NCBI GenBank assembly: GCA_963799905.1
Contig: CAWCYU010000021.1
Span: 19,628-83,627 of the forward strand
Reading direction: 5' to 3'
Source of the DNA: an uncultured Thermoleophilia bacterium
GTDB lineage: Bacteria > Actinomycetota > Thermoleophilia > Gaiellales > Gaiellaceae
Length of the DNA stretch: 64,000 bases
Shown here in pieces: positions 1 to 64,000 of the stretch (positions within the stretch are counted from its first letter, which is position 1; each line of letters starts with the position of its first letter). The notes below the pieces were generated by a model, which made no database searches, was not told the origin of the DNA, and saw only the letters and a list, made by a program, of their open reading frames with translations. Made by a program: the position numbers and the translations under genes.

Positions 1-153
1 GATGGTGCCGAAGGTGACGGTCGAGATCGGCGACGAGCCGACGGCGAAGAAGGTCGTCGGCTCGTCGAGGGTCTCGAGGACAACGACGACGTTCAGGACG
101 TCTACGCGAACTTCGACATCCCCGAGGCCGTGCTCGAGGCGGTCGCGTCGTAG
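1..153 (+). CDS. yebC: YebC/PmpR-family DNA-binding protein, C-terminal fragment (window edge; apparent frameshift near 60)
   Basis: MVPKVTVEI...KKV continues in another frame as LVEGLEDNDDVQDVYANFDI...AVAS* (TAG 151-153). The DDVQxVYxN C-terminal signature is present, and the gene lies just upstream of ruvC. Confidence 0.85.
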   Translation, partial: DGAEGDGRDRRRADGEEGRRLVEGLEDNDDVQDVYANFDIPEAVLEAVAS

Positions 154-310
154 CGGGGGTGCGGACGTCGGCAGGCCGAGCGTGCCTGCGATGTGTGTTC
201 GGATCGGGGCTGCAGGCTGCGGGCCGCCGACGAGCGGGTGCACTAGGATCTGCGGCGAGAGGCGCCGAGGGATCGAGCGGCGCTCCGGCGTAACAGGGAG
301 GCTCTTCGAA

Positions 311-890
311 ATGAGATGGATTGGCGTGGCCGCCGCGGTTGCGGCGTTGGCGTTCGCCGTCGCAGGCTGCGGGGGCTCGAGCGACTCGGGCAGCAATGCA
401 GGCAGCCGCGACACCGCGGTGACGGAGATCGGCCTCGACGGACGACAGTCGACCGAGACGACGTCCACCGAGACGACGTCGACCGAGACGACGTCCACCG
501 AGGCGACCTCGACCGACGGACACGAGCGGCGTCGCCGGGCTCAGTCCGGCGAGTGCAAGGATCTCGCGGAGCCAGCCAGAAGTTCTCCGCGGCCGTCGCG
601 AGTGGGTCGAGCGGAGGGAAGACGACTCGGAAGCCACCGCCGATGCGTTCGAGGAGTTCGCGCGACCAGGCGCCGGACGAGCTCAAGGACGACTTCGCGG
701 TACTCGCCGAGGTGATCGGGATCTATGCGGAGGCGCTGAAGGACATCGACTTCAAGCCGGGGCGAGGTACCGACCGCCGCGCAGGTCGCCAAGCTCGCCA
801 AGCTGGGGCAGTCGCTCACGCCGCGAAGGTCCAGAAGGCCGACGCGGCGATCGCGGCCTGGGCGGCAGGAGCACTGCGGGTCGCGTCAGG
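311..890 (+). CDS. Putative lipoprotein with Ser/Thr-rich linker (several apparent frameshifts; end approximate)
   Basis: ATG 311 gives MRWIGVAAAVAALAFAVAGC with an AVAGC lipobox and STETT repeats. Coding-like segments continue across frames (APDELKDDFAVLAEVIGIYAEALK; KVQKADAAIAAW). Confidence 0.65.
448..515 (+). repeat. In-frame 15-bp tandem repeat (about 4.5 copies) encoding STETT
   Basis: Units GTC(G/C)ACCGAG(A/G)CGAC at 448, 463, 478 and 493, with a partial copy at 508. No spacers. Confidence 0.9.
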
Positions 891-952
891 CCAGCCTCGT
901 CGGCACGGGGCCGGCGAGCCCACCGTGCCGACGGAACACGTCGGCGCCCTCT

Positions 953-974
953 CGTCCGCAGCTGGCCCTACCCT
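953..974 (+). promoter_or_regulatory. Putative PafBC-type (RecA-NDp-like) promoter of ruvC
   Basis: CGTCCG-N10-TACCCT, ending 5 nt before GTG 980. Confidence 0.65.
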
Positions 975-979
975 ACTCC

Positions 980-1469
980 GTGAAGGTTCTCGGCATCGAC
1001 CCAGGGACGGCTGCGTGCGGCTACGGGATCGTCCACGAAGGCGGCGGGCGGGTCACGGCACTGGCGTCAGGGTGTTGGACGACAAGCGCCCGCGCAACGG
1101 CCGGAACTGCGGCTGCGGGCGATCTTCGAGGGGGTGCAGGGGCTCATCGCCGAGCACGCACCGGACGCCGTCGCACTCGAGGAGTCGTATGTGGGAGCCG
1201 ACGCGCGCATCGCACTCTTCGTCGGTCAGGCTCGCGGCGCCGCCATGGTCGCCGCCGCCACCGCGGGCGTCGAGTGCACCGAATATGCGCCGGCACGCGT
1301 GAAGCAGTCCGTCTGCGGCCACGGCCGCGCCGACAAGGGTCAGGTGCAGCGGATGGTGAAGATGCTGCTCTCGCTCGACGAGATCCCCGCGACCTCGCAC
1401 GAGGCTGATGCGCTCGCGGTTGCGATCTGCCACGCGTTGATGCCCCCGCTCGCCCGGATGGCCTCGTGA
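980..1469 (+). CDS. ruvC: Holliday junction resolvase RuvC (frameshift near 1100)
   Basis: N-terminal VLGIDPG...CGYG, then ALEESY, GRADKGQVQRMV and HEADALAVAICH in the second frame. Confidence 0.95.
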
Positions 1470-2038
1470 TCGCGCGGCTGCGCGGAACGCCTGCGGGTCG
1501 CAGCGCGGACGGCCTCCTGCTGGACGTCAACGGCGTGGGCTACCTCGTCGCGGCGACGCCCGGCGTGATGCGGCGCGCCGAGGTGGGCGGCGAGATCAGC
1601 GTGGAGACGTTCCTCCACGTACGCGAGGATGCTCTGCAGCTCTACGGATTCGTCGATGCCTCGGAGCGCGAGCTCTTCACGCAGCTTCTCACGGTGAGCG
1701 GGATCGGCCCGAAGGTCGCGCTCGCGGTCGTCTCCGGGTCGCCCGCCGTCGGAGCTGCGACGCGCGATCGCCCTCGAGGATCACGCGCGGTTCCAGGCGA
1801 TCCCCGGGATCGGCAAGAAGACGGCGGAGCGCATCGTGCTGGAGCTGAAGGAGAAGGTCTCGCTCCTCGGCGACGACTCGATCGCGTCGCCGCCGAGGAG
1901 ACGCCCACGCATCTCGTCGCGCGCGATGCCCTGGTCGAGCTCGGCTATTCCGTGCTCGAGGCGGAACAGCGACTCGCCGAGGTCGACCCGGAGCTGCCGC
2001 CCGCCGAGCGCGTGCGGTTGGCCCTCCGGGCGGCGTAG
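1466..2038 (+). CDS. ruvA: Holliday junction branch-migration protein RuvA (two compensating frameshifts, near 1750 and 1890)
   Basis: [25 protein letters not shown] and [27 protein letters not shown] is in an alternate frame, then ALVELGYS. Confidence 0.95.
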
Positions 2039-2106
2039 CTCGAGGTGACCGGTCGCAGCCGAGCGATTGCCTGCCATTCGGCTCCGGGGTGCTCGAGTCG
2101 GCGGCC

Positions 2107-2128
2107 TGTCCGGGCGCGTGCCTAGGCT
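2107..2128 (+). promoter_or_regulatory. Putative PafBC-type promoter of ruvB
   Basis: TGTCCG-N10-TAGGCT, 5 nt before GTG 2134. Confidence 0.65.
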
Positions 2129-2133
2129 GTCTC

Positions 2134-3142
2134 GTGAGCGACCGCGTCACGACTGCCGTGCTGGACCCCGAGGACGAGGAGGTCGAGCGCTCGCTGCGCC
2201 CGCGCCGGCTCGACGATTTCGTCGGCCAGGAGCGCATCAAGGAACAGCTCGGGATCGCCCTCGACGCCGCCAAGGGACGCGACGAGGCGCTCGACCACGT
2301 GCTCCTCGCCGGGCCACCGGGCCTCGGCAAGACGACCCTCGCGCAGATCATCCGCGAGGAGCTCGGAGTCGGCCTCCGCACCGTCGCCGGGCCGGCGCTC
2401 GAGAAGAAGGACATCGCGGCCATCCTCACGGCGATCGAGCCGCGTGACGTGCTCTTCATCGACGAGATCCACCGTCTCAACCGCGCGGCCGAGGAGATCC
2501 TGTACCCGGCACTCGAGGATTTCCGGCTCGACATCGTGTTCGGGCAGGGGGCGGCTGCGCGCACGCTCACGATCGACCTGCCGCCGTTCACGCTCGTCGG
2601 TGCCACGCACACGTTCGGGCCTGCTGACGACGCCGCTGCGCGACCGTTTCGGGATGACCTTCCGGCTCGGGTACTACGAGCCGGGGCAGCTCGGCACGAT
2701 CGTGCGCCGTTCGGCGGGCATCCTCGCCGTCGAGATCGACGACGACGCCGCCGACGAGATCGCGAGCCGGTCGCGGGGAACGCCCAGGATCGCGAACCGG
2801 ATCCTGCGGCGCGTGCGCGATGTCGCCGAGGTACGCCACGCAGGGAAGATCACGAACGACGTCGCACGCGAAGCGCTGGAGCTGCTCGAGGTGGACGGCG
2901 TCGGGCTGGAGCGGATCGACCGGGAGCTGCTGTCGGCGGTCGCAAACAAGTTCGGCGGCGGCCCCGTCGGCCTCTCGACGCTCGCCGTCGCTCTCGGCGA
3001 GGAAACGGACACGATCGAGGATGTCTACGAGCCGTACCTGCTTCAGCTCGGTTTTCTTCAGCGCACCCCGCGCGGGCGGACGATCACAGAGCTCGGCCGC
3101 AAGCACGTCGGTGCCGTCCGCGTCGACGGGAGCCTGTTCTAG
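2134..3142 (+). CDS. ruvB: Holliday junction branch-migration ATPase RuvB (frameshift near 2610)
   Basis: [30 protein letters not shown] and LYPALEDF. The second frame has [22 protein letters not shown] and EPYLLQ...RTPRGR. Confidence 0.97.
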
Positions 3143-3165
3143 TGCCCGAGCTCTGGACGCCGGGG

Positions 3166-3468
3166 ATGACGGACTCGCTCGAAGACCTCGTGAAGCGCAT
3201 CGAGCGGAGGATCGAGGGCTTTCGTGCCGAGCACGGCCTGGAGCGCGCCGGCGTCAGCGTCGAGCTCGCCGACGGCTCACTCCACCGGCTCGCGTCCCTC
3301 TCGGCTGAACCGGGCTTCGGGTTCGTGACGCTCTGCCCACATCGCGACAGCGGCGAACCGGAGGAGCGGATCGTTCCGCTCGGGGCCATCCGCGAGATCC
3401 GGATCGCGGTTGCAGACGACGAGCAACGGCTCGGTTTCGCGCCGCCGCCGGACGGTTCTAGCGCCTGA
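3166..3468 (+). CDS. Hypothetical protein (100 aa)
   Basis: ATG 3166 gives [15 protein letters not shown]...; protein-like composition. The ORF track merges it with the ruvB frame-1 read-through. Confidence 0.7.
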
Positions 3469-3919
3469 ACTGCAGGGCACGCCAGCTCGGGGTTGGTGCG
3501 AGCTCGAGCAGCGCGCGTCCACCTTCCGGCTCGGCGTATCCGAAATCCCCCGACCCTTCGTCGAAGCTGACCTCGAGCAACCCTTCCTTGACCCGATGAT
3601 CGAGATAGGCACCGCGAAACACGAGCTTCCGAAGCCAGTAGACGAGCGACTCTCCGTCGTTCAGCGAGACGCGCTCCCAGTGCCGCATCAGATAGTGGCC
3701 GAGCGAGCTCCGCGGCTCGGCGATCCTGCCGTCGGCTGCCAGTTCGACGAGATCGAGCGTCTCCTCCTGGTCGAGGTCGCTATCCGCGATCAGCGCCAGC
3801 TTGACCGCGGCGGCCATGACGCGCTCCCGGAAGTCGTCGGCACCGAAGGCGAACCGGTACCCGAGAAACTCGAGCACGTAGTCGTCGCCTGACGTGTAGT
3901 TGAGCTCGCCCTGAGGCAC
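3458..3919 (-). CDS. Hypothetical protein (153 aa)
   Basis: Protein-like ORF ([12 protein letters not shown]...[16 protein letters not shown]) with normal codon bias. Confidence 0.75.
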
Positions 3920-3942
3920 GAGAGGAAAGCTACCCTCAGCGT

Positions 3943-4146
3943 GTGAACTGGCGTCTCGCGATACCGATGACGCTGGCCGTGCTCGTCATCTGGCTCCTGG
4001 GCGCGGCGGTCACGAAGTACACGCTGGAACAGATGGCCTACCTCGCGCCGGTGGCGGTCGTCGTCGTCGGGGCGACGATCGGTCTCGTCCTCCTCTGGGT
4101 CAAGATCGTGCGGGAATCGATGCGTGCCAGAGGGAAGCTGCGCTGA
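3943..4146 (+). CDS. Small membrane protein (2 TM helices)
   Basis: Two hydrophobic stretches and a basic C-tail. A TACCCT -10-like element lies just upstream. Confidence 0.75.
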   Translation: MNWRLAIPMTLAVLVIWLLGAAVTKYTLEQMAYLAPVAVVVVGATIGLVLLWVKIVRESMRARGKLR

Positions 4147-4193
4147 GGGAAAGGGCGCGTCGGGCTTCTCCACCGCGACGGCTCCTCATCCTC

Positions 4194-4215
4194 CGTCCGG
4201 GGCTGGACCTATCGT
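4194..4215 (+). promoter_or_regulatory. Putative PafBC-type promoter of recJ
   Basis: CGTCCG-N10-TATCGT, 6 nt before ATG 4222. Confidence 0.65.
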
Positions 4216-4221
4216 GGCTGC

Positions 4222-6103
4222 ATGGTCGGAAGCTGGCAGGTCGAGCCCGTGTCGTTCCCCGAGGTCGCAGCCCTCATGGCGGAGCTCGACGTCTCCGAGA
4301 CCGTTGCGAGCGTGCTCGTGCGGCGAGGGCTGGGCGATCCCGACGCGGCGCGCGCGTTCCTCCAGCCCGAGGGCATCTCGCACGATCCCTTGTTGCTCGG
4401 GGACATGGCGGCGGCTGTCGCGCGGCTGCGCACGGCCGTCGAGCGGGGAGAGCGGATCTGCGTCCACGGCGACTACGACGTCGACGGCATCTGCGCTACG
4501 GCGCTCGCGACGCTGACGTTGAGAGAGCTCGGAGCCGACGTCGTCTGGCACCTCCCGAGCCGGTTCGAGGAAGGCTACGGCGTCTCCACGACGACGATCG
4601 CGCGGCTCGCGGAGGAAGGCGTGAAGCTTCTCCTCACGGTGGACTGCGGCATCACCGCCTCCGCAGAGGTCGAGGATGCCCGCCGGCTCGGTGTCGACGT
4701 GATCGTCACCGACCACCATCGCCCGGCGGAGACGCTGCCGCAGTGCCCGATCGTCGCCACGCGGCCCTCCGTCTATCCCTTTGCGGAGCTGTGCGGGACC
4801 GGTGTGGTCGTCAAGCTCGCGCAGGCGCTCCTCGGCGTCGACCACCCGATGCTCGCCCGCCATGCCGATCTCGTCGCCCTCGCCACGATCGCCGATGTCG
4901 TCCCGCTCGTCGACGAGAACCGTGCACTCGCGACGATCGGCCTCCGGGGTCTCGCGCGCACCCAGAAACCCGGGCTCCGCGCCCTGATGCGCGTGGCCGG
5001 TGTCGACCCCGCCACCGTCGACGCAACCGCAGTCGCGTTCCGGTTGGCCCCCAGGATCAACGCGGCCGGGCGCCTGGGGCGGCCCGACGTCGCACTGCAT
5101 CTCGTTCTCACCGATGACCCGCGCGAAGCAGATCTGCTCGCGAACGAGCTCGAGACGTTGAACCGCGACCGTCAGGCGGTCGAGGAGAAGATCGTGCGCG
5201 AGGCCGTCGCGGTTGTCGACGGCTGGTCTGCCCAGCAGCGCAGCCGCCGCGCCTACGTCGTCTGGGGTGAGGGCTGGCACGAGGGGGTGATCGGGATCGT
5301 CGCCTCGCGGCTCGTGGAGCGGTTCGGCCGTCCTGTCGTACTGATCGCCGGCGAGGGGGAGCGCTGGAAGGGCTCGGGGCGGTCGGTGCCGAGCTTCGAT
5401 CTGCATGCGGGCCTCTCCGCGTGCGCCGTCCACCTCGAGCGATTCGGCGGCCACCGTGCCGCCGCCGGCCTGTCGATCCTCCCAGACCGGCTGGAAGCGT
5501 TCGCGGATGCCTTCGCCACCCACGCCGACGCCGAGCTCGTCGACGAGGACCTCACGCCCGATGACGCGGATCGATGCGATCGTGCCCGCCTCGGCGCTCA
5601 CGCTCGACCTCGCCCGGGAGCTCGAGCGGCTCGCGCCCTTCGGGCTCGGGAACCCCGATGTGACGTTGCTCGTGGCGGGGTGCGAGGCCGTGGGACCGGC
5701 GACGGTCGGGGAAGGGAAGCACCTGAGGTTCCGGGTCCGCCAGCACGGCCGGGACGCCGGGAGTGCGATCGCCTTCGGTCTCGGCGGCCAGCTCCAGCGG
5801 CTACAGGGCGACGCGCGCTTCGACGTCGCGTTCAGGCTCAAGCAGAACCGCTGGAACGGCACGGTCGCCCCGCAACTCGTCGTGCGCCGCGTGTTCGATA
5901 CCTCAGCTGGATACGAGGAGCTACGGACGTGGCTGGCCGAGCTCTGGCGCGCCGGCGAGCCGGCGTGGACGCCGGAGGCTCGGCGGATCTTCGGCGAGCT
6001 CGCGCTCGAGGGCGCAGGCGGCAAGCGGCAGCTGCTCGAATCGCCCACGTTTCGGGCGTTGCTGGAACACGGCGTACCGCTCACCCTGCCTCGAGCCGCC
6101 TGA
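4222..6103 (+). CDS. recJ: Single-stranded-DNA exonuclease RecJ (frameshift near 5560)
   Basis: HGDYDVDG, TVDCG, TDHH, PRINAAGR, GSGRS and FGGHRAAAG. The C-terminal part (LAPFGLGNP, GEGKHL) is in the 5405..6103 frame. Confidence 0.96.
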
Positions 6104-6229
6104 GCTCTGAAGCCTGGGCTCGGGCGATCTGCCGGTGTCACGACAGTAGGCGCGCCTCGACGAACCAGAGCCGATGGGTGGGTCCCTCAACGCTGCCCCG
6201 TGCGCAGTCGCCCGTGCAACACCCGTGCC

Positions 6230-6337
6230 CTAGCGCGAGGTCGTGAAACCGCGCGGCGGCCGGGCGATCGACCGCTCGAGCTCGGCGAGCAGCCGCAGCA
6301 CCCTGCGACGTTCCAGATATCTCCGCAGCGGGCCCAT
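6230..6337 (-). CDS. Putative small basic protein (35 aa)
   Basis: MGPLRRYLERRRVLRLLAELERSIARPPRGFTTSR*, in the recJ-relA gap, with high GC3. It is below the ORF-track cutoff. Confidence 0.45.
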   Translation of the reverse strand: MGPLRRYLERRRVLRLLAELERSIARPPRGFTTSR

Positions 6338-6405
6338 GGCTCTCTGCTCTTCGGCAGAAAGGAGCGCGTTCCTGTCACTCGAAAGGGCACGAGTACACTG
6401 AAACC

Positions 6406-8612
6406 ATGGCCGTCGTCGATGCCGAACGCCATCAGAACGACCTCGTCAGTGAGCTGATCGCGAACGTCGAGGCCTACAACCCTGGCGTCGACAAGGAGCT
6501 GATCCGCCGCGCCTTCGACGAGGCCGAGCGCGCCCACCAGGGTCAGGTGCGGCGCTCGGGTGAGCCGTTCATCGACCATCCGCTGGGGGTGGCGCTGATC
6601 TGCGCGCAGCTGCACCTCGACGCCCAGACGATCGCTGCAGCGCTGCTCCACGACGTGATCGAGGACACCGAGACCGAGCTCGACGAGCTGCGCGCCGTCG
6701 TTCGGGCCGGAGATCGTCGCAGCTCGTCGAAGGCGTGACCAAGTTGACCCGGATCAGCTTCCAGAGCCGCGAGCAGGCGGAGGCGGAGAACTACCGCAAG
6801 ATGATCGTGGCGATGGCCCAGGACGTCCGTGTGATCCTGATCAAGCTCGCGGATCGGCTCCACAACATGCGCACGATCGAGTACCTCGGCAAGCAGAAGC
6901 AGGTGCAGAAGGCGAAGGAGACGATCGAGGTCTACGCGCCGCTTGCCCACAGACTCGGCATCCATGCCGTCAAGTGGGAGCTCGAGGATCTCTCGTTCCA
7001 GATCCTCCACCCCCGCAAGTACGCCGAGATCAAGGCAATGGTCGCCGACCGTCGCGCCGACCGCGAGGCCCAGGTCGAGACCGCGGCTGCGCAGCTGAAA
7101 GAGGATCTCGAGAAGGCGGACATCCCCGCCGACATCGCCGGACGCGCGAAGCACTTCTACTCGATCTACGACAAGATGGCCAAGAAGGGTCGCGAGTTCA
7201 ACGAGATCTACGACCTGACGGCGATGCGCGTGCTGATCGAGCGCGGGAGCGACGAAGGCACACGTGACTGCTACGCCGCACTCGGGATCATCCACGCGCT
7301 CTGGAAGCCGATGCCGGGCCGGTTCAAGGACTTCATCGCGATGCCGAAGCTGAACCGTTATCGCTCGCTCCACACGACGGTGATCGGGCCGAACGGGACG
7401 CCGCTGGAGATCCAGGTGAGGACGCGCGAGATGCACGAGGAGGCCGAGTTCGGCGTCGCCGCGCACTGGCTCTACAAGCGGGGCCGGTCGTCCAAGGGTG
7501 ACGACGAATGGGTTGCGTGGGTGAAGACGTTGATGGATTGGCAGGGCGACGACCAGGACGCCGCCGAGTACATGCGCACGCTGCGCACTGACCTGTTCGA
7601 CGACGAGGTGTACGTCTTCACCCCCAAGGGCGAGGTGAAGACCCTTCAGGCCGGCAGCACGCCCATCGACTTCGCGTACGCCGTCCACACCGACGTCGGC
7701 CACAAGACGGTCGGCGCCAAGGTCAACGGCCGCATCGTGCCGCTGCACTACAAGCTGAAGAACGGCGACTTCGTCGAGATCCTGACGTCGAAGTCGGGCC
7801 GGGGGCCCTCGCGCGACTGGATGTCGGTCGCCGCTTCGTCGCGTGCACGCAACAAGATCCGACAGTGGTTCCAGCGCGAGACGAAGGGCGAGACGGAGGC
7901 GAAGGGACGCGAGGCGCTCGATCAGGCCCTGAAGGCGCAGAACCTTCCGTATCGCAAGCTCCAGGGCTCGGCCGTGCTGGCGCAGGTGATCCGCGATCTG
8001 GGGTTCAAGAAGGCAGAGGACTTCTACCTCGCAGTCGGCTCCGGGAAGCTCGGGACCGGGCAGGTGGTGAACAAGGTCCTGCAGAAGCTGAAGACGGATC
8101 AGGTCGCAGAGGAGCCGACGGTCACGTTGAAGACGCCGAAGGCGCGGTCGGCGGTCGCGGGCGACAGCCTCGGGATCGTCGTGCAGGGCGTCGACGAGGT
8201 GCTCGTCCGGCTTGCGAAATGCTGTACGCCGGTACCGGGCGACGACATCAAGGGCTACATCTCGCTGGGACGCGGGATCACGATCCATCGAGCCGACTGC
8301 CCCAACGTGAAGGCTCTGATGCGGAATCCCGAGAGGTTCACGCCGGTGGAGTGGGAGGGAAGCGCGAAGACGAGCTTCAGGGTGCAGATCGCGGTCGAGG
8401 CGTGGGACCGGGCACGCCTGCTCGAGGACGTGGCACGGACGTTCTCCGAGCACGGCGCGAACATCGTCGCCTACGGCGGCACAGTCGAGGACGGGATGGC
8501 GAAGAACTGGTACACGGCCGAGCTCGGGGACGTCAACGACCTGCGGTCGCTGCTCTCGGCGCTGCGGCATCTCGACGCGGTGTTCGACGCGTATCGCGTG
8601 ACGCCGAACTAG
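6406..8612 (+). CDS. relA: Bifunctional (p)ppGpp synthetase/hydrolase Rel (frameshifts near 6700-6720)
   Basis: HD domain (AHQGQVRRSGEPF, LLHDVIED), IKLADRLHNMRT, synthetase (GRAKH, YRSLHT, EIQVRT), TGS, AKCC and ACT domains. Confidence 0.97.
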
Positions 8613-8643
8613 GGTACGGCGCGCGGGAGGCGTACCGGCAGCG

Positions 8644-9276
8644 TCAGACAGGCGAGCCCGGCAGACCGCGGATCGCGTCGAGGTCTGCGTCACCTTGCGA
8701 CCACTCGAGGCAACGCGGATCCAGCTCGAACGCCGCCCTGAGCGCGGCGATCGCCGCATCGGTGTTTCCGGCCATGGCCTCCCAGCACGCCGTCGAGTAG
8801 AGGAGGCCGCTGTTGTCGGGAAACCGCTCTGTGCCTTCGGCGAGCAGCTCGAGCGCCGCGTCGTAGTCGGCGCTCTCGCGGTGTCGCTCGGCCTCGAAAT
8901 ACCACTCCCAGGCCGACGGGGTATGAGCCCCCGGCACGCCGCCGATCGCGAGCACCGTCGTGCCCGCCTCCACTGCGACGGCGTGTCGGCGCACCGCGGG
9001 GTCGCGAATGAAGACCAACGTGCCGTTCGGGGCATCGAGCTCGACGCCGTCGAGCGTGAACGTGGCATGACCCGCCATCACCACGTAGGCCTCCTGGTGC
9101 CCCAGGCTCTCCTCGGTGTGCTCCTCGACGACGTGATCACCGGCGGCTGCGGCGCTGTAGGCGTTGATCCCGAATGCGTCGATCCCGAGGGCGCGCCGAA
9201 GCGGCGTCCAGCGGACGCCTGCGACCGCGATCTGATCGCTCTCGTGGATGTTCAGCACTGAGTAGGGCTCGGGCAC
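8644..9276 (-). CDS. Cupin-domain + TPR protein
   Basis: Cupin-like EHTE...HQEAYVVMAGHATF, and a C-terminal TPR (LYSTACWEA...AFELDP...DADL). Confidence 0.75.
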   Translation of the reverse strand: MPEPYSVLNIHESDQIAVAGVRWTPLRRALGIDAFGINAYSAAAAGDHVVEEHTEESLGHQEAYVVMAGHATFTLDGVELDAPNGTLVFIRDPAVRRHAVAVEAGTTVLAIGGVPGAHTPSAWEWYFEAERHRESADYDAALELLAEGTERFPDNSGLLYSTACWEAMAGNTDAAIAALRAAFELDPRCLEWSQGDADLDAIRGLPGSPV

Positions 9277-9296
9277 GTCGGGAAGGTATCAGCGCC

Positions 9297-9385
9297 TCCC
9301 TCGAACAAGGGATCACCCCTCGTATGGGGCACCTCGATCGAATCTGAGTCACTCGATCGAGGGATTGCGTGACCCGATCGGGTGC
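9297..9385. promoter_or_regulatory. Cluster of related 16-bp imperfect palindromes (putative operator sites)
   Basis: TCCCTCGAACAAGGGA (9297-9312), TCACTCGATCGAGGGA (9349-9364) and TGACCCGATCGGGTGC (9370-9385). Confidence 0.45.
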
Positions 9386-9413
9386 CTACAAGTGTGGGCA
9401 GGGGAGAGGGTCA

Positions 9414-9454
9414 CGTCGCCGCGGCCCCCGGTTCTCCGGGAAGCCGCGGCGACG
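9414..9454 (-). terminator. GC-rich hairpin, likely terminator of the pmm-thioesterase-GAF operon
   Basis: CGTCGCCGCGGC / GCCGCGGCGACG 12-bp stem plus an inner CCCGG/CCGGG, a few nt after the stop at 9462. Confidence 0.6.
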
Positions 9455-9461
9455 GGTTAGC

Positions 9462-9803
9462 TCACGGCTCCCATGCCTCGCCGGCCGTGTCCCACCCGAG
9501 CAGAACATGGGTCGAGATCAGTGCCGCGACCCGCTCGAGGAATGGCGCGTCGGCCTCGCCGTCGGCTGCGAGCTCGCCGACGACCGTGCCCTGGTAGGTC
9601 ACCGGCACCGCCGTTCGGGTTGCCGCGTCTGCGGCCCCGGCCTCCGGGCCGAGGACGAGCACGCCGTCTTCCAGGAACTGGATTCCCACCCAGGCGATCC
9701 GCGGCTCGCGCACGAGCTCTGCCACAACCCCGCGCAGGACGTCGTCCGGGTCTTCACCGAGGTCGAGGATCCGCTCGATCGCCTCCAGCGCCTGCGCGCT
9801 CAC
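9462..9803 (-). CDS. Small GAF-like protein (MsrC/fRMsr-like, shortened)
   Basis: The GTG start overlaps the thioesterase stop. WVGIQFLEDGVLVLGP and AVPVTYQGTVVGEL are GAF-like segments. Confidence 0.65.
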   Translation of the reverse strand: MSAQALEAIERILDLGEDPDDVLRGVVAELVREPRIAWVGIQFLEDGVLVLGPEAGAADAATRTAVPVTYQGTVVGELAADGEADAPFLERVAALISTHVLLGWDTAGEAWEP

Positions 9804-10258
9804 TCGTCCAGATCCGCCTGCTCGAACTCCCTCACCGGCGCGCGCACGATGTCGGGCAGCGGAAGTGGCCGCCGGCTCCCGGGGTCGATCAGCACCAAGG
9901 TCTGCGTGCAGGTGACCAGCAGCTCGTCGTCCGGCAAGCGGACGGCCGCAGCGTCGTAGGTGACACTCGTCCGCCCGAATCGGCTGATCCTGACGAAGCA
10001 TTCGAGCAGGTCGTCGAACCGGGCCGGCGCGTGGTACTCGACGCTCAATCCGCGCATCACGAACTCTGCTCCCTTCACTCCGAGCAGGCCGAGGTGGCGG
10101 TGATACTCGGTTCGGGCGTGGTCGAAGTAGGGCATGTAGCGGCCGTAGTAGACGACGCCCTGTGCGTCGGTGTCCGAGAACCAGACGCGGTTCAGGGCCG
10201 AGTACTTGAACGGCGGGCGGCGGTCGGTCGGCCGCCCGAGCTCGAGGGGATCGGCCAT
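9800..10258 (-). CDS. Acyl-CoA thioesterase (YbgC/4HBT hot-dog family)
   Basis: RVWFSDTDAQGVVYYGRY motif and VEYHAPARFDD. Confidence 0.9.
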   Translation of the reverse strand: MADPLELGRPTDRRPPFKYSALNRVWFSDTDAQGVVYYGRYMPYFDHARTEYHRHLGLLGVKGAEFVMRGLSVEYHAPARFDDLLECFVRISRFGRTSVTYDAAAVRLPDDELLVTCTQTLVLIDPGSRRPLPLPDIVRAPVREFEQADLDE

Positions 10259-10262
10259 CGCC

Positions 10263-11609
10263 TCAGCCCTGGATCAAGGCGACGAGCTCGTCACGACGAG
10301 CGATCATCTCCCGCTCCGACAGCGCCTCCAGGTTCAGGCGGAGCAGAGGCTCGGTATTGGACGGGCGCACGTTGAAATGCCACGTGTCGAAATCGACGGA
10401 GATCCCGTCGAGGTGCGAGATCCGGCCTCCTGCGGAGGCGTAGCGCTCCTTGATCTCCTGCAGCTTCAGCGGCACGTCCGCCACGGGCGTGTTGATCTCG
10501 CCGGTGATGAAGTACTGGTCACGGAAGGGTCGCAGGATCTCCGAGAGATCGCCGCCACGCGTCGAGATCAACTCGAGCATGAGCAGGAAGGGGACGACGC
10601 CGGTGTCCGCCTGGGTGAAGTCGCGGAAGTAGTAGTGCGCCGACACCTCGCCCGCGAAGATCGCGTTCTCCTTGCGCATGCGGTGCTTGATGAACGCATG
10701 GCCGACCCGGCTGACGAGGGCCGTGCCGCCCGCTGCTGCGATCGTACGGGGAACGGCCCAGCTCGCGCGCACGTCGTAGAGCACCGTGCCTCCGGGGCTC
10801 TTGCGAAGCATCACCTCTGCGAGGAGCGCCGTGATGAAGTCGCCGGGCACGAACTCCCCGGTGTCGTCGACGAAGAAGCAGCGGTCCGCGTCGCCGTCGT
10901 ACGCGACGCCGAGGGCGGCCCCCTCCGACGTCGTCTTCGCGACGATGAACGCGCGGTTCTCCTCGAGCAACGGATTCGGCTCGTGATTCGGGAAAGTGCC
11001 GTCGGGTTCGAAGTAGCACCGGACGACTTCGACCTGTGGCAGGCGTTCGAGCACCGGTGGCAGCATCGCCCCCGCCATTCCGTTCGCCGCGTCGATGACG
11101 ATCTTCATCGGCGCGATCGCGTCGACGTCGACGAACGAGAGAACCTTCTCGACGAAGCCCGGATAGACGTCCTGCGCGCGGATCTCGCCGCGCCGCTTCA
11201 CCGGGCCGAAGCCTGCCTGTGCCCCGGCTCGGACATCGTCGAGGCCGGAGTCGCCCCCCACGGGGAGCGCGCCCCGGCGGACGATCTTCATGCCCGTGTA
11301 CTCCTTCGGATTGTGGGAGGCGGTGACGCAGATGCCTCCGTCGAGCCCGAGCTCGCCGACCGCGTAGTAGACCATCTCGGTCCCGACCATGCCGAGATCG
11401 AGGACGTCTGCGCCGCCGTCGGCTGCCCCGTCCATCACCGCGGCCGCCATCGTGGGCGCCGCGGTGCGCATGTCGCGCCCGATCGCAACCGTCCGTGGCT
11501 CGAAATGCTCGACGTACGCGCGCCCGATCGCGTAGGCACCTTCCTCATCGAGCTCCGAGCCGTACAGGCCGCGGACGTCGTACGCCTTGAAGACCTTCGG
11601 GTCGAGCAC
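10263..11609 (-). CDS. Phosphomannomutase/phosphoglucomutase
   Basis: FKAYDVRG, TASHNP, DGDADR, GEVSAH and RPSNTEP. Confidence 0.95.
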   Translation of the reverse strand: MLDPKVFKAYDVRGLYGSELDEEGAYAIGRAYVEHFEPRTVAIGRDMRTAAPTMAAAVMDGAADGGADVLDLGMVGTEMVYYAVGELGLDGGICVTASHNPKEYTGMKIVRRGALPVGGDSGLDDVRAGAQAGFGPVKRRGEIRAQDVYPGFVEKVLSFVDVDAIAPMKIVIDAANGMAGAMLPPVLERLPQVEVVRCYFEPDGTFPNHEPNPLLEENRAFIVAKTTSEGAALGVAYDGDADRCFFVDDTGEFVPGDFITALLAEVMLRKSPGGTVLYDVRASWAVPRTIAAAGGTALVSRVGHAFIKHRMRKENAIFAGEVSAHYYFRDFTQADTGVVPFLLMLELISTRGGDLSEILRPFRDQYFITGEINTPVADVPLKLQEIKERYASAGGRISHLDGISVDFDTWHFNVRPSNTEPLLRLNLEALSEREMIARRDELVALIQG

Positions 11610-11674
11610 GTCCCGATGCTACAGGGCTGCCGCAGGCCCAATGCTGCAGGTGCTCGTGCCCGTATCCTTCGGGG

Positions 11675-14617
11675 ATGGAGCGGAAGCTGGCAACGGTGCT
11701 TTTCGTCGATCTCGTCGGGTCGACGCAGCTCGTCGCGAGCGCGGACCCCGAGGTCGTCCGCTCCCGCCTGAACGGGTTTTTCGACCAGGTCGAGCATTGC
11801 ATCACGGCGCACGGCGGGATCGTCGAGAAATACGCGGGCGACGCCGTGATGGCCGCATTCGGGCTGCCTCTTGCACACGAGGACGATCCGGAGCGCGCCG
11901 TGCGGGCAGCGCTGGCGATCGTCGATGCAGTCGTCGACCTCGGTCTCGAGGTGCGGATCGGGATCGAGACCGGCGAGATCCTCGCGGACGAGAACGACAC
12001 CACTTTCGCGACGGGGCTCGCGATCAACGCGGCCGCACGGCTCCAGCAGGCGGCGGCCCCGGGGGAGGTCATCCTCGGCCCCGATGCCGAGCGGCTGACG
12101 CGCGGCACCGTCGTGGCGACGCCGCTCGGGGCGCAAGCAGCACGCGGCTTCCCGGCGGGGGTCGAGGCGTTCCGCGTCGTCTCGGTTTCCGAGGAGAGCG
12201 GCCGCCGGCTCGTCCTGTCGGTCCCGTTCGTGGGGCGCGAGGAAGAGCTCGAGCTGCTCCACAACACGTTCGCCCGCGCTGTGCGTGACAAGCGTGCGCA
12301 TCTCGTCACCGTGTACGGCGGCGCCGGCGTCGGCAAGTCGCGACTCGCGCGAGAGTTCATGGCCGGCGTCGAGCGGTCGACCATCCTCGCCGGACGCTGC
12401 CTGCCCTACGGGGAAGGCGTCACGTACTGGGCCGTGGCCGAGATGGTCAAGGTCGCTGCGGGCATCACGGACGACGACTCCGTCGACGCCGCCGCGGAGA
12501 AGTTGCGGAAGTGCTGCGGCGACGAGGCGGTCGCCGACCTGCTCGCTCTCGCATCGGGTGTACTCGATGCGGTCGGGGGAGAGCGCTCGGCCTCGGAGAT
12601 CGCGTGGGCTGCTCAGACCTGGGCGAAGGAGCTCGCCGATCTGCAGCCGCTCGTGCTCGTGTTCGAAGACATCCACTGGGCCGAGGAGCCGATGCTCGAC
12701 CTGATCGAGCACCTGGCAGTGGGCGTCAAGGATGTCCCGTTGTTGATCCTTTGCCTCGCCCGTGCCGACCTCCTCGACGAGCGCTCGACGTGGGGTGGGG
12801 GCAACGTGCGGGCGACGTCGGTCGAGTTGGAGTCGCTGCCGCGCGAGGACAGCGCACGGCTGGTCGACCTGCTCGTGGACGGCGACCGCGCCGGCCTGTC
12901 CGACGACCAGCGCGACGCGGTGCTCGCGCGGACCGAGGGCAACCCCCTCTTCATCGAAGAGACGGTGAGGATGCTGCTCGAGGCCGACGGCGAGCCGACG
13001 GGCATCCCGCATACCGTCCAGGCGATGATCTCGGCCCGGATCGACCGGCTGCCCGTCTCGGAGCGGACGGTGCTGCGCCGGGCGGCCGTCGCGGGACGCA
13101 TGTTCTGGTCGGGCGCGGTCGAGACGCTGGGTGACACACAGGTCGAGGACGGCGGGCTGGACGAGCTCGTTGCCCGGGACTTCCTCGTGCGCGAGCCTCG
13201 CTCCACGATCCGCGGCGAGGAGGCCTACCGCTTCAAGCACGTCCTGATCCGCGACGTCGCGTACGCAGGGCTTTCGAAATCGTCCCGTGCACTGCTCCAT
13301 CACCAGATGGCGCAGTGGCTCGCGGGCCGTCCGGTCGCGGACGAGCTCGTCGAGATCAGGGCCTACCACCTCGACGAGTCCGCCCAGCTCTCGGCCGAGC
13401 TCGAAGGGCGCGTGCCGGCCGATCTCGGTGCCGAGGCGGCTGCGGCACTCGAGCAGGCAGGTCGCCGTGCGCTCGCGCGCGAGGCGAACACCGTCGCCCG
13501 GCGCCTGCTCGTCCGCTCAGCCGAGCTCGAGCCGACGCTCGAGCGGCGGTATCTCGCCGCACGAGCGGCCTGGCGGATGACGGACATCCCAACTGTCTCG
13601 TGCGAAATGCTCGACATCAGCGAGGCGGCGCACGAGTCGGGGGACGCGCGAATCGAGAGCCGGGCCCTCACGGCGCTCGCGCGGGTGGCGCTGTTCCGCG
13701 ACACGGACAACGACCGGGCGCGCGAGCTCGTCGGACGGGCGCTGGACGTCGTGGAGACGACCGACGACGTCGGAAGGTTCGACGCGCTCGAGGTCCTCGG
13801 CACCGTCTGGTACTGGGAAGGCGAATTGGACGAGGTCGAGCGCCTGGCGACCGAGCGCCTTGCGATCGCGGAGCGAATCGGGCGCCCGGACCTGCAGAGC
13901 GGCGTGTTGCTCGAGCTCAACGACCTCTACAGTGCCCGCCTCGAGACCGAGCGCGCCTGCGAGCCGTTGGCGCGCGCGATCGAGCTCGCAGGCGACAGCG
14001 GCAGCCCCACGACGCGTGCCTGGATCCTTCGTGCACGGGGGCGGCAGGCGACGCTCGAGGGGCGATTCGCCGACGCCGAGGCCTCGCTCGAGGAAGCACG
14101 GGCCCTCTTCGCCGAGAGCGGTGCCGCAATGACGCTCGGCCGGACCCTCAACTGGCTCGGCGTCGTGGCGCTGAAGCGGAACGATCCCGCACGCGCAGAG
14201 GTGATCCTGCGCGAGGCGATCCGGATCCTGAAGCCGCTCGAGGACAGGGGAACACTCGTCGAGAGCCAGCGCCTGCTGGCCCAGACGCTGCTCGAAGAGG
14301 GACGGCTCGACGAAGCGGAGCGGCTCGCTCTCGAGGCGCGGGAGACCGTCGGTGCCACGGATGTCTTTTCGAGCTCCACGACGCGATTGGCGCTCGGCCT
14401 GGTGCGGGCTGCTCAGGGACGAGATGACGAGGCGGAGCGCCTCCTGCGCGAGGCCGACGATGTCCTGCGACCCACCGGCTTCCGGCGGCACCGGATCGAA
14501 CCGCTCGAAGCGCTCTCGGCATTCTTGCGCGTCCGGGACCGCGACGACGAAGCGGCGGTGGTGGAAGAGACGTTGGTGGCGCTCGTCGGCGAGCCCGCGG
14601 CATCGCAGAGCACCTGA
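11675..14617 (+). CDS. Class III adenylate/guanylate cyclase fused to AAA(STAND)-ATPase and TPR repeats
   Basis: LFVDLVGST, KYAGDA and INAAARL. Walker A GGAGVGKS, FEDIHWAE, EGNPLFIEE, YRFKHVLIRDVAY and a helical repeat tail follow. Confidence 0.92.
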   Translation: MERKLATVLFVDLVGSTQLVASADPEVVRSRLNGFFDQVEHCITAHGGIVEKYAGDAVMAAFGLPLAHEDDPERAVRAALAIVDAVVDLGLEVRIGIETGEILADENDTTFATGLAINAAARLQQAAAPGEVILGPDAERLTRGTVVATPLGAQAARGFPAGVEAFRVVSVSEESGRRLVLSVPFVGREEELELLHNTFARAVRDKRAHLVTVYGGAGVGKSRLAREFMAGVERSTILAGRCLPYGEGVTYWAVAEMVKVAAGITDDDSVDAAAEKLRKCCGDEAVADLLALASGVLDAVGGERSASEIAWAAQTWAKELADLQPLVLVFEDIHWAEEPMLDLIEHLAVGVKDVPLLILCLARADLLDERSTWGGGNVRATSVELESLPREDSARLVDLLVDGDRAGLSDDQRDAVLARTEGNPLFIEETVRMLLEADGEPTGIPHTVQAMISARIDRLPVSERTVLRRAAVAGRMFWSGAVETLGDTQVEDGGLDELVARDFLVREPRSTIRGEEAYRFKHVLIRDVAYAGLSKSSRALLHHQMAQWLAGRPVADELVEIRAYHLDESAQLSAELEGRVPADLGAEAAAALEQAGRRALAREANTVARRLLVRSAELEPTLERRYLAARAAWRMTDIPTVSCEMLDISEAAHESGDARIESRALTALARVALFRDTDNDRARELVGRALDVVETTDDVGRFDALEVLGTVWYWEGELDEVERLATERLAIAERIGRPDLQSGVLLELNDLYSARLETERACEPLARAIELAGDSGSPTTRAWILRARGRQATLEGRFADAEASLEEARALFAESGAAMTLGRTLNWLGVVALKRNDPARAEVILREAIRILKPLEDRGTLVESQRLLAQTLLEEGRLDEAERLALEARETVGATDVFSSSTTRLALGLVRAAQGRDDEAERLLREADDVLRPTGFRRHRIEPLEALSAFLRVRDRDDEAAVVEETLVALVGEPAASQST

Positions 14618-14680
14618 GCGGGAACCAAACCCGTGCCGCCGTGCAGTCGGAGTGTGACTGCGAACTGGAGGCTGCGTCCG

Positions 14681-14967
14681 ATGCGATTCCTCGCGCCCGT
14701 CCTCGTACCGCTGACAATCCTGGTCTCCCTCGCGTTTCCGGCCTGGACCTGACGAGAGGCGAGGCGGTCGCTCGGGGAGAGTCACTCGGAGCCCCGGCCG
14801 GCAGCGGCTGGACGACGCGGGTGTTGCAGGTGGCCGCCGCCGCGGCCGTGTTGTGCCTCGCGCTCCTCCTCGGCATCGTCCTCGTCCGGCGCCGTCCGCC
14901 ACGAAGCGCGGCGGCGCAGGGAATCGACGCTGCTCGACCCGGAGGAAGCGGCGCCGTCAGCCGGTGA
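14681..14967 (+). CDS. Putative small membrane protein (possible 1-nt frameshift near 14745)
   Basis: A GGAGG RBS precedes MRFLAPVLVPLTILVSLAFPA. The second TM, VAAAAAVLCLALLLGIVLVRRR, is in an adjacent frame. Confidence 0.4.
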
Positions 14968-15772
14968 GCACAGCCTTGATCGCCTGGCTCGATGCCTCGT
15001 CGGGCGACTCGGAGATCACGGTCGCAGGACGGTCGAACCGCTCGAGTGCCTCGCGAAGCGGGTCGGCTCGGAGCGTGCCCTCGCCGTACGGCAGATGGTG
15101 CTTCTCGTTGCGATTCGCATAGGCGATGTCGGAGAAGTGGATGTGGAACGGGGCGTCGGGGGTGAGAACCTCGTCGACCGCTTCGAGCGCAGCGGCGAAC
15201 AGGCCGGCCTCGAGGTATGCGCCGTCGCTCGTGGCGTGCATGTGAGCGAAATCGAGCACCGGCCGCACCCAGCCCGTCTGTTGCGCGATCTCGACGACAT
15301 CGTCCACCGAGCCGAGGTCGCGTACGCGACCCATCACCTCGACGCCGAAGGGAACGGCACGGCCCTTGCCCTCCAGTCGCTCGCGGAGCGTGCCGAGTTG
15401 CTCCACGACCGAGGCGATCGCGTCCTCGCGCGTGCGGCCGAGGAGAAAGCCTGGATGGAAGACGACGACTTCTGCGCCGCACGCGGCAGCGATCCCCGCG
15501 CTGCGGTCGAGCGCGCCGACGGCGGACGAGAACTTTCGTCCGGCGGCCTCGACGTGGCCCATGAACCCGAAGAGCGGAGCGTGCACCGACAGCGCCACGT
15601 CGGCGGAGCGGGCGGCCGCGCCGAGTCGCTCGGCCCAGGGATAGTCCATCCAGAACCCGCCCTCGAAGTCGATCTCGCACGCGTCGTAGCCGCGCTCGAG
15701 CAGAATCGCGACCGCCCGCTGCGGGTCGTCGCGCGCCGGAATCCCCGGCAGGCCGACACGAATACGCCCCAT
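14957..15772 (-). CDS. nfo: Endonuclease IV-like TIM-barrel AP endonuclease
   Basis: Zn-ligand pattern SVHAP, VFHPG, VEVMG, LDFAH, HIHFS, KHH, ISESP. ATG 15772 is preceded by a TAGAGT -10. Confidence 0.8.
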   Translation of the reverse strand: MGRIRVGLPGIPARDDPQRAVAILLERGYDACEIDFEGGFWMDYPWAERLGAAARSADVALSVHAPLFGFMGHVEAAGRKFSSAVGALDRSAGIAAACGAEVVVFHPGFLLGRTREDAIASVVEQLGTLRERLEGKGRAVPFGVEVMGRVRDLGSVDDVVEIAQQTGWVRPVLDFAHMHATSDGAYLEAGLFAAALEAVDEVLTPDAPFHIHFSDIAYANRNEKHHLPYGEGTLRADPLREALERFDRPATVISESPDEASSQAIKAVLTG

Positions 15773-15789
15773 TTGCGGGAACTCTATGT

Positions 15790-15811
15790 CGTCCGACCCC
15801 CTCCGTACGCT
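15790..15811 (+). promoter_or_regulatory. Putative PafBC-type promoter of the 78-aa gene
   Basis: CGTCCG-N10-TACGCT, 6 nt before ATG 15818. Confidence 0.6.
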
Positions 15812-15817
15812 TTGGTC

Positions 15818-16054
15818 ATGGATCAGCCGACCCGGATCGACCTGCTCGAGCTCGATATCGACCTCCGTCTCGCCGATCTCTGGCGCGAGGCAGCAGACGT
15901 CACCGAATGGAATCTCGAGGTCGTGTCGGCGTTCATGCGGGCTGCCTACGGGAAGGGCTACTGCGACGCCTTCACGGAGGACTCGCCGGGCTCGCTCTGC
16001 CATGATCACGGGTACGAGATTCCCGGGCGGCCGCAGTCCGTCCGTGCCGCCTGA
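15818..16054 (+). CDS. Hypothetical protein (78 aa)
   Basis: MDQPTRIDLLELDIDLRLADLW...FMRAAYGKGYCDA...LCHDHGY. The leaderless promoter motif directly upstream supports this start. Confidence 0.75.
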   Translation: MDQPTRIDLLELDIDLRLADLWREAADVTEWNLEVVSAFMRAAYGKGYCDAFTEDSPGSLCHDHGYEIPGRPQSVRAA

Positions 16055-16102
16055 CGCGATTCTCTGCTCCCTGGAGTGCCGACCGCGGGGTATCCTCCAG
16101 AG

Positions 16103-16507
16103 GTGGCCAGGAAGCGTTCTCCGGCGCGTCTCGTCATTGCCCTATCGATCGCGGCGGTGCTCGCAGTCTTCCTTCTCTATACCTCGATCGCGGGTGGTGG
16201 CACGCCGTCGGTGAAGCCGAGCGAGCTCGATGCGCACAAGGGCGCTGTCTCGCTCGTCGGGCAGGTCGTCGGCAAGCCGACGGGCGATGCGCACGCAGGC
16301 GGGCTTCGGTTCGTTCTCCGTGACGTCAAGGATCCGTCGAGTGTGACCGTTGCTGTCCTGTACACGGGTAGCGTGCCCGACCTGTTCGCGTCCGGGCGCG
16401 ACATCGTCGTCGACGGCACGCTGCAGAACGGCACCTTCGTGGCCACTCCCGGTTCGATGATCACGAAGTGCCCCTCCAAGTACACGGCCACGCCGGCCAC
16501 GCAGTAG
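16103..16507 (+). CDS. ccmE: Cytochrome c maturation heme chaperone CcmE (CxxxY variant)
   Basis: N-terminal TM, YTGSVPDLF and C-terminal KCPSKY. Directly precedes ccmF. Confidence 0.9.
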   Translation: MARKRSPARLVIALSIAAVLAVFLLYTSIAGGGTPSVKPSELDAHKGAVSLVGQVVGKPTGDAHAGGLRFVLRDVKDPSSVTVAVLYTGSVPDLFASGRDIVVDGTLQNGTFVATPGSMITKCPSKYTATPATQ

Positions 16508-18514
16508 ATGGCTGAGCTCGGGCGGGCGGCTCTCGTCGTCACGCTCGGACTGTGCCTCTACGCCGTCGTCGCAGGCGCGTATGCAGCCTCGAGAAGACGC
16601 CGGAGGCTCGCCCAGTCTGCCCGGAACGCGCTCATCGCGGCGTTCGGCTCCACGCTCGTGGCGGCGGGTGTGTTGGCAGCCGGCTTCCTTCGCAACGACT
16701 TCTCGCTCGTGTACGTCGCCGATCACTCGAACCGCTCGCTGTCGGGCCCCTACAAGCTCTCCGCGTTCTGGGGAGGGCAGGAGGGCTCGTTGCTGCTGTG
16801 GCTCCTGATCCTGACCGGCTACGCAGCACTTGCCGTCTGGGTCAATCGCAACCGCACGCGCGATCTGGTCGTCTGGGTGACGCCGGTGCTGGGAGGGATC
16901 GCCGTCGGCTTCGCGTTCCTGCTCGTCGCCGTCGCGAGCCCGTTTGCGCTCCAGGCGGCGCCGCTCGACGGTGCGGGACTCAACCCGAGCCTCCAAAACC
17001 CGTACATGATGGCTCACCCGCCGTTTCTCTACCTCGGCTACGTCGGTCTCGCGGTCCCGTTCGCGTTCGCCATGGGGGCGCTCCTTTCCGGACGAACGGA
17101 CGAGCGCTGGATCGTCGCCACCAGGCGCTGGACGCTGATCGCATGGACGGCCCTCGGCGTCGGACAGCTGCTCGGCGCCCACTGGGCGTACGTCGAGGTC
17201 GGCTGGGGCGGCTACTACGCCTGGGATCCGGTCGAGAACGCCGCGCTGATGCCGTTCCTCGCCGCGACGGCGTTTCTCCACTCGGTGATGATCCAGGAGA
17301 AGCGCGGGATGCTGAAGGTCTGGAATGTCGTCCTCGTGGCGCTCGCGTTCTGCCTCTCCCTCTTCGGGACCTTTCTCACACGCTCAGGCGTCGTCAATTC
17401 GATCCACTCGTTCTCGCAGAGCGACATCGGGCCCTGGTTCCTCGGCTTCATCGTGGTCGCGGTGTCCTTCGCGACGGCGTTGATCGTGTGGCGGCTCCCG
17501 TTGCTCCGCTCGACCACGAGACTCGAGTCGCTCGTCTCGCGCGAGGCGGTGTTCCTTTACAACAATCTGCTCCTCGTCGCGCTCTGCCTGACGATTCTCT
17601 GGGGGGTGGCGTGGCCGATCCTCTCGGAGGCAGTGCGGGGGCAATCGGTCGTCGTCGGCCGTCCCTACTACGACTTCTTCCTGCGCATCTTCGGCCTCCC
17701 GTTGCTTCTGTTGATGGGCGTGGGCCCTCTGATCGCCTGGCGACGCGCCTCGGTCCGCGGCCTCGGCCGCACCTTCCTCTGGCCCGCCGCCGTAGCCGTC
17801 ATAGCGGGCGTTGTGCTCCTCGCGCTCGGTGCAGGATCGTCGATCCCGGGGCTGATCGCATACACGTTCTCGGCGTTCGTCCTGGCGGCGATCGGGCTCG
17901 AGTTCGTGCGCGGAACACGTGCCCGGCGGGCGCTCTCCCACGAGTCGTGGCCCGTTGCATTCGCCTCGCTGATCGGCCGAAACCGTCGCCGCTACGGCGG
18001 GTACGTCGTCCATGTCGCGATCGTGCTGCTCGCGATCGGGATCGCCGGCTCGAGCTCGTACGACTCCGTCGTCGACGGGAAGCTCTCGCCGGGACAGTCG
18101 CTCGCCGTGTCCGGGTACACGGTCACCTACAGAGGGTTGACCGAGCGGGAGACCGCGCACGCAGCGGAGGTCCGCGCTCAGCTGGCGGTGAGCCGCGACG
18201 GCCGCGACCTCGGCAGGCTCGAGGCGGGAAAGAACTCGTACAAGATCGCCGGCCCCGATCCCCAGGTCTCCTCGGAAGTGGGCATCCGCACGGACTACGT
18301 GACCGGTGAGGATCTCTTTGTGATCCCGGAGCAGATCAACGACGACGGCACGGTGTACTTCCGCATCTTCGTCAAGCCACTCGTCAACCTGATCTGGCTC
18401 GCCGGGCTCGTCTTCCTGCTCGGCTCGGTGATCGCGCTCTGGCCCGACGCCCGTGAGCAGCGACGCCTCGCCGTGCGCTATGACGAGGCCGGCAGCACCG
18501 TACGCGGTCGATGA
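16508..18514 (+). CDS. ccmF: Heme lyase CcmF
   Basis: WGGQEGSLLLW, HPPFLYLGY, WGGYYAWDPVENA (WWD domain), TRSG and SIHSF. Confidence 0.97.
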   Translation: MAELGRAALVVTLGLCLYAVVAGAYAASRRRRRLAQSARNALIAAFGSTLVAAGVLAAGFLRNDFSLVYVADHSNRSLSGPYKLSAFWGGQEGSLLLWLLILTGYAALAVWVNRNRTRDLVVWVTPVLGGIAVGFAFLLVAVASPFALQAAPLDGAGLNPSLQNPYMMAHPPFLYLGYVGLAVPFAFAMGALLSGRTDERWIVATRRWTLIAWTALGVGQLLGAHWAYVEVGWGGYYAWDPVENAALMPFLAATAFLHSVMIQEKRGMLKVWNVVLVALAFCLSLFGTFLTRSGVVNSIHSFSQSDIGPWFLGFIVVAVSFATALIVWRLPLLRSTTRLESLVSREAVFLYNNLLLVALCLTILWGVAWPILSEAVRGQSVVVGRPYYDFFLRIFGLPLLLLMGVGPLIAWRRASVRGLGRTFLWPAAVAVIAGVVLLALGAGSSIPGLIAYTFSAFVLAAIGLEFVRGTRARRALSHESWPVAFASLIGRNRRRYGGYVVHVAIVLLAIGIAGSSSYDSVVDGKLSPGQSLAVSGYTVTYRGLTERETAHAAEVRAQLAVSRDGRDLGRLEAGKNSYKIAGPDPQVSSEVGIRTDYVTGEDLFVIPEQINDDGTVYFRIFVKPLVNLIWLAGLVFLLGSVIALWPDAREQRRLAVRYDEAGSTVRGR

Positions 18515-18813
18515 ACATCGCGATCGTGTTGGGCGCGGCGCTCGCCGTCGGCTGCGTCGTGCTGGTCGCGCTCCCGTTCCTGCGCGAGCCGGAGCCCCTC
18601 TCGGACGAGCTGGACGAGCTCACACCGGAGCGGCGGCAGCGCCTCGCCCTCGCCGAGGAGCGCGATCGGGCGTTGGCGGCGCTGAAGGAGCTCGAGGCCG
18701 ATCATCGCGCCGGGCGGGTCAACGACGAGGACTACCGGGCCTCGATCGGGCCGCTGCGGCGTGAAGCGGCTGAGGCGCTGCGCGCGCTCGACGTCGGCGC
18801 GGGGCAGGGGTAG
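18511..18813 (+). CDS. CcmI-like N-terminal membrane protein
   Basis: TM followed by ALKELEADHRAGRVNDEDY, resembling the CcmI/CycH N-terminus. ATGA overlap with ccmF. Confidence 0.65.
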   Translation: MNIAIVLGAALAVGCVVLVALPFLREPEPLSDELDELTPERRQRLALAEERDRALAALKELEADHRAGRVNDEDYRASIGPLRREAAEALRALDVGAGQG

Positions 18814-18840
18814 GCCGGTCGGGGGCGAAGTCGGTCCCAC

Positions 18841-20040
18841 ATGGACCGGCGAACGGTTCTGACCGTCGTGCTCGCAACGACCCTCCTGCTGGCCGGCTCG
18901 GCCGCGGGCGATCCGGGAACCGAGAAGGCGCGACTCGACGCGCGCATCGGCGACCTGCGGGCGCAGGCCGACCAGGCGGTCGGAACGGAAGGGCTGCTGA
19001 CGACGGAGGTGAGCGGCCTGAACTCCCGGGTGCGGGCCGCAGAGGAGGCGGTAGCTACCGAGCAGGCGCGTCTGGCTGCTCTGGAAGCGTCGCTCACCGC
19101 CGAGCGCGTGCGCCTCGCCGGCCTGGAGCAGAAGATCGCCGACGAGACGGCACGCCTCGCCATCCTTCAGCGGCAGTACGCCGCTGCGCTCGCGGTGCTC
19201 GAAAAGCGGCTGCGCATGATGTACGAATCGGACTCACCCGATGTGATCTCCTTCGCGCTCGGGACGACCTCGTTCTCCGACCTGCTCGACAACCTGGAGC
19301 TGCTCAATCGCATCGGGCGCCAGGACGAGCGCATCGCCGGCACGCTCGATCACGCACGGGTCGAGCTCGAACGGACACGCGCGACGACGAAGGAGGCACG
19401 GGATGGAGCCGCTCGGTCGGAGGCGCTGATCGCCTCCCGTACGGAGGAGCAGCGGGCGACGAGGGACAGGGTGGTGGCCACCCACGACGCGCTCGCCGCC
19501 GCCGAGCGTGCGAAGGCGGGCGCGCTCTCGCAGGTGCGGGAGGATCGCGCCTCCTTCATCGCCGAGGCGGAGGGCCTCGCCGCTCGAAGTGCTGCGCTCG
19601 CGGCACGCATCGCCGCGGCCCAGAGTGCGGCGAGCGCTCCGGCGACGGGCGCAGCCGCACCCGCAGCGAGCTCGAGCGGGCAGCTCGGCTGGCCGGTTGC
19701 GGGCCCGGTGACGAGCGGGTACGGATCGCGGTGGGGAAGGATGCACGAGGGGATCGACATCGCCGTCGGCTCAGGCACCCCGGTCCACGCGGCCGCGGCC
19801 GGAACCGTCGTCTACGCCGGCTGGATGGAGGGATACGGGAACCTGATCGTGATCGATCACGGCAACGGCCTGTCGACGGCGTACGCGCACAACTCGAGCC
19901 TGATCGTCGGACAGGGAGCCGTGGTCGGGACGGGCTACGTGATCGCGCTCTCGGGCAGCACGGGCCACTCGACGGGACCGCACGTGCACTTCGAGGTGCG
20001 CGTCAACGGAGCGCCCGTCGACCCGCTCGGCTATCTGTGA
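18841..20040 (+). CDS. Secreted coiled-coil M23 peptidase (EnvC/CwlO-like)
   Basis: Signal peptide, long coiled coil, HEGID, YAH and GHSTGPHVHFE. Confidence 0.92.
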   Translation: MDRRTVLTVVLATTLLLAGSAAGDPGTEKARLDARIGDLRAQADQAVGTEGLLTTEVSGLNSRVRAAEEAVATEQARLAALEASLTAERVRLAGLEQKIADETARLAILQRQYAAALAVLEKRLRMMYESDSPDVISFALGTTSFSDLLDNLELLNRIGRQDERIAGTLDHARVELERTRATTKEARDGAARSEALIASRTEEQRATRDRVVATHDALAAAERAKAGALSQVREDRASFIAEAEGLAARSAALAARIAAAQSAASAPATGAAAPAASSSGQLGWPVAGPVTSGYGSRWGRMHEGIDIAVGSGTPVHAAAAGTVVYAGWMEGYGNLIVIDHGNGLSTAYAHNSSLIVGQGAVVGTGYVIALSGSTGHSTGPHVHFEVRVNGAPVDPLGYL

Positions 20041-20081
20041 GGTGGGCCGATCGCCGGTTGCACGCGCCGCTCCGACCCGCC

Positions 20082-20615
20082 CTACGCAGCGTCGGTCGCG
20101 GCCGCCGGAAGCGCCTCGGCCGGGATGTAGCGCAGATCTGGCAGCGCGCGCCAGCGTTCCTCGAGGCCGAGGCCGTAGCCGGCGAACAGCTCGTCCGGAA
20201 CGGTGAACCCGACGTAGCGCAGGCCGATGTTCTCGACCAGTCGTCGGTAGGGGCGATCGAGCAGCGTCACTGCAGCAATGCTCGCCGGGCCCCGCTCCGC
20301 CAGCGTCCGCGTCAGGTACGCGAGCGTCAGGCCCGTGTCGACGACATCCTCTACGAGCAGCACGTCGCGCCCGTCGATCGGCGTATCGAGGTCCTTGAGC
20401 AGCCGCACCCCGCCGCGCCCGCCGTCGGAGTAGCCCGCGAGCTCGACCACGTCGATCGCGTGCAGGATCGGCAATGCCCGCGACAGGTCTGCGAGAAAGA
20501 CCGTGCTCGACTTCAGCGGCGCGACGAGTAGCGGCTCGCGGCCTGCATAATCGGCGGCGATCTCCGCTCCGAGCTCGCGAACGCGCGCAGCGATCTCGGC
20601 GGCCGAGAGGTACAC
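20082..20615 (-). CDS. hpt: Hypoxanthine phosphoribosyltransferase-like protein (start uncertain)
   Basis: IAARVRELGAEIAADY, PRPP loop VLLVEDVVDTGLTL, and FAGYGLG...RALP. Confidence 0.85.
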   Translation of the reverse strand: MYLSAAEIAARVRELGAEIAADYAGREPLLVAPLKSSTVFLADLSRALPILHAIDVVELAGYSDGGRGGVRLLKDLDTPIDGRDVLLVEDVVDTGLTLAYLTRTLAERGPASIAAVTLLDRPYRRLVENIGLRYVGFTVPDELFAGYGLGLEERWRALPDLRYIPAEALPAAATDAA

Positions 20616-20635
20616 CGCTCCTGCCGGGTCGTGTC

Positions 20636-21004
20636 CTATGACGCGAGCTTCAGTCGGTATCGCTGGGCGAGGCGCTCGAGATCGCGCCGGTAGAAGAGCT
20701 TGACGTTGACCTCCGGGTACTGCTCTCGCAGCTCCCGCAACTTGCGGTTCTTCCGTGTCACGAGCGACTGCTTCATCACCGTCACCTCGATGTAGAGGTT
20801 TTCCTCCGGGAGGAAGAAATCCGGTGTGAAAGCACGAGTGACGCGGCCATCGGTGTCTCGCTCGAGCACGAACGAGGTCGGCTCGTACTCCCACGGGATC
20901 CCGTACCAGTCGAGGATCCTGGCGCACTCGAGCTCGATCCGGTTGGCGAACCGCGGCGGCTCTGCCCCGCGGTAGGCCTGGAACCGGTGGGATTCCGACC
21001 GCAC
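20636..21004 (-). CDS. Small PD-(D/E)XK-fold nuclease-like protein
   Basis: E...WEYEP...FTPDFFL...YIEVT pattern, as in T7 endonuclease I/TnsA-like folds. The Lys of ExK is replaced (EVT). Confidence 0.65.
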   Translation of the reverse strand: MRSESHRFQAYRGAEPPRFANRIELECARILDWYGIPWEYEPTSFVLERDTDGRVTRAFTPDFFLPEENLYIEVTVMKQSLVTRKNRKLRELREQYPEVNVKLFYRRDLERLAQRYRLKLAS

Positions 21005-21010
21005 GATTCA

Positions 21011-21032
21011 ACGGTACTCCCGCACTCGGACG
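21011..21032 (-). promoter_or_regulatory. Putative PafBC-type promoter of the nuclease-hpt operon
   Basis: The minus strand reads CGTCCG-AGTGCGGGAG-TACCGT, 6 nt before GTG 21004. Confidence 0.6.
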
Positions 21033-21080
21033 ACCCCTTCGATTCTTCACCGTCCGACGGCAGCGTCGTAGACTGCTGCC

Positions 21081-21890
21081 ATGTCGAACGGCGCCCGGTC
21101 AGTGTTGCGCATCGCTCACCTCTCCGACCTGCATTGCGGTGAGCAGTACTTCGAGCCGACCTTGCTCGAGCGGGCGATCAGCGAGATCAACGAGCTCGCC
21201 CCCGACATCGTCATCTGCTCGGGCGATCTGACGACGCTGGGTTTCAAGCACGAGTACAAGCTGGCTCGGCAGTACATCGACAAGATCCAGTGCGAATCCC
21301 TGGTCGTGATCCCCGGGAACCACGACTCGCGCAACGTCGGTTACGTGCACTTCGAGGAGCTGTTCGGCCAGCGCAACTCGGTGCTCCGCAAGAGCGGGGT
21401 CACCGTCGTGGCGGTGGACTCGACGGAGCCCGACCTCGATCACGGCCAGATCGGGCGCGGCCGCTACGCCTGGATCGAGCGCGAGTTCGCCGCCGAGCCG
21501 GCCGACCTGAAGATCTTCGTTCTCCACCATCATCTGCTGCCCGTGCCGGGAACCGGCCGCGAGCGCAACGTCGTGTACGACGCCGGCGACGTGATCGAAT
21601 GCCTGCTTCGAGCCGGGGTGCAGCTCGTTCTCTCGGGCCACAAGCACGTCCCGTACGCGTGGCGGCTCGAAAACCTGTTCGTCGTCAACACCGGCACGGT
21701 TTCCTCGCTGCGTTTGCGGGGGAATACGAGACCCTGTTACAACGTGATCGAGATAACGGGGAGCCACGTCGACGTCTGGCGCCACCACCCGTTTCACGGC
21801 GAGGAGCGCATCATCCAGTTCTCGACCGACACCTTCGAATACGAGAAGTACACCGGGCGGATCGAGTCCGAGGTGACGTCGCGCTCGTGA
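21081..21890 (+). CDS. Calcineurin-like metallophosphoesterase (CpdA/Icc-like)
   Basis: HLSDLH, SGDLT, PGNHD, HHH and GHKH motifs. TAGACT -10 lies 6 nt before the ATG. Confidence 0.92.
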   Translation: MSNGARSVLRIAHLSDLHCGEQYFEPTLLERAISEINELAPDIVICSGDLTTLGFKHEYKLARQYIDKIQCESLVVIPGNHDSRNVGYVHFEELFGQRNSVLRKSGVTVVAVDSTEPDLDHGQIGRGRYAWIEREFAAEPADLKIFVLHHHLLPVPGTGRERNVVYDAGDVIECLLRAGVQLVLSGHKHVPYAWRLENLFVVNTGTVSSLRLRGNTRPCYNVIEITGSHVDVWRHHPFHGEERIIQFSTDTFEYEKYTGRIESEVTSRS

Positions 21891-23164
21891 GGGCGATCGC
21901 CGTGATCGACGGGGAGCACTATGCCTCCGTGGTCAGCGATGCGCTCGTCGAGCTGCCCTACGAGATCGTCGCCTGCGTGCTCGTCGGCGGCACCGAGAAG
22001 CTCCACGGCGGGGAAGGATACGGCGTGCCGCTCGCCGCTTCGCTCGAGAGCGCGATCGCGGAGTACGCGCCTGACGTGGTCCTCGACCTCTCGGACGAGC
22101 CCGTGCTCGGCCCACCGGCCCGTCTGAGGCTGGCCGCGAGGACGCTCGTGCTCGGGGTTCCGTACGAGGGAGCCGACTTCAGGTTCGACCCGCCTCGCTT
22201 CGACCCGATCCGGACGCCCTCTGTCGCGGTGATCGGGACAGGCAAGCGGGTCGGGAAGACCGCCGTCACCGGCCACGTGGCTCGCGCCTTTGCACGGCAG
22301 CGAAGCGTGGTCGTGGTCGCGATGGGACGTGGTGGGCCCGCCGAGCCCGAGCTCGTCGAGGTGCGGCCGACGTTGTCCGACCTGCTCGCGCTGTCACGGG
22401 CTGGGCGTCATGCAGCATCCGACCACCTGGAGACAGCGGCGCTCACGGGCCTGCAGACGGTCGGCTGCCGCCGCTGCGGCGGCGGGCTCGCCGGCGCTGT
22501 CGGAACATCCAACGTGCTCGCGGGCGTCCGGCTGGCGGAGGGCCTCGATCCCGACCTGATCGTGCTCGACGGGAGCGGCGCAGCTATCCCGCCGATCGCC
22601 GCCGACCGCCGGATTCTCGTCGTCGGCGCCCACCAGGAAACGGCTGTTGCGGCCGGCTACCTCAACCCGTACCGCGCCTTGCTCGCCGATCTGGTGGTGA
22701 TCACGATGGCGGAGGACGGCCTCGCTCACGGGGCACTCGCCGAGGCATTCCAGGAGCTCGTGCGGCCGAGCGTGCCCATCGTGCGCGTGGTGCTGCGCCC
22801 GCGGCCGCTCGGCGACGTCCGCGGCCGCCGGATCGCGTACTTCGGCACAGCTCCCGCGGCGGGGCACGACCTCATCGCCTCACATCTCGCTGCGGCATAC
22901 GGTGCCGACGTGGCGCACGTCTCCGGCAGGCTGGGCGACCGCGAAGCGCTGCGGACAGAGCTCGCGGGCCTCGACGCCGAGCTGCTCGTGGTCGAGGTCA
23001 AGGCCGCAGCGATCGACGTCGTGGCCGAAGAGGCGGCCAGGCTCGGGATTCCCGTCCTCCTCGCGGCGAACGACATCGTCCCGCTCGCCGACGAGCCCAG
23101 CCTCGACGTCGAGCTCGAGCGTCTGGCCACCGAGGCGATCTCCGCGGCGGCGATCGGCGTATGA
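21887..23164 (+). CDS. cpgS: Cyclic 2,3-diphosphoglycerate synthetase
   Basis: IDGEHY, GGTEKL, DLSDEPV, GTGKRVGKT, AMGRGGP, HAASDH, GCRRCGGG, GSGAAIPP and EVKAAAIDV match archaeal CpgS. GTGA overlap with the upstream gene. Confidence 0.9.
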   Translation: MRAIAVIDGEHYASVVSDALVELPYEIVACVLVGGTEKLHGGEGYGVPLAASLESAIAEYAPDVVLDLSDEPVLGPPARLRLAARTLVLGVPYEGADFRFDPPRFDPIRTPSVAVIGTGKRVGKTAVTGHVARAFARQRSVVVVAMGRGGPAEPELVEVRPTLSDLLALSRAGRHAASDHLETAALTGLQTVGCRRCGGGLAGAVGTSNVLAGVRLAEGLDPDLIVLDGSGAAIPPIAADRRILVVGAHQETAVAAGYLNPYRALLADLVVITMAEDGLAHGALAEAFQELVRPSVPIVRVVLRPRPLGDVRGRRIAYFGTAPAAGHDLIASHLAAAYGADVAHVSGRLGDREALRTELAGLDAELLVVEVKAAAIDVVAEEAARLGIPVLLAANDIVPLADEPSLDVELERLATEAISAAAIGV

Positions 23165-24075
23165 GCGAGCGCCGCTATCTGGCACCGCTGCCGCTCGGCG
23201 GCGACGAGGGACCGCCGTGGTCGAAGGGGCTGATGGCGCGGGCACTCGCGGCGACCGGTTTGGATCCGACTCGAGCCTATGAGCTCGCCCGGCGTGCCGA
23301 CGCGGACATGGTTCAGCGGGGCGCGCTCGAGCTCGACCTCGACCGGCTGGGGGAGATCACCGCGGAGGTGCTCGAGGAACCGGAGTCGGGGCGGACGATG
23401 AGGCGCCTGCGCCGCCTGCAGGCGTTGCAGCATCTCGAGCTTCCCGTCGTCTTGCTCGTGGGTGGGGCCACGGGCACCGGCAAGTCGACGCTCGCGACCG
23501 AGGCGGCGCACCGCCTCGGGATCACCAGGGTGACATCGACGGACTTCATCCGGCAGACGATGCGCGCGTTCTTCTCCCGCGAGTTCATGCCGTCCGTGCA
23601 CTACTCGAGCTTCGACGCCGAGCTTGCGTTGAGCAGGGCGGACGAGGATCTCTCGGGCGATGCGGGACTGCTGGGGTTCCTCGACCAGACCAGGAACGTG
23701 CTCGTCGGCGTCGAGGCGGCGATCGACCGCTCGCTGACGGAGGGCTGGTCGATGGTGCTCGAGGGCGTCCACATCGTTCCGGGCATGATCGCCGTCGATC
23801 GGGCGGACGCACTCGTCGTTCAGTGCCTTGTCGCGATCAGCGACGAGCACGCTCATCGCAGCCACTTCTGGGTGCGTGACGCATCGACGGAGGGCCTCCG
23901 TCCGCTCGAGAAATACCTCGAAGGCATGCCGGAGATCCGGATGATCCAGGACGTGCTGCTCGAGCGGGCACGGCGGTTCGACGTGCCCGTGATCGAGAAC
24001 ACCTCTCTCGACGAGGCGATCGGCCAGGTGCTCGACCTCGTGCTGACGGGCGCCGAGCGGCTGGCCCGCGTCTGA
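23161..24075 (+). CDS. pgk2: 2-phosphoglycerate kinase (ATP-cone-like + P-loop)
   Basis: PWSKGLMARAL, GGATGTGKST, STDFIRQTMR and EGVHIVPG. ATGA overlap with cpgS. Confidence 0.88.
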   Translation: MSERRYLAPLPLGGDEGPPWSKGLMARALAATGLDPTRAYELARRADADMVQRGALELDLDRLGEITAEVLEEPESGRTMRRLRRLQALQHLELPVVLLVGGATGTGKSTLATEAAHRLGITRVTSTDFIRQTMRAFFSREFMPSVHYSSFDAELALSRADEDLSGDAGLLGFLDQTRNVLVGVEAAIDRSLTEGWSMVLEGVHIVPGMIAVDRADALVVQCLVAISDEHAHRSHFWVRDASTEGLRPLEKYLEGMPEIRMIQDVLLERARRFDVPVIENTSLDEAIGQVLDLVLTGAERLARV

Positions 24076-24081
24076 GCGGGC

Positions 24082-24831
24082 TCACACTGCCGGGCGGGCG
24101 TACGCATACCACCCGGCGGGCGCGAGACCGAGCGTCTCGTACAGCCCCCCTGCCGTGACGTTGCGCTCCTGAACCGCGAGCAGGGTGCGCCGGGCACCGC
24201 GCTCCGACGCCCACTCCGCGATTGCCGCGACCGCACGTGTGGCGACCCGACGCCGCCTCGCTGCCGCCGTCGTTGCGATGCACTCGAGGACGAGCGTCTC
24301 CTCGACGAGAACGCCGAGCGCGGTCCCGACCATGGTGCCGGCGTCCGCCACCTGCGCGAACACTGCGTGCTCGAGCCGCGCGAGGAGCGCTGCAACGACG
24401 GCCCGCTCTCGCGCCGTCCGGCGTGGTTCGACAGCGCACCAGGTTGCGAGCCACTCCTCCGACGCGTGGCTCGTGAGTGAGACGTCCTCGGTCGGCCCGG
24501 CAGGCGGGAGCGGCCCGGCGAGCAGGAGCGTGCGATCGATCCCGGTTGCCCAGCCGCGCGCTGCGAGCCGCTCGCGGAGCCGGGGCGGCCATGTCGCTCC
24601 CGTGAGCTGAAGCCAGGGTGTCAAGCCGCGTCGCGCGTACACCTCGAGGGAGCGCGTGAGCAGATGATCGAGCCCCGCGTCGTCGCTGTCGGTGCCGTTC
24701 CCGTGCGTGAGCACCGAGTTCGCCCGGCGCGTGACGCCGTCGTCGAGCCGGGCCGTCCACGGCCCTATCGCCACCGTCTCCCGGGGTCGCCATGCCTGCT
24801 GGAGCACGAGGTCGAGGGCGGCTTGCTCCAC
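24082..24831 (-). CDS. GNAT-family N-acetyltransferase
   Basis: QAW...GVTRRANSV N-terminus, ARRRRVA acetyl-CoA loop and NVTAGGLYETLG. Confidence 0.82.
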   Translation of the reverse strand: MEQAALDLVLQQAWRPRETVAIGPWTARLDDGVTRRANSVLTHGNGTDSDDAGLDHLLTRSLEVYARRGLTPWLQLTGATWPPRLRERLAARGWATGIDRTLLLAGPLPPAGPTEDVSLTSHASEEWLATWCAVEPRRTARERAVVAALLARLEHAVFAQVADAGTMVGTALGVLVEETLVLECIATTAAARRRRVATRAVAAIAEWASERGARRTLLAVQERNVTAGGLYETLGLAPAGWYAYARPAV

Positions 24832-24855
24832 CGTCCTCACTGTAGAGTTGGTCGC

Positions 24856-25155
24856 ATGGTCACCGAGAACGATGTCGTCGAAGCATTGCACGGCGTGGAG
24901 GATCCGGAGCTCGGAATGGATATCGTCGAGATCGGCCTCTTCTACGAGGCCCAGATCGACGGCCCGAGCGTCAAGATCATCCACTCGCTCACCTCGATGG
25001 GATGCCCGGCCGGGCCGATGATCCAGGAAGGCATCCACGATGCAGTCGCCGCTCTCCCAGGTGTCGAGCGCGTCGAGGTGGAGCTGACGTTCGATCCGCC
25101 GTGGACGCCCGACCTCATGTCGGACGACGCGAAGTTCATTCTCGGCTTCGGATAG
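24856..25155 (+). CDS. Fe-S cluster assembly factor SufT (DUF59)
   Basis: VEDPELGMDIVEIGL, TSMGCP and FDPPWTPDLMS. Confidence 0.92.
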   Translation: MVTENDVVEALHGVEDPELGMDIVEIGLFYEAQIDGPSVKIIHSLTSMGCPAGPMIQEGIHDAVAALPGVERVEVELTFDPPWTPDLMSDDAKFILGFG

Positions 25156-25258
25156 GCAGTCTCGAGCCGTTTCGTGGGCTGGTGTCTGAGCATGGGTCTG
25201 AGATCCTGCGCCGCCGTCGCCCGAGCCCAGGTACCTCACTGCCTCACGGGCTGAACTG

Positions 25259-26926
25259 GTGGGAGGGGCGCACCGGCTGACGCCCTCGACAGGCTCGGAT
25301 AGATTCACCGCTGTGCTGATCTGGGTTCTGGCGGTTCTATCGGGACTTGTGATCGCTGCCTGTGTGTTGGTCGCACGGACACTTGTTCTCGCGCCGAGGC
25401 CCTCGTTCACCTCGGGAGCGGTGAGAGCAATCACGCTCATTGTGCTTGCGGCGGTTGCTGGCATCGTCCCAAGCCAAGCAGCGACGAGTTCTGGGATTTC
25501 GATCAGTATGTTCCGGGCGGCTCCGATTGTGAGGCCGGTGGCGATTGCCGTCGAGCCGGGTGGGGGCGTTTTGTTCGCGAGCGAGGGCGCTGGATCCGTG
25601 GGAAGGATCACGATGTCGGGCGCCGTGACAGCTCACGCTGTCTCAGCGGTGTCCGCGTCGGGCGGGGTGATGGTTCGCCCCGGCGGAGCTCCCTTGTTGG
25701 CCAGAGGTGGCTTGGAGCTCGGGCAAATGATTTCTGAGAGAGCACGTCGGGCCCTCTCGACCTCGAGCGCCGTTGAGGTTGCGGCCGGCCCGGGTAACAC
25801 GCTGTGGTTTACGAACGGGGGTGAGACCGTCGGCCGGATCACAACGACGGGAAAGGTGGCCGTGTTCTCCGAGCCCCAGCACCTCCGCGGCACTTATGGG
25901 ATCACGCGTGGGCCAGACGGCGCCATGTGGTTCACGAACTACCTCGCGAGTTCGATCGGACGCATTGACGCGACCGGTGCCATCGTGACGTTTACCGCGC
26001 CCTGTGTCCGATATCCGATGGGCATCACCGCTGGTGCCGACGGGGCGATGTGGTTCGCGGACGACTCAGGATCGATCGGACGAATCACCAGCGACGGCAA
26101 CATCCGATGCTACGGCGACGTCGCACGGGTCGGCCACCCGGGTGCGATCATCGCCGGCGGTGACGGTGCGCTGTGGGCCGCCGACCGGAGTGGTTCGATC
26201 GTGCGAGTTACGACACGGGGTGTCGTGACGCGCTACACGACGGCCGGGATGCGTTTTCCGGACAGGATCGCCGCGGGACCGAACCGCGCTGTGTGGTTCA
26301 CCGATTATCTCGCGGACGCGGTCGGAAGGATCGGTGGATCTGGCCGCCCAACCAAGCCCTCTAACCCTCGCCCGCTGCCACGAGTCACGCTCCTCTCGGA
26401 CTCGGCTGCCGCGTCGATCGTCTTCGACACCGGCGCGAAGTCGCTCCTCGCGAACGGCATCGACCTGTTCCTCGAGCCGGGCCAGGGCCGTACGCTCGGC
26501 CCCCAACCGCTCGGCGTGACGGGGCCGCCGACGCTGCCGGATCTCATAACCCAGCTCGGGAGCAGGCTCGGACAGACGGTCGTCGTGGACATCGGCCACA
26601 ACGACACCTACTCAGACCGGTACGCATCGGATATCGACGCTGCGCTGGCAGCACTCCATGCTGCGGGCGTGAAGCGTGTCCTTTGGACCACGCTCCACGT
26701 GACGACGAACCACTGGGGCTTCACCGCAATGAATGACGCGGTCGTCGCGGCAGCAGCACAGCACCCGGAACTCACGATTGTCGACTGGAATGCGTATGCC
26801 GCGCCGCACCCCGAGTGGTTCCAACGCGACGGCGTGCACCTCATCGGTGACGGCCCCCGCGCCCTCGCCCGATGTATCCACGGGAGCCTCATAGGACTCG
26901 GCGTCCCTCTAACCGCACGAAGCTGA
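25259..26926 (+). CDS. Secreted Vgb-like beta-propeller fused to SGNH hydrolase domain (start probably downstream, about 25310-25430)
   Basis: Repeats GITxGxDGAMWF...IGRI. The C-terminal SDS, GHND and DGVH are SGNH motifs. Confidence 0.8.
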   Translation: MGGAHRLTPSTGSDRFTAVLIWVLAVLSGLVIAACVLVARTLVLAPRPSFTSGAVRAITLIVLAAVAGIVPSQAATSSGISISMFRAAPIVRPVAIAVEPGGGVLFASEGAGSVGRITMSGAVTAHAVSAVSASGGVMVRPGGAPLLARGGLELGQMISERARRALSTSSAVEVAAGPGNTLWFTNGGETVGRITTTGKVAVFSEPQHLRGTYGITRGPDGAMWFTNYLASSIGRIDATGAIVTFTAPCVRYPMGITAGADGAMWFADDSGSIGRITSDGNIRCYGDVARVGHPGAIIAGGDGALWAADRSGSIVRVTTRGVVTRYTTAGMRFPDRIAAGPNRAVWFTDYLADAVGRIGGSGRPTKPSNPRPLPRVTLLSDSAAASIVFDTGAKSLLANGIDLFLEPGQGRTLGPQPLGVTGPPTLPDLITQLGSRLGQTVVVDIGHNDTYSDRYASDIDAALAALHAAGVKRVLWTTLHVTTNHWGFTAMNDAVVAAAAQHPELTIVDWNAYAAPHPEWFQRDGVHLIGDGPRALARCIHGSLIGLGVPLTARS

Positions 26927-27193
26927 CCAGCCACGCGCGTAACCGGCCCCGCGGTGCACTCCCCATAGTTGAGGTCCGTTGCGTCCCGGTGCGCCCCCTG
27001 TGACCTGACCGGAGCGCCACCGTGGTCGAGGATCACGGAGCTCAGCGGGTCGCCGCAGGTGTTCGCCTGGTCGCGCAGCTGAAGTCGGCGCCGATCGCTG
27101 TCGACGGCCGCGACGCGGGTGATCTCTCTGTCGGACTGGTGGGTCGGGGTCGGCGGCTCACGTGAAGCCCGTGCGGCGCCGATATTTGGGATC

Positions 27194-28465
27194 ATGGAGA
27201 GGCGTGGACCGACGCGGCCGAAATTCGGCACGGTGTGTGCACTGCTTAGCGTCTCCGGAATGATGGCGGTCTTCGTGCTGGCAGGGTCGGCAGGCTCGGC
27301 GAGCAGCCCTGCGTTCTCGGCGATCAAGGTGTGTGCGAACTCAGCCATCTGGGTGGGCGGCTGCGCGACGAACGAGCGCAACTCGACCTTGCGCTCGAGC
27401 ACGCTCACATGCTCGTTCACGATCGCAGCCAACGCTGCCAACGTGACTGCGTTCTGGCGTTACAACGGCGTTCCTGGGTTCACGCGCAAGTTCGCACCCG
27501 ACCCGAGGGCGACGATCGGTTCGATCGCCTTCGACACGGGTGGAGAGCAGCCGATCCCAGGCGGGATCTACACGTGTGTTGTCCGGGCCGGAACGGCGCA
27601 AGGGTCCGCGACGATCAAGAGCTCGGGGCCGATGGGCGCGATCGTCCAGGCAGCCGCGTGCAGCGGCGACCACGCGAGCCGAATTGGCCCGGCCAGGCTG
27701 TTCCCGCTCTGCCCCAACGATGAGAGCGCCAGACCCGTGGCGGGAGGACGCGCGGGCTCGGTCGTCTGTAACGCCGTCTACCCGAGCGCGGTTGGGCAGA
27801 CGGCAACCACTGAACTCCTTCGCGACGGGACACCAATCGGGCACACGTCGTTCAAGGTCACTGAAACGCTCACGCAGGGCGTCCTCGAGCGCCCCTCTGA
27901 CGTCAATCCGACCCCACTACAACCCGGCAACTACGGTTGCAGATTCACGCTCAGCGGCGGTGAGACAGTCACCAAGAGTTTCTCCCTCGTCCCTGGCAAA
28001 CCATCCCCCTCCCAAGCAGCCTCCCAGGTCTTACGGGAGCTGAGCGAGCTCCACGTGCGCTCGTTCAACACGATCTGCGTGCCCCACAAGCTGCTGCAGC
28101 TCTTCGCTGACCCCGACCCCGGGTTCGTCGTCCTCGGCTCCGCCCGAATAAGAGGCAAGGCGATGATCCTCGACGACAAGTACATCTGTGCACCGCTCGT
28201 CGCCCATGCTGCTGCCGAGCCAACCACCCACATCACGCCCCCGACGCTGCTGGCTCTGTCAGTGGTCGCCCACGAATACGGCCACACCCTGGGGCTGAGA
28301 CGCGAGAACATCGCCGAGTGCTTCGCCGCCCGAGCCGTCTGGAAATGGGTGCGACGATCAAACCTCACCCCATCCGACAGAGCCAAGGCGCACACGTTCA
28401 TCCTCGACAACCGCCGCCGACCCGCGGCCTACAAGCTGACGCCGACCTGCACGCTGCCGAGCTAG
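27194..28465 (+). CDS. Secreted Cys-rich protein with C-terminal HExxH metallopeptidase-like domain
   Basis: Signal peptide, beta-rich Cys-containing modules, and AHEYGH...ENIAECFA. Confidence 0.65.
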   Translation: MERRGPTRPKFGTVCALLSVSGMMAVFVLAGSAGSASSPAFSAIKVCANSAIWVGGCATNERNSTLRSSTLTCSFTIAANAANVTAFWRYNGVPGFTRKFAPDPRATIGSIAFDTGGEQPIPGGIYTCVVRAGTAQGSATIKSSGPMGAIVQAAACSGDHASRIGPARLFPLCPNDESARPVAGGRAGSVVCNAVYPSAVGQTATTELLRDGTPIGHTSFKVTETLTQGVLERPSDVNPTPLQPGNYGCRFTLSGGETVTKSFSLVPGKPSPSQAASQVLRELSELHVRSFNTICVPHKLLQLFADPDPGFVVLGSARIRGKAMILDDKYICAPLVAHAAAEPTTHITPPTLLALSVVAHEYGHTLGLRRENIAECFAARAVWKWVRRSNLTPSDRAKAHTFILDNRRRPAAYKLTPTCTLPS

Positions 28466-28545
28466 GCCGACAGTCGCGTATCGACCCAGGGGGCTGACCG
28501 CCCTCGAGGTGGCACGGGCTACGCCCTTGCCGGATCCCGCTGGGG

Positions 28546-28571
28546 GTTCCCATCGGTGCCCGCCGGGGTAG
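28546..28571 (+). promoter_or_regulatory. SigB/SigF-like promoter
   Basis: GTTC-N16-GGGTAG upstream of 28604. Confidence 0.45.
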
Positions 28572-28603
28572 AAGCGTGAGACCCTGGCGGAAGGAGTGTC
28601 GAG

Positions 28604-29137
28604 ATGGGAAAGCTGATCGCGACCGCACAGGCCACGATCGATGGTGTCGTGGACCCGGTCGGCGAATGGGTGCAGCCCGACGGAGATCACGGCGACTACT
28701 CGTTCGAGCGTCAGTCCAGATCCAGTGGGCTGGTGCTTGGCCGCAAGACGTACGACGGGCTGGCAGGGTTCTGGCCAAGCCAGACGGGCAAGTGGGCCGA
28801 GATGGTCAACTCGATGCGAAAGTACGTCGGATCCAAGACCTTGTCCGGAGATCTCGAATGGAACGCGACCCTGTTAGAGGGAGAACTCGAGGACTCGATT
28901 CCGAAGCTGAAAGGCGAGGTTAGCGGTGACCTGTTCCTGCACGGGAGTGGCGAGTTCGCATACGCGCTCGCCGAGAGGCGGTTGATCGACGAGTACGAGG
29001 TGTACCTCAACCCCCTGGTCTGGGGCGACGGGAACGTCCACGTGCTCGGCGACAGGGGAACCGTCCGGATGGAACTCGACGAGCTCAAGAGGTTCGACTC
29101 TGGAATAGTCCTTCTCACGTATCGCCCAACTGTGTAG
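28604..29137 (+). CDS. Dihydrofolate reductase-like (RibD C-terminal) family protein
   Basis: ATIDG, LGRKTY, GSG and LIDEY...PLVWGDG, with an AAGGAG RBS. Confidence 0.9.
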   Translation: MGKLIATAQATIDGVVDPVGEWVQPDGDHGDYSFERQSRSSGLVLGRKTYDGLAGFWPSQTGKWAEMVNSMRKYVGSKTLSGDLEWNATLLEGELEDSIPKLKGEVSGDLFLHGSGEFAYALAERRLIDEYEVYLNPLVWGDGNVHVLGDRGTVRMELDELKRFDSGIVLLTYRPTV

Positions 29138-29199
29138 AGGCGGCGTGGGTCGCAACCTCGCGGGGGTTCCTTGCGTCTGGACACCCGCCGGGTGGCCGT

Positions 29200-31245
29200 C
29201 TAGCTGCGGACAAAGGCGATCTGGGCTGTTCCGACCGTCGCGGGGCTGCTCAGCTTGTATTCGCAGCGGGTTTGGCCGTTTGCGTGCGAGGGCGCGGGCA
29301 CGGAGATCGTCCTGACGGCTCCGGCCGGCAGCGGTTGGCGGAGCGCGACTTTGCCGTCGATACCGATCTCGACCGAGGTTCTCGCGGTCTTCCCGATGAG
29401 TGTCAGCTGAAGCCTGCCCCGGCCGCAAGCGTAGATCGTGATCGTGACGGGTTCGGAGATGTCGCCGTTGGCACGGAGTCCTGTCGTTGAGGTCGAAAGG
29501 CGCGGTGCGCCGTGAGTGAGCCAAAGACGTAGGCCGGCCTGCTCCAGTTCCTCGCCCTGGTGGATTCCCGTCGCATTCTTTCCGACCAGCGTAAACACAG
29601 TCGAGGCGATCACCTCTCGCTCGGCCAGTGGATGCCCTCGAGCGTCGACGATGAGTCCACTCGGCCGAACGCGCGCTGGCCTGGAGCCCGGTATCGGTCC
29701 GGGCCCCGGTACGGGGCCGATGTTCACGACCGATCGGATCCGACTGTTCCAGAACGCGTATTGCCAGACGGCGTTCCAATGCCGGTTGCCGTCGTAGAGG
29801 TAGGTGACCGGACCGGCCGCTGCGTGGTTCACCCAGGATTTGGAGGCGGAGCCGAAGAACGCCTTCCGGTCGGCCCGCGCGCGCGCGTCGATCTCCTTGA
29901 TCGTGAGAATCGAGGTGATCACGAATGCCGTCCCGATGAGGGCCGGCAGGATGAATGTCGCGCGGCGGGGGAGGAACACGGTCAGGACGACGACGATCAG
30001 CACACCGGCCGGCCAGAGCAGCGCGACGGTGTCGGGCGAGGTCTTAGCTATCAGTCGCTCGAGCGGGATTGTCATAAAAGCGTCCGGCGCCGCGATGGGT
30101 ACGAAGAGCGCACGCACGGGCAGAAGCAGCGCCGGCAGGGCCACGAGGCAGGCGATGAAGGAGGTGGACGGCTGGGGACGCGGGGCGCCACGTGAGAGCC
30201 AAACGCCGAAGCAGGCCAATATCGGTGGCGCTGCGGCGATCAGGTCTCGCTCGGCTAGGTGTCCGACGAAGCGCGAGGCGAAGACCCCGACCTGAAGCGT
30301 CAGCCAGACGGAGGCCGAAAGCGCAATGGCCACAAGCGCCCGTACTCGAGGGTCGCGCTCTCTGCCCCAGCTCGCCTCGTATGCGAGCGTCATCATCGCG
30401 ATCAGCGGCGCGCCAAGCACGAGGAGGAAGAGGTCTCCCGCATGCCTGAACACCCAGAGCGCGGCCTCCCCCCTGTCGTAGCCAGCGCTTGTGGTGACGC
30501 CGTAAGCGCCGAGTGCCGACGCTGAACCATTCGCGAAGTGAACGCCAAGCCAGACCACTCCGAGCACCGCAAGCACGGTCAACGTTGGCGCGAATCTCCG
30601 CACGAATCCCGCATCTCGCGCGAACCATGCAGCGAGTCCGACCGCGGTCACCCACACAGGCACCAAGACAAGACCTTGGAGCCGCATCGATAGGGCGAGC
30701 ATGATTGCCACGCCTGCCACGCCTTGACGTAGGAGCGTGGGGTGCACCAACGCGCGAGCCATCGTCCAAAGTGCGAGTGTCGCGGTTATCAGGAATGCGG
30801 ACTCGGTCATCAGCAACCCGCTGTACGCCAGCGAGGGAACCAGGACCGTGAGAACCGCCGAGGCAAGCGCCCAGCGAGCTCCCGCAACCGGGCGGGCCCA
30901 GACATATACGATCGCCCCCGCTACCGACGCCAACAGCGCCTGGATCGCCTGAAGAACGTGGACGCCTTCGGTTGGGCCGAACAAGGTTCCCGGCAATCCG
31001 GCAAGCAGCGGGTAGAGGCCGTAGAACGGCGCGTCGACCCCGAGTACGTCAAGATGTCCCGTCTCCCAAAACGACCTGCCGATCAGCCCGTACACCATCT
31101 CGTCAGGCGCAATCCATGGCGCCTCCAGAGGCCGAGCGGCGAGCGTGCGCGCAACCGCAGAACAGACGATGAGCGCACCAACAGCAAGGCCCGCTAAGAC
31201 CGAGGTCCGATTCGGCGAACGCTGCCCACGCATAGCGCCTCTCAT
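29200..31245 (-). CDS. Multi-TM GT-C-type glycosyltransferase-like membrane protein
   Basis: WIAPDEMVY acidic motif after the first TM, LMTE, many TM helices and a soluble C-terminal beta domain. Confidence 0.7.
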   Translation of the reverse strand: MRGAMRGQRSPNRTSVLAGLAVGALIVCSAVARTLAARPLEAPWIAPDEMVYGLIGRSFWETGHLDVLGVDAPFYGLYPLLAGLPGTLFGPTEGVHVLQAIQALLASVAGAIVYVWARPVAGARWALASAVLTVLVPSLAYSGLLMTESAFLITATLALWTMARALVHPTLLRQGVAGVAIMLALSMRLQGLVLVPVWVTAVGLAAWFARDAGFVRRFAPTLTVLAVLGVVWLGVHFANGSASALGAYGVTTSAGYDRGEAALWVFRHAGDLFLLVLGAPLIAMMTLAYEASWGRERDPRVRALVAIALSASVWLTLQVGVFASRFVGHLAERDLIAAAPPILACFGVWLSRGAPRPQPSTSFIACLVALPALLLPVRALFVPIAAPDAFMTIPLERLIAKTSPDTVALLWPAGVLIVVVLTVFLPRRATFILPALIGTAFVITSILTIKEIDARARADRKAFFGSASKSWVNHAAAGPVTYLYDGNRHWNAVWQYAFWNSRIRSVVNIGPVPGPGPIPGSRPARVRPSGLIVDARGHPLAEREVIASTVFTLVGKNATGIHQGEELEQAGLRLWLTHGAPRLSTSTTGLRANGDISEPVTITIYACGRGRLQLTLIGKTARTSVEIGIDGKVALRQPLPAGAVRTISVPAPSHANGQTRCEYKLSSPATVGTAQIAFVRS

Positions 31246-31304
31246 CCGCAGAGCGACTGACGTACCCGCCGAGCAATAGAAGGCGGCGGTCGCCGTAGCG
31301 CCCG

Positions 31305-31333
31305 ACTATCCCTCCAGCCTCGCCCAGCGTCAA
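31305..31333 (-). promoter_or_regulatory. Sigma70-type promoter
   Basis: TTGACG-N17-GATAGT on the minus strand upstream of the GT-C gene. Confidence 0.45.
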
Positions 31334-31533
31334 GTCGGGCCTCGACCCCTTGGCGCCGGCGACCGACGGGCGGATCGAAGGGGTTGACTCCCGCTGGATG
31401 CGCGAGTGGGCCGCGACTGGACGAGCTCCTCTCCATTGAGGAGGAGGGACCAGCCGCTTGCCCACCGAGCGAGCGTCACTGACGAACGAGCTCACCCGGT
31501 CCATCGCAGAGAACGGCCTGAACCGAAACGTCG

Positions 31534-32514
31534 TCAGGTGAGCGCGGTGACGAGCTCTTCCTTGCTCATGCTGGAGTAGCCCTTGACCCGCCGTCGCTTG
31601 GCTTCTCGCACGAGCTCGGATTTTGTGCGGTCTCCGACGCGGGGTGTCGTGCCGTTCTTGCCGGCGCTCTTCCCGTCGCCGTGAGCCTTTCCGCTGCTGC
31701 GTGACGAGCGCTTGCCGGAGCGCGTGTGGCGGGCGACGCTTTCGCGCAGCGCCTCGAGCAGGTCCGGCGGAGTCTCGTCGTCGCCGTCATCGGCGGTATC
31801 GACGTGAATGTCGTTCCCTTTCCGTTTCGCCTTGATCACGCCAAGGAGGGCGTCGCGATACGTGTCCTCGTACTTGCCGATGTCGAACGTGCTCTTGTAG
31901 CGATCGATCAATTCTCCGGCCAGGTCCAATTCCGCCTTCGCGACCCGGACCCCGCTCGGTGCGAGACCCTGATGGGGCCGGATCTCGTCGGCGAAGTACA
32001 GCTTCGACAGTGTCAGGACTCCGTCCCGGACACGCAGGCAGCCCAGGTGCTGCTTGTTGCGCATGACGTACGTCCCGATCGCCGCCAGACCCGCGCGATC
32101 CATCGCTTTCGCCAGGACCGCGTACACCTTCTCGCCCCCCGCCGCCGGAGCGAGGTAGTACGAGCGTTCCAGGTAGATCGGGTCGATCTCGTCGAGGGCG
32201 ACGAAGTCGGAAAGCTCGAAGGCGTGGTATCCCTTCGGCGCAGCGGCCTCGAAGTCCGCGTCCTCCAGATACACGTACTCGTCCTTCGACAGCTCGAACG
32301 CCGTCCCGATCTCCGACTCGGGCACTGGTTTCTGCTCCCGCTTGCAGATCTTCTCGTACCCGATGCGGCTGTCGTCCTTCCGGTGAAGGAGATGGAAATG
32401 CACGTCCTTCTCGTCGATCGCGCTGAGCATCCGAACCGGCACGCTCACGAGCCCGAACGAGATCGACCCCGACCAGATCGCTCGAGCTGCGTTCTTCTCT
32501 CTCGCACGAGCCAT
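31534..32514 (-). CDS. ku: NHEJ protein Ku with basic tail and Rho-N-like C-terminal helix pair
   Basis: IWSGSISFGLVSVPV, IDPIYLERSYY, YEDTYR and DLLEALRES. C-terminal TKSELVREAK...YSSMSKEEL. Confidence 0.96.
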   Translation of the reverse strand: MARAREKNAARAIWSGSISFGLVSVPVRMLSAIDEKDVHFHLLHRKDDSRIGYEKICKREQKPVPESEIGTAFELSKDEYVYLEDADFEAAAPKGYHAFELSDFVALDEIDPIYLERSYYLAPAAGGEKVYAVLAKAMDRAGLAAIGTYVMRNKQHLGCLRVRDGVLTLSKLYFADEIRPHQGLAPSGVRVAKAELDLAGELIDRYKSTFDIGKYEDTYRDALLGVIKAKRKGNDIHVDTADDGDDETPPDLLEALRESVARHTRSGKRSSRSSGKAHGDGKSAGKNGTTPRVGDRTKSELVREAKRRRVKGYSSMSKEELVTALT

Positions 32515-32523
32515 GGAAGTGGA

Positions 32524-32549
32524 GTACCCACCACGGGGCGGCGCGAATC
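32524..32549 (-). promoter_or_regulatory. SigB/SigF-like promoter of ku
   Basis: GATT-N16-GGGTAC, 9 nt before ATG 32514. Confidence 0.55.
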
Positions 32550-32560
32550 ACGATCCCGGG

Positions 32561-34021
32561 TTAGCCGTCCACGACGAGCCCCTGCAGCGGACCGAGCAGG
32601 CGTTCCGATCGTCGAGAAACATGTGGAAGTCGGACGAGCCGGTGCGTGAGCGGCTTGCCGGCTTCGCGACGCGCGAGTTGCTCTTCCGAAATGGGTTTCC
32701 AGTACCGGTCGATTACTGCGCGAGGGTCGCCGCCGATTGTCGCTGCGTCGAGTTCGAGATGCTCGGCCCAGAGGCGCAGGCGAGTCACACGCGCAAGGTC
32801 CGCGTCGTGGCAGACGACGTTCATCTCCGTATCGTTGAACAGTGAGTGCTCGTTCAGGTTCGCCGAGCCGACCGTGAGCCAGCGGTCGTCCACGATGCCG
32901 ACCTTCGCATGAACATAGATCGGCTCGGACAGACGCCCCTCGCGTGCATACAGCGTGCATGCGAGAAGGTGGCCACGCCCGTCGTCGGCGTCGATCAGCT
33001 CGGCGAGCACACCGCGGGTGTCGTCGCCGCCGGAGTTCGGCCTGGCGGGGAGCACGAGAACCATCCGGAAGGCCGGAGACGGCGGCGCCTCGAGCTTGCG
33101 CCGCAGCACCATGGCGATTTCATGCGACCACAGAAATTGGTTCTCGAGATAGATCAGCGACTCGGCCGACCGCAGTGCCTTGACGTACGACTCGAGGATT
33201 GAGAAGACGCCACGCGGTTCGGCCGCATAGACGTTCTCGGGGATCGTGCGGACGATCTGAACCATGTGCGAAGTTGGTTGCGATGCCTCGTGCAGGAGAG
33301 GCGGGTCGAGCTGTTCCCCGGTCACTTCGCGCCAACGCATCCGGAAATGGGCCGACACGTCGCCGACCGCGGGGCCCTCGAGCCTCGTGCTGACGTCATG
33401 CCATCCGACCGACGCCCGGGCAATGTGCTCGTGCGAGTCGAACCGGTCGCCGTTTTCGTCGGTGAGGTCGATCCCGCCGACGATTGCGACCCTGTCGTCG
33501 ATCACGATCGTCTTTTCGTGATGGCAGTGCAGCGGACGCTCGCGCGCGTCGAGCGCACACCGGATGCGGGTGCCGCGCGAGAGCTCCTCCATCGTACGGC
33601 GCACCGTGCGCCGAGAAGGCCGGAAGAGCGGAAGCGGCGCGCCGGCCCATGCGAGCACACGTGTATCGACCTTCTCCGCGAGCCTGGCCAGCAGGTTGCG
33701 AAGGACCACCTGCCGTCCGTCGCGGCGTAGGGCAAATGCGGGCGAGAACTGCCAGCCTGCAAGCCAGACATGCGAGCGGGCTTGCGACAGCTCGTCTGCG
33801 ATCCGTGGCAACGCCTCTGCCCCGTCGATCAGGATTTCCAGCGAGCAGCCGGGTCGTGGCGGCGGATCTCCCTCCGCCCATGCGGCCTGGCCCGGATGCA
33901 GCGCCCTACCCCAACCGACCTTGCGCAGGCGACGAGCGTGGTGCGCGGACACCCCTCGCCCGACAGCCTCGCCCAGCATCGCGTCGGCGGACCTGATCGA
34001 TCGGCCGATCAGGGAGGGCAT
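32561..34021 (-). CDS. Phospholipase D family protein
   Basis: Two HKD motifs (HEKTIVID, HAKVGIVD), GGIDL and GSANLN. Confidence 0.93.
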   Translation of the reverse strand: MPSLIGRSIRSADAMLGEAVGRGVSAHHARRLRKVGWGRALHPGQAAWAEGDPPPRPGCSLEILIDGAEALPRIADELSQARSHVWLAGWQFSPAFALRRDGRQVVLRNLLARLAEKVDTRVLAWAGAPLPLFRPSRRTVRRTMEELSRGTRIRCALDARERPLHCHHEKTIVIDDRVAIVGGIDLTDENGDRFDSHEHIARASVGWHDVSTRLEGPAVGDVSAHFRMRWREVTGEQLDPPLLHEASQPTSHMVQIVRTIPENVYAAEPRGVFSILESYVKALRSAESLIYLENQFLWSHEIAMVLRRKLEAPPSPAFRMVLVLPARPNSGGDDTRGVLAELIDADDGRGHLLACTLYAREGRLSEPIYVHAKVGIVDDRWLTVGSANLNEHSLFNDTEMNVVCHDADLARVTRLRLWAEHLELDAATIGGDPRAVIDRYWKPISEEQLARREAGKPLTHRLVRLPHVSRRSERLLGPLQGLVVDG

Positions 34022-34034
34022 GAAACCCCGGCGT

Positions 34035-34060
34035 GATTCGAGCCAACCAGGTTGGGGTAG
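34035..34060 (+). promoter_or_regulatory. SigB/SigF-like promoter
   Basis: GATT-N16-GGGTAG upstream of the small ORF at 34088. Confidence 0.5.
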
Positions 34061-34087
34061 GAACGGAAACAGCACAAGGGAGATTGG

Positions 34088-34252
34088 ATGTCCGACGCGC
34101 GGTGGCCGTTGCTCGAGCAGGAGGTGTTGCTTCCCATCGACAACGTCTGGCCGATCTCGGCCGAGGGACAGCCCAGCGGCCCTGACGACGACGAGGCGGG
34201 CGCCGACGCAGCTCCCGTCCCGGGGGCGCCGAACCCTGAGTCATCCGTCTGA
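34088..34252 (+). CDS. Small acidic protein (54 aa), not in the ORF track
   Basis: An AAGGGAG RBS precedes MSDARWPLLEQEVLLPIDNVWPISAEGQPSGPDDDEAGADAAPVPGAPNPESSV*, with a GGGTAG promoter upstream. Confidence 0.55.
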   Translation: MSDARWPLLEQEVLLPIDNVWPISAEGQPSGPDDDEAGADAAPVPGAPNPESSV

Positions 34253-34303
34253 GACTGCGGAAAGCGCCGCCGCCCCAGCGAGCGCTGGGCCGGTGACGAT
34301 CGG

Positions 34304-34858
34304 TCAGGCGTCGGAGTGCTCAATGTCCCTCGCATCCTCGAGCGACGCGACGACCCTCGCCCTGGCAACTCGTTCAAGATATGTGAGCGCGATCTCTTCG
34401 AGCTCGAGGTCGACCGTGGAACATGCCGAGCCGACGACAGTCACCTTCATGCCGGCCTCGCGAGCGGCGATCGCCGTCTGGGCGACGCAGCCTTCGGTCG
34501 ACATCCCAGCAAGGATGATCCGCTCGATCTCGAGGTTTTCGAGGATCAAATCCAGGGGCGTGTGGTCGAACGCCGAGTACCTGGGTTTGACGACGAAGCG
34601 ATCCTCTGGTCTCGGCGCGATCTTCTCGATGAGCTGCCCGGCGGGCCCTCGCCTTGCCCGGTCGACAATCGCCCCGGCCTCGCCGTCGAAGCAGCCGAAC
34701 GAGTCGTTCGCGTACACGATCGGCGCAGCCTCTGCTCTGAACGATCGAACGAGCGAGCGGAGCTGCGGAAAGCGCTCTTGAAAGCACGCGAGCAGCAGAT
34801 CGCCGTCGTCGTGCTCGAAATCGTCGAACAGATCGACGAGCAGCAGGCAATCGCGCAT
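34304..34858 (-). CDS. Isochorismatase-family cysteine hydrolase
   Basis: D...K...C triad pattern: LLLVD, VKPRYSAF, GMSTEGCV. Confidence 0.92.
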   Translation of the reverse strand: MRDCLLLVDLFDDFEHDDGDLLLACFQERFPQLRSLVRSFRAEAAPIVYANDSFGCFDGEAGAIVDRARRGPAGQLIEKIAPRPEDRFVVKPRYSAFDHTPLDLILENLEIERIILAGMSTEGCVAQTAIAAREAGMKVTVVGSACSTVDLELEEIALTYLERVARARVVASLEDARDIEHSDA

Positions 34859-34867
34859 GGTGGTGCA

Positions 34868-34892
34868 GTACCCCGGAAGCTCGGGCCCAAAC
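34868..34892 (-). promoter_or_regulatory. SigB/SigF-like promoter
   Basis: GTTT-N15-GGGTAC, 9 nt before ATG 34858. Confidence 0.65.
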
Positions 34893-35041
34893 CGCGGGTG
34901 CCGCGGGCCAAGGCCATGTGGTCATCCTCGACGAACGGGAACCGGATCGAGCAGCCCCGGCCGCCCGAGTCAGGTCGGCTGCGGCCTTGCGCCTCGTTCA
35001 AGCGCGCCGCAGCGGCGCTCATCCGGTGGCGCTCTGGCCGA

Positions 35042-35476
35042 TCACGCGACGAACTCGTCGCGTGACACCACCCTCGCCTCGAGGTACACGATCCGGCCGT
35101 CGACCATCACGTCCTCGTCGCGGCCGTCCCGAATTTCCACCTCGTCGACGATCCATCCCGGAGCCACCTCGTCACCTCGCTTCGGGTAGGCCGCGTTGTC
35201 GTCGAGGGTCTCGAGGGTCCCCGTTCCGTCCGGAAATCGGATCAGAAAGGAGCTGGATTCCGCGGACGCGCTCGAGCCGGCTCCCGCTACCTCCTGCGCC
35301 TCGTCGACCGCGTCCGTCTGGCCTCCCTCGAGCGGATGCTCGTTCGGCCCGTCGCGATCGTCGGTGTCGGTCTTCCCGCCTGGGTGCTCGTCCTTGAACG
35401 GCGCCTGATCTTCGACGTCCGACGCCGACAAGCCGTGATCGCTCTCCTGCGGATCGTGTTCGATCGTCATCACCAC
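35042..35476 (-). CDS. Hypothetical acidic protein
   Basis: Disordered D/E-rich N-half and a small beta-type C-domain (FLIRFPDG...GWIVDEV). Confidence 0.65.
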   Translation of the reverse strand: MVMTIEHDPQESDHGLSASDVEDQAPFKDEHPGGKTDTDDRDGPNEHPLEGGQTDAVDEAQEVAGAGSSASAESSSFLIRFPDGTGTLETLDDNAAYPKRGDEVAPGWIVDEVEIRDGRDEDVMVDGRIVYLEARVVSRDEFVA

Positions 35477-35535
35477 TTCTGGTCGGTGCGTGAGCGAGAG
35501 CGCCTCCGATGGGCGAATACCGAGCTCGTGCGGCG

Positions 35536-36369
35536 CTAGATCCGCCGGTAGCGTGCGTCGCTGAACGAGTAGAGCGCGAAGGCGATCAGCCCGAGGGCGA
35601 CGACTCCGAGAACAAGTGAGCCGTACGAGCTGTGCTGGATCTTGGCCAGGGCGCCGTCGAGGCCGACCGCGTCACGCGCGCTGAAGTCCACCGCTGCCTT
35701 GATCAGGAAGGTGCCGATCAGCCCGAAGACGACCATCCGGGCAAGGTGGCCGAGGATTCCGAGCCACGTGACCAACTTCTTCGCCCGCGGGCTCATCTCT
35801 TCGGTTTTCGAGTCTGCGAGGAAGTCCTTCGTCAGGCCGCGGTAGCCCTGATAGAGGCCCACGCCGAGGACGATCAGACCCGCCGCCCCGACGATCCAGG
35901 TGCCGGCGGGCCATCCGAAGACCCCTGCTGCCGCCGACCTGGGAGTCGTCGAGCTGCCCTTGCCGTTCATCAGAATGCGGATCGCGACGATGCAAAGCCC
36001 GCTGTAGACGATCCCGCTGCCGAGCGCCGCTAGGCGATCGAAGGTGCTGTCGGTTCCCTCGGGTCCGTGTCCGATGGCCGCTCGAATGAGCCGCCAGAGG
36101 GCATAGCCGCCCAGACCGACAGCGACGAGTGAGAGGAGTATCTCGCCAAAGGGCTGATCGGCGACGGTGTGAAGCGCACCCTGCTGATTCGTCGTCTTGC
36201 CGCCGTGCCCGAGCGCCAGTTTCAGCGCCAGAACCCCGACGATCCCGTAGATCAAGCCGCGGGCGACGAACCCGGCTCGAGAAAGCCATTCGAACCCGTT
36301 CGAATGCACCACGCGCTCGCCACCATCGCGGACAGGCTGCGCTGCACGGCTGTTGGCAAGGTTCGTCAT
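35536..36369 (-). CDS. DUF1206-domain membrane protein
   Basis: RAGFVARGLIY, QQGAL...QPFG...ALWRL, GLDGAL and YS...ARYRR. Confidence 0.9.
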   Translation of the reverse strand: MTNLANSRAAQPVRDGGERVVHSNGFEWLSRAGFVARGLIYGIVGVLALKLALGHGGKTTNQQGALHTVADQPFGEILLSLVAVGLGGYALWRLIRAAIGHGPEGTDSTFDRLAALGSGIVYSGLCIVAIRILMNGKGSSTTPRSAAAGVFGWPAGTWIVGAAGLIVLGVGLYQGYRGLTKDFLADSKTEEMSPRAKKLVTWLGILGHLARMVVFGLIGTFLIKAAVDFSARDAVGLDGALAKIQHSSYGSLVLGVVALGLIAFALYSFSDARYRRI

Positions 36370-36752
36370 GCGCCGGCAGGAAGGTCGCCGGCCCGACCCG
36401 ACCGGTTGTCGTTGCGCAAACGCCGGCGTCGCATCTCGGCGAGCACCGCCGCGACACGAGGGGACCGGCCGCTCGTGCTCGGGTCCTCGACCGCATCGGC
36501 ATTCGAGGCAAGAGCCCTCGCGTGGACACGGATGAGTCCGTCCCGCGTCACGCGCACGTTCTCGACGACACCCGTGACATTGGCGTGGATGACGTCCCCC
36601 ACGCGCGGAATCTCGGCGACCACACAGACGGTCGCGACGCCGCCGAGCTGGACGACAGCTCTCCTCCCGCGCGATTCCTGGTGCTCGCTCGAGGGGATAG
36701 CCAGCCCGAAAACTGCCGGACGTCGTGACGGGAACTGGATCACAGCGCTCAT
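36366..36752 (-). CDS. Hypothetical protein
   Basis: The stop overlaps the DUF1206 ATG (ATGA), and a SigB-like promoter lies upstream. Confidence 0.55.
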   Translation of the reverse strand: MSAVIQFPSRRPAVFGLAIPSSEHQESRGRRAVVQLGGVATVCVVAEIPRVGDVIHANVTGVVENVRVTRDGLIRVHARALASNADAVEDPSTSGRSPRVAAVLAEMRRRRLRNDNRSGRAGDLPAGA

Positions 36753-36764
36753 CAGAATCAGGTC

Positions 36765-36791
36765 GTACCCCGGCTGTCCGTGCGGCTAAAC
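36765..36791 (-). promoter_or_regulatory. SigB/SigF-like promoter
   Basis: GTTT-N17-GGGTAC, 12 nt before ATG 36752. Confidence 0.6.
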
Positions 36792-36864
36792 CCGCGTCGG
36801 CCTGGTCGACGGCGTCGCGGGCTGGAATCCGGACTGCCATCCGGAGCCGACCACGCACCGCGGG

Positions 36865-36890
36865 GTTGGGAGGCTCGACCCGCGGGGTAG
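36865..36890 (+). promoter_or_regulatory. SigB/SigF-like promoter
   Basis: GTTG-N16-GGGTAG(GAAC) upstream of the small ORF/polX unit. Confidence 0.5.
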
Positions 36891-36953
36891 GAACACGAGG
36901 GTCGCGGATTCCGATCGAAGGAGTGTTTCGTCGTGCCACACGCCGAGTTCCGC

Positions 36954-37142
36954 ATGAGTCGAGTCAGTGAGGGCGGAGATGAACAGCGGGTCGCCGATCC
37001 CAGACGAGCCGGCAAGACCGAGCAGACAGGAGGTTTCGGAACCGGCACGCCAGGGAGCGCCAACGTCGCCGGGCAGATGCACGAGTCCGGGCCTGCACAC
37101 GACGAGGCGACCGCGTCGGGCGGCGGGAACAGCGACGACTGA
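36954..37142 (+). CDS. Small Gly/acidic hydrophilic protein
   Basis: MSRVSEGGDEQRVADPRRAGKTEQTGGFGTG...GNSDD*. An alternative GTG start at 36933 follows AAGGAG. Confidence 0.5.
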   Translation: MSRVSEGGDEQRVADPRRAGKTEQTGGFGTGTPGSANVAGQMHESGPAHDEATASGGGNSDD

Positions 37143-38748
37143 GGCGCTCGGCAACCGCGGCATCGCCGAGCGACTGGATGCCTTCGCGGGACTCCTCGAT
37201 CTGGCCGGATCCGGCTTCTACACCTCCCGGGCGTATCGGCGTGCAGCCGAGACGATTCGCGACACCCTCGCCCCGGTCGCGGAGCTCGTGCGGGAAGGGC
37301 GCGTGCGGGAGTTGCGTGGCGTCGGCCCGGGAATCGCTGCCACGTTGGCCGAGCTCGTGGAGACGGGCACGATCGCCGAGTTGGACGAGCTCGAACGGGA
37401 GGTCAGGCCGGAGCTGATCGGCTTGGGACGCTTTCTCGGCGTCGGCCCGAAACGGATGCTCGAGATCGCCGCGGACCTCGACGTCCGAACGGCGAGCCAG
37501 TTCCGCGAGCTTGCTCTGAACGGCGGACTGCAAAACGCGCGGGGGATCGGACCGAAAACCGAGCGTCGAATGCTCGACCGCCTTCGTCAGCCGCAGCAAC
37601 CGGCCCGCGCTCGGGGTCTGTTGCTGAGCGGAGCCCGCGCGCTTCTGGAACAGATCGCCGAGCAGCTGGACGGCGAGGTCGCCGGCGACGTCAGGCGATG
37701 GGCGGACGCACCACACGACCTGGTCGTCGTTGTCTCCTCTGACGCGCCTGATCCGGTGCTCGACAGGTTCGAGCGGCTGCCGGTGATCGTCAGCGTCGTC
37801 GAACGGGGAGAGCGACGCGCCGTGGGTGTGACCGTCGAGGGAGTCGCGGTGACGCTCGTGGTGGCCGAACCGTCCACGTTCGGGACGGAGCTCGTGCGAG
37901 CGACCGGGAGTGCCTCCTACGTCGCGCCCCTCGAACCTCTGCCCGACGGGGAGGACGAGGAAGCCGTCTACCGGGCTCTGGGGCTTGCCTGGTCCCCGCC
38001 CGAACTGCGGGAGCAGCCGTTCCGAGGCGAACCGCCCCGCCTGGTCGAGCTCGGCGACGTTCGGGGCGACCTGCACTGCCATACGACCTGGTCCGACGGC
38101 AAGGCGACCGTGCTCGAAATGGCTCTGGCGGCGATCGAGCTCGGCTACGACTACATCGCCGTCTGTGACCACACCCCGAACGTGCGCGTGGTCCCGGGTC
38201 TCGATGCTGAGGCCCTCCGCCGGCAGGGAGAAGAGATCGCGGCCGTCAACGAGGCCGTCACGCCCTTTCGGGTGCTACGAGGCACAGAGGTCGACATCAG
38301 GCGCGACGGCGAGCTCGACCTCCCTGACGACGTGCTCGCGGAGCTCGACTGGGTACAGCTCAGCCTGCACGCGGGCCAGCGTGAGAGTGGGGACATCCTC
38401 ACGCGCAAGGTGACGCACGCCATGCGCCACCCTTCCGTCCGCTGCCTCAGCCACCCGACGGGCCGCCTGATCAACCACCGGCCTGCCAACGCGCTCGACC
38501 TCGGCAAAGTCATCGAAGTCGCGCTCGAAACCGGCGTCGCCCTCGAAATCAACGGCCTTCCCAATCGACTCGATCTGCACGGCGCGCACGCGCGCATGGC
38601 GATCCAGGCAGGTGTCAAGCTGGTCGCCTCGACGGACGCCCACTCCACCCTTGGACTCCGCAACATGCAACTCGCGATCGCAACTGCCAGACGCGGCTGG
38701 GCCACTGTCGCCGACATCGTGAATACCGGGTCGGCTCCGGTCATCTGA
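37135..38748 (+). CDS. polX: PolX-PHP protein with degenerate polymerase site (start uncertain)
   Basis: RAYRRAA, HhH motifs (GVGP, GIGPKTE), ATGS and PPELRE. PHP ligands are intact (HCH, DH, E, H, H, TDAH). Confidence 0.9.
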   Translation, partial: TTEALGNRGIAERLDAFAGLLDLAGSGFYTSRAYRRAAETIRDTLAPVAELVREGRVRELRGVGPGIAATLAELVETGTIAELDELEREVRPELIGLGRFLGVGPKRMLEIAADLDVRTASQFRELALNGGLQNARGIGPKTERRMLDRLRQPQQPARARGLLLSGARALLEQIAEQLDGEVAGDVRRWADAPHDLVVVVSSDAPDPVLDRFERLPVIVSVVERGERRAVGVTVEGVAVTLVVAEPSTFGTELVRATGSASYVAPLEPLPDGEDEEAVYRALGLAWSPPELREQPFRGEPPRLVELGDVRGDLHCHTTWSDGKATVLEMALAAIELGYDYIAVCDHTPNVRVVPGLDAEALRRQGEEIAAVNEAVTPFRVLRGTEVDIRRDGELDLPDDVLAELDWVQLSLHAGQRESGDILTRKVTHAMRHPSVRCLSHPTGRLINHRPANALDLGKVIEVALETGVALEINGLPNRLDLHGAHARMAIQAGVKLVASTDAHSTLGLRNMQLAIATARRGWATVADIVNTGSAPVI

Positions 38749-38816
38749 CGAGGGTCACAAAACGCTACAGCGGGAGCCGAGCCGGCGTTTACGCGCCGCG
38801 CGCCCCCGGTTGTCGC

Positions 38817-39014
38817 TTACGCACGTACGAGCATCGCGGCAAGCTGTTCGACCTCTGCGGCGAGCTCGCGGACGGCGAGCTCGAGGCGCTCGTTGCGGTC
38901 CATCAGCTCCTCGACCGCAGCCCGCGTTCCAGTCGTGCTCAAGAGCGGTGAACGGTGCTGCGACTCGATCAGGTCGCGAACTCTCTGCGACAGGGTGGCA
39001 TTCAGGGTTTCCAC
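38817..39014 (-). CDS. Small coiled-coil hypothetical protein (65 aa)
   Basis: A GAAGGAG RBS precedes GTG; METLNATLSQRVRDL...LELAVRELAAEVEQL. Confidence 0.55.
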   Translation of the reverse strand: METLNATLSQRVRDLIESQHRSPLLSTTGTRAAVEELMDRNERLELAVRELAAEVEQLAAMLVRA

Positions 39015-39180
39015 TCCGGCCTCTCCTTCGTAGAGAGACGATACTCCCTTTGGGGTGACCCGGGAGACCCGTGGGGATCGCATCGTCGTTGCGATTCTGT
39101 TGCGGTGGACGTCGGGAGTTCCAACTCGTCGATTGGCTCTCATGGGCGGCGACCACCTAGGCTGCGGACCCGGAAAACGT

Positions 39181-39208
39181 GAGCGGCCCCTCCTGCGAGG
39201 GGCCGCTC
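39181..39208 (-). terminator. Intrinsic terminator of the Flp pilin gene
   Basis: Perfect 12-bp stem GAGCGGCCCCTC/GAGGGGCCGCTC with a 4-nt loop, followed by ACGTTTT on the minus strand. Confidence 0.75.
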
Positions 39209-39237
39209 GGGATACCACTCGATTCAGGGCCTGCCGG

Positions 39238-39447
39238 TCAGCTCGGGCCCGTGCTCAGCTCGCTGCCTGCCTTGGTGAACAGGCTCCTGATCTGGTCGCG
39301 CAGGAACACGATCGCCAGGATCACGCCGAGTGCGACGACCGCGATGATCAGCGCGTACTCGGTGAGGGTCTGGGCCCGCTCTTCGTCACGCAGGCGGGCG
39401 AACCCGTTCTGCGCTCGAACGACCGACCAGAGGATGACGTCCATCAT
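39238..39447 (-). CDS. flp: Flp/Fap (type IVb) pilin
   Basis: Leader...EERA/QTLTEYALII followed by a hydrophobic helix. GGAGG RBS. Confidence 0.88.
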   Translation of the reverse strand: MMDVILWSVVRAQNGFARLRDEERAQTLTEYALIIAVVALGVILAIVFLRDQIRSLFTKAGSELSTGPS

Positions 39448-39697
39448 GGTGATTCCTCCCTCGATTGCCGGAGGCTCGAAGCCTCCGGTTCGTCTCTCCC
39501 CGGCCGGACCACTGTGCGGGGCATGTCGTATCGATGTCGGCTCCGGCCGGCTGTTCCACGACTCCCCGAAGGGTTGGTTCCGCCTGGACGTTCGGTGGAA
39601 TCCCGTCGAGACGCTCGAGACGGGTTGTCGAGGCGAGGTCGGCTGCGGCACGACAGCCATCGCCGTTGCGGCCGGGTCGCCGCAGGCTCTGGCATGG

Positions 39698-40681
39698 CTA
39701 CGGGATCGAGAGGACGATCTTGCCGATCTGGTCGCCTGCCTCGAGCCGCTCGTGTGCGGCCCGCGTCTCGGCGAGCGGGAACACCCTGTCGACGTGCACG
39801 CGGGCCCGGCCGGTCGAGACGAGATCGTAGGCCCCGAGGAAGTCCTCCCGGGTTCCCATCGACGATCCGTACACGGTCAGCTGCTTCCACCAGAAGCGAT
39901 GCAGCGCCGCGGGAGGGTTGGGGCCACTCGTCGCGCCGCACACGGTCACCCGTCCGGCCGGTGCGACGGCCGAGAGCGAACGGGCCCAGGTCGCCTCGCC
40001 GACCGTCTCGACGACGATCTCGACCCCTTTGCCGGTCGCCTCCTTGACGGCCTGGACGACGTCCCCGGTGTGATGGTTGACGGCGAGATCAGCGCCCCAG
40101 GCGCGTGCCTGCTCGAGCTTGTCGTCGCTTCCGGAGGTGACGATCGTACGGGCGCCGAGCGCGCGGGAGATCTCGAACGCTGCGGTCGCGACTCCACCGC
40201 CGATGCCCCAGATCAGAACCCACTCGTCCGCCTGCACCGACGCCTTGGTGACGAGCATCCTGTACGCAGTCTCGTAGACGAGCGGGAAAGCCGCGGCGTC
40301 CTCGAACGAAAGCCCGTCCGCGAGAGGAAACACCTGCTCCGCCGGCACCGCGATCAACTCGCAATGTGTTCCGTCGCGATGCTCTCCGATCACCGAGATC
40401 GTGGCGCCATGCTCCATACCCGGGTTGAGCACGACCCGGTCGCCCACCGAGAGACCGTCGACACCCGCGCCGAGCGCCTCGACGACCCCGGAGCCGTCGG
40501 CGCCCAGGATCCGAGGCTTCGGCACGGAAGGGAGTCCCATGCGAACCCACACGTCGAGGTGGTTCAGCGACGCGGCTGCAAGGCGCACGAGAACCTCGCC
40601 GTCGCCCGCCACCGGGTCGGCCACGTCCTCGTACCGCAGGACGTCCGAACCGCCGTCCTCGTGGATGCGAATCGCCTTCAC
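39698..40681 (-). CDS. Zn-type MDR / NADPH:quinone oxidoreductase family
   Basis: MKAIRIHEDGG, SLNHLD, ILGADGSG, GIGGGVA and GKIVL. Confidence 0.92.
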   Translation of the reverse strand: MKAIRIHEDGGSDVLRYEDVADPVAGDGEVLVRLAAASLNHLDVWVRMGLPSVPKPRILGADGSGVVEALGAGVDGLSVGDRVVLNPGMEHGATISVIGEHRDGTHCELIAVPAEQVFPLADGLSFEDAAAFPLVYETAYRMLVTKASVQADEWVLIWGIGGGVATAAFEISRALGARTIVTSGSDDKLEQARAWGADLAVNHHTGDVVQAVKEATGKGVEIVVETVGEATWARSLSAVAPAGRVTVCGATSGPNPPAALHRFWWKQLTVYGSSMGTREDFLGAYDLVSTGRARVHVDRVFPLAETRAAHERLEAGDQIGKIVLSIP

Positions 40682-40696
40682 CGGCACAATCCTCGC

Positions 40697-41701
40697 ATGA
40701 AGGCAGCCGAGCTCGCCCGATGTGCCGCCGAGCTCGGCCTCGATGTCGTCGGCGCCGCTCCGGCCTCGGCGTACGAGGAGACCGAGCGGCACATCTCGCA
40801 ACGCCGTGAGGCGGGTCTCTTCGCAGACATGAAGTTCACGATGGCCCGGCCCGACGTCTCGTGCCACCCCGAGCTCCTCCTCGACGGCGAGGCGCGTACT
40901 GTCGTCTCCGCGGCCCTTTGCTATTGGGTCGAGGGCCCGGATCCCGGAGCAGGCGAGGGTCGCCTGCCCCGATACGCCTGGCGCGATCACTACGCGCTCC
41001 TCCGCGACCGACTCGACGAGCTGGGCCGGCTCCTCGGTGGACGCTACCGGGTGCTCGTGGACGCCAATCAACACGTCGATCGCGAGGGCGCCAGGCGCTC
41101 GGGCGTCGGCTTCTACGGCAAGAACACGATGCTGATCACACGGGAGCACGGCTCGTGGGTCGTCCTCGGGACGCTGGTCACCGACGTCGACATCGAGACG
41201 ACGGCGCCGCTCGACCTCGACTGCGGCCGCTGCCGGCTCTGCATCGACGCCTGTCCGACGGGCGCGCTCGACGAACCCGGTGTGCTGGATGCGAATCGCT
41301 GCCTGTCGTACTGGACCCAGGCACCGGCTCCGGTGCCGGAGGCGTATCGAGAGGAGCTCGGAGACTCGGTCTACGGGTGCGACATCTGTCAGGACGTCTG
41401 CCCCTGGAACCGGGGGATCGAAAAGCGGCGTGCCGGCCTGCCGCTGCCCGACGACGCGATGCCGAACGTCTCGCTCGTCGAATGGCTCGCCGGCGACGGT
41501 GCCGAGCTCGTCGACGAGCTGGACCGCCTCTACGTCCCGCGCAACGATCCTCGCTGGCTTCGGCGCAACGCCCTCTACGCCCTCGGCAACACGGATTCAG
41601 GTGCCGCCGTCCCATTCGTCGAGGCGTGGGGCGCGAGTGACGATCCCGTCCTTGCCGAGGCGGCCGCCTGGGCGATCGCGAAGATGGCGGAGCGCGGGTG
41701 A
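40697..41701 (+). CDS. queG: Epoxyqueuosine reductase QueG
   Basis: RYA...Y, GFYGKN, GSWVVLG, CGRCRLCIDACP and YGCDICQDVCPWN. Confidence 0.93.
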   Translation: MKAAELARCAAELGLDVVGAAPASAYEETERHISQRREAGLFADMKFTMARPDVSCHPELLLDGEARTVVSAALCYWVEGPDPGAGEGRLPRYAWRDHYALLRDRLDELGRLLGGRYRVLVDANQHVDREGARRSGVGFYGKNTMLITREHGSWVVLGTLVTDVDIETTAPLDLDCGRCRLCIDACPTGALDEPGVLDANRCLSYWTQAPAPVPEAYREELGDSVYGCDICQDVCPWNRGIEKRRAGLPLPDDAMPNVSLVEWLAGDGAELVDELDRLYVPRNDPRWLRRNALYALGNTDSGAAVPFVEAWGASDDPVLAEAAAWAIAKMAERG

Positions 41702-42330
41702 CGGCCGTCGATCGGCTCGCCGTGCTTGCGCACGAGCTCAGGAGCCCCGTCTCCGCGCTGGCGGCGATCCGCGAGGCCTACGTCGAAGGGGACGACGAGA
41801 GGAGACGGCGGCTGCTCGAGCTGGCAGGCGTCGCAGTGGCGAGCATCGAACGGCTCATCGCCGACGCGACGCTGCCCTCGCTTCGCCTCGAACGCCTCGA
41901 CGTCGGCCGACTCGCGGTCGAGGTCGTGGAAACAGCGGCACTCGGACGAGCGGGCGTCGTCGCAGAGGTCGAGGACGGGCTCGGGGTGGACGGTGACGGG
42001 GACCGGCTACGGCAGGCGCTGGCGAACCTGATCGCGAACGCGGTGGGTCATTCGCCTCCCGGAACCACCGTGCGCGTGTCGGCGAGGGGCCGCGGTGCCC
42101 TCGTCGTGCTCGCGGTCGCGGACGAGGGGGAGGGAATCGCAGCCGCCGATATCGCGCGCGTATTCGAGCCCGGGGTGCGGCTCACCGAGGCCCGACCGGG
42201 TTCGGGGCTGGGGCTCGCACTGGTGCGAACGATCGCCATGGAGCACGGGGGAGAGGTCGAGGTGGAGTCGAGCCCGGGCCGGGGGGCGACGTTCAGGCTC
42301 GTGCTGCCGGCCGCTTCCGGCGTGGGCTGA
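41698..42330 (+). CDS. Sensor-less histidine kinase (HisKA + HATPase)
   Basis: AHELRSP begins at residue 11; NLIANA, DEGEGI and GSGLGL follow. No TM or sensor domain. Confidence 0.85.
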   Translation: MTAVDRLAVLAHELRSPVSALAAIREAYVEGDDERRRRLLELAGVAVASIERLIADATLPSLRLERLDVGRLAVEVVETAALGRAGVVAEVEDGLGVDGDGDRLRQALANLIANAVGHSPPGTTVRVSARGRGALVVLAVADEGEGIAAADIARVFEPGVRLTEARPGSGLGLALVRTIAMEHGGEVEVESSPGRGATFRLVLPAASGVG

Positions 42331-44326
42331 GACCCAGCTCCGTCTGGAGCTCGCGGGCTCTCCGCGCGACGGCGGCCCGCATGTCGGCCGGTTCCAGGAC
42401 CACGGTCTCGCCCGCATCGGCGAGCACCTCGGACAGCAGCCACTCGTCCGTCTTGAACGGCAGCTCGGAGAGCGCTGCCTTGTCGGTCAGCCCTCGGGCG
42501 CCGCGCTCGATCTTCCAGCGGGCGACAATCGGCGAGTGCCACAGCCGGGCCAGGCGCGGCTCGGTGAGATAGCGCGGATCGAAGCCGACGCGCGGCTCGA
42601 AGGCCTCGGCAGTGAGCCGTGCCGACCGCATCCTGTCGAGCCGGTAGGTGCGCGGGCCGTCCGCCGTGCGATCCCAGGTGTGCACGCGCCACACGGGCAG
42701 CTCACGCTCGAAGGAGTACGGCTCGACCGACCTCGTCGTCGGCTGTTCGTCCCCTTCCTTGAGGTATTCGATCTCGACGACGCGCCGCTTCTCGACGGCG
42801 TCGGAGAGCGTCCGAACGAGCTCCTCCTCGGCGTCGACGACGTTGCCCGTCGGCGTGTGAGGAAGGTCGAACTGCCCGAACGTCTCCTCGAGCTTCTTGC
42901 GCACCCGATCGAGCGGCGTGTGGGCCTCCGCCGCGATGGTCGGCCCGACGTAGTCGATCGCGAGGCGAATCGCGCGCGCCTCGAGAGGCGTCAGCTTCGG
43001 AGGCCTCCGAAACACGTCTCCGTAGAGCTCCTTGTCGACACGCACGACTCCCTCGTCCTCGTCGACCTCGGCGTACACGGTGTAGCACCCGCCTCCGAAA
43101 TTGACCAGGTTCAGCAGTGAGAGCGTGTCCTGGAGCTCCTCCCTCGGGATCGAGAAGCGCGCAGCGAGCTCATCGGCGTCGAGTCGTGCGTCGCGACCCT
43201 CACCGCAGGCGGACAGAACATGCGCGAGGAGCGCCTGGAGCACGCCGAACCGCTCGGGCGCTATCGGCCCGACGGGTCGGTCTCCCCGATCGACGGACGC
43301 GTCGACGCGCCGCTCGCGCGCAGGCGCCGGGCTGTCGCCGTCGTGGGCTTCGCGCAGACGGGCGAGCCCGTCGGCAACCCCCTGGCGGAGAGTCTTGGGC
43401 TCGAGTGGGATCGCACGGCCGTTCTGCCGCAGCACCCAGCCGACGAGCGGCTCGATGCGAGCGAAGTTCGTCTCGAAGACGCCGTCGGTCAGCGTGCCGG
43501 CGTCGGAGAGCGTTCGGTGCACCCACCAGGCAGTGTCGCCCTGCACCTCGATCCGGGCCGTGCCGACGACGTCGCCGATCTGCCAGGGCCGCGGGACGCG
43601 GTGCGCCTCGACGTCGAACTCCGGCGGGAGGCGGAAATCCCGCTCGCGGCGGGTGGCGAAGCGGATGTCGCTGCGGATCCGGGACACCCGAAACGTGCGG
43701 ACGGCAGCACGGTCGAGATCCTGGCCGACGACGTACCAGATCCCCTCGTCGAGCCGCAGGGCATACGGGTTGAGCGTGCGCTCGGTCACCTTGTCGCGCT
43801 GAGGAGACCAGTACGCGAACTTGATCGTGCGTTGCTTCGAGATCGCCGACTCCAGCTTCGAGAGCCGCCCTGCCAGCTCGGGTGAATAGTCCGGAGCGCT
43901 GACCCGGACACGCTCCTCGGTGTCGGTGCGTGCCTCGGAGAAACCAGGACGGCCGAGCGCGAGGTTCTGTAGCGCGAGGCGCAGCGGCTCGGCGTACGCG
44001 AACTTGCCGTCGAGGTAGAACAACGCCGTCTGGAGGGCCGCGAGCTCGTCGTCCTTGAGGTCGAGGCGATCGAGGAAATAGTTCTCGGAACGAAGGGTGT
44101 AGAGCTCTTCTCCCGTGAACTCGTCGCGCTGGGAATGGAGCGGTACACCGAGCCCGGTCAGCTCGGCGCGGTCGGAGTAGAAGCGTCGCGCGAACGCCTC
44201 GTCCGACATCTCGGAGTAGCCCTCGACGTTCCCTTTCACGTCTCTCGCGGTCAGCGGCCGACGCTCGGCCATCAGGAAGGCTACGAGCGAGAGTTGACGG
44301 ATGAGCTTGTCGGTGTCGTGCGACAT
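42293..44326 (-). CDS. pafBC: Fused PafBC-like transcriptional activator (2x HTH-WYL-WCX)
   Basis: AFARRFYSDRAELTGLGVP (PafB HTH), WYVVG...RTFRVSRI, then LTPLEARA and RTYRLDRM (PafC half). Confidence 0.88.
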   Translation of the reverse strand: MSHDTDKLIRQLSLVAFLMAERRPLTARDVKGNVEGYSEMSDEAFARRFYSDRAELTGLGVPLHSQRDEFTGEELYTLRSENYFLDRLDLKDDELAALQTALFYLDGKFAYAEPLRLALQNLALGRPGFSEARTDTEERVRVSAPDYSPELAGRLSKLESAISKQRTIKFAYWSPQRDKVTERTLNPYALRLDEGIWYVVGQDLDRAAVRTFRVSRIRSDIRFATRRERDFRLPPEFDVEAHRVPRPWQIGDVVGTARIEVQGDTAWWVHRTLSDAGTLTDGVFETNFARIEPLVGWVLRQNGRAIPLEPKTLRQGVADGLARLREAHDGDSPAPARERRVDASVDRGDRPVGPIAPERFGVLQALLAHVLSACGEGRDARLDADELAARFSIPREELQDTLSLLNLVNFGGGCYTVYAEVDEDEGVVRVDKELYGDVFRRPPKLTPLEARAIRLAIDYVGPTIAAEAHTPLDRVRKKLEETFGQFDLPHTPTGNVVDAEEELVRTLSDAVEKRRVVEIEYLKEGDEQPTTRSVEPYSFERELPVWRVHTWDRTADGPRTYRLDRMRSARLTAEAFEPRVGFDPRYLTEPRLARLWHSPIVARWKIERGARGLTDKAALSELPFKTDEWLLSEVLADAGETVVLEPADMRAAVARRARELQTELGLSPRRKRPAARA

Positions 44327-44422
44327 CGTGTGTGCGAGCTTACCGCTCGGAAACGCGGCGTACGGCGCGCATTGGTTGTCGTGGCCGGGCGTGCGCTGAG
44401 CGCGTGCCGCGCCGCGGTACGA

Positions 44423-44875
44423 CTAGGCGGCGAGCGACGTGCGCGCTTCGAGATGCTGGTGCGACGGGCAGTAGTCACGGCTCGGCAGCGGCGTGCGCTG
44501 ACAGGCCTTGCCCTTGCGCGTCGTTGCCTTGCAACGGGCAATCCCCCCGTCGAACGCTCCAGCCTCGATCTGCTGCTCGATGAACGCGATCGCGGCACCG
44601 ACGCCCTCACGCACCGCCCACGCCACCTGTGCCTGCGCCGTGATCGGGAAATACCGGCGGATGTCCTGGAACAATGCGCGATCGGGACGCGCGAAATACT
44701 GCGGGTCGGCGGCGAGACGTGACATCGTCAGCTCGCACTCGTCGAGCACGGTTCGACGCGACTCCAGTCTTGTCTGCTGATCTGTGTAGGGGTCGATCAG
44801 ATCCTTGATCGAGCGATAGATCGCTCGCGAATACTGATACATGCAGGACTGCAAATAAACGACGTGCTCTTCCAT
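44423..44875 (-). CDS. Hypothetical protein with C-terminal CCCH Zn-finger-like motif
   Basis: CKATTRKGKACQRTPLPSRDYCPSH, preceded by an all-helical N-domain. Confidence 0.75.
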   Translation of the reverse strand: MEEHVVYLQSCMYQYSRAIYRSIKDLIDPYTDQQTRLESRRTVLDECELTMSRLAADPQYFARPDRALFQDIRRYFPITAQAQVAWAVREGVGAAIAFIEQQIEAGAFDGGIARCKATTRKGKACQRTPLPSRDYCPSHQHLEARTSLAA

Positions 44876-45027
44876 CAGTCGGGTCTCGCTTCCCCTTCAA
44901 ACGCGATTTGTAGGCCGTAAACAGGCGGAAAACGTCCTGGTCACCGCCCAGTCTACCCGGTTTGGGCCTGTGTTACAAACTCACCCTTGAAATTGCCTAT
45001 TTGGGCAACGAAACGGGGTGACGAGCA

Positions 45028-45591
45028 TCAACCGGCGACGCGCTGGGTGCGCGCACCCTTCTGCACCGCCTTCGCCTCGCGCAGGCGGCTCGCGGCCTCG
45101 GGCTCGCTTGGATAGATCCCGGCGAAGACCATCCAGTACCCCGGATGGAGGCTTGCGTAGCGCGACGAATCGAGCACGCCGACTCGTCGCAATCCCTTCC
45201 GGCGAGCCTGTTCGGCACGGGCGACGGCGGCGTCGCGGCCGTCGACCTTCGGGATCGAGACCAGGACGTTCGTCCATGCGTTCGTGCCGGTGGGCCACTG
45301 TTCGAGTCGGGTGGTTCTGGCGACCGTGGAGACGGGAATGGCCTCGCTGCCGCCGGTAGCGGTGACGATCGCGGTGGCGGTTGCGGTGTCGCGCGTGAGC
45401 CCGATCGCGAGCGCGGCGCCGCCAACGGCGATGACCGCCGCGACGGCGAGCGGGATCGCGAGTGCACGACGATCGACGGGCGGCGGCCCGAGTCGGCTCG
45501 CACCGGGGAGATGGAGCCCGCATTCGAGGCAGTACTCCTGGCTCGCGGCAACGTGCTCACCGCAGCGCGGACAGCGCGTCAGCGACTCCAA
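45028..45591 (-). CDS. Zinc-ribbon + TM + SPOR-like extracytoplasmic domain
   Basis: CPRCG...YCLECG, a TM helix and YASLHPGYWMVFAGIY. Confidence 0.75.
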   Translation of the reverse strand: MESLTRCPRCGEHVAASQEYCLECGLHLPGASRLGPPPVDRRALAIPLAVAAVIAVGGAALAIGLTRDTATATAIVTATGGSEAIPVSTVARTTRLEQWPTGTNAWTNVLVSIPKVDGRDAAVARAEQARRKGLRRVGVLDSSRYASLHPGYWMVFAGIYPSEPEAASRLREAKAVQKGARTQRVAG

Positions 45592-45595
45592 CTCG

Positions 45596-45952
45596 TCAAC
45601 CCTGCGCCCCGGCCTCGGCGGTCTCGTCGATCAGCGACCGGCCGCAGCTCGGACAGAAGCGGGCGCCCATCAGGACCGGAGCACCGCACGCGCAAATCGC
45701 GGCACCGCGCCGGCGCAGCCCTCGTGCGCCCTGGAGCAGCGCGTCGATCTCGCTCGCGCGCGCCTCGATTGCGACGAGCTCGGCGCAGCGCTCGATGACG
45801 AGCGTCTCGTTGAAGTGGTCGCGGCGATACATCTCGAGGGTCAGTCCACCGAGCTCGCGGAGCCGCTCCTCGCGCAACTGGAGGAGCGCGCGGCGCTCGC
45901 GACGGAGATCAGTGGCTGCCGGAGTAGCCGGCTTGTTGGAGAACAGTGCCAT
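45596..45952 (-). CDS. Coiled-coil + zinc-ribbon protein
   Basis: LRELGGLTLEMYR and CACGA...FCPSCG. Confidence 0.78.
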   Translation of the reverse strand: MALFSNKPATPAATDLRRERRALLQLREERLRELGGLTLEMYRRDHFNETLVIERCAELVAIEARASEIDALLQGARGLRRRGAAICACGAPVLMGARFCPSCGRSLIDETAEAGAQG

Positions 45953-46092
45953 CTGCGATCAGGATAACGTCGTCGGGCTTGGCGATGGAGGAGCCTCTCG
46001 CAGCCCTCCCGGGCACCTGTCCCGAGGGATCCTCCGCGTGACGCTCCTCGCGCAAGGGACGGGACAGGCAGCTGTCGCGCGTTCGCGCGAGC

Positions 46093-47520
46093 TCACAACT
46101 GGACGACGACCAGCCGCTCCTCGGTCATCTCGCGGACAGCCCAGGCCGGTCCTTCGCGCGTGTTGCCCGATTCCTTGACGCCGCCATACGGCATCTGGTC
46201 GGCGCGGAAGGTCGGCGCTTCGTTGACCGTGATTCCGCCGAACTCGAGGGTCTGCGAGGCATGCAAGGCCGAGGCCAGCGAGGCCGTGAACACCCCCGCC
46301 TGGAGCCCATAACGCGTCGCGTTCGCGCGCTCGATCGCCTCGTCGAGCGTGTCGTACGCCTGCAGGGTGCAGACGGGTCCGAACGCCTCGTCGCACGCGA
46401 GACGAGAGTCGAGCGGCGGATCCTCCACAACCGTCGGGCGGAGGAGCTCGCCCTCGAGCACACCACCCGTCAAGATCGTGCCCCCGCTGTCGCGCGCTTG
46501 CTCGATCCAGGCAAGCACGCGATCCCGCTCATGGGTCGAGATGAGCGGGCCGACGTCGGTCGTCTCGTCGGCCGGGTCGCCGACGACGAGTGCGTTGACC
46601 TTGGGCACGAAACGCGCCTTGAAGTCGTCGTAGACGCTCCGCTCGACGTAGATCCGTTGCACCGAGATGCAGCTCTGCCCGGCGAACGAGAACGCGTTCG
46701 CGGCACAACGGGTTGCTGCATCCTCCACATTCGCGTCGGCCGCGACGATCACCGGAGTCGCGTTTCCGAGCTCGAGCCCGACCTTCTTCTTCGCGGCTCG
46801 CTCCCGAATCCCCCAGCCCACGGCGCCGGAACCGGTGAACGTGATCAGCTTGACGCGCTCGTCCTCGACGAGAACGTCCCCGATCTCCGATGAGGGGCCG
46901 ACGACGACGTTCAACCAGCCCGGGGGCAGGCCTGCCTCGTCCTCGAGCTCCGCGAGGAGGAGCGCCGACAGGGGTGTCTGCGACGCAGGCTTGAGGACCA
47001 CTGCGCAACCGGCGGCGAGCGCAGGCGCGATCTTGTGGGCGACGAGGTTGAGGGGAAAGTTGAACGGCGAGATCGCGCCGACCACCCCGATCGGCCGCCG
47101 CAGCGTGAACGCGAGCTTGCCCTCTCCTGCCTGCGAGGCGTCCATCGGCACCATCTGGCCGGTGAGGGTTCGCGCCTCCACGGCCGCCATCGCGTAGGTC
47201 GACATCGCTCGACCGACCTCGACGCGTGCGGCCTTGAGCGGCTTCCCGGCCTCGGCGGCGATCTGCCCGGCTGCTTCGTCCGCGCGCCGTCCGAGCGCGT
47301 GTGAGACACGGTCGAGGATCTCGGCCCGCGTGTGCGCCGGTAGCGGAGACTCCATCGCGCGGGCTGCGGCATCCAGCGCCCGTCTCGTCTCGTCGGCACC
47401 CGCCTTCGCGACCCGGGCAACGGGCGAGCCGTCGTAGGGCGACGCGATCTCGACCCACGCGCCGGTCTCGACCCACGCGCCGTCGATCAGCAGCTGCCGG
47501 TCGGTCGCCGTCGTTGCCAT
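46093..47520 (-). CDS. Aldehyde dehydrogenase
   Basis: SPFNFP, KPAS, FTGS, ELGN, GQSCIS, EAFGP and PYGGVKESG. Confidence 0.96.
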   Translation of the reverse strand: MATTATDRQLLIDGAWVETGAWVEIASPYDGSPVARVAKAGADETRRALDAAARAMESPLPAHTRAEILDRVSHALGRRADEAAGQIAAEAGKPLKAARVEVGRAMSTYAMAAVEARTLTGQMVPMDASQAGEGKLAFTLRRPIGVVGAISPFNFPLNLVAHKIAPALAAGCAVVLKPASQTPLSALLLAELEDEAGLPPGWLNVVVGPSSEIGDVLVEDERVKLITFTGSGAVGWGIRERAAKKKVGLELGNATPVIVAADANVEDAATRCAANAFSFAGQSCISVQRIYVERSVYDDFKARFVPKVNALVVGDPADETTDVGPLISTHERDRVLAWIEQARDSGGTILTGGVLEGELLRPTVVEDPPLDSRLACDEAFGPVCTLQAYDTLDEAIERANATRYGLQAGVFTASLASALHASQTLEFGGITVNEAPTFRADQMPYGGVKESGNTREGPAWAVREMTEERLVVVQL

Positions 47521-47544
47521 CCCGCCGGAGTCTATCGTCGGACG

Positions 47545-48714
47545 ATGCGCACCTCGTTCCCGCTCGGCGCCGATGTCACGATCGCAGAGCTCGAGCGCGA
47601 TCCCCATCCTGTACTCGCGCGTCTTCGCGCGCGGGAGCCCGTCTCGTGGGTGCCGGCCCTCGACGCGTGGGTGGTGACGCGCCGCGATCTGACGCTGCAG
47701 GCGATGCGTGATCCGGACACGTTCACCGTCGACGACCCGCGATTTTCGACCGCCCAGGTCGTCGGCCCGAGCATGCTCTCACTCGACGGGCTCGAGCACC
47801 GACGGCACCGCGATCCATTCGCGCGACCGTTTCGACTCGACGCGGTGACCGCGCGGTTCACGGCGATCGTGGAGCGCGAGGTCGACCGTCTGCTCGACCT
47901 GATCGAGCACGACGGGACTGCCGACCTCCGTGCGACGCTCGCAGGGCCGCTGTCGGTCGAGGTGATGGTGCAGGCGCTCGGGCTCGAGGAGACGGACCCG
48001 GCGGAGGCGCTCGGCTGGTATGCCGCGATCGTCGCCGAGGTCACGGGCATCACGGCCGGGGCGGCTCCCGATGGGAGCGGCCGGAAGGCTTTCGCCCGCC
48101 TGCGGTCGTCCGTCGAGCCGGCCCTCGACCGCGATCCCGCTGCCTCGCTCGTCGCGGCGGCGGCCAGCGAGGCCGGCGGCCTCAGCCGCGAGCAGGTTGC
48201 ATCGAATGCAGCCGTGCTCCTGTTCGGAGGGATCGAGACGACCGAGGCGATGATCGCCAACGCGTTCCTGCACCTGCTCGGACACGAATCCGAGCGAGCC
48301 CTCGTGGCCGCCGACCGGAGGCTCGTGACGGGGGCTGTCGAGGAGTCGCTCCGGCTGGAGCCCGCCGCGGCCGTGATCGACCGTTACGCGACGCGTGATA
48401 CGGAGCTCGCGGGTGCCTCGATCCCCCGGGGAGACCTCGTGACGCTCTCGCTCGCAGGCGCAAACCGGGATCCGGCGGTGTTCGAGGATCCGGACGCGTT
48501 CGACGTCCGTCGTCCGAACGTCAACCTGCAGGTCGGGTTCGCGCATGGGCCACACGTCTGTCTGGGCATGCACCTCGCTCGGCTGGAGACGCGCATCGCC
48601 CTCGATCGCGCGCTCACACGGCTGCCCGGCCTGCGGCTCGACCCGGCGCGTCCGTCCGTCGTCGAAGGGCTCGTCTTCCGGAAGCCGCCCAGCCTCTGGG
48701 CACGGTGGCACTAG
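47545..48714 (+). CDS. Cytochrome P450
   Basis: I-helix GGIETT, ExxR (ESLR) and heme ligand FAHGPHVCLG. Confidence 0.96.
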   Translation: MRTSFPLGADVTIAELERDPHPVLARLRAREPVSWVPALDAWVVTRRDLTLQAMRDPDTFTVDDPRFSTAQVVGPSMLSLDGLEHRRHRDPFARPFRLDAVTARFTAIVEREVDRLLDLIEHDGTADLRATLAGPLSVEVMVQALGLEETDPAEALGWYAAIVAEVTGITAGAAPDGSGRKAFARLRSSVEPALDRDPAASLVAAAASEAGGLSREQVASNAAVLLFGGIETTEAMIANAFLHLLGHESERALVAADRRLVTGAVEESLRLEPAAAVIDRYATRDTELAGASIPRGDLVTLSLAGANRDPAVFEDPDAFDVRRPNVNLQVGFAHGPHVCLGMHLARLETRIALDRALTRLPGLRLDPARPSVVEGLVFRKPPSLWARWH

Positions 48715-49029
48715 CTGGAACGGCGCCAGGCGCGATACGGCCTTGCCTGGATGCGCATCGGGCAGGGCCAGGCGATCGCCGCCGTCACCGAGCGCCCCCA
48801 GCGTTCGCGCGTCAGCTCGGCCGGCACCAGATCGGACGCGGGGGAGGGGCAGTCCAATTTCGCTGCCCCCGACCGCACCTCCCCGCTATCCGCTTCTGAG
48901 GTATCGAACCTACACGGCGAGGAGAGCGCCCTTCGACCAGGATCGGCTAGCCGACCCGACAGTCGCTCGTCCGATGGTCGTCCCTCGATCGAGTGACTCG
49001 GGTCGAGGTCGCTCCACCGGCCGGCTTCG

Positions 49030-50007
49030 CTACGGCGCGACGAGTTGCCTCTCGACCTCGGCGCTGACGCCGCGGGCGATCTCGACGAACGCCTTCGCAG
49101 AAGGCGAACGGTGCCGGTCGCGGTGCCAGACGACGGCAAGTACGCGCGGCGGCACGGCCGGCTCGATCCGCATCACCTCGACGCGGTCGTCGCCGGGGCT
49201 GACGGCGAGGAGCGGCACGAGCGCGGCGCCGAAGCCGGCGGCGACGAGGCCCTGGATCGTCCCGTTGTCGTCCGAGCGGAACGCGTACTCGACAGGATGG
49301 CCGGAGTGGCGCAGGAGCTGCTCGACCTCGACGCCGCTCGAGCAGGTGCTCGCACCGATCAGCGAGAGGTCGCCCAGGTCTGCGAGTGACACCGATGCGA
49401 GGGCCGTCGCCGGGTGCTCGGCGGGGAGGAGGAGGACGTACGGATCGCTCATCAGCGCCAGGATCTCGAAGGGGCCGTCGGGCAGCGGGGCCGAGCAGAA
49501 GGCGAGGTCGAGCTTCCCGCTCTCGATCGCGTCGTAGAGCTCCGGGTCGGTCGAGGGCTCCGAGAGACCGAGCTCGATCTTGGGCCAGTCGGAGCGGAAC
49601 CGCCGCATCACTTCCGGCAGCACGCGCGCCCCGATGCTCTGGTAGGTGCCGACTCGCAACGCCCCGGTCTCTCCGGCGCGCAGCGCGAGCATGTCGGCGC
49701 GGGCGGCGTCGAGCCGGTTCACGATCGCCTCCGCGTGCCGCAGAAGCAGCGTGCCGGCCTCGGTCATCGAGATCGCGCGGGGCCCGCCCGGGCGCTCGAC
49801 GAGCTTCTCGCCGACGATTCGCTCGAGTGCCGCGATCTGCTGGCTCACGGCCGACTGCGTGTACCCGAGCTCGGTCGCGGCGCGCCCGAACGATCCCGCA
49901 CGGGCGACGGCCTCCAGGGCTGCGAGGTGGCGCAGCTCGACGCCGAGCCAATTGTCGGCCTGCTGGGCGTCGAGCGAGGGATGATCAGCTGCACTAATGG
50001 TTGTCAT
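49030..50007 (-). CDS. LysR-family transcriptional regulator (start uncertain)
   Basis: HTH GSFGRAATELGYTQSAVSQQIAALE followed by a LysR substrate domain. Confidence 0.95.
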   Translation of the reverse strand: MTTISAADHPSLDAQQADNWLGVELRHLAALEAVARAGSFGRAATELGYTQSAVSQQIAALERIVGEKLVERPGGPRAISMTEAGTLLLRHAEAIVNRLDAARADMLALRAGETGALRVGTYQSIGARVLPEVMRRFRSDWPKIELGLSEPSTDPELYDAIESGKLDLAFCSAPLPDGPFEILALMSDPYVLLLPAEHPATALASVSLADLGDLSLIGASTCSSGVEVEQLLRHSGHPVEYAFRSDDNGTIQGLVAAGFGAALVPLLAVSPGDDRVEVMRIEPAVPPRVLAVVWHRDRHRSPSAKAFVEIARGVSAEVERQLVAP

Positions 50008-50055
50008 GAAAACCTCGACTTGTGCTGATAGTACCTGCTCAGCCACGATGAAGCC

Positions 50056-50166
50056 ATGGGAATCGCATTGATCGTCTTCATCGTCCTCGTCGGCATCGGC
50101 GCGGTCACCTCTGGCCGCGATTCCCGGATCGACGAGACGGCTCGCCAGCGGCGGTACCTCGGTTGA
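50056..50166 (+). CDS. Small single-TM peptide (36 aa), not in the ORF track
   Basis: MGIALIVFIVLVGIGAVTSGRDSRIDETARQRRYLG*. Its stop overlaps the next start (TTGA). Confidence 0.65.
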   Translation: MGIALIVFIVLVGIGAVTSGRDSRIDETARQRRYLG

Positions 50167-50444
50167 CCGATCACCTCCCGGCAGCCCTCGCGCGTCAGGT
50201 CGGCGGGCGGTGCGAGATCGCCATTCGCTCCGCTCGTCCGGCCGACGTCGACGTGGTCAGGCGACTCGCACTCCTGGTCGACCGGTCTGTGCCTCCCGGG
50301 CCTCTGCTCCTCGCAGAGAGCGATGGGGACGTCATCGTGGCGCTGTCGACCTCGACCGGCGCGGTGGTGACCGACCCGTTCCGCGCCACCGCGGATCTGG
50401 TCGAGCTGCTCCGGCTGCGCTCCACCCAGCTGCGCGCGGCGTAG
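50163..50444 (+). CDS. Hypothetical protein (93 aa, GNAT-like N-terminal fragment)
   Basis: IRSARPAD...GPLLLAESDG...VTDPFRATADLVELLR. Confidence 0.7.
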   Translation: MTDHLPAALARQVGGRCEIAIRSARPADVDVVRRLALLVDRSVPPGPLLLAESDGDVIVALSTSTGAVVTDPFRATADLVELLRLRSTQLRAA

Positions 50445-50472
50445 GCCGCGATGAAAAAGCATATCGCGGCCT
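50443..50472. terminator. Hairpin between convergent genes
   Basis: AGGCCGCGAT / ATCGCGGCCT 10-bp stem at the stop codon (50444). Confidence 0.45.
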
Positions 50473-50617
50473 CCGCCGCGGGATACCTATTGCCGCGCTT
50501 CGCGCGGATCCTGAAGCCGGGAACCTACGGTTCCCCGTGACCCCTCCCTTCTTGGGCTGAGCACGGTGTGCACGGTGTGCCTGGCACGGTGACAGGCTTC
50601 AGCCTGTCTCCTGCGTT

Positions 50618-51862
50618 CTACCTCGGCGTCGGCCTCTCGATCGCCGGTTCGCGCTGCGCGTCTCCCGCGTCGACCATGGGCACGCCGAGACGGCGCGCCA
50701 CGGTGGGGACGAGGGTTCCCTGGACGACGACCGAGAAGAGCACGACGACGAACACGATTCCGTAGATCTCCGGAGCCTGGTCGGTGCCGCCGACGACCGC
50801 GAGCGACGCAAGGAGAATGGGGACCGCTCCCTTCAAGCCGGCCCACGTGACGAACAGCCGCTCGCCACGCGTCAGCCGCGCTGGAAGGAGAAGCGGGGTG
50901 ACGACCAGAGGACGCACGACGAATCCGAGGAGCAGCGCGAGAATCAGGCCCTGCCACCAGACGGCCCCCGCGAAGATGAACCCGAGATCGATCGTCAACC
51001 CGAGCGCGACGAACACCGCCAGCTCGCCGAGGTCTGCGAGCGCCGACACGAAATGCCGTACGCCGACCCTGCTCGGGAACGCCGCGTCGCCGATCACGAT
51101 CCCCGCCACGAAGACGGCGAGGAAGCCCGACCCATGGGACACGGCGGCGATGCCGTAGACGAGGCCCGCCAACAGCACCACCGCGAGCGGATAGAGCGAG
51201 GTATCCGGCAGCGGCACCCGTCGGATGAGCTGCAGCAGCACGAAGCCCGCCACGGCGCCCTCCGCGAGTCCGACGCCCATCTCGCGCAGGAACTCCCAAA
51301 CGACGTCGGCCGCGCCTGCGTCCGGAACCGTGGCGAGCTCGACCATCCCGATCATCAGCGCGATCCCGACGGGATCGTTGAACCCCGACTCTCCCTCCAG
51401 AATCGTGCCGGAGCGGCCTTCGACCTCCTTCCCTGCGAGGACGGAGAACGTCACGGCGGGATCGGTCGGGGCGAGGGCCGCCCCGAGCAGGAGGGCGACC
51501 GTCCAGTCGAAGCCGAGCACGTAATGCGCGGCGACGCCCACGAGTGGAGCGGTCCCGAATGTCCCGAGCACCCCGAGGACCGTGATCGGAACGGCGGCGG
51601 AGCGGAACCGGGCGAGACCCATGCTCATGCCTCCGTCGAACAGGATCACGATCAGCGCGAGCGTGGCGATCCGTTGCACGTCGACGAAAGAGAGCAGTGA
51701 GGCGAGCCTGTCCGACACCTCGGAGGCCACGGCCGCCGCAACGAGCAGCGGCGCCGCGGTCGGCAGGCCGATCCTGGCGGCGATGACACGGACGAGGATC
51801 GCGATCGACAGGCCGCCCGAAACGACAACGATGATGCGGCCGAACTCGACGATGTCGCTCAC
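50618..51862 (-). CDS. CPA1-family cation/H+ antiporter (NhaP2/CvrA-like, no C-terminal domain)
   Basis: ILFDGG, APTDPA, EGESGFND, SGFLAVF and GLKGAVPI. Confidence 0.93.
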   Translation of the reverse strand: MSDIVEFGRIIVVVSGGLSIAILVRVIAARIGLPTAAPLLVAAAVASEVSDRLASLLSFVDVQRIATLALIVILFDGGMSMGLARFRSAAVPITVLGVLGTFGTAPLVGVAAHYVLGFDWTVALLLGAALAPTDPAVTFSVLAGKEVEGRSGTILEGESGFNDPVGIALMIGMVELATVPDAGAADVVWEFLREMGVGLAEGAVAGFVLLQLIRRVPLPDTSLYPLAVVLLAGLVYGIAAVSHGSGFLAVFVAGIVIGDAAFPSRVGVRHFVSALADLGELAVFVALGLTIDLGFIFAGAVWWQGLILALLLGFVVRPLVVTPLLLPARLTRGERLFVTWAGLKGAVPILLASLAVVGGTDQAPEIYGIVFVVVLFSVVVQGTLVPTVARRLGVPMVDAGDAQREPAIERPTPR

Positions 51863-51959
51863 GCGGGGATTCTCCCTGCTCAGGCGGGGTCGGTCGCTAA
51901 CACATTCCTTACCGGTGTCTCATGGCAGGCACATTCGGGCGACCGATACTCCTGGTCAT

Positions 51960-52475
51960 ATGCGCCTCGCGGCTTTGACCCTGCTCGCCCTTGGCCTGTC
52001 CGCGACGGCGGCTGCCGGGAATCCGCCTGCAGGCTCGCTCTCGATCGAGGGTGGCCGGGGGGTGATTCAGGTCAGCGGCAAGGGCGCAGTTCTGGGAAAG
52101 ATCGGGAAGGGCTCGCTCGAGATCGTCGACCTGACCGCCGGCGACCAGTGGAGCCCACTCGTGAACGGCATCCCGCGTGGACACCGGGTCTGGCTGCGCG
52201 GCAAGAACGTCTCGTTCAGGGTGCCGGCCGGTCGGTATCGGATCGTCGCGCGAGGGATCGACATTTCGATCTCAGCCCAAGGATCGGGCAACGTCGTTCT
52301 CGACGGTGACCCCGACGCGGTTGGGGACACGGGCCTCTATTCGGTCAACGGCGCCACGTGCTTCGGTGCCGACATGACCGGCTGCCTTCCGTTGCCGAGC
52401 GAGGCGACGAAAGCCTCGTTCGGAAAGGGAGACAGCGGCGTGCCGTCGTCCCAATCAGTCAAGATTCAACCATGA
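51960..52475 (+). CDS. Secreted Gly-rich beta-type hypothetical protein
   Basis: Signal peptide MRLAALTLLALGLSATAAA. ATGA overlap with the response regulator. Confidence 0.75.
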   Translation: MRLAALTLLALGLSATAAAGNPPAGSLSIEGGRGVIQVSGKGAVLGKIGKGSLEIVDLTAGDQWSPLVNGIPRGHRVWLRGKNVSFRVPAGRYRIVARGIDISISAQGSGNVVLDGDPDAVGDTGLYSVNGATCFGADMTGCLPLPSEATKASFGKGDSGVPSSQSVKIQP

Positions 52476-53176
52476 CCGCCCCCCAGACGATCCTCGTCGT
52501 CGAAGACGAGACGTCCATCGCCTCGTTCGTCGCTCTCTATCTGAAGAACGCAGGCTACGGCGTCAAGGCAGTCGGAACGGGCGGTGCGGCCCTCAACGCG
52601 ATCGCCTCCGAGCTTCCGGCGCTGATCATCCTCGACCTCAATCTGCCGGACATGGACGGGATCGAGATCTGCCGCCGGGTGCGGAAGAGCTCCGATGTGC
52701 CGATCCTGATGCTGACGGCGCGCGACGAGGACGTCGACAAGATCATCGGGCTCGAGGTGGGAGCAGACGACTATCTGACGAAGCCGTTCAATCCGCGTGA
52801 GCTCGTGGCACGCGTGAAGAGCGTACTGCGCCGGTCGTCGCTCGAGCGACGCCGCGACGAGGGAGACGAGATCCGGCACGGCGATCTCCTGATCAACGCC
52901 GGCCGCCGCGAGGTGATGGTCGGCGACCGCGAGATTCAGCTCGCCCCGAAGGAGTTCGACCTCCTCTGGGAGCTGCTCGATCACCGCGGATTGGTGCTCA
53001 CCCGCGACCAGCTGCTCGAACGCGTCTGGGGCTACACGTTCGCGGGCGATACGCGCACGGTCGACGTGCACGTCCGCCAGATCCGGCGGAAGCTCGAGGA
53101 TGCCTCACCCATCGTCACGGTGTGGGGCGTGGGTTACAAGGTCGCGCAGGATCGCACCTCCGCGCCCGCGGCGTAA
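52472..53176 (+). CDS. OmpR/PhoB-family response regulator
   Basis: VVEDE, ILDLNLP, MLTA, GADDYLTKPF and RTVDVHV. Confidence 0.97.
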   Translation: MTAPQTILVVEDETSIASFVALYLKNAGYGVKAVGTGGAALNAIASELPALIILDLNLPDMDGIEICRRVRKSSDVPILMLTARDEDVDKIIGLEVGADDYLTKPFNPRELVARVKSVLRRSSLERRRDEGDEIRHGDLLINAGRREVMVGDREIQLAPKEFDLLWELLDHRGLVLTRDQLLERVWGYTFAGDTRTVDVHVRQIRRKLEDASPIVTVWGVGYKVAQDRTSAPAA

Positions 53177-53186
53177 CATTTTCGAC

Positions 53187-54584
53187 GTGATCGGGTCGCT
53201 GCGTTTTCGCCTGCCGGCGCTGTTCCTGCTCGGAATCGTGCTCGCCGGGGTGCTCGCAGCACTCATCTCGCTTCGACTCTTCCAGACCTATACGCGCAGC
53301 CAATCGGTGCAGGAGCTCCAGCGCGAAGCGTCCGGGCTCTCTCAGCTGTACGCCGACGCGGCGCTGCGGGCGGCGGACGAGGGCTCGGGGGCGATCGACT
53401 TCGCCGCCTCGAAGCTCGAGCTGGCGACGGGTGACCGGATCTACTACGTCGGCGCCTCCCTGTTCCCCGGACAGGATTCGGGCCTCACCCGCCTGGCGGC
53501 CTCCTCTGTACCGTCCGCGGTCACAGCGCTGAAGGGCCCCGTCACCTTCGAGTTCACGCCACCGGGAACGAACCGCTCGTATCTGGCTGCCGCGAATCCG
53601 GTCCGGCTCGAGCCGGAGAGCGATGCTCTCGGGGCGATCATCGTCGCCAAGCCACGCACGGAGCTGCGGGATCAATGGCTTCCGCTCGTGCTCCGGCTCG
53701 CCGCGGCCGTCGGTGTGGGCGCGGTGCTCGCCGGGCTGCTCTCGTGGTGGCTGTCGCGCAAGATCACGGGACCTGTGCTCGCGCTGTCGAGCGCCGCGGA
53801 CGAGATCGCCTCGGGCAATTACGCCGTGCGTGTTCCCGCCGGCGGCGGCGGAGACGAGATCAGCCACCTGTCGGAGCGGTTCAACGAGATGGCTGCTCGC
53901 CTCGCCGCGACCGAGGAGCGGGAGCGCCAGTTCCTGATGTCGGTCTCGCACGAGCTGCGAACGCCGCTGACCGCGATCAAGGGACATGTCGACGCGATCC
54001 GGGACGGCCTCTTCGACGACCCGGAGCTCGAGCGCGCGTCCCTCGATGTCGTCGCGGGTGAGACGATCCGGTTGGAGCGGCTCGTCGGCGACGTGCTCGA
54101 TCTGGCGAAGTTGAATGCGCACCGGTTCACGGTTCACGCTCAGGAGGTGGACATCGGTGCGCTCGTCGAGCAGGCGCACGCGAGCTTCGGCGAGGAGGCG
54201 AGGCGACGAGGAATCGCCTTCGATCTCGAGGACGACCCGGCCGCGCCGACGATCGTCACCGATGGCGACCGGGTCCTGCAGGTGATCACCAACCTGCTCG
54301 CGAACGCGTTTCGCTGGACGCCCGACGGTGGCACCGTCTCACTCGGCTCGGAGACCGTGAACGGGGTCGTGCACATCGACGTCCGGGACACCGGCCCGGG
54401 CATCCAGCCCGACGAGCAGGACCGCATCTTCATCCCCTTCATCTCGCGCGACAACCACGGCACAGGGCTCGGTCTCCCGATCGCACGCGAGCTTGCCCAC
54501 GCACTCGGCGGCTGGATCGAGCTCGATTCGACGGTCGGCGGTGGGAGCCGCTTCCGGCTCGTCCTGCCGGCGACGTGGGCTTGA
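53187..54584 (+). CDS. HAMP-domain sensor histidine kinase
   Basis: 2 TM, HAMP, SHELRTP, NLLANA, DTGPGI and GTGLGL. Confidence 0.96.
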   Translation: MIGSLRFRLPALFLLGIVLAGVLAALISLRLFQTYTRSQSVQELQREASGLSQLYADAALRAADEGSGAIDFAASKLELATGDRIYYVGASLFPGQDSGLTRLAASSVPSAVTALKGPVTFEFTPPGTNRSYLAAANPVRLEPESDALGAIIVAKPRTELRDQWLPLVLRLAAAVGVGAVLAGLLSWWLSRKITGPVLALSSAADEIASGNYAVRVPAGGGGDEISHLSERFNEMAARLAATEERERQFLMSVSHELRTPLTAIKGHVDAIRDGLFDDPELERASLDVVAGETIRLERLVGDVLDLAKLNAHRFTVHAQEVDIGALVEQAHASFGEEARRRGIAFDLEDDPAAPTIVTDGDRVLQVITNLLANAFRWTPDGGTVSLGSETVNGVVHIDVRDTGPGIQPDEQDRIFIPFISRDNHGTGLGLPIARELAHALGGWIELDSTVGGGSRFRLVLPATWA

Positions 54585-54613
54585 AGCCCGCGTCGCAGTC
54601 TACGATCGCTCCG

Positions 54614-55528
54614 ATGGTAGAACCTGCCCGGCGAACGAACGTCACCGAGCTGCCGTCGAGACGGGCCCCTGTCCAGGCGGCGATCGTGGCGCTGCGGCCG
54701 CGCCAGTGGGTCAAGAACCTGCTGCTCTTCGCCGGGATCATCTTCGCCGCTCAGCTCGACGACCCTCATCGTTGGCTCGAGGCATCGGCCGCGTTCGTCG
54801 CCTACTGTGCCGCGTCCAGCGCCGCATACCTGCTGAACGACATCCGCGACGCCGCAGCCGATCGGCGTCACCCTGTCAAGCGCAGGCGCCCTATCGCGCG
54901 AGGCGAGTTGCGGCCCACCACGGCATTGGTGCTCGCCTGCACGCTCGCCTCGGCAGCAGCGGCGATCGCGGCCGGGCTCGGCATCCCGTCCCTGGCCTGC
55001 CTGCTCGGCTTCGCTGTGCTGCAGGGCGCCTACACGCTCCGGCTGAAGCATGTGGTCTTCGCCGACGTTGTCGTGATTGCGGGATTGTTCGTGATCCGGG
55101 CCGTCGCGGGTGCCGTCGCCGTCGACGTCAGGATCTCGCCGTGGCTCCTCGTCTGCACCGGCCTGCTCGCGCTGTTCCTCGCTCTTGGCAAACGACGGGC
55201 AGAGCTCGTGCTGGTCGGCGCCGATGCCACTCCCGGGCGCCGTGTGCTCGAGGGCTACTCGCTCGGGCTCGTCGACCAGCTGCTCGCCGCGGTCGCCGGC
55301 GCAACCGTGGTGGCGTACGCGCTGTACAGCGCCACGGCCCGCGACTCGTACGCGCTCGTCGTCACGGTGCCGTTCGTCGTCTTCGGCCTCGCCCGCTACC
55401 TGCACCTGCTGCACCGAAGAGGGGCAGGGGAAGAGCCCGAGAATGTCTTGCTCGGCGACCTTCCGATCCTCGCCACCGTCGCGATCTGGGCCGTCGTTTG
55501 CGCGGCGCTCCTCCTCCAGGGCTCATAA
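54614..55528 (+). CDS. UbiA-family prenyltransferase (decaprenyl-phosphate phosphoribosyltransferase-like)
   Basis: LRPRQWVKN, YLLNDIRD...DRRHPVKRRRPIA, KRRAE and R..LEGY. Confidence 0.9.
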   Translation: MVEPARRTNVTELPSRRAPVQAAIVALRPRQWVKNLLLFAGIIFAAQLDDPHRWLEASAAFVAYCAASSAAYLLNDIRDAAADRRHPVKRRRPIARGELRPTTALVLACTLASAAAAIAAGLGIPSLACLLGFAVLQGAYTLRLKHVVFADVVVIAGLFVIRAVAGAVAVDVRISPWLLVCTGLLALFLALGKRRAELVLVGADATPGRRVLEGYSLGLVDQLLAAVAGATVVAYALYSATARDSYALVVTVPFVVFGLARYLHLLHRRGAGEEPENVLLGDLPILATVAIWAVVCAALLLQGS

Positions 55529-55560
55529 CCGGGCGGGAGACGCCGCAGGGTGTCGTGCGC

Positions 55561-56007
55561 CTACGACGCAGCTGCGACGTGATCGTGCAGCGAGAGGATC
55601 TCGGCGGTCGCGCCGCGCTCGATCCGCTCGAGCCGCCGGTCGACGCCCTGCCAGCCCGACGAGACCAGATCGACGAGCAAGGTCAGGTCGTCCAGGCGTG
55701 CGTTGCGCTCGGCAATCAGCTCCTGCTCGAGCCGTTCGAGCCGCCCGACCGCGTTGTTGAGCAGTCCCTTGATCTCCCCGAGGTTCCGCGCCACCGGCAG
55801 CACCTCGCGCCGCAGGCCCTCCTGCACGGCTTCGCCGACGCGATTCGGCAAGGCCGCCTCGAAGGTGAGCGCCGCGGCACCGAGCGCCTCGACTTCCTCG
55901 CGCGAGCGGCGCAGGGCCGCTTCGAACCGTCCTTCTTCGTTTCTGTTGGCCGTGCTGCGTGCGTCAGCGATCCGCTTCTTCGCTCGTTCCAATGCCTGTT
56001 CATCCAT
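55561..56007 (-). CDS. Coiled-coil hypothetical protein
   Basis: Heptad-rich helical ORF with a -10 TAGCCT 7 nt before the ATG. Confidence 0.75.
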   Translation of the reverse strand: MDEQALERAKKRIADARSTANRNEEGRFEAALRRSREEVEALGAAALTFEAALPNRVGEAVQEGLRREVLPVARNLGEIKGLLNNAVGRLERLEQELIAERNARLDDLTLLVDLVSSGWQGVDRRLERIERGATAEILSLHDHVAAAS

Positions 56008-56033
56008 GGGCGCAAGGCTACTCTGGCCGTCGG

Positions 56034-56972
56034 ATGAGATCGGACGAGCTCGACTACGACCTGCCGCCTGAGCTGATCGCCCAGCATCCTGCGAGCCGGC
56101 GTGACGCCTCCCGGCTTCTCGTCTACGACCGGGCCAGCGGGGCCGTCCGCCATCGCACCTTTGCGGATCTCCCGGACGAGCTCGACCGGGAGCTCGTCGT
56201 CGTCAACGACACCAAGGTCGTTCCTGCGCGCCTCCGCCTGAGGCGCGAGACGGGAGGCGAGGCCGAGGTACTGCTCCTGGAACCGGTCGGCGACGGCGTG
56301 TGGGAGGCGCTCGCACGCCCATCGCGGAGGCTACGGGCGGGCGAGCGGCTCGGGGCGGTCGAGCTCATCGAGCCGCTCGGCGAGGGACGCTGGCGGATCC
56401 GGCTCGACGGCGAGCCCGACGGCGAGCCACCGCTGCCGCCGTACATCCACGAGCCCCTGGCGGAGCCGGAGCGGTATCAGACCGTCTACGCCGCGGACGC
56501 CGGGTCCGCTGCGGCACCCACGGCCGGCCTCCACTTCACGCCTGAGCTGCTTGCCCGGCTCGACGTCGAGCGGGTCACTCTCCACGTCGGCCTCGACACG
56601 TTCCGGCCGCTCACCGTCGACGAGCTCGAGGCGCACGCGTTGCACGGCGAGAGGTATCACGTCTCGGCCGAGTCGTGGGCGAGGATCGCCGCAGCCGATC
56701 GCGTCCTGGCCGTCGGCACGACGACGGTCCGCGTGCTCGAGACGATCGCCCGGGACGGACGGCTCGAAGGCCGCACCTCGCTGTACGTGCTGCCGGGCTT
56801 CACGTTCCGGCGGGTCGATGCGCTCCTGACCAACTTCCACTTGCCACGATCGACGCTACTCGCGCTCGTGATGGCATTCGCCGGCGTCGACGCGGTGCGC
56901 GACCTGTACCGCCTCGCGGTCGAGCAGAAATACCGGTTCTACTCCTTCGGCGACGCGATGCTGATCCTGTGA
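56034..56972 (+). CDS. queA: S-adenosylmethionine:tRNA ribosyltransferase-isomerase
   Basis: DYDLPPELIAQ, PLPPYI, YQTVYA, AAPTAGLHF, TNFHLPRST and YRFYSFGDAM. Confidence 0.97.
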   Translation: MRSDELDYDLPPELIAQHPASRRDASRLLVYDRASGAVRHRTFADLPDELDRELVVVNDTKVVPARLRLRRETGGEAEVLLLEPVGDGVWEALARPSRRLRAGERLGAVELIEPLGEGRWRIRLDGEPDGEPPLPPYIHEPLAEPERYQTVYAADAGSAAAPTAGLHFTPELLARLDVERVTLHVGLDTFRPLTVDELEAHALHGERYHVSAESWARIAAADRVLAVGTTTVRVLETIARDGRLEGRTSLYVLPGFTFRRVDALLTNFHLPRSTLLALVMAFAGVDAVRDLYRLAVEQKYRFYSFGDAMLIL

Positions 56973-57006
56973 TGCCGCCACAATCCGATCGCGTACCCTC
57001 GCCCGC

Positions 57007-58140
57007 GTGACCTGCTTCACCCTCGACGCGCGAGACGGTGCCGCCCGGGCCGGAACCGTCCACACCTCGCACGGCGCCATCCCGACGCCGGCCTTCATGC
57101 CGGTCGGCACGAAGGCGACCGTGAAGACCCTCCACCCCGACGAGGTTCGCGCGATGGGGGCGGCGGTGATCCTCGGCAACACGTACCACCTTCATTTCCG
57201 CCCGGGCGAGGATGTGATCGAGGAGCTCGGCGGCCTGCACGCCTTCTCCGGTTGGGACGGGCCGATCCTGACCGACTCCGGCGGCTTCCAGGTCTTCTCG
57301 CTTCGCGACACCCTGCTCGCGGTCGACGACGACGGCGTCACCTTCAGGTCCGTGTACGACGGCGCGCCGGAGCGCTTCACGCCCGAGAGCGTCGCCGAGA
57401 TCCAACGCCGGCTCGGCTCCGACATCGCGATGTGCCTCGACATCTGCCCGCCGGCCGACGCGTCGCGTGAAGAGCACGAGCTCGCGGTCCGGCGAACCAC
57501 GCTCTGGGCGGAGCGGCAGGTCGGCGCCGCCAGGGCCACGGGTCAGTTGCGGTTCGGGATCGCGCAGGGCGGAACGGACCCGGAGCTCCGGCGCCGATCG
57601 ATCGAGGAGATCGCCGCGCTCGGCTTCGATGGAAACGCGCTGGGAGGGCTCGCCGTCGGTGAGAGCAGGGAAGAGATGCTAGGGACGGTCGCCTGGAGCG
57701 CGCCGCTCCTCCCCGACGACCGGCCCCGCTATTTCATGGGGCTGGGGGACACGGAGGGAATTCTCGGCGTGATCGCGGCGGGGATCGACATGTTCGACTG
57801 CGTGCTTCCGACGAGGACGGCGCGGACGGGCTCGGCACTGACGGCGACAGGGAAGATGAACCTGCGCAACGCCCGCTACGCGCGTGATCCGCGGCCGCTC
57901 GAAGCAGGCTGCGGATGTCCCGCGTGCACCAGATTCTCCCGCGCGTTCATCCGACACCTCGTCAACCAGGAGGAGATCCTCGGGCTTCGGCTCCTCTCTC
58001 TGCATAATCTATGGCTCGTTCATCGACTGACCGCGGGCGCGCGGGATGCGATCCGCCGCGGAGTGTTCGACGAATTCCGGACGGAAGCGCTCGTGCGCCT
58101 CGCCGGCGGCCCACAGGAGGATTTGTGTCAGGACTACTGA
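57007..58140 (+). CDS. tgt: tRNA-guanine transglycosylase
   Basis: TPAFMPVGT, TDSGGFQ, DMFDCV and a CxCxxC...H Zn site. Confidence 0.97.
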   Translation: MTCFTLDARDGAARAGTVHTSHGAIPTPAFMPVGTKATVKTLHPDEVRAMGAAVILGNTYHLHFRPGEDVIEELGGLHAFSGWDGPILTDSGGFQVFSLRDTLLAVDDDGVTFRSVYDGAPERFTPESVAEIQRRLGSDIAMCLDICPPADASREEHELAVRRTTLWAERQVGAARATGQLRFGIAQGGTDPELRRRSIEEIAALGFDGNALGGLAVGESREEMLGTVAWSAPLLPDDRPRYFMGLGDTEGILGVIAAGIDMFDCVLPTRTARTGSALTATGKMNLRNARYARDPRPLEAGCGCPACTRFSRAFIRHLVNQEEILGLRLLSLHNLWLVHRLTAGARDAIRRGVFDEFRTEALVRLAGGPQEDLCQDY

Positions 58141-58586
58141 TCATCGTTGCTCTCTTCGCATTGCTGTGGGTGCTGATGATCCGCCCCCAGAGGGCGAAGG
58201 CCCAACAGCAGCAGCGGATGCTCGGCGACGTCGCGCCCGGTGACGAGATCCTCACGGTCGGTGGTCTCTACGGGATCGTGCAGGAGCTCGAGCCGGAGGA
58301 GGACGGGGGAGACCTGATCGTCGAGATCGCCGACGGGATCCACGTGCGCATCGCGCGTCGGGCCCTCGCCACCGTCGTCAAACCGGACGAGGATGACGAC
58401 GACGAAACCGCCGACAGTGGTGACGGCGAGGACGACCCGTCGGAGGGCGAAAACGTCGTCGACGCCGAAGCGGAAGCGCTCGACGGGCACGCAGAGTTGC
58501 CGGCAGGGGTAGCTGAGGTTAACGGCGAACAAGAAACTGTAAATCCAGGTGCCGCCGAGGATGCGGCGCCACCCGGCCGCAGCTAG
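58125..58586 (+). CDS. yajC: Preprotein translocase subunit YajC with long acidic tail
   Basis: TM-IRPQ and GDEILTVGGLYG, with an AGGAGG RBS. Confidence 0.92.
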   Translation: MSGLLIIVALFALLWVLMIRPQRAKAQQQQRMLGDVAPGDEILTVGGLYGIVQELEPEEDGGDLIVEIADGIHVRIARRALATVVKPDEDDDDETADSGDGEDDPSEGENVVDAEAEALDGHAELPAGVAEVNGEQETVNPGAAEDAAPPGRS

Positions 58587-58601
58587 CCTTCGCGCCGCAA
58601 G

Positions 58602-61304
58602 ATGACCCGTCGTTCAGCCATCGTCGTCGTCTCACTGGTCATTGCCGCGCTCGTCGGCGTGGCGCTGATGACCGTGCCGTCGTCGCCGTTGCACCGGAAG
58701 CCGACGCTCGGCCTCGACCTCCAGGGCGGCCTCGAGATCACGAAGCAGGCGGTGCCTCCGAAGGGTCGGGAGCTGACGAAGGAAGATCTCAGCCGCTCGG
58801 TGTCGATCATGCGCGACCGCGTCGACCGGCTCGGCGTCTCCGAGCCGGAGATTCGGACGCAGGGCAAGGATCAGATCACGATCGCGCTCCCGGGCGTCAA
58901 GGATCCTGCCGCTGCCGCCAAGATCATCGGCAAGACGGCCCAGCTCGAGCTCTACGACCTCGAGACGAGCCTCGTCCCGCCGTCGATCGACATCGGCGGG
59001 AACCCCGTGGCCCGAGCGAGCGTCTACGACCTGCTTGCCGGGCAGCAGGCGATCGTCAAGGGCAACGCCGACCAATGGTGGGTGTTCGACACGAAGAAGA
59101 AGCTCGTCGTCGGCCCGGTTTCGTCCAAGCAGAAGGCGCTTGCGACGTACGAAGGGAAGCTGCCGGCCGGCTACAAGCTCTTCGGGACGCCCAACGGCAC
59201 CGTGGTCGTCTCGTGCGGCGTGCAGGCCGTCGTGTGCCCTGGGGTGGGGACGGCTCCCACAGGCAATTCGTACTACCTGCTCAAGTACGACCCCCCGTCC
59301 GTCCCGCAGATGACGGGCGAGGACCTCAAGCTCTCCGGGACGAGGCAGGACTTCGACACGACCAGCAACCAGCCGATCGTGCTCCTCGATTTCACGAAGA
59401 AGGGGAGCGATCGCTTCCAGGAGATCACGCGGGCCGAGTACGTCCGCGGCAAGCTTCGCAACGCCCCGCAGCACTTCGCGATCGTGCTCGACCGCGAGAT
59501 CCGCTCCTGGCCCCAGATCGACTTCACCGACGGATCGCTGTCCGGCGGTATCTCCGGCAATGCCCAGATCACGGGCATCGGCTCGGTGAAAGAGGCGAAG
59601 GACATCGCGCTCGTGCTCCAGACCGGCGCCCTGCCCGTCAACTTCGTCACCCTCGACCAGACCGCCATCTCTGCGACGCTCGGCAAGGACTCGCTGAACG
59701 AGGCGAAGACAGCCGCCATCGTCGGCCTGCTCCTCGTGGCGCTCTTCCTGCTCGTCTTCTATCGCTTCCTCGGCCTCGTCGCCGTGCTCGGGCTCGGCAT
59801 CTACGCCGCCTTTCTCTATGCCGCGATCCTGCTCTTCCACGTCACCCTGACGCTGCCGGGATTCGCCGGCCTCGTGCTGACGCTCGGCGTCGCCGCCGAC
59901 GCGAACGTCGTCATCTTCGAACGCATCAAGGAGGAGGCGCGCGCAGGACGCAGCGTCAAGGCGGCGATCCAAACGGGATACACGAAGGGCTTCGCGACGA
60001 TCGTCGACGCCAATGTCGTCACCGCGATCACGGCGCTCGTTCTCTTCGCGGTTGCGACGTCGTCCGTGCGCGGGTTCGCGCTGATGCTGCTGATCGGTAC
60101 CGCGATCTCGATGCTCACCGCCGTGCTCGCGACTCGGGCCTTCCTCTCGCTGCTCGCGGGGTCGAGTTTCCTCGACAACCCCCGCGTGATCGGCACCGCC
60201 GGTGGCGGCATACCCGGCTGGCTGAAGATCGACTTCATCCGCCGCCGGCGGCTCTGGTTCGGCATCTCGGCCGCCGTGATCGCCATCTCGATCCTGGCGC
60301 TCGGGATCCGCGGCCTCAATCTCGGGATCGACTTCAAGGGCGGCACCCAGATCGCCTTCGAGACACCTGCCCCGACGTCTCTCGGCACGGTCCGCGACCA
60401 AGCGGCGCGCATCGGCCAGGCGAGCGCGCAGATCGTGGGCCGGGGGCCCTCGACGAGCGGCGACAGCTACAAGAGCTTCCAGATCAGGACCGAGACGCTG
60501 ACGACCGACGAGGCCGCGCAGCTCCAGGCGGACCTGACGAAGACGGTCAAGGCGGATGCGTTCGGGATCAAGAACGTCTCCTCGAGCTTCGGCCGCCAGA
60601 TCGCCAAGTCGGCCATCCTCGCGATCATCGTCTCGCTGCTCCTGATCGTCGGCTACATCTCGATCCGGTTCCAGTGGCAGTTCGCGGTACCGGCGATCGT
60701 GGCGTTGATCCACGACATCGTGATCACGATCGGCATCTACGCGCTGCTCGGCAGGGAGGTGACGACCGCCACGGTCGCCGCGGTCCTGACCGTGCTCGGG
60801 TATTCGATCTACGACACGATCATCATCTTCGACCGGATCAGGGAGAACATCCCGCTGATGAAGCGTGGCTCGTTCCGTCAGATCACGAACGTCTCGCTGT
60901 GGGAGACGATCCCCCGGTCACTCGCCACCACCTTCATCACGCTGCTTCCGATCGCCTCGCTGCTCATCTTCGGCGGCGCGACACTCAACGATTTCGCCTT
61001 CGCCCTCTTCATCGGCATCGCGTCGGGCGCCTACTCGTCGATCTTCGTGGCGGCTCCGCTGCTCGACTGGATCAAGGAGCGGGAGCCGGAGTTTGCGCGG
61101 CGCAAGCACGAGGAAGCGGTCGAGGTGCAGTCGGTCGGCGGCGCGCTCGTCGTCGAGACGCCCACGCTCGTCGCGGAGGCCGAGGAGCTCCTGGCTCCCG
61201 ATCCCCCGCCGGCCGCCGTCGCCCCGGCGGCACCGGCAAGCTCGGCCGGGCGTGATCGGCGTCGCGCCCGCCGTTCGAGCCGTCCGCACGGCCGCGCCCG
61301 CTGA
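58602..61304 (+). CDS. secDF: Fused SecD/SecF
   Basis: LGLDLQGG, LGVSEP, DANVVIFERIKE, LGIDFKGG and YDTIIIFDRIRE. Confidence 0.97.
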   Translation: MTRRSAIVVVSLVIAALVGVALMTVPSSPLHRKPTLGLDLQGGLEITKQAVPPKGRELTKEDLSRSVSIMRDRVDRLGVSEPEIRTQGKDQITIALPGVKDPAAAAKIIGKTAQLELYDLETSLVPPSIDIGGNPVARASVYDLLAGQQAIVKGNADQWWVFDTKKKLVVGPVSSKQKALATYEGKLPAGYKLFGTPNGTVVVSCGVQAVVCPGVGTAPTGNSYYLLKYDPPSVPQMTGEDLKLSGTRQDFDTTSNQPIVLLDFTKKGSDRFQEITRAEYVRGKLRNAPQHFAIVLDREIRSWPQIDFTDGSLSGGISGNAQITGIGSVKEAKDIALVLQTGALPVNFVTLDQTAISATLGKDSLNEAKTAAIVGLLLVALFLLVFYRFLGLVAVLGLGIYAAFLYAAILLFHVTLTLPGFAGLVLTLGVAADANVVIFERIKEEARAGRSVKAAIQTGYTKGFATIVDANVVTAITALVLFAVATSSVRGFALMLLIGTAISMLTAVLATRAFLSLLAGSSFLDNPRVIGTAGGGIPGWLKIDFIRRRRLWFGISAAVIAISILALGIRGLNLGIDFKGGTQIAFETPAPTSLGTVRDQAARIGQASAQIVGRGPSTSGDSYKSFQIRTETLTTDEAAQLQADLTKTVKADAFGIKNVSSSFGRQIAKSAILAIIVSLLLIVGYISIRFQWQFAVPAIVALIHDIVITIGIYALLGREVTTATVAAVLTVLGYSIYDTIIIFDRIRENIPLMKRGSFRQITNVSLWETIPRSLATTFITLLPIASLLIFGGATLNDFAFALFIGIASGAYSSIFVAAPLLDWIKEREPEFARRKHEEAVEVQSVGGALVVETPTLVAEAEELLAPDPPPAAVAPAAPASSAGRDRRRARRSSRPHGRAR

Positions 61305-61341
61305 CGCCGACGCCGCGGCCCGAAGGCGTACACTTCGGCCC

Positions 61342-61680
61342 ATGGAGACGAACGGCACCACCGAGCCTCGCTCATTCGAGCAGATGCTGCTCGCAGGGCT
61401 CGGCTGGATGTCGGTGACCGCAGAGGCGGCCGATGACGTGATCGACGATCTCGCCCGGCGGGTCGGTATCGACCGTGACGAGATGCGGGCTGCGGTGCGC
61501 GATGCGGTCGCGAGCTGGCGCGCCGAAGCGGAGAAGATCGGCGCGATCCCATCGGACGCCTCGGAGATGGCTCTGAAGCGCCTCGGGCTCGTCCGGCGTG
61601 AAGAGGTGGAGGACCTCGCGCTTCGGGTCGCACAGCTCGAGCATCGGGTGCGCCTGCTCGAGAAGCCGCAGCCGGTCTAG
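61342..61680 (+). CDS. Phasin-like (PHA granule-associated) protein
   Basis: LLAGLG...LGLVRREEVEDLALRVAQLE. TACACT lies upstream. Confidence 0.72.
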   Translation: METNGTTEPRSFEQMLLAGLGWMSVTAEAADDVIDDLARRVGIDRDEMRAAVRDAVASWRAEAEKIGAIPSDASEMALKRLGLVRREEVEDLALRVAQLEHRVRLLEKPQPV

Positions 61681-61707
61681 CCGACCACGGCCTCCGGCGA
61701 GACACTG

Positions 61708-63342
61708 ATGGCGACCGCGCGCCCCCAGCGGAGAATCGGCCGGCTCTCCGAGATCGGACGCGTCGCGACCCGCCACGGCTTCGGGTACCTGATCGACCGC
61801 CGGCGGAGCAACGACAACACCCAGCTCGCGGACCGCGGCCGACGGCTGCGAGAGATGCTCGACGAGCTCGGACCGACATTCGTCAAGTTCGGCCAGCTCC
61901 TGTCGACGAGGCCGGACGTGATGCCGCCCGACATCGTCGCCGAGCTCCGTGGGCTGCAGGACGACGTGACGCCGTTTGCCTTCGCGGACGTGCGTCGGGT
62001 GATCGAGGAGGAGATCGGGCTCACGATCGAGCAGGCGTTCCTCACCTTCGAGGAGATTCCGATCGCAGCTGCCTCGATCGGCCAGGTGCACCGGGCGACG
62101 CTTCCGACAGGCGACGAGGTCGTGGTGAAGGTGCAACGGCCGGAGGCCCCTCGGCAGATCGAGTCGGACCTGCAGCTGATGCGCTCGGCGGCGCGCGTCG
62201 TGCGTGAGCGCGTTCGTGCCCTCGACTTCATCGACGCGGAGGCACTCGTGGATGAGTTCGGCCGCTCGATCCGCCAGGAGCTCGACTACCAGCACGAGGC
62301 CCGCAACGCTGAGACCTTCCGGCGCAACTTCGGTGACTCGACGGAGGTGGCCGTGCCGAAGGTGGTCTGGCGCTACTCGTCGCCGCGAGTGCTGACGCTC
62401 GAGTTCCTGCAGGGAACGCAGCTCGCCGACCTGGATCTGGACGCGCGTTCGCCCGAGGAACGACGCGAGCTCGCCTACCGGATGACCGACGCCTGGATGA
62501 CGATGATCTTCCGCCACGGGTTCTTCCACGGAGACCCGCATCCCGCGAACATCCTGCTGCTCGACGACGGGCGCATCGGCCTCGTCGACTTCGGCCTCGC
62601 GGGACGCTTGACGGACGAGGACATGACGCGGTTGACGCGCCTCTTCATCGACGCCGCCACCGAGAACGTCGATGCCCTGCCGCGCCGCTTGTCGGAGCTC
62701 GGGCTCCGCTACCCGAAGGAGCGGGAGGAGGAGCTACGGGCCGCGATCGAGGAGCTGTTCTACCGCTACTACGGCTCGAGCCTCTCGAGCATCGATCCGA
62801 TCGAGGTGATCCGGGAAGGGCTCGACCTCATCTACGAGCTCAACCTGAGGCTGCCGAGCAGGTTCGTGATCCTCGACAAGACGATCGCGACCCTCGGCTC
62901 CGTGGGCATCGAGCTCTATCCGGACTTCAACGTCTTCGAGGTCGCGCGGCCGTATGCGCGCCGGCTCATGGCCGAGCGTTTCTCGCCACGGCGGATGTCG
63001 CTGCGCGCCCAGTCGGAGGTGCGCGAGCTCGCCGGTGTGGCACGCGAGCTCCCCTATCAGCTGCGCGACGTGATCGAGCAGACGCGTCAGGGCAAGCTCG
63101 AGATCCAGATCAGAAACCCGGGCTTCGACGACCTCAGCTACCACATCGACCATGCCGTGAACCGCATCGCGGTGGCGCTGATCGTCCTCGGTGGGCTCGT
63201 CGGTTCGTCGATCGTCGGGGTGCTCGCGAAGGACGGCCCTCACATCATGGGCCTGCATCTCCTCTCGTTCGTCGGGTTCGTGATCTCCGGCATCTTCGCG
63301 GTCTGGCTCGTCTGGGGGATCGCCCGCTCCGGGCGGCTGTAA
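61708..63342 (+). CDS. ABC1/UbiB-family atypical kinase
   Basis: LGPTFVKFGQ, AAASIGQVH, VKVQRP, HGDPHPAN and DFG, with 2 C-terminal TM helices. Confidence 0.95.
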   Translation: MATARPQRRIGRLSEIGRVATRHGFGYLIDRRRSNDNTQLADRGRRLREMLDELGPTFVKFGQLLSTRPDVMPPDIVAELRGLQDDVTPFAFADVRRVIEEEIGLTIEQAFLTFEEIPIAAASIGQVHRATLPTGDEVVVKVQRPEAPRQIESDLQLMRSAARVVRERVRALDFIDAEALVDEFGRSIRQELDYQHEARNAETFRRNFGDSTEVAVPKVVWRYSSPRVLTLEFLQGTQLADLDLDARSPEERRELAYRMTDAWMTMIFRHGFFHGDPHPANILLLDDGRIGLVDFGLAGRLTDEDMTRLTRLFIDAATENVDALPRRLSELGLRYPKEREEELRAAIEELFYRYYGSSLSSIDPIEVIREGLDLIYELNLRLPSRFVILDKTIATLGSVGIELYPDFNVFEVARPYARRLMAERFSPRRMSLRAQSEVRELAGVARELPYQLRDVIEQTRQGKLEIQIRNPGFDDLSYHIDHAVNRIAVALIVLGGLVGSSIVGVLAKDGPHIMGLHLLSFVGFVISGIFAVWLVWGIARSGRL

Positions 63343-63461
63343 CGTCGGTTGGATCCGCCCGGGCCGGCTCCACAGCGCCAAGACCTCCTCGTGCGGGACG
63401 CCCCGCACCAGACGCCCTTCACGCCCTGTCGTCTCGACGGAGCCAGCATGGCTCGCAGCGC

Positions 63462-64000
63462 CTACGGGCCGAGCGACTCGACCGCGCCGGAGACCGACAG
63501 ACCGGGCTTCGGCCCGCCCGCAACCGCCCACACACGGCCCCCGAGCGCGACGACGCCGAGGCCGTGTCGCGGCGTGAGGAGGTCGGGGAGCGGCTGCCAG
63601 CGGCCTCTGGCCGGGTCGAAGCCGTAGACGGTGGCGATCGTGCCGCCGGGCTCTTCCCCGCCGACCGAGACGAGGCGGCCGCCCAACGGTGCCACTCCTG
63701 TGCCGCCGCGAGGTGTCGGAAGCGGCGCCAGGGTCGACCAGCGTCCGCCCGCGAACCCCTCGAGCAAGGCCACGTTCGTGTCGTACCCGGCCGCGCGTCC
63801 TCCGACCGCGTAGACGACGCCCCCGAGTGCCGTCGCACCGAGGTGCTCTCGCGGAGTCGGGCCTGGTGCCGCGCGCCAGCGGAGCGTGCGAAGGTCGAGG
63901 ATCAGCATCTGGCGGGCGAGGCCGCCGGCGGCGCCGCGCCCGCCGACGACGTACAGCCGCTCGCGCACGATCGCACCCGCCGCAGCTGCGCGGGCAGCAG
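63462..64000 (-). CDS. Kelch-repeat protein (5' end outside window)
   Basis: Repeated YxVGG...W...PTPR units. Confidence 0.88.
   Translation of the reverse strand, partial: AARAAAAGAIVRERLYVVGGRGAAGGLARQMLILDLRTLRWRAAPGPTPREHLGATALGGVVYAVGGRAAGYDTNVALLEGFAGGRWSTLAPLPTPRGGTGVAPLGGRLVSVGGEEPGGTIATVYGFDPARGRWQPLPDLLTPRHGLGVVALGGRVWAVAGGPKPGLSVSGAVESLGP

Follow-up and report, generated by a model that had tools for sequence, protein, structure and literature searches.

The hexamer YGTCCG, standing 10 nt upstream of a housekeeping −10 element and replacing the −35, marks a set of promoters in an uncultured soil bacterium of the class Thermoleophilia (order Gaiellales) that are probably PafBC-dependent "hybrid" promoters of a Thermoleophilia type, as judged from sequence comparison. 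In mycobacteria, PafBC is described as the principal regulator of the DNA-damage response. Promoters under its control there follow the consensus tGTCgg(N10)tA(N3)T (PMC8635444). The type of system is a known one; the Thermoleophilia box and the helix variant that goes with it are new, and our literature search found no paper joining PafBC with Thermoleophilia. Our starting point was a sequence-only reading of one 64,000-nucleotide stretch of the genome (the window), which had proposed a PafBC-like damage regulon with a variant box. All the computational tests suggested in that reading support this proposal, with PafBC as the presumed protein binding the box.

Promoter box in the window and the genome

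The window contains exactly five YGTCCG-N10-TAnnnT matches, all at the positions and on the strands first reported, whereas dinucleotide shuffles average 0.38 and never exceed 3, and at all five the −10 hexamer is read 5–6 nt ahead of a start codon. The first promoter, CGTCCG-N10-TACCCT (953..974, plus strand), lies in leaderless geometry 5 nt before the GTG at 980 of ruvC and has an orthologous N10 version in G015, a genome from another genus (locus L237), while a second ruvC copy on contig C22 carries CGTCCG-N12-TACCCT. The second, TGTCCG-N10-TAGGCT (2107..2128, plus strand), lies 5 nt before the ruvB GTG at 2134; its box is lost in the C22 copy (GCGCCG there) and absent among the G015 N10 sites, and the ruvB promoter is the least secure of the five. 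The third, CGTCCG-N10-TATCGT (4194..4215, plus strand), precedes by 6 nt the ATG at 4222 of recJ (4222..6246, plus strand), which encodes a single-stranded-DNA exonuclease matching TIGR00644 of NCBIfam with 418.6 bits (cut-off 396.9) and Pfam DHH and DHHA1. The recJ box is unchanged in the C22 copy, reads CGTCCG in G024 as well, and varies in the relatives G023 (CGTCGG) and G015 (CATCCG). Three of the five window sites stand at DNA-repair genes (ruvC, ruvB and recJ). One frameshift interrupts each of ruvC and ruvB in this assembly: ruvC (980..1469, plus strand) is read from 980 and then in the frame 1134–1469, with positions 1–35 of the Pfam RuvC profile in the first frame and 50–148 in the second, and ruvB (2134..3142, plus strand) is read from 2134 and then in the frame 2444–3142, with RuvB_N in the first and AAA_lid_4 and RuvB_C in the second.

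The two remaining promoters precede small genes. CGTCCG-N10-TACGCT (15790..15811, plus strand) lies 6 nt before the ATG at 15818 of a 78-aa ORF (15818..16054, plus strand) flanked on one side by a divergent AP_endonuc_2 (endonuclease IV-like) gene and on the other by ccmE; this ORF has no Pfam or NCBIfam match, and both it and its box are conserved in G015 (L236). CGTCCG-N10-TACCGT (21011..21032, minus strand), likewise conserved in G015 (L235), lies 6 nt before the GTG at 21004 of a 122-aa ORF (20636..21004, minus strand) that is followed by an hpt-like gene and has 5937 relatives. Pfam Phage_endo_I matches this ORF at E=5.8e-5, below the cut-off, and the near-top Foldseek matches (ranks 1–11) of its AlphaFold2 model (pLDDT 74) are PD-(D/E)xK nucleases. 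These matches are weak (E≥4e-3), and we call the protein PD-(D/E)xK-like (T7 endonuclease I-like) in fold, a tentative assignment that carries no catalytic claim. Assigning the fifth promoter to a 307-aa phosphoribosyltransferase was rejected, as the start at 21004 is in another frame; the HGPRT domain sits in the frame after the 122-aa ORF.

A scan of the 3.57-Mb genome for YGTCCG-Nk-TAnnnT gives 27 sites at k=10, and the other 25 spacings (k from 0 to 25) yield 0–12 sites each, with a mean of 6.2, so that the k=10 peak has a Poisson P of 6e-10. Twelve of the 27 lie 4–12 nt before a start supported by codon bias, against an average of 1.5 for the other spacings. The peak is not a repeat artefact, since the 27 sites are spread over 14 contigs and have different flanks. 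By individual box, the N10 counts are 24 for CGTCCG, 3 for TGTCCG and 11 for CGTCGG, over backgrounds of about 5, 1.8 and 5, respectively, and the consensus is yCGTCCG with a strong preference for C at position 1, C at position 5 and G at position 6. The sequence-only reading had also found no hexamer at the other −10-bearing promoters that it inspected; genome-wide, the box is present at only about 1–2% of the roughly 685 leaderless-type promoters, and at so low a frequency it is not a generic promoter feature. To a reading of the box as chance, compositional artefact or generic feature of a GC-rich genome we accord next to no credence. About 6 matches per spacing are expected by chance genome-wide, hence about 6 of the 27, and a reversed-pattern control is not exceeded in two Thermoleophilia families (f6 and f7) and barely in three more (f4, f5 and f8), yet orthologous sites recur in relatives and repair genes are over-represented behind the box, and the spacing scan already refutes this reading. 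The reversed pattern is moreover a poor null for a CpG-rich box, and because its ratios vary with GC content we relied on the spacing scan and the comparison between clades. The early estimate that five such sites in the window would hardly arise by chance thus holds on both the shuffles and the genome-wide peak.

The geometry of these promoters bears on what kind of element the hexamer is. The GTC core lies exactly 13 nt (GTCnnn plus N10) upstream of TAnnnT, and positional base frequencies of the leaderless-type promoters show no −35 signal. A sigma-70 −35 element needs a gap of 16–19 nt. The 10-nt gap found here puts the hexamer at −28 to −23, too near for a −35, and on these grounds a −35-type reading was rejected. 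That the hexamer belongs to an alternative-sigma stress promoter instead of being an activator site is very unlikely: although the genome has seven or more sigma factors that contain region 1.2, the downstream element is the housekeeping-type TAnnnT of the approximately 685 leaderless-type promoters. ClgR, once proposed for P1 promoters (PMC5656591), was likewise rejected, on geometry and later literature. The arrangement of a 6-nt box, N10 and TAnnnT with no −35 is that of the PafBC-dependent RecA-NDp or P1 promoters of Mycobacterium and other Actinomycetota (PMC8635444, PMC5656591, PMC11804915), and the position at −28 to −23 and the offset of the GTC core are shared with the mycobacterial promoters. 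The box itself differs, its consensus being CGTCCG here in place of the mycobacterial tGTCgg / TGTCRgtg. A further difference is that the targets here are mostly leaderless.

Genes behind the box and conservation in the class

Genome-wide, the box is concentrated at DNA-recombination and replication genes. It precedes ruvC, ruvB, recJ (twice), radA, rmuC, lexA, nrdJ (twice) and parA/B, as well as the small nuclease-like gene (the 122-aa ORF) and conserved small ORFs; some of the genes that follow it are unrelated to DNA, namely those for an AI-2E transporter, a TMEM175-like channel and an amino-acid permease. The MAG carries two copies, roughly 80% identical, of some loci, which is why recJ and nrdJ are counted twice. 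At lexA, the box and −10 are closely followed by a perfect SOS box. At recA, the SOS box cGAACatatGTTtg is followed by CGTCCG, and the hexamer 10 nt further down is TTTCCT, a non-canonical −10. Both uvrA and uvrB have SOS (LexA) boxes and no YGTCCG box. These LexA assignments use 13 perfect SOS boxes and the recA box, a scan with one mismatch having returned 384 mostly meaningless matches. Of the genes at which the sequence-only reading had proposed to look for enrichment (recA, uvr, radA and dnaE2), radA has the motif, recA combines the box with an unusual −10, and uvrA and uvrB lack it. A dnaE gene follows a CGTCAG variant and encodes a replicative-type polymerase, not DnaE2. The CGTCGG, CGTCTG and CGTCAG variants are mildly enriched, and the genes behind them were rejected as part of the regulon, being mostly unrelated (IMPDH, a carboxyltransferase, a response regulator and a TetR regulator). 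From this gene set we propose a regulon that would be centred on recombinational repair (ruvC, ruvB, recJ, radA, rmuC and recA), dNTP supply (nrdJ) and lexA, with genes behind the box presumably induced by DNA damage. The targets in common with the mycobacterial PafBC promoters include recA, the ruv genes, radA-type repair genes and lexA-regulated genes, and in both systems a LexA regulon is present as well, with recA and lexA shared between the two regulons.

Checked in relatives, as the sequence-only reading had proposed, the box proves conserved: it recurs at recA across the class and, in G015, in front of orthologous genes. Most Thermoleophilia families have the box ahead of recA, and the exact YGTCCG-N10-TAnnnT occurs at 14 of 30 recA loci across the class. 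In the family of the window organism CGTCCG occupies the same recA position in 7/7 loci, followed by TT(T/A)CCT instead of TAnnnT. In G015, 14 of the 52 YGTCCG-N6..14 matches fall at N10, and these N10 sites precede orthologues of lexA, rmuC, the 122-aa ORF, the 78-aa ORF, two small ORFs and ruvC.

Comparison with other Actinomycetota, for which genomes G041 and G057 were left out as in every analysis, sets the two boxes apart. TGTCRG-N10-TAnnnT outnumbers its reversed control in PafB-bearing genomes outside Thermoleophilia (271 versus 73), and is not enriched in either 24 Thermoleophilia genomes (105 versus 106) or PafB-less genomes (113 versus 116). At recA, TGTC(A/G)N-N10-TAnnnT is found in 11 of 15 PafB-bearing outgroup genomes and in 0/9 PafB-less genomes. 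CGTCCG-N10, subject to the GC dependence of such ratios, stands at 387 versus 304 for the reversed control in Thermoleophilia, at 199 versus 84 in families f1–f3 and f9 taken together, and at 130 versus 263 outside the class.

The fused PafBC and its recognition helix

The proposed activator is a naturally fused PafBC of 677 aa (42293..44326, minus strand) in which Pfam and PDB matches reveal the HTH-WYL-(WCX) module twice. The gene and its fused nature had been recognized from the window sequence; the strand is corrected here to minus. Pfam places two WYL domains (155–219, and another in the C-terminal half), HTH_PafC at 382–480 and WCX at 592–660, and in comparison with M. smegmatis the N-terminal half corresponds to PafB (E 9e-21) and the C-terminal half to PafC (E 5e-4). 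Orthologues in Gaiellales MAGs are 75–94% identical, and PafBC was found in 27/27 Thermoleophilia genomes searched. The two HTH-WYL-WCX halves and the ssDNA-binding arginines and tyrosine are shared with mycobacterial PafBC: the six WYL residues that M. smegmatis PafB needs to bind ssDNA, R181, Y196, R204, R208, R211 and R214 (PMC11804915), align with identical residues here (R183, Y198, R206, R210, R213 and R216). Both halves in a single polypeptide are also found in the PafBC of Arthrobacter aurescens (6SJ9), Kocuria rhizophila and Thermobifida fusca (PMC6789036). The window protein aligns with 6SJ9 weakly and over the WYL regions only (E 2.4e-14), and the Thermoleophilia fusion differs from these natural fusions in its divergent recognition helix.

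This helix, SDEAFARRFYSDRAELT, comprises residues 41–57 of the PafB-half HTH (codons at 44156..44206, minus strand) as aligned to 7p5x chain AY. The residues S40, E42, A43 and R46 are kept and the changes are M47R, E49Y, R50S, K52R and R56T; the backbone and thymine-pocket residues K5, R8, S40, E42, A43 and Y76 are also kept, with Phe for W70. The comparison of recognition helices that the sequence-only reading had called for thus yielded a class-specific difference, as position 50 is Arg in 17/17 outgroup PafB sequences and S, A, E, D or M in 27/27 Thermoleophilia, where the helix reads RRF(Y)(S/A)DR and others have RMFERDK. Relative to the mycobacterial helix, Thermoleophilia are without R50 and R56 and have R47, Y49 and R52. 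R50 is reported to read one guanine of GTC, and mutating R46 and R50 together abolishes function in M. smegmatis PafB. According to PMC8635444, the promoter box and both HTH-B arginines hardly vary among Actinobacteria. Here, of this base-reading pair, R46 is retained and R50 is Ser, and GTC is still preferred in the box although R50 is gone. The helix changes (loss of R50; R47, Y49 and R52) may be the cause of the switch from TGTCRG to CGTCCG; co-variation of helix and box is a single clade-level event and thus a correlation with an effective n of 1.

The loss of R50, given the double-mutant phenotype, also favours the alternative that the damage-regulon box is real and bound by another activator, either one of the two other HTH_11-WYL regulators in the genome (contig C5 near 98.6–99.8 kb and contig C29 near 312.9–314.6 kb) or a further factor. 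The usual sites of single-chain WYL regulators are palindromes or repeats (see also PMC9186387). The box is asymmetric, it agrees with the PafBC element in spacing, position and GTC core and occurs across the class at recA, the archetypal PafBC target, and PafBC is present in every Thermoleophilia genome searched, yet the canonical box is not enriched there. We therefore regard a different activator as unlikely. WYL activators that sense ssDNA also drive damage responses independent of SOS, as with DriD (Caulobacter), DdaA (Acinetobacter) and SiwR (M. smegmatis). Their sites, too, are close upstream of the −10, but these proteins act as homodimers on palindromic or repeat sites, whereas here a single asymmetric hexamer would face a PafB/PafC pseudo-heterodimer.

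In the PafBC reading, and by analogy with mycobacterial sigma adaptation, DNA damage would produce ssDNA, to which the fused PafBC would bind through its WYL domains; the HTH of the PafB half would read the box at about −28 to −23, and that of the PafC half would dock on domain 4 of sigma-A, upon which RNA polymerase would start at or beside the start codon to give leaderless mRNAs. In this genome, which has seven sigma candidates, the best SigA candidate (L253:1222-2316) has R315, R341 and Asn345 at the inferred equivalents of R416, R442 and S446, the sigma-A domain-4 residues that HTH-C touches, an assignment by chain-offset numbering only.

It is somewhat probable that the whole class has re-specified PafBC, with Arg50 lost, TGTCRG replaced by CGTCCG and the fusion working without the Pup-proteasome system. 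A deep-branching, abundant soil class appears to keep the mechanism while altering the box and one base-reading arginine, which would suggest that a PafBC regulon can drift as a unit and that regulon prediction with the mycobacterial consensus misses lineages of the Thermoleophilia type. If true, this amounts to a natural clade-wide specificity swap of an activator and its promoter class together, a natural experiment for structure–function work on sigma adaptation and an orthogonal box/helix variant pair with which to study the reading of the −26 element by HTH-B. For the largely uncultured Gaiellales it offers a first testable damage-regulon map, with recombination and dNTP supply under the PafBC-type box and excision repair under LexA boxes. 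The genomic setting of the regulator, which counts against the PafBC reading, differs from that in mycobacteria as well: pafBC is unlinked to pafA and lies outside any pafA operon, no Pup ligase (pafA, Pup_ligase PF03136) was found in this 78%-complete MAG, and the neighbours of pafBC encode a HATPase_c protein, a Fer4_16 protein and an aldehyde dehydrogenase.

Box-bearing promoters in the window and across its genome

The sequence-only reading had picked out five promoters in which a YGTCCG hexamer (mostly CGTCCG, hereafter the box) stands 10 nt upstream of a −10 hexamer TAnnnT (spacing N10), and had assigned them to a putative PafBC-type DNA-damage regulon with a variant −26 element, an assignment that every computational test available supports. 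All five sites are present, at 953–974, 2107–2128, 4194–4215 and 15790–15811 on the plus strand and at 21011–21032 on the minus strand, compared with 0.38 matches in dinucleotide shuffles of the window. In the DNA each −10 hexamer ends, as described, 5–6 nt 5′ of a start codon, as expected for a leaderless transcript. The genes behind the box are ruvC (GTG 980), ruvB (GTG 2134), recJ (ATG 4222, scoring above the cutoff of NCBIfam recJ) and a 78-aa ORF (ATG 15818), all on the plus strand, and a 122-aa ORF (GTG 21004) on the minus strand. Pfam relates the latter weakly to T7 endonuclease I, and a Foldseek search with its predicted structure ranks PD-(D/E)xK-fold nucleases high, again as weak matches. 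Counting this nuclease-like ORF with ruvC, ruvB and recJ, at least four of the five box-driven window genes would thus handle DNA.

Annotation of the fifth gene as a 307-aa phosphoribosyltransferase was rejected, the true frame encoding a conserved small protein of 122 aa; within window 20082–21004 (minus strand) this ORF is directly followed by an hpt-like gene. Many of the 5937 relatives of this PD-(D/E)xK-like ORF are named “hypoxanthine phosphoribosyltransferase” by JGI and are without that domain. Divergent from the 78-aa ORF runs an AP_endonuc_2 gene (endonuclease IV-like TIM barrel, 14957–15772, minus strand), the leaderless-type promoter of which, TAGAGT, is without the box and overlaps the box region on the opposite strand.

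Both ruvC (980–1469) and ruvB (2134–3142) are frameshifted in the window, with the Pfam profile carrying on in the other frame. A second copy of window positions 1–6555, the ruvCAB-recJ block, is found on contig C22 (30095–35357) at 79–86% nucleotide identity, and because ruvC and ruvB are intact there, the frameshifts look like assembly indels and not decay. In this copy recJ has an in-frame stop, the ruvC promoter has spacing N12 and ruvB has no box ahead of it; of the five window sites, that at ruvB commands the least confidence. Two loci of the class II ribonucleotide reductase gene nrdJ are likewise 83% identical including their flanks (C1:55666–60766 and C29:141277–146377). The assembly is probably a composite of two related populations, or else contains large duplications, and has indel errors; in view of these second copies recJ and nrdJ are to be counted once.

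That the five matches are unlikely to be due to chance is borne out in the whole assembly (3.57 Mb, 69% GC, 32 contigs). The cleanest control is a spacing scan, in which YGTCCG-Nk-TAnnnT was counted for k from 0 to 25: 27 sites occur at k = 10 versus 0–12 (mean 6.2) at each other k (P = 6e-10), with about six of the 27 expected by chance. Twelve of the 27 N10 sites lie 4–12 nt ahead of a codon-bias-supported start, compared with 1.5 on average at other spacings. On relaxation of single bases all six box positions count, CGTCCG-N10 giving 24 sites against a background of about 5, with CGTCGG (11 versus 5) and CGTCTG (5 versus 1.6) as minor variants. The alternative, that the box is a general promoter feature, was weighed against some 685 leaderless-type promoters of this genome (TAnnnT 4–9 nt, mostly 6–7 nt, ahead of a start), among which no −35 signal was seen. 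GTCCG stands at the box offset in only about 1% of these, which makes the box a specific element.

Genes behind the box and genes behind LexA boxes

Outside the window, exact boxes stand ahead of radA, rmuC, the parA/parB locus, the second recJ copy, the two nrdJ genes (leaders of 74–83 nt) and lexA, where a perfect SOS box follows directly after the −10 hexamer. A mug-type glycosylase gene has one at greater distance, and the others precede several small or uncharacterised ORFs and, with no relation to DNA repair, genes for an AI-2E transporter, a TMEM175-like channel and a permease. Among the genes put forward for an enrichment test, radA thus has the exact box, and recA has an SOS box and then CGTCCG, with TTTCCT as the hexamer 10 nt downstream. 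No box stands ahead of uvrA and uvrB, which have perfect SOS boxes instead. Perfect LexA boxes (CGAAC-N4-GTTCG) ahead of uvrA, uvrB and lexA (C30, about 15210 and about 20371; C32, about 103088) belong to a genome-wide set of only about 13, so that the SOS regulon seems to be small and largely distinct. These gene lists suggest a division in which recombination and dNTP supply would be under the box and excision repair under LexA. A division of labour between damage regulons has been described in mycobacteria (PMC8682763), which the split in this genome resembles by analogy only.

The fused PafBC regulator and canonical PafBC promoters

The proposed activator, the fused PafBC at 42293–44326, is real and comprises 677 aa with two WYL domains, HTH_PafC and WCX; its strand is minus. 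Alignment to M. smegmatis PafB (7p5x), the residue numbers of which are used here, reveals that all six WYL residues required for ssDNA binding are kept, as are the HTH backbone and thymine-pocket residues K5, R8, S40, E42, A43, R46 and Y76. The recognition helix reads FARRFYSDRAELT in the window protein versus FSRMFERDKNELR in mycobacteria, the changes being R50 to Ser, M47 to Arg, E49 to Tyr, K52 to Arg and R56 to Thr. The published PafBC consensus is tGTCgg(N10)tA(N3)T, with the box at −23 to −28 and no −35 element, and the PafB HTH reads the GTC triplet through R46 and R50 (PMC8635444). Compared to this promoter the Thermoleophilia element shares spacing, position and GTC offset, and differs in the bases flanking GTC. 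Comparison of recognition-helix residues reveals a class-specific change: the signature F.RRF(Y/F/H/L)(S/A/E/D/M)DR occurs in 27/27 Thermoleophilia genomes from nine families, whereas position 50 is Arg in 17/17 outgroup PafB proteins. The altered helix would fit a changed box specificity, a match that is suggestive and not statistical proof, since it represents one clade-level change.

A further Actinomycetota sample comprised 28 genomes (2 Thermoleophilia and 26 outgroups); the unpublished genomes G041 and G057 were left out, and no claim depends on them. A PafB homologue is present in 17 of the 26 outgroups. TGTC(A/G)N-N10-TAnnnT stands ahead of recA in 11 of the 15 PafB-bearing outgroups with examinable recA, and in none of the nine genomes that lack PafB. 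Across 48 genomes, two patterns were counted and compared with a reversed-pattern control, itself imperfect. For TGTCRG-N10-TAnnnT, motif versus reversed counts are 105 versus 106 in Thermoleophilia, 271 versus 73 in PafB-bearing outgroups and 113 versus 116 in PafB-less outgroups, and for CGTCCG-N10-TAnnnT 387 versus 304 (199 versus 84 in Thermoleophilia families f1–f3 and f9), 76 versus 133 and 54 versus 130, respectively. The two patterns are reciprocal between clades; given the imperfect control, weight is placed on this between-clade contrast and on the spacing scans.

Several features speak against a simple PafBC membership call. There is no pafA beside pafBC at the window locus, and a Pup ligase (PF03136) was not found in the window's genome, an absence that is only provisional at 78% assembly completeness. 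Two other single-chain HTH_11-WYL(-WCX) regulators are encoded (C5:~98645–99817 and C29:~312929–314557). Region 1.2 was detected in seven sigma factors; in the best SigA candidate both PafC-contacted arginines are kept and Asn takes the expected place of S446, the numbering transfer being tentative. The box element most probably works like the PafBC-dependent promoter and represents its form in Thermoleophilia, with a box specific to the clade and a recognition helix that matches it. It is a variant of the known PafBC system and not a new kind of mechanism; we found no literature linking PafBC with Thermoleophilia, and the variant is of interest to students of sigma adaptation, WYL regulators and regulon evolution.

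Conservation in relatives

Orthologues of the fused PafBC are 75–94% identical in MAGs labelled Thermoleophilia, Gaiellales or Gaiella, and the box itself, as a check in relatives confirmed, is kept at recA across the class and at orthologues in G015, a complete genome of a different genus in the window's family. Exact YGTCCG-N10-TAnnnT sites are found at recA in 14 of 30 Thermoleophilia loci (f7 6/6, f4 3/5, f6 2/2, f2 1/1, f8 1/1 and f3 1/7), with no recA box in the two f5 loci of the 30, nor in a third f5 genome (G004). The window's own family has CGTCCG at the equivalent recA place in 7/7 loci, with a TT(T/A)CCT-like hexamer. This hexamer (L113 in contig C2, about 2290–2340, and loci L116–L121) is without the A at −11, yet is kept across genera. 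In G015, 14 of 52 YGTCCG-N6..14-TAnnnT matches are at N10, and these sites precede orthologues of lexA, rmuC, ruvC, the 122-aa ORF, the 78-aa ORF and two small ORFs. The radA and recJ orthologues of other families have CGTCGG, CGTCCG or CATCCG at N10, or are operon-internal. CATCCG-N10-TAnnnT variants also occur at orthologues of box-bearing genes (contig C5, upstream of about 52403, minus strand; recJ of G015, L248), one of them followed by an SOS box, which hints that G2, the “invariant” position, is less strict in Thermoleophilia.

Follow-up and report, generated by a model that had tools for sequence, protein, structure and literature searches.

A cross-phylum partnership of a T7-endonuclease-I-like protein with a second HPRT paralogue, and its probable PafBC-type promoter in Gaiellales

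What might a small nuclease-like protein and a relative of the purine-salvage enzyme hypoxanthine phosphoribosyltransferase (HPRT) have to do with each other, and why would both be placed behind a promoter of a type that is associated with DNA damage? The question is raised by a two-gene unit in a 64-kb stretch of DNA (64,000 nucleotides; hereafter, the window), which is contig C21 of a 3.57-Mb metagenome-assembled genome (69% G+C, 78% complete) whose nearest relatives are soil genomes of Gaiella and the Gaiellales (class Thermoleophilia). A first-pass annotation of this DNA had taken the unit for a damage-induced module that couples nucleic-acid cleavage or binding to purine salvage or the handling of damaged bases, or in which the phosphoribosyltransferase (PRTase) acts as a nucleotide sensor. 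The elements on which that proposal was built are present in the sequence, namely a 122-aa protein with the motifs WEYEP, FTPDF and YIEVT encoded directly upstream of an HPRT-like gene and, ahead of both, an exact CGTCCG-N10-TAnnnT motif. The motif, the small gene and the HPRT-like gene follow one another in this order on the minus strand. The features of the window that bear on the question are the following.

21011 to 21032, minus strand: putative PafBC/RecA-NDp-type promoter; CGTCCG at 21032-21027, a 10-nt spacer and the -10 element TACCGT at 21016-21011
20636 to 21004, minus strand: gene for the 122-aa T7-endonuclease-I-like protein, leaderless, GTG start at 21004 (profile matches, AF2 model, conserved residues)
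20082 to 20639 (AUA start) or to 20615 (GTG start), minus strand: gene for the HPRT-like paralogue (family profile, alignment with solved HGPRTs)
42293 to 44326, minus strand: gene for a naturally fused PafBC-type regulator of 677 aa (two WYL domains, PafC HTH, WCX domain)
953 to 974, plus strand: copy of the promoter motif before ruvC(AB), from a motif scan; the ruvC frame is broken in the present assembly
4194 to 4215, plus strand: copy of the promoter motif before the gene for a RecJ-like DHH/DHHA1 protein (4222-6243), from a motif scan
15790 to 15811, plus strand: copy of the promoter motif before the gene for a 78-aa protein (15818-16051), from a motif scan; a search for a family match to this protein found none

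Promoter motif and gene junction

The sequence upstream of the small gene reads CGTCCG-agtgcgggag-TACCGT-tgaatc-GTG, with a GTC triplet 12 nt upstream of TACCGT, at -27 to -25 relative to the GTG at 21004, and with this GTG 6 nt past the -10 element, a distance that is, as far as the sequence can tell, the geometry of a leaderless transcript. The consensus of the RecA-independent (RecA-NDp) promoters of mycobacteria is tTGTCRgtg-N8-TAnnnT (PMC5656591), and PafBC recognises the GTC triplet of a "-26 element" together with a normal -10 and without a -35 (PMC8635444). The sequence features of such promoters are found here: the spacing between a GTC-containing -26 element and a TAnnnT -10 is fixed, the genome encodes a PafBC regulator, and copies of the motif stand ahead of DNA-repair genes. 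Four copies are present in the window against an expected 0.21, and in the whole genome the motif occurs 24 times at spacing 10 versus 0-6 times at the other spacings of 6-15, with an ORF start 5-9 nt past the -10 at 13 of the 24 sites. The genes behind it include ruvC(AB), the RecJ-like DHH protein, radA, rmuC, lexA, nrdJ (class II ribonucleotide reductase) and a ParA-ParB fusion; the recA promoter carries the variant CGTCAC-N10-TAGCCT, followed by an SOS-like box (GAAC-N4-GTTT). The assignment of the unit's promoter to the PafBC type is thus a well-supported prediction, and the fused PafBC encoded at 42293-44326 is its probable activator; natural PafBC fusions have been described previously (PMC6789036).

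The motif upstream of the small gene is kept in exact form in 73 of 80 Gaiellales loci (77 if GTCNG is allowed), amid variable flanks, and was found upstream of none of the small-gene homologues at 27 loci in other Actinomycetota families. The earlier claim of a damage-induced module fared unevenly: the PafBC geometry and its occurrence before DNA-repair genes speak for damage induction of the unit in the Gaiellales, which we would predict on these grounds, but the motif was seen ahead of the small gene only in Gaiella-type relatives. We know of no description of the endonuclease-I-like/HPRT pair as a PafBC target. Taken together, the sites predict, at the level of sequence, which genes make up the PafBC DNA-damage set in a deep-branching and almost uncultured actinobacterial order.

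The divergent gene that begins at 21081 heads a cyclic-2,3-diphosphoglycerate operon and has a -10 of its own (TAGACT), 6 nt ahead of its ATG. In metatranscriptome libraries, one exactly matching contig ends at 21004 and another at 21081, with 21025-21065 uncovered, and a contig of 271 nt (20589-20859) spans the junction between the small gene and the HPRT-like gene, large portions of the latter being uncovered. Because these data are contigs, their ends and the bridging contig give only a weak hint of leaderless starts and co-transcription.

The junction between the two genes is unusual. The HPRT-like frame is open from 21050, and the conserved protein begins just past the TAG of the small gene; candidate starts are the GTG at 20615 and an AUA at 20639-20637 that overlaps the small gene's UAG. 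Of 77 orthologues, 70 have an HPRT frame that begins one base ahead of the small gene's stop, and differences in the length of the junction spacer are multiples of three. The junction takes the form GTGA (a GTG start overlapping a TGA stop) at 30 loci, GTAG followed by TG at 18 loci, in most of which a GTG start comes directly after, and ATAG at 24 loci, including the window and its closest relatives; CTAG is found at 3 loci and ATAA at 1. A conserved canonical start for the HPRT-like gene was sought in the ATAG group and none was found, and 10 of its loci have no in-frame ATG, GTG or TTG upstream of the conserved VYL codon back to the next stop. The GTG at 20615 was rejected as a general and conserved start, the codon at this position being GTC, ATC or CTC in 50 of 78 orthologues, and GTC or ATC in about half of the closest relatives of the window. 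As its last codon the small gene has the rare TCA at 25 of 28 loci, only 6% of the codons of these genes ending in A.

The simplest reading of these patterns is that the HPRT-like protein would be translated by re-initiation at the AUA after termination of the small protein. A programmed -1 frameshift yielding a fusion protein was also considered, the HPRT frame being -1 relative to that of the small gene, and was not adopted because inspection by eye of the 3' end of the small gene revealed no slippery heptamer. The two genes make up a single operon that is leaderless by its geometry and translationally coupled, and the HPRT-like gene offers a natural test case for the translation of a conserved gene that has no canonical start codon.

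The two proteins

A search of Pfam and NCBIfam gave no above-threshold family match for the small protein. Its match to Pfam Phage_endo_I (PF05367; E 5.8e-5) reaches 23.2 bits and thus falls below the gathering cut-off of 29.1, and 5 of the 45 long family representatives that were scanned match the same profile at E<=0.001. PHROG families named after Holliday-junction resolvase and endonuclease were matched at E about 1e-7 (1.8e-7 for a resolvase family), and the T7 endonuclease I entries 3cae, 2pfj and 1m0d of the PDB at E 9e-5 to 7e-3; the profile matches are thus weak, but they agree with one another. The AF2 monomer model (pLDDT 88.6) predicts a PD-(D/E)XK-type core, alpha-beta-beta-beta-alpha-beta, with a helix at 22-33, five strands, a helix at 83-95, a strand at 101-105 and a helix at 106-115. 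In a Foldseek comparison with BFVD, this model has 30 matches to viral models at E<=1e-3, which are named endonuclease I, DUF559 or (HJ) resolvase. Against the PDB, Foldseek gave weak matches only (best E 0.02), probably because T7 endonuclease I is domain-swapped in its crystals; all are PD-(D/E)XK nucleases, and Can2 is one of them. Profiles, the AF2 model and BFVD agree, and the restriction-endonuclease fold that had been suspected is that of T7 endonuclease I, of which the small protein is a homologue.

The homology does not extend to all of the catalytic residues. In the alignment with T7 endonuclease I, E24, D62 and E73 of the small protein fall on the catalytic E20, D55 and E65, such that the acidic metal-binding residues are kept, and T75 falls on the catalytic lysine, K67. 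(PDB entry 2PFJ, which has Ala at the K67 position, gives the same T75 alignment.) Among 63 diverse stand-alone members of the family, there is no variation at P61, D62, F63, E73, T75, K85 or K88, and conservation of E24 is at least 90%; fused members have the same conserved residues, the Thr is invariant across four alignments, and a basic helix, TRKNRK, is invariant in the family. The small gene is under strong purifying selection (dN/dS 0.10) and belongs to a large and very strongly conserved family of 1653 clusters at 50% identity. What had been called a nuclease-like protein therefore deserves the name by its fold and acidic triad, but it has an invariant Thr where the catalytic Lys is expected; the protein may cut DNA, might only bind it, or might not act on DNA. 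The invariance of the acidic triad argues for retained metal binding, and active relatives with a residue other than Lys at the catalytic Lys position exist (BamHI, BglII).

The partner protein is a relative of HPRT that can be aligned with solved HGPRTs over its whole length (E 1e-37) and scores 132.5 bits with TIGR01203, below the family cut-off of 150. The genome also has a canonical hpt, at G000:C7:93119-93613, which scores 217 bits and lies in a tilS-hpt-ftsH arrangement. The PRPP/5'-phosphate loop VEDVVDTG(LT) of the HPRT-like protein is intact and the loop tyrosine is kept; the segment VLLVEDVVDTGLT aligns with the PRPP/ribose-5-phosphate motif of the solved HGPRTs (an acidic pair and a D-T-G loop). 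The divergence that the first-pass annotation had pointed to, LKSS and AGY, is borne out by alignment with the solved enzymes and the canonical copy, the latter change replacing SSY, and is accompanied by two other deviations, LLDR for LLDK and GYGLGL for GYGLD(Y/F). All four (LKSS, AGY, LLDR and GLGL) are conserved among Gaiellales orthologues, as against the canonical hpt and the solved enzymes, and the changes from LLDK to LLDR and from GLD(Y/F) to GLGL are more telling than those in LKSS and AGY. In human HPRT, K165 contacts the purine O6 and D193 holds Mg-pyrophosphate. The residues at these two positions are Arg and Gly, respectively, in the HPRT-like protein, the gene for which is also under strong purifying selection (dN/dS 0.13).

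The partnership across bacterial phyla

The pairing of the two genes is much older and wider than the locus in the window. Of 80 Gaiellales loci, 77 have the HPRT-like gene as the next gene downstream of the small one, and the remaining 3 are cut off at this point by the end of the contig. A profile search found the small protein, in one copy each, in 191 of 401 sampled Actinomycetota genomes, with whole families being either positive or negative and with streamlined 1.3-Mb genomes among the positives. This tally takes in 12 unpublished genomes (G148, G343, G088, G174, G336, G239, G226, G001, G018, G048, G120 and G268), and their omission alters no conclusion. Of 27 loci from other Actinomycetota families, 22 have an HPRT gene next to the small gene or no more than about 1.5 kb away: it follows directly in 14, and in 8, among them the locus L122 of G148, it lies about 1.3 kb upstream. 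Two loci with the spacing of about 1.3 kb and one with about 1.8 kb were read, and in these a bifunctional-nuclease-like gene and a MerR gene lie between the HPRT gene and the small gene, followed by gcvP.

The co-occurrence extends to gene number. In each of 10 genomes from ten families that carry the small gene there are two full-scoring HPRTs, and the source genome of the window, likewise a carrier, has two HPRTs; in the 8 of the ten genomes for which the position of the small gene was listed, the distance from it to one of the HPRTs is about 3.5 kb or less. The five genomes of the same class that lack the small gene have a single HPRT (four genomes) or none (one genome). These counts are descriptive, relatives being non-independent samples.

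The two proteins also occur as one. In Chloroflexota, an endonuclease-I-like N-terminus is fused to a canonical HPRT (PF00156; for example, MCH7983547.1), and other fusions join the endonuclease-I-like domain to degenerate PRT domains. In Bryobacterales (Acidobacteriota), a cytidylate-kinase-like domain (PF13189) is fused to an endonuclease-I-like C-terminus; among 47 metagenome loci with such PF13189 fusions, on Acidobacteriota-like contigs, 34 have a 182-aa HPRT within about 30 nt downstream, and all 34 of these HPRTs have LLDR and keep GLD. In 34 PRT fusions, the E/D/E/T residues of the endonuclease-I-like part are invariant in every case, as is the Gly of the phosphate loop, and in the PRT part K is replaced by R in 20 fusions, D by G in 15 and DTG by STG in 17. 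The kinase-like domains lack the P-loop lysine and have few invariant positions. The endonuclease-I-like domain is the constant and constrained element of the partnership, because its nucleotide-binding partners vary and often lose their catalytic residues. The AF2 model of one natural fusion (pTM 0.77) is compatible with a fixed interdomain arrangement. At present, the fused proteins are annotated as "hypoxanthine phosphoribosyltransferase".

Chance adjacency of the gene pair is ruled out by this conservation, fusion and co-occurrence. The HPRT-like protein is a dedicated second HPRT paralogue that co-occurs with the endonuclease-I-like protein across phyla, and the partnership, adjacent or fused, is found in at least three bacterial phyla, far more widely than the promoter. 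Since the partnership has this span and the motif was seen only in Gaiella-type relatives, damage control is best seen as a lineage-specific overlay on a module whose core lies elsewhere. An HPRT tree was constructed to test whether the partner HPRTs form a single clade; its base did not resolve, and only the shared xxRR[IL]V signatures suggest a common origin.

Possible roles of the module and its known counterparts

Evidence of the Rosetta-stone type for a functional complex comes from the conserved partnership with a second HPRT. The reading that we favour, with a probability of roughly 0.5, is a complex of a DNA-structure-binding or -cleaving endonuclease-I-like protein with a PRTase that binds purine nucleotides, brought under PafBC control in the Gaiellales. 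The two proteins would form this complex, as we infer from adjacency, fusion, co-occurrence and the pTM of 0.77 of the one modelled natural fusion. The endonuclease-I-like dimer would bind, and possibly cut, branched or damaged DNA, and the PRTase-fold subunit would supply the binding of a purine nucleotide, PRPP or (p)ppGpp, with catalysis being possible in the canonical lineages and sensing or regulation being the presumed role in the Gaiellales and in most fusions. In the Gaiellales, PafBC might switch the module on after DNA damage, alongside ruvC, recJ, radA, rmuC, lexA and nrdJ. The earlier suggestion of a PRTase that serves as a nucleotide sensor fits the data better than the first of the earlier proposals, because the PRT domains decay catalytically (most fusions lose the PRT catalytic residues and keep the phosphate loop) and a degenerate kinase-like domain is also fused to the endonuclease-I-like domain. 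In many lineages the partner HPRT retains its residues and looks fully catalytic, which fits plain purine salvage as well as sensing. A bolder version of the favoured reading, which we put forward tentatively and consider rather unlikely in its full form, is a multi-phylum DNA-processing complex in which the PRTase-fold subunit responds to purine-nucleotide, PRPP or (p)ppGpp status and accordingly gates, or chemically assists, a structure-specific subunit that binds or cuts DNA. If true, such a status-gated complex would tie DNA repair or recombination directly to the state of the nucleotide pool.

The main rival is that the module is purely a purine-salvage isozyme, the small protein serving the second HPRT as an accessory subunit that does not cut nucleic acids but supports, for example, oligomerisation or regulation, and the damage-type promoter providing for extra nucleotide supply during repair, as with nrdJ. 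We regard this as a possibility of some substance, if of low probability. Partner HPRTs that score above the family cut-off and keep their catalytic residues in most lineages are what it would predict, and it accommodates the lack of the catalytic Lys in the endonuclease-I-like protein, the sharing of the motif by nrdJ and the nucleotide-metabolism type of the other domain found in fusions. It does not explain why the endonuclease-I-like domain, with its metal triad and basic helix, is the most conserved part, around which the PRT and kinase-like domains decay, nor why the Gaiellales HPRT-like protein is without the Asp for Mg/PPi.

It is improbable that the small protein is an active structure-specific nuclease or junction resolvase whose function has nothing to do with the HPRT, the two genes being adjacent only because they are transcribed together. 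Adjacency, fusion and strict co-occurrence with a second HPRT in three phyla would be left without a reason, as would the obligatory translational coupling, and the replacement of Lys by Thr at the catalytic position would be unexpected, whereas the homology to T7 endonuclease I and phage resolvases and a promoter motif in common with ruvC, recJ and radA would be accounted for. Still more doubtful is the handling of damaged bases, toward which we found nothing pointing: here damaged or non-canonical purines that are released or exposed in the course of repair would be the substrates of the variant HPRT, and the nuclease-like protein would bring this HPRT to lesions. The Arg that replaces the purine-contacting Lys in the partner subfamily and the damage-type promoter of the Gaiellales operon are in line with such a role, but the Asp on which Mg/PPi chemistry depends is missing from the Gaiellales protein, and the promoter link is lineage-specific. 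Finally, a ligand-activated nuclease of the defence or toxin type, made up of a nucleotide-binding sensor and a PD-(D/E)XK effector as in Can2/Card1, would match the sensor and nuclease-fold architecture and the presence of Can2 among the weak Foldseek matches, but is very unlikely because the small gene has a single-copy core distribution (a fixed syntenic place, and presence in 191 of 401 Actinomycetota genomes, including some of 1.3 Mb), is under strong purifying selection and because a PADLOC search for known defence systems gave no significant match, by which a known system of this kind was set aside.

Both folds and the promoter type are already known, and our search of the literature found no paper on the pairing of endonuclease I with HPRT. 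New, as far as that literature goes, are the family with the invariant Thr, the pairing of its members with a second HPRT in several phyla and the recruitment of the pair to a PafBC-type regulon.

The module can be compared with four known systems. Its promoter is like the mycobacterial PafBC promoters in the GTC triplet 12 nt upstream of a TAnnnT -10, in the DNA-repair genes downstream and in the presence of a PafBC-type regulator, and differs from them in the Gaiellales consensus (CGTCCG versus TGTCRG), in the natural fusion of the regulator and in that most targets are leaderless. The small protein shares with T7 endonuclease I (gp3; 1M0D, 2PFJ, 3CAE; PF05367) about 90 alignable residues, the correspondences FEYE/WEYE and YTPDF/FTPDF, a VE..-type strand and the REQ(H/Y)PE helix, as well as the acidic residues E20, D55 and E65 and, by prediction, the alpha-beta-beta-beta-alpha-beta core. 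Unlike the phage protein, it has the invariant Thr at K67 and a Pfam score below the gathering threshold, is encoded by a single-copy core gene of cells and is always partnered with an HPRT-type protein.

The likeness of the HPRT-like protein to bacterial HPRT (TIGR01203; 3ACB, 1R3U) lies in its full-length homology (E 1e-37), VEDVVDTGLT and the loop Tyr. It differs in being a second paralogue below the family cut-off, in having LLDR for LLDK, GLGL for GLDY and AGY for SSY, in the translational coupling of its gene to the endonuclease-I-like gene and in the lack, among the closest relatives, of a conserved canonical start codon for that gene. PurR and PyrR of Bacillus subtilis are PRT folds that sense PRPP or nucleotides. 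In these regulators, a PRTase fold in which catalysis is lost or reduced reports PRPP or nucleotide levels to a nucleic-acid-binding function, a pattern that the degenerate PRT domains of most endonuclease-I-like fusions fit. The module differs in that the nearest sequence relatives of the HPRT-like protein are HPRTs and not PurR or PyrR, and in that its partner is a nuclease-fold domain where these sensors have an HTH or an RNA-binding surface.

Junction and promoters of the endonuclease-I-like/HPRT pair

The HPRT-like gene, which ends at 20082 directly downstream of the gene for the small T7-endonuclease-I-like protein (20636-21004 on the minus strand, 122 aa), has a dN/dS of 0.13, a sign of strong purifying selection, and a canonical start codon for it is not conserved among the closest relatives (window 20613-20640 on the minus strand, compared across the Gaiellales loci L006-L085). 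In the window and these closest relatives the junction between the two genes reads ATAG, with AUA overlapping UAG, and in more distant relatives among the same loci it reads GTGA; the rare codon TCA is retained ahead of the stop of the small gene in 25 of 28 loci.

On the other side of the small gene, the 76 bp at 21005-21080 hold two leaderless promoters arranged back to back, the second serving the divergent phosphoesterase gene. Contigs from RNA libraries end exactly at 21004 and 21081, both of them start codons, and none covers the gap between. A further CGTCCG lies on the plus strand at 21051-21056, at 12 nt rather than 10 nt from the TAGACT -10 element of the phosphoesterase gene.

Neighbourhoods in other lineages

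On metagenome contigs (L153-L232) with a gene fusing a cytidylate-kinase-like and an endonuclease-I-like domain, HPRT follows the fusion gene in 34 of 47 loci, and a small response-regulator-like protein is also encoded downstream in 14 loci. In three loci from other Actinomycetota families (L116, L124 and L129) the gene order is bifunctional-nuclease-like (DUF151-type), MerR regulator, small gene and glycine dehydrogenase, with HPRT ahead of this four-gene cluster in L116 and in the genome of L124; the cluster resembles the mycobacterial Rv1828-Rv1832 region.

Regulator and other motif-bearing genes

The window also carries the following gene, alongside four copies of the motif CGTCCG-N10-TAnnnT, its predicted promoter target:

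42293-44326, minus strand: PafBC-type regulator, a natural fusion of 677 aa with two WYL domains, the PafC HTH and a WCX domain

At 980-3468 on the plus strand, frameshifts appear to break each of ruvC, ruvA and ruvB, ruvC being split over two frames (N-terminus 980-~1130, remainder 1134-1469); these may be assembly indels.

Elsewhere in the same genome, L088 (contig C3, 62386-63870) encodes a 495-aa protein that joins a ParA-type ATPase with ParB N-terminal and HTH domains; its start lies 6 nt beyond an exact match to the damage-type motif. Five motif-preceded leaderless ORFs of 587, 248, 206, 138 and 77 aa (L090, L095, L097, L093 and L094, respectively) had no Pfam match and are candidates for uncharacterised damage-regulon members. 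Upstream of recA (L140, contig C2, about 9100-9250), a variant motif, CGTCAC-N10-TAGCCT, is followed by an SOS-like box, GAACATATGTTT, an arrangement similar to that of mycobacterial recA with its two promoters.

Follow-up and report, generated by a model that had tools for sequence, protein, structure and literature searches.

An uncultured Gaiellales bacterium (class Thermoleophilia) was found to carry a three-gene operon that encodes homologues of cyclic 2,3-diphosphoglycerate synthetase (CpgS) and 2-phosphoglycerate kinase (2PGK), together with a metallophosphoesterase (MPE) whose subfamily almost always accompanies the cpgS and 2pgk genes. With somewhat better than even confidence, the locus is best explained as an operon for the synthesis of cyclic 2,3-diphosphoglycerate (cDPG) by 2PGK and CpgS, with the phosphoesterase as a candidate for mobilising the product. 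The window, i.e. the whole stretch of DNA that was analysed, is 64,000 nt long, and the features of the operon are listed in Table 1.

Table 1. Location of the operon and its promoter element in the window
Feature	Position	Strand	Description
TAGACT	21069..21074	+	-10-like hexamer, 6 nt 5' of the gene 1 ATG at 21081
Gene 1	21081..21890	+	metallophosphoesterase (MPE), candidate cDPG hydrolase or 2,3-DPG phosphatase; 269 aa
Gene 2	21887..23164	+	CpgS homologue (cyclic 2,3-diphosphoglycerate synthetase); 425 aa, GTG start
Gene 3	23161..24075	+	2-phosphoglycerate kinase (2PGK) homologue; 304 aa

Operon layout and promoter

As the earlier note had described, three coupled genes occupy 21081-24075. 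They are co-directional with 4-nt overlaps between them: the start of gene 2 overlaps the stop codon of gene 1 in GTGA at 21887-21890, and the start of gene 3 overlaps the stop codon of gene 2 in ATGA at 23161-23164. An alternative GTG start of gene 2 is located at 21902, matching the database call of the same protein (420 aa), and its use would abolish the GTGA overlap. The start at 21887 was considered likelier, since many orthologues have been annotated with 425 aa and the alignment to the archaeal enzyme places its first strand at residues 2-6. The host is a mesophilic, high-GC soil actinobacterium.

Of 83 orthologous loci of the Gaiellales type, 80 had a hexamer of the form TA[GC]A[CA]T at 4-9 nt (mostly 6-7) 5' of the in-frame gene 1 start. 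This pattern is expected 0.02 times per 75-nt window of background, and the occurrence of the -10-like hexamer before gene 1 is thus more than chance. A scan of the operon for E. coli-type -35/-10 promoters and intrinsic terminators gave no match; for the -35/-10 type, this is expected of a promoter with a -10 element only. The spacing of the hexamer from the ATG fits a leaderless transcript. The leaderless TAGACT promoter proposed previously was retained, with the hexamer in place and its class conserved, and the operon is probably transcribed leaderless from a -10-only promoter.

Gene 2 encodes a CpgS homologue

The phmmer search matched gene 2 to the Methanothermus fervidus cDPG synthetase (PDB 8ORU/8ORK) with an E value of 8.4e-88, residues 3-403 lying on chain residues 6-435 of 8ORU, and the identity to archaeal CpgS enzymes was about 40-45%. 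This comparison with archaeal CpgS, which the earlier note had asked for, yielded a full-length match in which the mappable ligand residues are kept. All six motifs on which the gene had been named (DGEHY, GGTEK, DLSDEP, GTGKRVGKT, HAASD and GCRRCGGG) were present in the translation.

Structures of the M. fervidus enzyme have been reported in the apo form (8ORK) and with ADP/Mg/2,3-DPG (8ORU) (De Rose et al. 2023, PMC10690619). In these, K145, R146, K149 and T150 bind 2,3-DPG, ATP and Mg, E45 and K46 of the N-terminal domain complete the substrate site of the partner protomer, D208 is a Mg ligand, and ATP is contacted by E305, P335, T353, E404 and K406 (PMC10690619). The Walker A motif GTGKRVGKT of gene 2 (residues 117-125) aligns with GTGKRIGKT, and the equivalents of K145, R146, K149 and T150 are invariant columns. 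GGTEK (E37, K38) and HAASD (D179) align exactly with E45, K46 and D208. Counted on the HMMER alignment, identical residues were found in gene 2 for E305, T353, E404 and K406; P335 had no single-column mapping, the surrounding FRPKP being kept as LRPRP. In an alignment of ten archaeal and bacterial sequences, nearly all of the mapped substrate, Mg and ATP residues showed no variation.

The database copy of the gene 2 protein carries Pfam PF27272 (CpgS_N). When gene 2 was searched against Pfam and NCBIfam libraries that lacked a CpgS model, the sole match was a weak one to CbiA in Pfam, and NCBIfam gave none. By its sequence, gene 2 was solidly assigned as a genuine CpgS homologue. No enzyme assay of a bacterial CpgS member was found in the literature; the M. 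fervidus cDPG synthetase gene was reportedly cloned by Matussek et al. in 1998.

Gene 3 encodes a 2PGK-family kinase

Gene 3 matched NCBIfam NF003259 over positions 16-290 of the 306 in the profile (E 5e-76), but the score of 256 bits falls short of the curated equivalog cut-off of 343. For NF008994, the score of 269 bits likewise stays under the curated cut-off of 603. It contains the P-loop GGATGTGKST, and shares 30% identity (E 4e-47) with the kinase whose gene overlaps cpgS in Thermococcus. A 2PGK homologue was observed directly 3' of cpgS in Gaiellales (80/80 loci), other Actinomycetota, Thermococcus, Asgard, Cloacimonadota and others. Of the earlier reading of the third gene as a 2-phosphoglycerate kinase, the family membership held up, with a full-length family match, the P-loop and the pairing with cpgS, and the curated thresholds of both NCBIfam models were missed. 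Gene 3 can be solidly predicted to be a 2PGK-family kinase, of a kind that adjoins cpgS in many lineages.

Matches to the family also come from Thermus, Deinococcus, Haloferax and Sulfolobus, for none of which cDPG synthesis is known, and 2PGK-like genes are more widespread than cpgS. A sequence search of the PDB with gene 3 gave no match. The 2-phosphoglycerate kinase of M. fervidus is said to have been the subject of work by Lehmacher and Hensel in 1994. A 304-aa gene located two genes 3' of cpgS in Bipolaricaulota was considered as a 2PGK and rejected.

Gene 1 encodes a metallophosphoesterase tied to cpgS

Gene 1 was left uninterpreted in the earlier note. It is a member of the calcineurin-like metallophosphoesterase superfamily, matching the full Pfam profile Metallophos (PF00149) with an E value of 6e-20. 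The metal/catalytic motifs SDxH, GD, GNHD, HHH and GHxH were invariant in 27 orthologues, and so were features of the subfamily's own, namely R84, DSSxPD, HHHxxPxPxxGRER, R162 and R213. The AlphaFold model had a pLDDT of 90.3, and its nearest solved folds were GpdQ and Rv0805, with TM scores of 0.71-0.74 (0.74 to GpdQ) at 17-19% identity; the same two proteins were the best PDB sequence matches (E 1e-9), and identity to them was 17-20% over both comparisons. These nearest folds are small-molecule phosphodiesterases. A Protein Atlas look-up of gene 1 returned generic metallophosphoesterase clusters only. By eye, there was no obvious membrane-spanning hydrophobic stretch in the protein.

In 401 genomes drawn evenly across the Actinomycetota, which are phylogenetically non-independent and for which the two lists were compared by eye, cpgS homologues were found in 227 and the MPE subfamily also in 227. 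Both were present in 223 genomes, cpgS alone in 4, the MPE alone in 4, and neither in 170. The order MPE-cpgS-2pgk was common to all 80 loci of the Gaiellales. Of 20 loci from distant Actinomycetota, 16 had the MPE gene next to cpgS and 13 had 2pgk there. Gene 1 is tied to cpgS as tightly as 2pgk is. All 31 sampled Rubrobacteraceae genomes contained MPE-cpgS, and an unlinked 2PGK homologue was present in 5 of 5 checked.

CpgS homologues were also found in several other bacterial phyla. A tandem-fused MPE, with 32-33% identity to gene 1 (E 2e-39 to 5e-48), was located 3' of cpgS-2pgk in the archaea Thermococcus, Theionarchaea, Natronoplasma and an Asgard archaeon, and in the bacteria Cloacimonadota, Bradymonadales, Aminicenantes and a Eubacteriales MAG. 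Unlinked orthologues of gene 1 were observed in 5 of 5 Methanobacteriaceae and Methanopyri genomes (E 1e-58 to 1e-66), all of which also had an unlinked 2PGK; several paralogues of gene 1 occur in methanogens. The CpgS and MPE trees had the same subclades. Most carriers of cpgS belonged to mesophilic or soil lineages or were gut methanogens, as opposed to thermophiles. Rubrobacter taiwanensis and Gaiella occulta are among the cultured carriers.

To our knowledge, no gene has so far been assigned to cDPG hydrolase. The distribution of gene 1 makes it a candidate for this enzyme, with a chance that we put a little short of even. The hydrolase of Methanothermobacter thermautotrophicus was reported to be membrane-bound (van Alebeek et al. 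1994; see also Sastry et al. 1992; both via the Roberts review, PMC1224877), and the methanogen activity is inhibited by K+ and phosphate (PMC1224877).

Origin of the operon

The GC3 of genes 1-3 (0.87-0.90) matched that of the nearby ccmF and M23 peptidase genes (0.86-0.88), in agreement with the native codon usage noted previously. In the tree, the window CpgS fell in a fully supported Gaiellales clade, within a group of 98% support that also included sequences from other Thermoleophilia and from Rubrobacteraceae, and was far from the archaeal clades. This tree position, together with the synteny in 80/80 related loci, bore out the suggestion that the operon is old in its lineage, and its inheritance looks vertical. 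That the operon was acquired recently by horizontal transfer from an archaeon, methanogenic or other, is favoured solely by the fact that the pathway was discovered in archaea; this origin was rejected on codon use, synteny and tree position, and is extremely improbable.

Most clades in the sampled CpgS family were bacterial. With these and the 227 carriers among 401 Actinomycetota, the former label "archaeal-type" is misleading, as it marks only where the pathway was discovered. In NCBI and JGI records, automatic annotation already names the bacterial genes (cyclic) 2,3-diphosphoglycerate synthetase.

Proposed pathway and alternative explanations

In the proposed pathway, 2PGK (gene 3) would convert 2-phosphoglycerate and ATP to 2,3-diphosphoglycerate, and CpgS (gene 2), at the cost of a further ATP, would join the two phosphates to form cDPG, a cyclic pyrophosphate. 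For this second step, the mechanism of the M. fervidus enzyme is expected, in which the substrate site of the P-loop kinase domain is completed by Glu and Lys of the partner protomer's N-terminal domain. Gene 1, as a binuclear metallophosphoesterase of the GpdQ/Rv0805 structural class, would then most likely reopen or dephosphorylate the product, converting cDPG to 2,3-DPG, or 2,3-DPG to monophosphoglycerate. In this way, the operon would allow a cDPG pool to be built up and drawn on again. Judged from the sequences, cDPG is rather likely to be the product in bacteria. More tentatively, and at less than even odds, it is suggested that the MPE subfamily is the cDPG hydrolase and forms with 2PGK and CpgS a conserved cycle of three cDPG enzymes, at work in over half of the Actinomycetota sampled, several other bacterial phyla and many archaea, which would make cDPG a widespread, mostly mesophilic metabolite and no speciality of hyperthermophilic methanogens.

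Several points count against the main reading. Expression of a synthetase and a hydrolase from one operon would give a futile cycle unless regulated after translation, and cDPG has been stated to be exclusive to hyperthermophilic methanogens (PMC10690619). The sub-threshold 2PGK scores, the family matches in organisms not known for cDPG, the solutes reported from Rubrobacter and the membrane-bound state of the methanogen hydrolase likewise speak against it. As to the product, it is improbable that the bacterial CpgS and 2PGK homologues are substrate-shifted and make another phosphorylated or cyclic compound. Such a shift would be compatible with the modest identity to the archaeal enzymes (about 40-45% for CpgS, 30% for 2PGK), with the sub-threshold scores of 2PGK, and with the presence of a mevalonate-3-phosphate 5-kinase among its family relatives; however, every mappable 2,3-DPG, Mg and ATP contact of the crystal structure is kept, and the kinase-synthetase pairing is alike in archaea and bacteria. 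A different substrate for the phosphoesterase, with the two synthesis genes acting as proposed, is less improbable, though still unlikely. Gene 1 might be a phosphatase of 2,3-DPG that feeds carbon back into glycolysis, or it might act in proofreading or salvage as a diesterase on some other small phosphate ester whose level is linked to the pathway. Both GpdQ and Rv0805 show promiscuous diesterase activity, cleavage of a cyclic pyrophosphate is not known from any solved relative, and the known methanogen hydrolase is membrane-bound (PMC1224877). Varied phosphoglycerate and phosphoester enzymes also cluster by cpgS: an Asgard archaeon has a GDPD glycerophosphodiesterase there, and Bipolaricaulota a phosphoglycerate mutase. 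Nevertheless, the co-occurrence of the MPE is specific to cpgS (223 genomes had both, 170 had neither and 8 were discordant), while 2PGK-like genes extend more widely, and a generic diesterase is not expected to track cpgS over two domains and two gene architectures.

For the physiological role, the solutes reported from cultures of R. xylanophilus and R. radiotolerans were trehalose, mannosylglycerate and DIP, and did not include cDPG (PMC3505630). Because cDPG is not among the reported Rubrobacter solutes, a bulk-solute role in bacteria is doubtful, and so is, as a bulk function, the osmo-, thermo- or desiccation protection that the earlier note had put forward. That bacterial cDPG is instead a low-abundance, tightly turned-over phosphate/energy buffer or regulator would be compatible with the same chemistry, and was considered somewhat unlikely. 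The joint inheritance of a synthetase and a hydrolase-type enzyme would suit such turnover, and so would the mostly mesophilic, soil and gut-methanogen carriers and the Rubrobacter surveys; moreover, the M. fervidus enzyme was reported to be reversible, yielding ATP, and cDPG has been discussed as a carbon and phosphate store (PMC1224877). On the other hand, no receptor, riboswitch or regulator linked to the operon was found within the 64,000-nt window, the surveys were aimed at known solutes and could have overlooked cDPG or conditions that induce it, and two ATP per molecule are costly for a signal, though not prohibitive. Within the cDPG pathway as proposed, we would sooner see cDPG as a regulated reserve (of phosphate, carbon or energy) or as a solute induced by stress than as a constitutive bulk osmolyte.

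Significance

The literature and extremolyte biotechnology projects treat cDPG as exclusive to hyperthermophilic methanogens; its synthesis genes are common in Actinomycetota of soil and sediment, cultured Rubrobacter included, and also in further bacterial phyla. If bacteria make cDPG, the assumed role in thermoadaptation needs rethinking, and a large set of mesophilic enzymes opens up for its production. The conserved phosphoesterase is a testable candidate for the enzyme of cDPG breakdown. If bacteria make no cDPG, thousands of database annotations are wrong and there is a new activity to discover.

Comparison with known systems

Gene 1 has the same binuclear metallophosphoesterase motifs as the glycerophosphodiesterase GpdQ of Enterobacter aerogenes (PDB 2DXL/3D03) and the cyclic-nucleotide phosphodiesterase Rv0805 of M. 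tuberculosis (PDB 2HY1/3IB7), but it falls in a subfamily apart, which has invariant features of its own and a cpgS-linked distribution. The membrane-bound cDPG hydrolase of Methanothermobacter differs in this from gene 1, in which no membrane stretch was obvious by eye. The hydrolysis proposed for gene 1 would be the same reaction, and the methanogen lineages that make cDPG carry gene 1 orthologues.

The N-terminal ATP-cone found by Pfam in the Thermococcus 2PGK was not detected in gene 3. In Pyrococcus yayanosii, the adjacent pair PYCH_14390-400 has been named as cDPG synthesis genes (PMC4890121); gene 3 is of the same family over the full length as the kinase of this pair, the M. fervidus 2PGK and the NCBIfam models, has the P-loop, and lies beside cpgS as in Thermococcales. 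In the sampled Methanobacteriaceae and Methanopyri genomes (M. fervidus not among them), neither 2pgk nor the MPE gene was present within ~8 kb of cpgS, whereas the window cpgS sits in an operon with both. The gene 2 protein is ~35 residues shorter than the M. fervidus CpgS and several loops are absent, but the two have the same two-domain layout and have in common GTGKRxGKT, GGTEK, HAASD and GCRRCGGG as well as the ATP-contacting Glu, Thr and Lys.

Operon layout and promoter

The three genes were found to form an operon, with the GTGA and ATGA start/stop overlaps exactly as the earlier note had described; the TAGACT that it placed before the first gene was also present, and all the motifs that it listed were found in the translations of genes 2 and 3. 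The GC content of the window is 66-71%, and the source MAG is 3.57 Mb with a completeness of 78%. The database copy of the gene 2 protein (P0004) was called at 420 aa, matching an alternative GTG start at 21902. The start at 21887 was kept, because 425 aa is the length given for many orthologues and the longer product (P0002) aligned at residues 2-6 with the archaeal enzyme's first strand.

Features of the operon and its borders (window coordinates)
Feature	Position	Strand	Remarks
Gene 1 (metallophosphoesterase, MPE)	21081-21890	+	269 aa, ATG start
Gene 2 (cpgS)	21887-23164	+	425 aa, GTG start
Gene 3 (2pgk)	23161-24075	+	304 aa
GNAT acetyltransferase gene, convergent	24082-25611	-	bounds operon on far side
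Divergent unit	ends near 21050		bounds operon on near side
TAGACT, -10-like hexamer	21069-21074		6 nt before gene 1 ATG

In 80 of 83 Gaiellales-type loci, the hexamer TA[GC]A[CA]T preceded an in-frame start by 4-9 nt (0.02 expected per window), with a spacing of 6 nt in 50 loci and 7 nt in 22; it was so placed in only 1 of 42 more distant Actinomycetota loci. This conservation supports the prediction of a leaderless transcript in Gaiellales. The plus strand at 21051-21074, directly before gene 1, reads CGTCCG-N12-TAGACT; the CGTCCG was not kept in orthologous loci, so it is probably due to chance. On the minus strand, CGTCCG-N10-TACCGT (21010-21036) lies 5 nt before a GTG at 21004 that starts a 122-aa ORF, and most of the orthologous Gaiellales loci also have the core of this element (CTCGGACG, plus-strand reading) ahead of the operon. 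Since the GC3 of a 322-aa ORF at 20082-21050 is only 0.66, this ORF is probably not a single gene but the 122-aa gene and a phosphoribosyltransferase gene in another frame.

Identity of CpgS and 2PGK

P0002 matched the Methanothermus fervidus cyclic 2,3-diphosphoglycerate (cDPG) synthetase (8ORU/8ORK) over its whole length with an E-value of 8.4e-88, and a third deposited cDPG synthetase, 9SXB, with 5.6e-82. In the M. fervidus enzyme, 2,3-diphosphoglycerate (2,3-DPG), Mg and ATP are held by E45, K46, K145, R146, K149, T150, D208, E305, P335, T353, E404 and K406, of which E45 and K46 are supplied by the partner protomer and K145, R146, K149 and T150 lie in the P-loop (PMC10690619). Counted along the HMMER alignment, all of them except P335 aligned with identical residues in P0002; P335 was not assignable to a single column, its FRPKP surroundings being retained as LRPRP. 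Most of these residues were invariant among ten archaeal and bacterial members. The proposed CpgS assignment is borne out by the whole-length match and the ligand residues.

The assignment of gene 3 as 2-phosphoglycerate kinase (2PGK) was upheld with a reservation. Its product (P0003) matched two NCBIfam 2PGK models at full length (E of 5e-76 and 6e-80), but scored under the curated cut-offs of both, and the family also matches organisms not known as cDPG makers; the assignment is therefore carried by context. P0003 was 30% identical (E of 4e-47) to the kinase overlapping cpgS in Thermococcus, and in Pyrococcus yayanosii the same adjacent pair has been assigned to cDPG synthesis (PMC4890121).

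A phosphoesterase linked to cpgS

The most telling of the results concerns how closely gene 1 is tied to cpgS. Gene 1 encodes a calcineurin-like MPE (P0001) with all catalytic motifs intact. The order MPE-cpgS-2pgk was kept in 80/80 Gaiellales loci and was seen in many named MAGs; among 20 distant Actinomycetota loci (CpgS identity 41-50%), the MPE gene adjoined cpgS in 16 and 2pgk in 13. The MPE subfamily was found in 227 of 401 genomes of the phylum (E <= 1e-35). When the lists were compared by eye, 223 genomes had both cpgS and MPE, 4 cpgS only, 4 MPE only and 170 neither, counts that overstate independence as the genomes are related. Family-level tallies were nearly identical, and the MPE tree mirrors the subclades of the CpgS tree.

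In a second architecture, cpgS-2pgk is followed, sometimes after a small gene, by a gene for a ~500-aa protein made of two tandem copies from the same MPE subfamily; aligned along its full length, this protein is 32-33% identical to P0001 (E of 2e-39 to 5e-48). The arrangement was found in four Thermococcus species, Theionarchaea, Natronoplasma, an Asgard archaeon, Cloacimonadota, Bradymonadales, Aminicenantes and an Eubacteriales MAG. In these tandem proteins the C-terminal copy has degenerated: in Cloacimonadota (L110:7733-9232) SDxH has become SNTF, GD GG, GNHD AGRD and GHxH GTSS; in the Asgard locus only motif III is altered, to GHRD (L108:7367-8902). These changes point to a pseudo-dimer in which a single site is active; by extension, the bacterial MPE with its one domain may act as a homodimer.

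In Methanobacteriaceae and Methanopyri, neither MPE nor 2pgk was found within ~8 kb of cpgS; unlinked MPE orthologues (41-48% identity, E of 1e-58 to 1e-66) and unlinked 2PGK were present in 5/5 methanogen genomes checked. Some methanogens have two or three paralogues of the MPE, as in one Methanobacteriaceae genome (G444, C1:2203691-2204383, 1107645-1108316 and 2251881-2252606, one with an in-frame TAA).

Other neighbours of cpgS were observed. In Bipolaricaulota (L109) a cofactor-independent phosphoglycerate mutase gene (6352-7908) overlaps and follows cpgS, with no 2pgk or MPE after it; the 304-aa gene lying beyond it does not belong to the 2PGK family. A mannosylglycerate-synthase-type glycosyltransferase gene lies near cpgS in Thermococcus (L107:3467-4609), a GDPD glycerophosphodiesterase gene in the Asgard locus (L108:4106-4876), and in Cloacimonadota 2pgk is separated from the tandem MPE gene by one for a CBS-domain protein (L110:7304-7729).

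Distribution and history

CpgS homologues were found in 22/24 same-genus genomes and in 227 of 401 genomes spread evenly over the phylum (E <= 1e-20); the phylum tallies take in five genomes flagged unpublished (G041, G088, G128, G160, G358), on which no individual claim depends. In one same-genus MAG (G011:C26:131921-133178) the match is in pieces with an internal TGA, either because of a frameshift or sequencing error or because the copy is decaying. The family comprises at least 8000 non-redundant database proteins; in proteins clustered at 50% identity, 268 clusters matched (E <= 1e-30). Bacterial carriers include Acidimicrobiales, Rubrobacteraceae, Coriobacteriia, Aquicultoria, Bacillota, Bipolaricaulota, Cloacimonadota, Bradymonadales, Aminicenantes and Anaerolineae; archaeal carriers are Methanobacteriaceae (including mesophilic Methanobrevibacter and Methanosphaera), Methanopyri, Thermococcus, Theionarchaea, Natronoplasma and Asgard archaea. 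NCBI and JGI label bacterial proteins '(cyclic) 2,3-diphosphoglycerate synthetase'. Our literature search found no paper reporting or discussing the cDPG pathway in bacteria, and cDPG has been stated to be exclusive to hyperthermophilic methanogens (PMC10690619).

Genes 1-3 have the same GC3 (0.87-0.90) as housekeeping genes nearby, as expected from the native codon usage noted earlier. In an unrooted maximum-likelihood tree of 81 CpgS sequences, the window CpgS fell in a Gaiellales clade (100% support), which grouped at 98% support with Rubrobacteraceae and other clades of the class Thermoleophilia. Archaeal sequences lay elsewhere, interleaved with bacterial ones: Bacillota were sister to Thermococci, and Natronoplasma fell inside the Cloacimonadota/Bradymonadales/Aminicenantes group. 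GC3 and tree position agree with the suggestion that the operon is old in its lineage. Even without a root, recent import of the operon from an archaeon is excluded.

Proposed role

In the proposed pathway, 2PGK would convert 2-phosphoglycerate to 2,3-DPG. [quoted passage not shown] As the least certain part of the interpretation, cDPG is favoured as a regulated phosphate/carbon/energy reserve or condition-induced solute over a constitutive bulk osmolyte, since most CpgS carriers are not thermophiles and in view of the Rubrobacteraceae. In this family MPE-cpgS was found in 31/31 sampled genomes, including cultured R. taiwanensis, and an unlinked 2PGK homologue in 5/5 checked. Published solute surveys of two cultured Rubrobacter species, R. 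xylanophilus and R. radiotolerans, list trehalose, mannosylglycerate and DIP but no cDPG (PMC3505630).

The MPE would be the catabolic arm, converting cDPG to 2,3-DPG or dephosphorylating 2,3-DPG. To our knowledge, no gene has been assigned to cDPG hydrolase, and we tentatively put gene 1 forward as a candidate, at a little short of an even chance. The AlphaFold model of P0001 (pLDDT 90.3) had GpdQ and Rv0805 as closest solved folds (TM 0.71-0.74, 17-19% identity), both small-molecule phosphodiesterases. Subfamily-specific features were invariant in a 27-sequence alignment, namely R84, S114/D118 (DSSxPD), a triple His, PxPxxGRER (R162) and R213, and the conserved basic residues would suit a polyanionic substrate. 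That the MPE is not a cDPG hydrolase but serves some alternative function is considered rather unlikely. Two observations speak against equating the MPE with the hydrolase activity described in Methanothermobacter (PMC1224877): that activity was membrane-bound, whereas no obvious membrane-spanning stretch was seen by eye in P0001, and a co-translated synthetase and hydrolase need regulation against futile cycling.

The interpretation in the earlier note was thus supported in part: 'archaeal-type' is a historical label, and with this operon a known pathway gains a bacterial representative, joined by a conserved third component without description in the literature, whose role in the cDPG pathway is directly testable.

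Follow-up and report, generated by a model that had tools for sequence, protein, structure and literature searches.

The window analyzed here is a stretch of 64,000 nucleotides from an uncultured Thermoleophilia bacterium. Three overlapping genes, preceded by a short hexamer, lie on its forward strand:

21069..21074, + strand: hexamer TAGACT, resembling a -10 element and ending 6 nt before the ATG of the first gene; putative promoter, from conservation
21081..21890, + strand: metallophosphoesterase (MPE) gene, P0001, 269 aa; gene 1 of the operon, from its translation, motifs, and PF00149
21887..21890, + strand: GTGA overlap of the MPE stop and the cDPGS start
21887..23164, + strand: homologue of cDPG synthetase (cDPGS, gene cpgS), 425 aa; from PDB matches and motifs
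23161..23164, + strand: ATGA overlap of the 2PGK start and the cDPGS stop
23161..24075, + strand: homologue of 2-phosphoglycerate kinase (2PGK), 304 aa; final gene of the operon, from NCBIfam models

The first gene is an open frame with no internal stop, and its TGA (21888–21890) overlaps the GTG (21887–21889) of the cDPGS frame. The 2PGK stop (24073–24075) lies 6 bp from a convergent gene that ends at 24082. Because the neighbor upstream of MPE is divergent and the neighbor downstream of 2PGK is convergent, the unit comprises three genes. Ten congeneric loci have TAGACT or TACACT equally far from the start, and the hexamer is likely to be the promoter of a leaderless operon transcript; a scan of the operon's upstream region for the sigma-70 consensus gave no promoter match, so the leaderless promoter is proposed from conservation, and a terminator scan likewise returned nothing. 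Besides the hexamer and a CGGACG word, no phosphate box or other shared regulatory motif was seen in the ten congeneric upstream regions. The CGGACG word seems to belong to the divergent gene. From this arrangement we infer that MPE, cDPGS, and 2PGK are made from one leaderless, translationally coupled operon.

The MPE protein carries all five calcineurin-type motifs (D16-x-H18, G48-D49, G79-N80-H81-D82, H149-H150-H151, and G186-H187-K188-H189), and it covers the full Pfam Metallophos profile (PF00149) with an E value of 6e-20 (72.9 bits, against a cut-off of 21.5 bits). A reading made earlier from the sequence only had described an intact DxH/GD/GNHD/H/GHxH site in a protein that leads the operon, and had singled out the signatures GNHDSRNVGY and DSTEPDLD. 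The site can be read complete in the translation, the signatures stand at residues 79–88 and 113–120, and the divergent upstream gene and the conserved TAGACT bear out the leading position, as the TGA/GTG overlap at 21887–21890 does the claim that the MPE stop overlaps the cpgS start. In an alignment of 42 subfamily members the metal ligands are invariant or nearly so, and the AF2 model built on that alignment has a pLDDT of 92.5 and a pTM of 0.92. A Foldseek search of the PDB with this model gave at least 369 matches at E ≤ 0.001, and every match listed has the MPE fold, including GpdQ, Rv0805, purple acid phosphatases, SMPDL3, and Vps29. The best of them (GpdQ, Rv0805, and purple acid phosphatases) reach an E value of 2e-15 and a TM-score of ~0.7 (0.72) at 15–20% identity. 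Judged by the predicted model, the nearest solved folds are those of enzymes that hydrolyze small phosphate esters, both phosphodiesterases and phosphatases.

None of the curated NCBIfam models came near its cut-off on this protein, which places it in the superfamily but in no characterized family. The top match is to the DS9 anti-phage phosphoesterase, at 78 bits (cut-off 420) and over part of the protein, and an anti-phage role was rejected; the LpxG model matches weakly (30.6 bits, cut-off 350). Two further models bear on the possibility that MPE is a signaling phosphodiesterase like Rv0805 or CpdA, with cAMP, 2',3'-cNMP, or some related nucleotide as its substrate, and that its link to the operon is regulatory. 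Weak matches to the cAMP phosphodiesterase model NF008359 and to the SpdA 2',3'-cNMP phosphodiesterase model would fit such a role, as would a PDB sequence search in which the nearest relatives with structures are Rv0805 and GpdQ (E ~1e-9). However, NF008359 scores 43.8 bits against a cut-off of 225, which leaves the protein outside the class III equivalog, SpdA scores 40.1 bits against 400, and the identity to solved relatives is the 15–20% given above.

Kyte-Doolittle hydropathy over 19 residues peaks at 1.13 in P0001 and at 0.47–1.12 in three Methanobacteriaceae homologues, and no transmembrane or hydrophobic helix is predicted in any of the four on this scale. P0001 is accordingly predicted to be a soluble protein, and it may bind membranes peripherally. 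Taken with the motifs, its sequence describes what appears to be a soluble, catalytically intact, single-domain binuclear metallophosphoesterase, and at E ≤ 1e-10 it is the only copy in its genome. The subfamily to which it belongs is small, with 255 cluster representatives at E ≤ 1e-30 among 1.84 billion, and occurs as single-domain proteins of ~250–290 aa and as tandem proteins of ~490–550 aa. Besides the metal ligands, its members have in common R84, D113-S114, P117-D118, G122, G125, and a G159-R160-E161-R162 loop.

The window cDPGS aligns over its full length with the cDPG synthetase of Methanothermus fervidus (PDB 8oru/8ork, E value of 8e-88) and with PDB 9sxb (5e-82), and it keeps the P-loop and the GRGGP, HAASDH, GCRRCGGG, and GSGAAIPP blocks; its near relatives are annotated as 2,3-diphosphoglycerate synthetase by both NCBI and JGI, with PF27272. 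The window 2PGK matches NCBIfam NF008994 at an E value of 6e-80, below the equivalog cut-off, and NF003259 at 5e-76 with 256 bits, below the 343-bit cut-off. A distant cDPGS relative, the arginine synthetase ArcE, demonstrates that the family can switch chemistry (PMC11032458), and the window protein is close to the characterized cDPGS, not to ArcE.

That capacity to change chemistry is one of several points in favor of an alternative in which the bacterial cDPGS and 2PGK homologues make an end product other than cDPG and MPE performs a forward biosynthetic or repair step, for instance by dephosphorylating an intermediate, as phosphatases do when mannosylglycerate or glucosylglycerate is made, or by clearing a toxic side product. 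Within the genus, MPE shows the highest conservation of the three (83–92% identity, compared with 77–90% for 2PGK and 63–80% for cDPGS), and it is translationally coupled, both as expected of an obligatory step. In addition, compatible solutes are as a rule made by a synthase paired with a phosphatase (PMC1224877), and a passage of PMC10690619 on the occurrence of cDPG reports none from bacteria. Against this, the window synthetase retains the conserved blocks of the M. fervidus enzyme and its 8e-88 match, the known route to cDPG works without a phosphatase (PMC1224877), and no further biosynthetic gene is conserved beside the trio, so that we give a forward step only a slim chance.

We then consider how far MPE and its partners travel together in Actinomycetota. 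A sample of relatives, drawn from the window's order, holds 41 genomes, 31 of them with cpgS. In the window's genus and in family f5, an MPE ortholog (68–92% identity) stands directly upstream of cpgS on the same strand, and in family f4 an ortholog of 60–61% identity and cpgS lie 430–700 bp apart. The genomes of this draw that have no cpgS hold just MPE paralogs of 31–35% identity, or one at 48–51%. At the level of the phylum, we compared by hand the lists for an even draw of 401 Actinomycetota genomes, with MPE counted at E ≤ 1e-30. cpgS is present in 229 of them and MPE in 227; both occur in 225, neither in 170, cpgS only in 4, and MPE only in 2, counts that are descriptive and carry no test statistic, because kin are not independent and two-by-two tables such as this and those below overstate the number of independent events. 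Setting aside 14 unpublished genomes (G358, G279, G058, G122, G088, G266, G214, G041, G383, G188, G128, G160, G308, and G431) leaves 212 with both, 170 with neither, 3 with cpgS only, and 2 with MPE only, and all loci read individually come from genomes outside these 14. The linkage of MPE and cpgS in Actinomycetota is far beyond chance. In all cases with listed positions, MPE is the gene immediately upstream of cpgS.

Four of the six discordant genomes are accounted for. Among those with cpgS only, contig ends cut off the MPE position in two (G235 and G321); a third (G431) has just a fragment of cpgS, and in the fourth (G059) a peptidase S49 gene occupies the MPE slot. The two with MPE only, together with G034, hold members of a paralogous sister clade (support of 99/95 in the tree), and all operon-linked MPEs fall in one clade of their own (98/93). 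Family by family, the cpgS and MPE searches gave identical tallies in 26 of the 30 families itemized, the other four (f9, f13, f25, and f29) differing by one genome each. Furthermore, a congener of the window's organism that has no cpgS (G023) has lost MPE too and retains a 50-residue remnant of 2PGK, which indicates loss of the unit as a whole. Long open frames had suggested MPE-cDPGS fusion proteins, and stop codons were found between the genes in all eight loci read.

The sister clade has the same catalytic and signature residues as the operon clade in the alignment, and neither cpgS nor 2PGK was found in two genomes that carry it (G157 and G034). The signature alone therefore does not specify the substrate, and with no catalytic or signature position setting the operon clade apart from its unlinked paralogs, no specificity determinant can be named. 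More distant members, at 37–42% identity, lie in unrelated neighborhoods; of seven loci examined, four are on contigs of 1.5–2.2 kb, too short to be informative.

These unlinked members would suit a reading of MPE as a general housekeeping phosphoesterase whose adjacency to cpgS is inherited synteny without functional meaning. The superfamily is large and promiscuous, and the pattern across the phylum could largely reflect vertical inheritance of one ancestral arrangement. The family tallies, in which cpgS and MPE are kept and lost together, and the joint loss in G023 speak against this, as do the archaea, where a related clade is linked to these partners in two distinct arrangements. We regard a housekeeping role as very improbable.

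The archaeal loci come in part from Thermococci, in which MPE is a tandem protein (MPE2) of ~505–520 aa that stands beside cDPGS-2PGK and a CBS-pair protein. The gene order in Thermococcus is CBS > MPE2 > < 2PGK < cpgS, and in G760, of another genus, it is cpgS > 2PGK > CBS > MPE2. The N-terminal half of MPE2 keeps every catalytic and signature residue, whereas the C-terminal half lacks N80 and H81; D16, H18, and H189 are missing from it too in Thermococcales. From these losses the C-terminal half is likely to be a noncatalytic partner that mimics the mate in a dimer. CBS pairs are sensors of adenosine nucleotides, and since they usually bind adenosine ligands, their company with the archaeal MPE forms is a further point for a signaling phosphodiesterase. 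It is hard to see, however, why a nucleotide phosphodiesterase would accompany 2PGK and cDPGS in both domains and through rearrangements, and we give the signaling reading an even slimmer chance than the forward step.

Across 133 Thermococci genomes, again as descriptive counts, MPE and cpgS occur together in 96, MPE only in 13, cpgS only in 1, and neither in 23; for MPE and 2PGK the corresponding numbers are 106, 3, 1, and 23. MPE in Thermococci thus tracks 2PGK (4 discordant genomes) better than it tracks cDPGS (14 discordant). Twelve of the 13 genomes with MPE in which cpgS was not found have 2PGK, and 2PGK lies beside MPE2 in all 11 cpgS-less genomes with listed MPE positions (G644–649, G668, and G670–673). 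In one of these (G649) the order is 2PGK > CBS > MPE2, and in two others (G668 and G671) apgM, for a cofactor-independent phosphoglycerate mutase, precedes 2PGK in the order apgM > 2PGK, < CBS, MPE2 >, with no cpgS found in any of the three. A Thermococcus cDPGS used as query against five of the cpgS-less genomes had no match even at an E value of 1e-3. The 2PGKs of these genomes reach or come near the NCBI 2PGK equivalog score, and seven MPE2 N-terminal domains aligned from cpgS-less Thermococci are identical to the window MPE at the catalytic and signature residues.

Elsewhere in the archaea, one member of the subfamily (L076) adjoins an AbrB-PhoU regulator, and an MPE-LMWPc fusion (L092/L093) adjoins PHO4 and PhoU genes. 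The phosphate-gene neighbors of these members, two cases only, fit phosphate mobilization.

Methanogens present another picture. With a 78-residue piece of M. fervidus cDPGS, taken from a PDB alignment, as query, we retrieved 34 archaeal cpgS loci, and neither 2PGK nor MPE was found within 10 kb of cpgS in the 31 of them from Methanobacteriaceae/Methanobrevibacter. Genomes of Methanobacteriota hold one to three MPE homologues each, at 40–50% identity; a homologue at E ≤ 1e-30 is present in 184 of 201 genomes, 176 of which also have cpgS, and the remaining descriptive counts are 9 with cpgS only, 8 with MPE only, and 8 with neither. The association of MPE with cpgS is therefore weaker here than in Thermococci and Actinomycetota, and without synteny. 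The 2PGK family is found in 197 of the 201 genomes, and being nearly universal it offers no contrast for testing MPE against 2PGK in this phylum.

Taken together, the conserved genomic partner of the subfamily in Actinomycetota and Thermococci is the 2PGK (with or without cDPGS) pair, with 2PGK as the constant partner and cDPGS added in many lineages. Co-occurrence and adjacency are positive in both domains, so a role in the pathway is well supported; and with two separate clades of the subfamily joined to one set of partners in both bacteria and archaea, in varying gene order, inheritance of an ancestral arrangement is unlikely to be the whole explanation and a role in the same pathway is reasonable. 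The sequence-only reading had asked for a test of whether MPE co-occurs with and adjoins cpgS in bacteria and archaea, and had proposed that it is the turnover enzyme for cDPG. In Actinomycetota and Thermococci the test is strongly positive. The proposal stands as far as a pathway role is concerned, by linkage, whereas cDPG as the specific substrate does not follow, MPE tracking 2PGK more closely in Thermococci. Everything said of MPE beyond its fold and motifs is guilt by association.

From this evidence we think it probable, if by no means certain, that MPE is a dedicated hydrolase of the 2PGK/cDPGS branch, feeding the stored compound back into glycolysis and freeing phosphate. As MPE is kept beside 2PGK in genomes where cpgS was not found, its substrate could be 2,3-DPG at least as much as cDPG. 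It might remove a phosphate from 2,3-DPG to give 2-PG or 3-PG and Pi, and on this route cDPG would first be reopened by a reversible synthetase; the cDPG synthetase of M. fervidus is reported to be reversible (PMC1224877). Alternatively, it might convert cDPG to 2,3-DPG by opening the pyrophosphate ring, and because the two compounds share the carboxylate and both phosphates, a dual activity is conceivable. As the main activity of MPE, that of a 2,3-DPG phosphatase is possible but doubtful; ring-opening of cDPG is more doubtful, and an enzyme that does both is more doubtful again.

A sub-case of the proposed hydrolase is that MPE is a strict cDPG hydrolase, whose product, 2,3-DPG, it would not attack to any significant extent. 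The operon clade of Actinomycetota was not found without cpgS, the MPE stop overlaps the start of cpgS and not that of 2PGK, and enzymes of the MPE fold cleave phosphoanhydrides (LpxH/LpxG and ApaH), all of which would suit such an enzyme. So would the activity converting cDPG to 2,3-DPG that has been described in methanogens without a gene (PMC1224877). Yet 2PGK is retained in 12 Thermococci genomes where cpgS was not found, beside MPE in all 11 with listed positions; MPE and cpgS are not linked in methanogens; and the reported activity is membrane-bound (PMC1224877), whereas P0001 is predicted to be soluble. We think the strict form unlikely.

To return to the dedicated hydrolase in its general form, its production together with the synthetic enzymes implies that its activity would be held back by metabolites, not by transcription. 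In archaea the CBS-pair protein and the dead second MPE domain would be the likely control parts, and no regulator was seen in the bacterial operon. A hydrolase co-translated with the enzymes that make its substrate risks a futile cycle that wastes ATP, which counts against our proposal; inhibition by K+ and Pi, as reported for the methanogen cDPG hydrolase (PMC1224877), is the kind of control that would avoid it.

A broader proposal is that this subfamily supplies the missing exit enzyme of 2,3-DPG/cDPG metabolism, whose hydrolase activity was described in 1992, and that with 2PGK and cDPGS it forms a regulated store of phosphate, carbon, and energy on which over half of the Actinomycetota species sampled and most Thermococci would draw, not just hot methanogens, with 2PGK-CBS-MPE as the archaeal core unit and cDPGS as an option. 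We find this plausible, although we would not yet favor it. The superfamily itself is already known, and the new element is a functional subfamily recognized by its partners. The sequence-only reading had known of no firm gene assignment for cDPG hydrolysis, in agreement with the full-text literature, where we found no paper that links a metallophosphoesterase with cDPG or names the gene of the hydrolase. We know of no demonstration of cDPG in any bacterium. A passage of PMC10690619 states that the compound occurs exclusively in hyperthermophilic methanogens.

If the proposal is right, it bears on both the biology and the use of these compounds. A conserved, cloneable candidate makes the question of cDPG degradation directly testable. 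The three-gene module is widespread in mostly mesophilic Actinomycetota, far commoner than the literature says, and suggests either an unstudied phosphate or energy reserve or control of lower glycolysis by 2,3-DPG in abundant soil and freshwater bacteria. In addition, an MPE that follows 2PGK without cDPGS would be the first functional clue for many 2PGK homologues in organisms without cDPG. Passages in PMC10690619 and PMC12136491 treat cDPG as an extremolyte of hyperthermophilic methanogens that is being developed as a protein stabilizer, and the latter also describes its enzymatic production; deleting or avoiding MPE could help production hosts to yield more cDPG.

The closest known system is the cDPG pathway of Methanothermus fervidus and Methanothermobacter, of whose characterized enzymes the window cDPGS and 2PGK are full-length homologues, and in which cDPG has been proposed as a store of carbon, phosphate, and energy (PMC1224877; PMC10690619). 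A hydrolytic step returning cDPG to 2,3-DPG is known there as well, as the membrane-bound activity of M. thermautotrophicus that Sastry et al. described in 1992 without a gene and found to be inhibited by K+ and Pi (PMC1224877). Unlike the methanogen pathway, the window has its genes in one bacterial operon with a third conserved gene, and its MPE is predicted to be soluble, unlike the membrane-bound hydrolase. In fold and, from the conserved ligands, probably in its binuclear metal site, MPE resembles GpdQ of Enterobacter aerogenes (PDB 2dxl and 3d03) and Rv0805 of Mycobacterium tuberculosis (2hy1 and 3ib7), but identity to these is 17–20% and the NCBIfam cut-offs for cAMP and cNMP enzymes are missed by a wide margin. 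We take Rv0805 to be a class III cNMP phosphodiesterase and GpdQ a glycerophosphodiesterase, and to our knowledge neither has a link to phosphoglycerate metabolism. In animals, bisphosphoglycerate mutase/phosphatase and MIPP1 set a pool of 2,3-BPG beside glycolysis. Those animal enzymes are histidine phosphatases, not MPEs, and 2,3-BPG arises there from 1,3-BPG through a mutase instead of from 2-PG through a kinase; the likeness would be one of functional analogy, a dedicated maker paired with a dedicated phosphatase.

Thermococci carry the phosphoesterase as a tandem protein; key metal ligands are gone from its second domain, and a two-CBS-domain protein of 139-146 aa always adjoins it, an arrangement that looks like a regulated pseudo-dimer. 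It occurs at the following loci:
L073:5136-7097, + strand, tandem phosphoesterase and CBS protein
L074:5577-7528, - strand, tandem phosphoesterase and CBS protein
L095:7164-9047, + strand, tandem phosphoesterase and CBS protein

Two archaeal genomes, in neither of which cpgS was found, carry a cofactor-independent phosphoglycerate mutase gene (PF10143) directly upstream of 2PGK, the pair adjoining the CBS gene and the tandem phosphoesterase gene. All four genes are tied to 2-PG, 3-PG or 2,3-DPG.
L078:2936-5047, + strand, archaeal mutase, 2PGK, CBS and tandem phosphoesterase neighbourhood
L096:606-2680, + strand, the same neighbourhood

Two other archaeal members of the subfamily lie among phosphate genes. 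One phosphoesterase carries a fused low-molecular-weight phosphatase domain (PF01451) and has a PHO4 phosphate transporter, PhoU_div and an AbrB-PhoU regulator as neighbours; elsewhere an AbrB-PhoU gene is followed by another, single-domain phosphoesterase (L076:5315-7231).
L092:2468-6951 and L093:1014-5559, PF01451-fused phosphoesterase region in an archaeal genome

Phosphoesterase and cpgS homology are separated by ~430-700 bp in one related family, and the cpgS open frame at these loci has ~90-110 additional 5' codons; the interval may be a cpgS extension, a small extra gene or spacer.
L025:3534-6218, - strand, phosphoesterase-cpgS locus with the gap
L026:5061-7874, + strand, phosphoesterase-cpgS locus with the gap

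In one actinobacterial family (f23) the operon phosphoesterase has recently been duplicated; in three genomes of the family the duplicate and a gene for SAM hydroxide adenosyltransferase (PF01887) are arranged tail-to-tail.
L028:157-1845, L029:5853-7492 and L031:6191-7924, duplicate phosphoesterase and PF01887 gene

The single clear exception in the phylum sample is genome G059, whose cpgS-2PGK pair (L023:2988-6349) has no preceding phosphoesterase; a peptidase S49 gene and a glycogen-debranching/mannosylglycerate-hydrolase-like gene take its place, and a transaldolase gene follows the pair.

Within the window's own genus, the absence of both cpgS and the phosphoesterase from G023 (97% completeness), where only a 2PGK remnant is kept (50 residues, 65% identity; G023:C45:11998-12141), suggests a recent deletion of the whole operon. 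Upstream of the operon, the word CTCGGACG is conserved ~45-55 nt before its start (window 21028-21035, with the corresponding position in congener regions L002-L009). Read on the opposite strand it is CGTCCGAG, and it is probably part of the promoter that serves the divergent HPRT-like gene, in whose open frame ~145 residues precede the phosphoribosyltransferase domain.
20082-21050, - strand, HPRT-like gene, divergent from the operon

Homologues of cDPG synthetase, encoded in the window together with 2PGK at 21887-24075, were found in 229 of the 401 Actinomycetota genomes sampled, in 185/201 Methanobacteriota and in 97/133 Thermococci, the archaeal cpgS loci including Methanobrevibacter MAGs from apparently termite- and rumen-type samples. 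This range is much wider than the 'exclusively hyperthermophilic methanogens' to which the literature assigns cDPG (PMC10690619).
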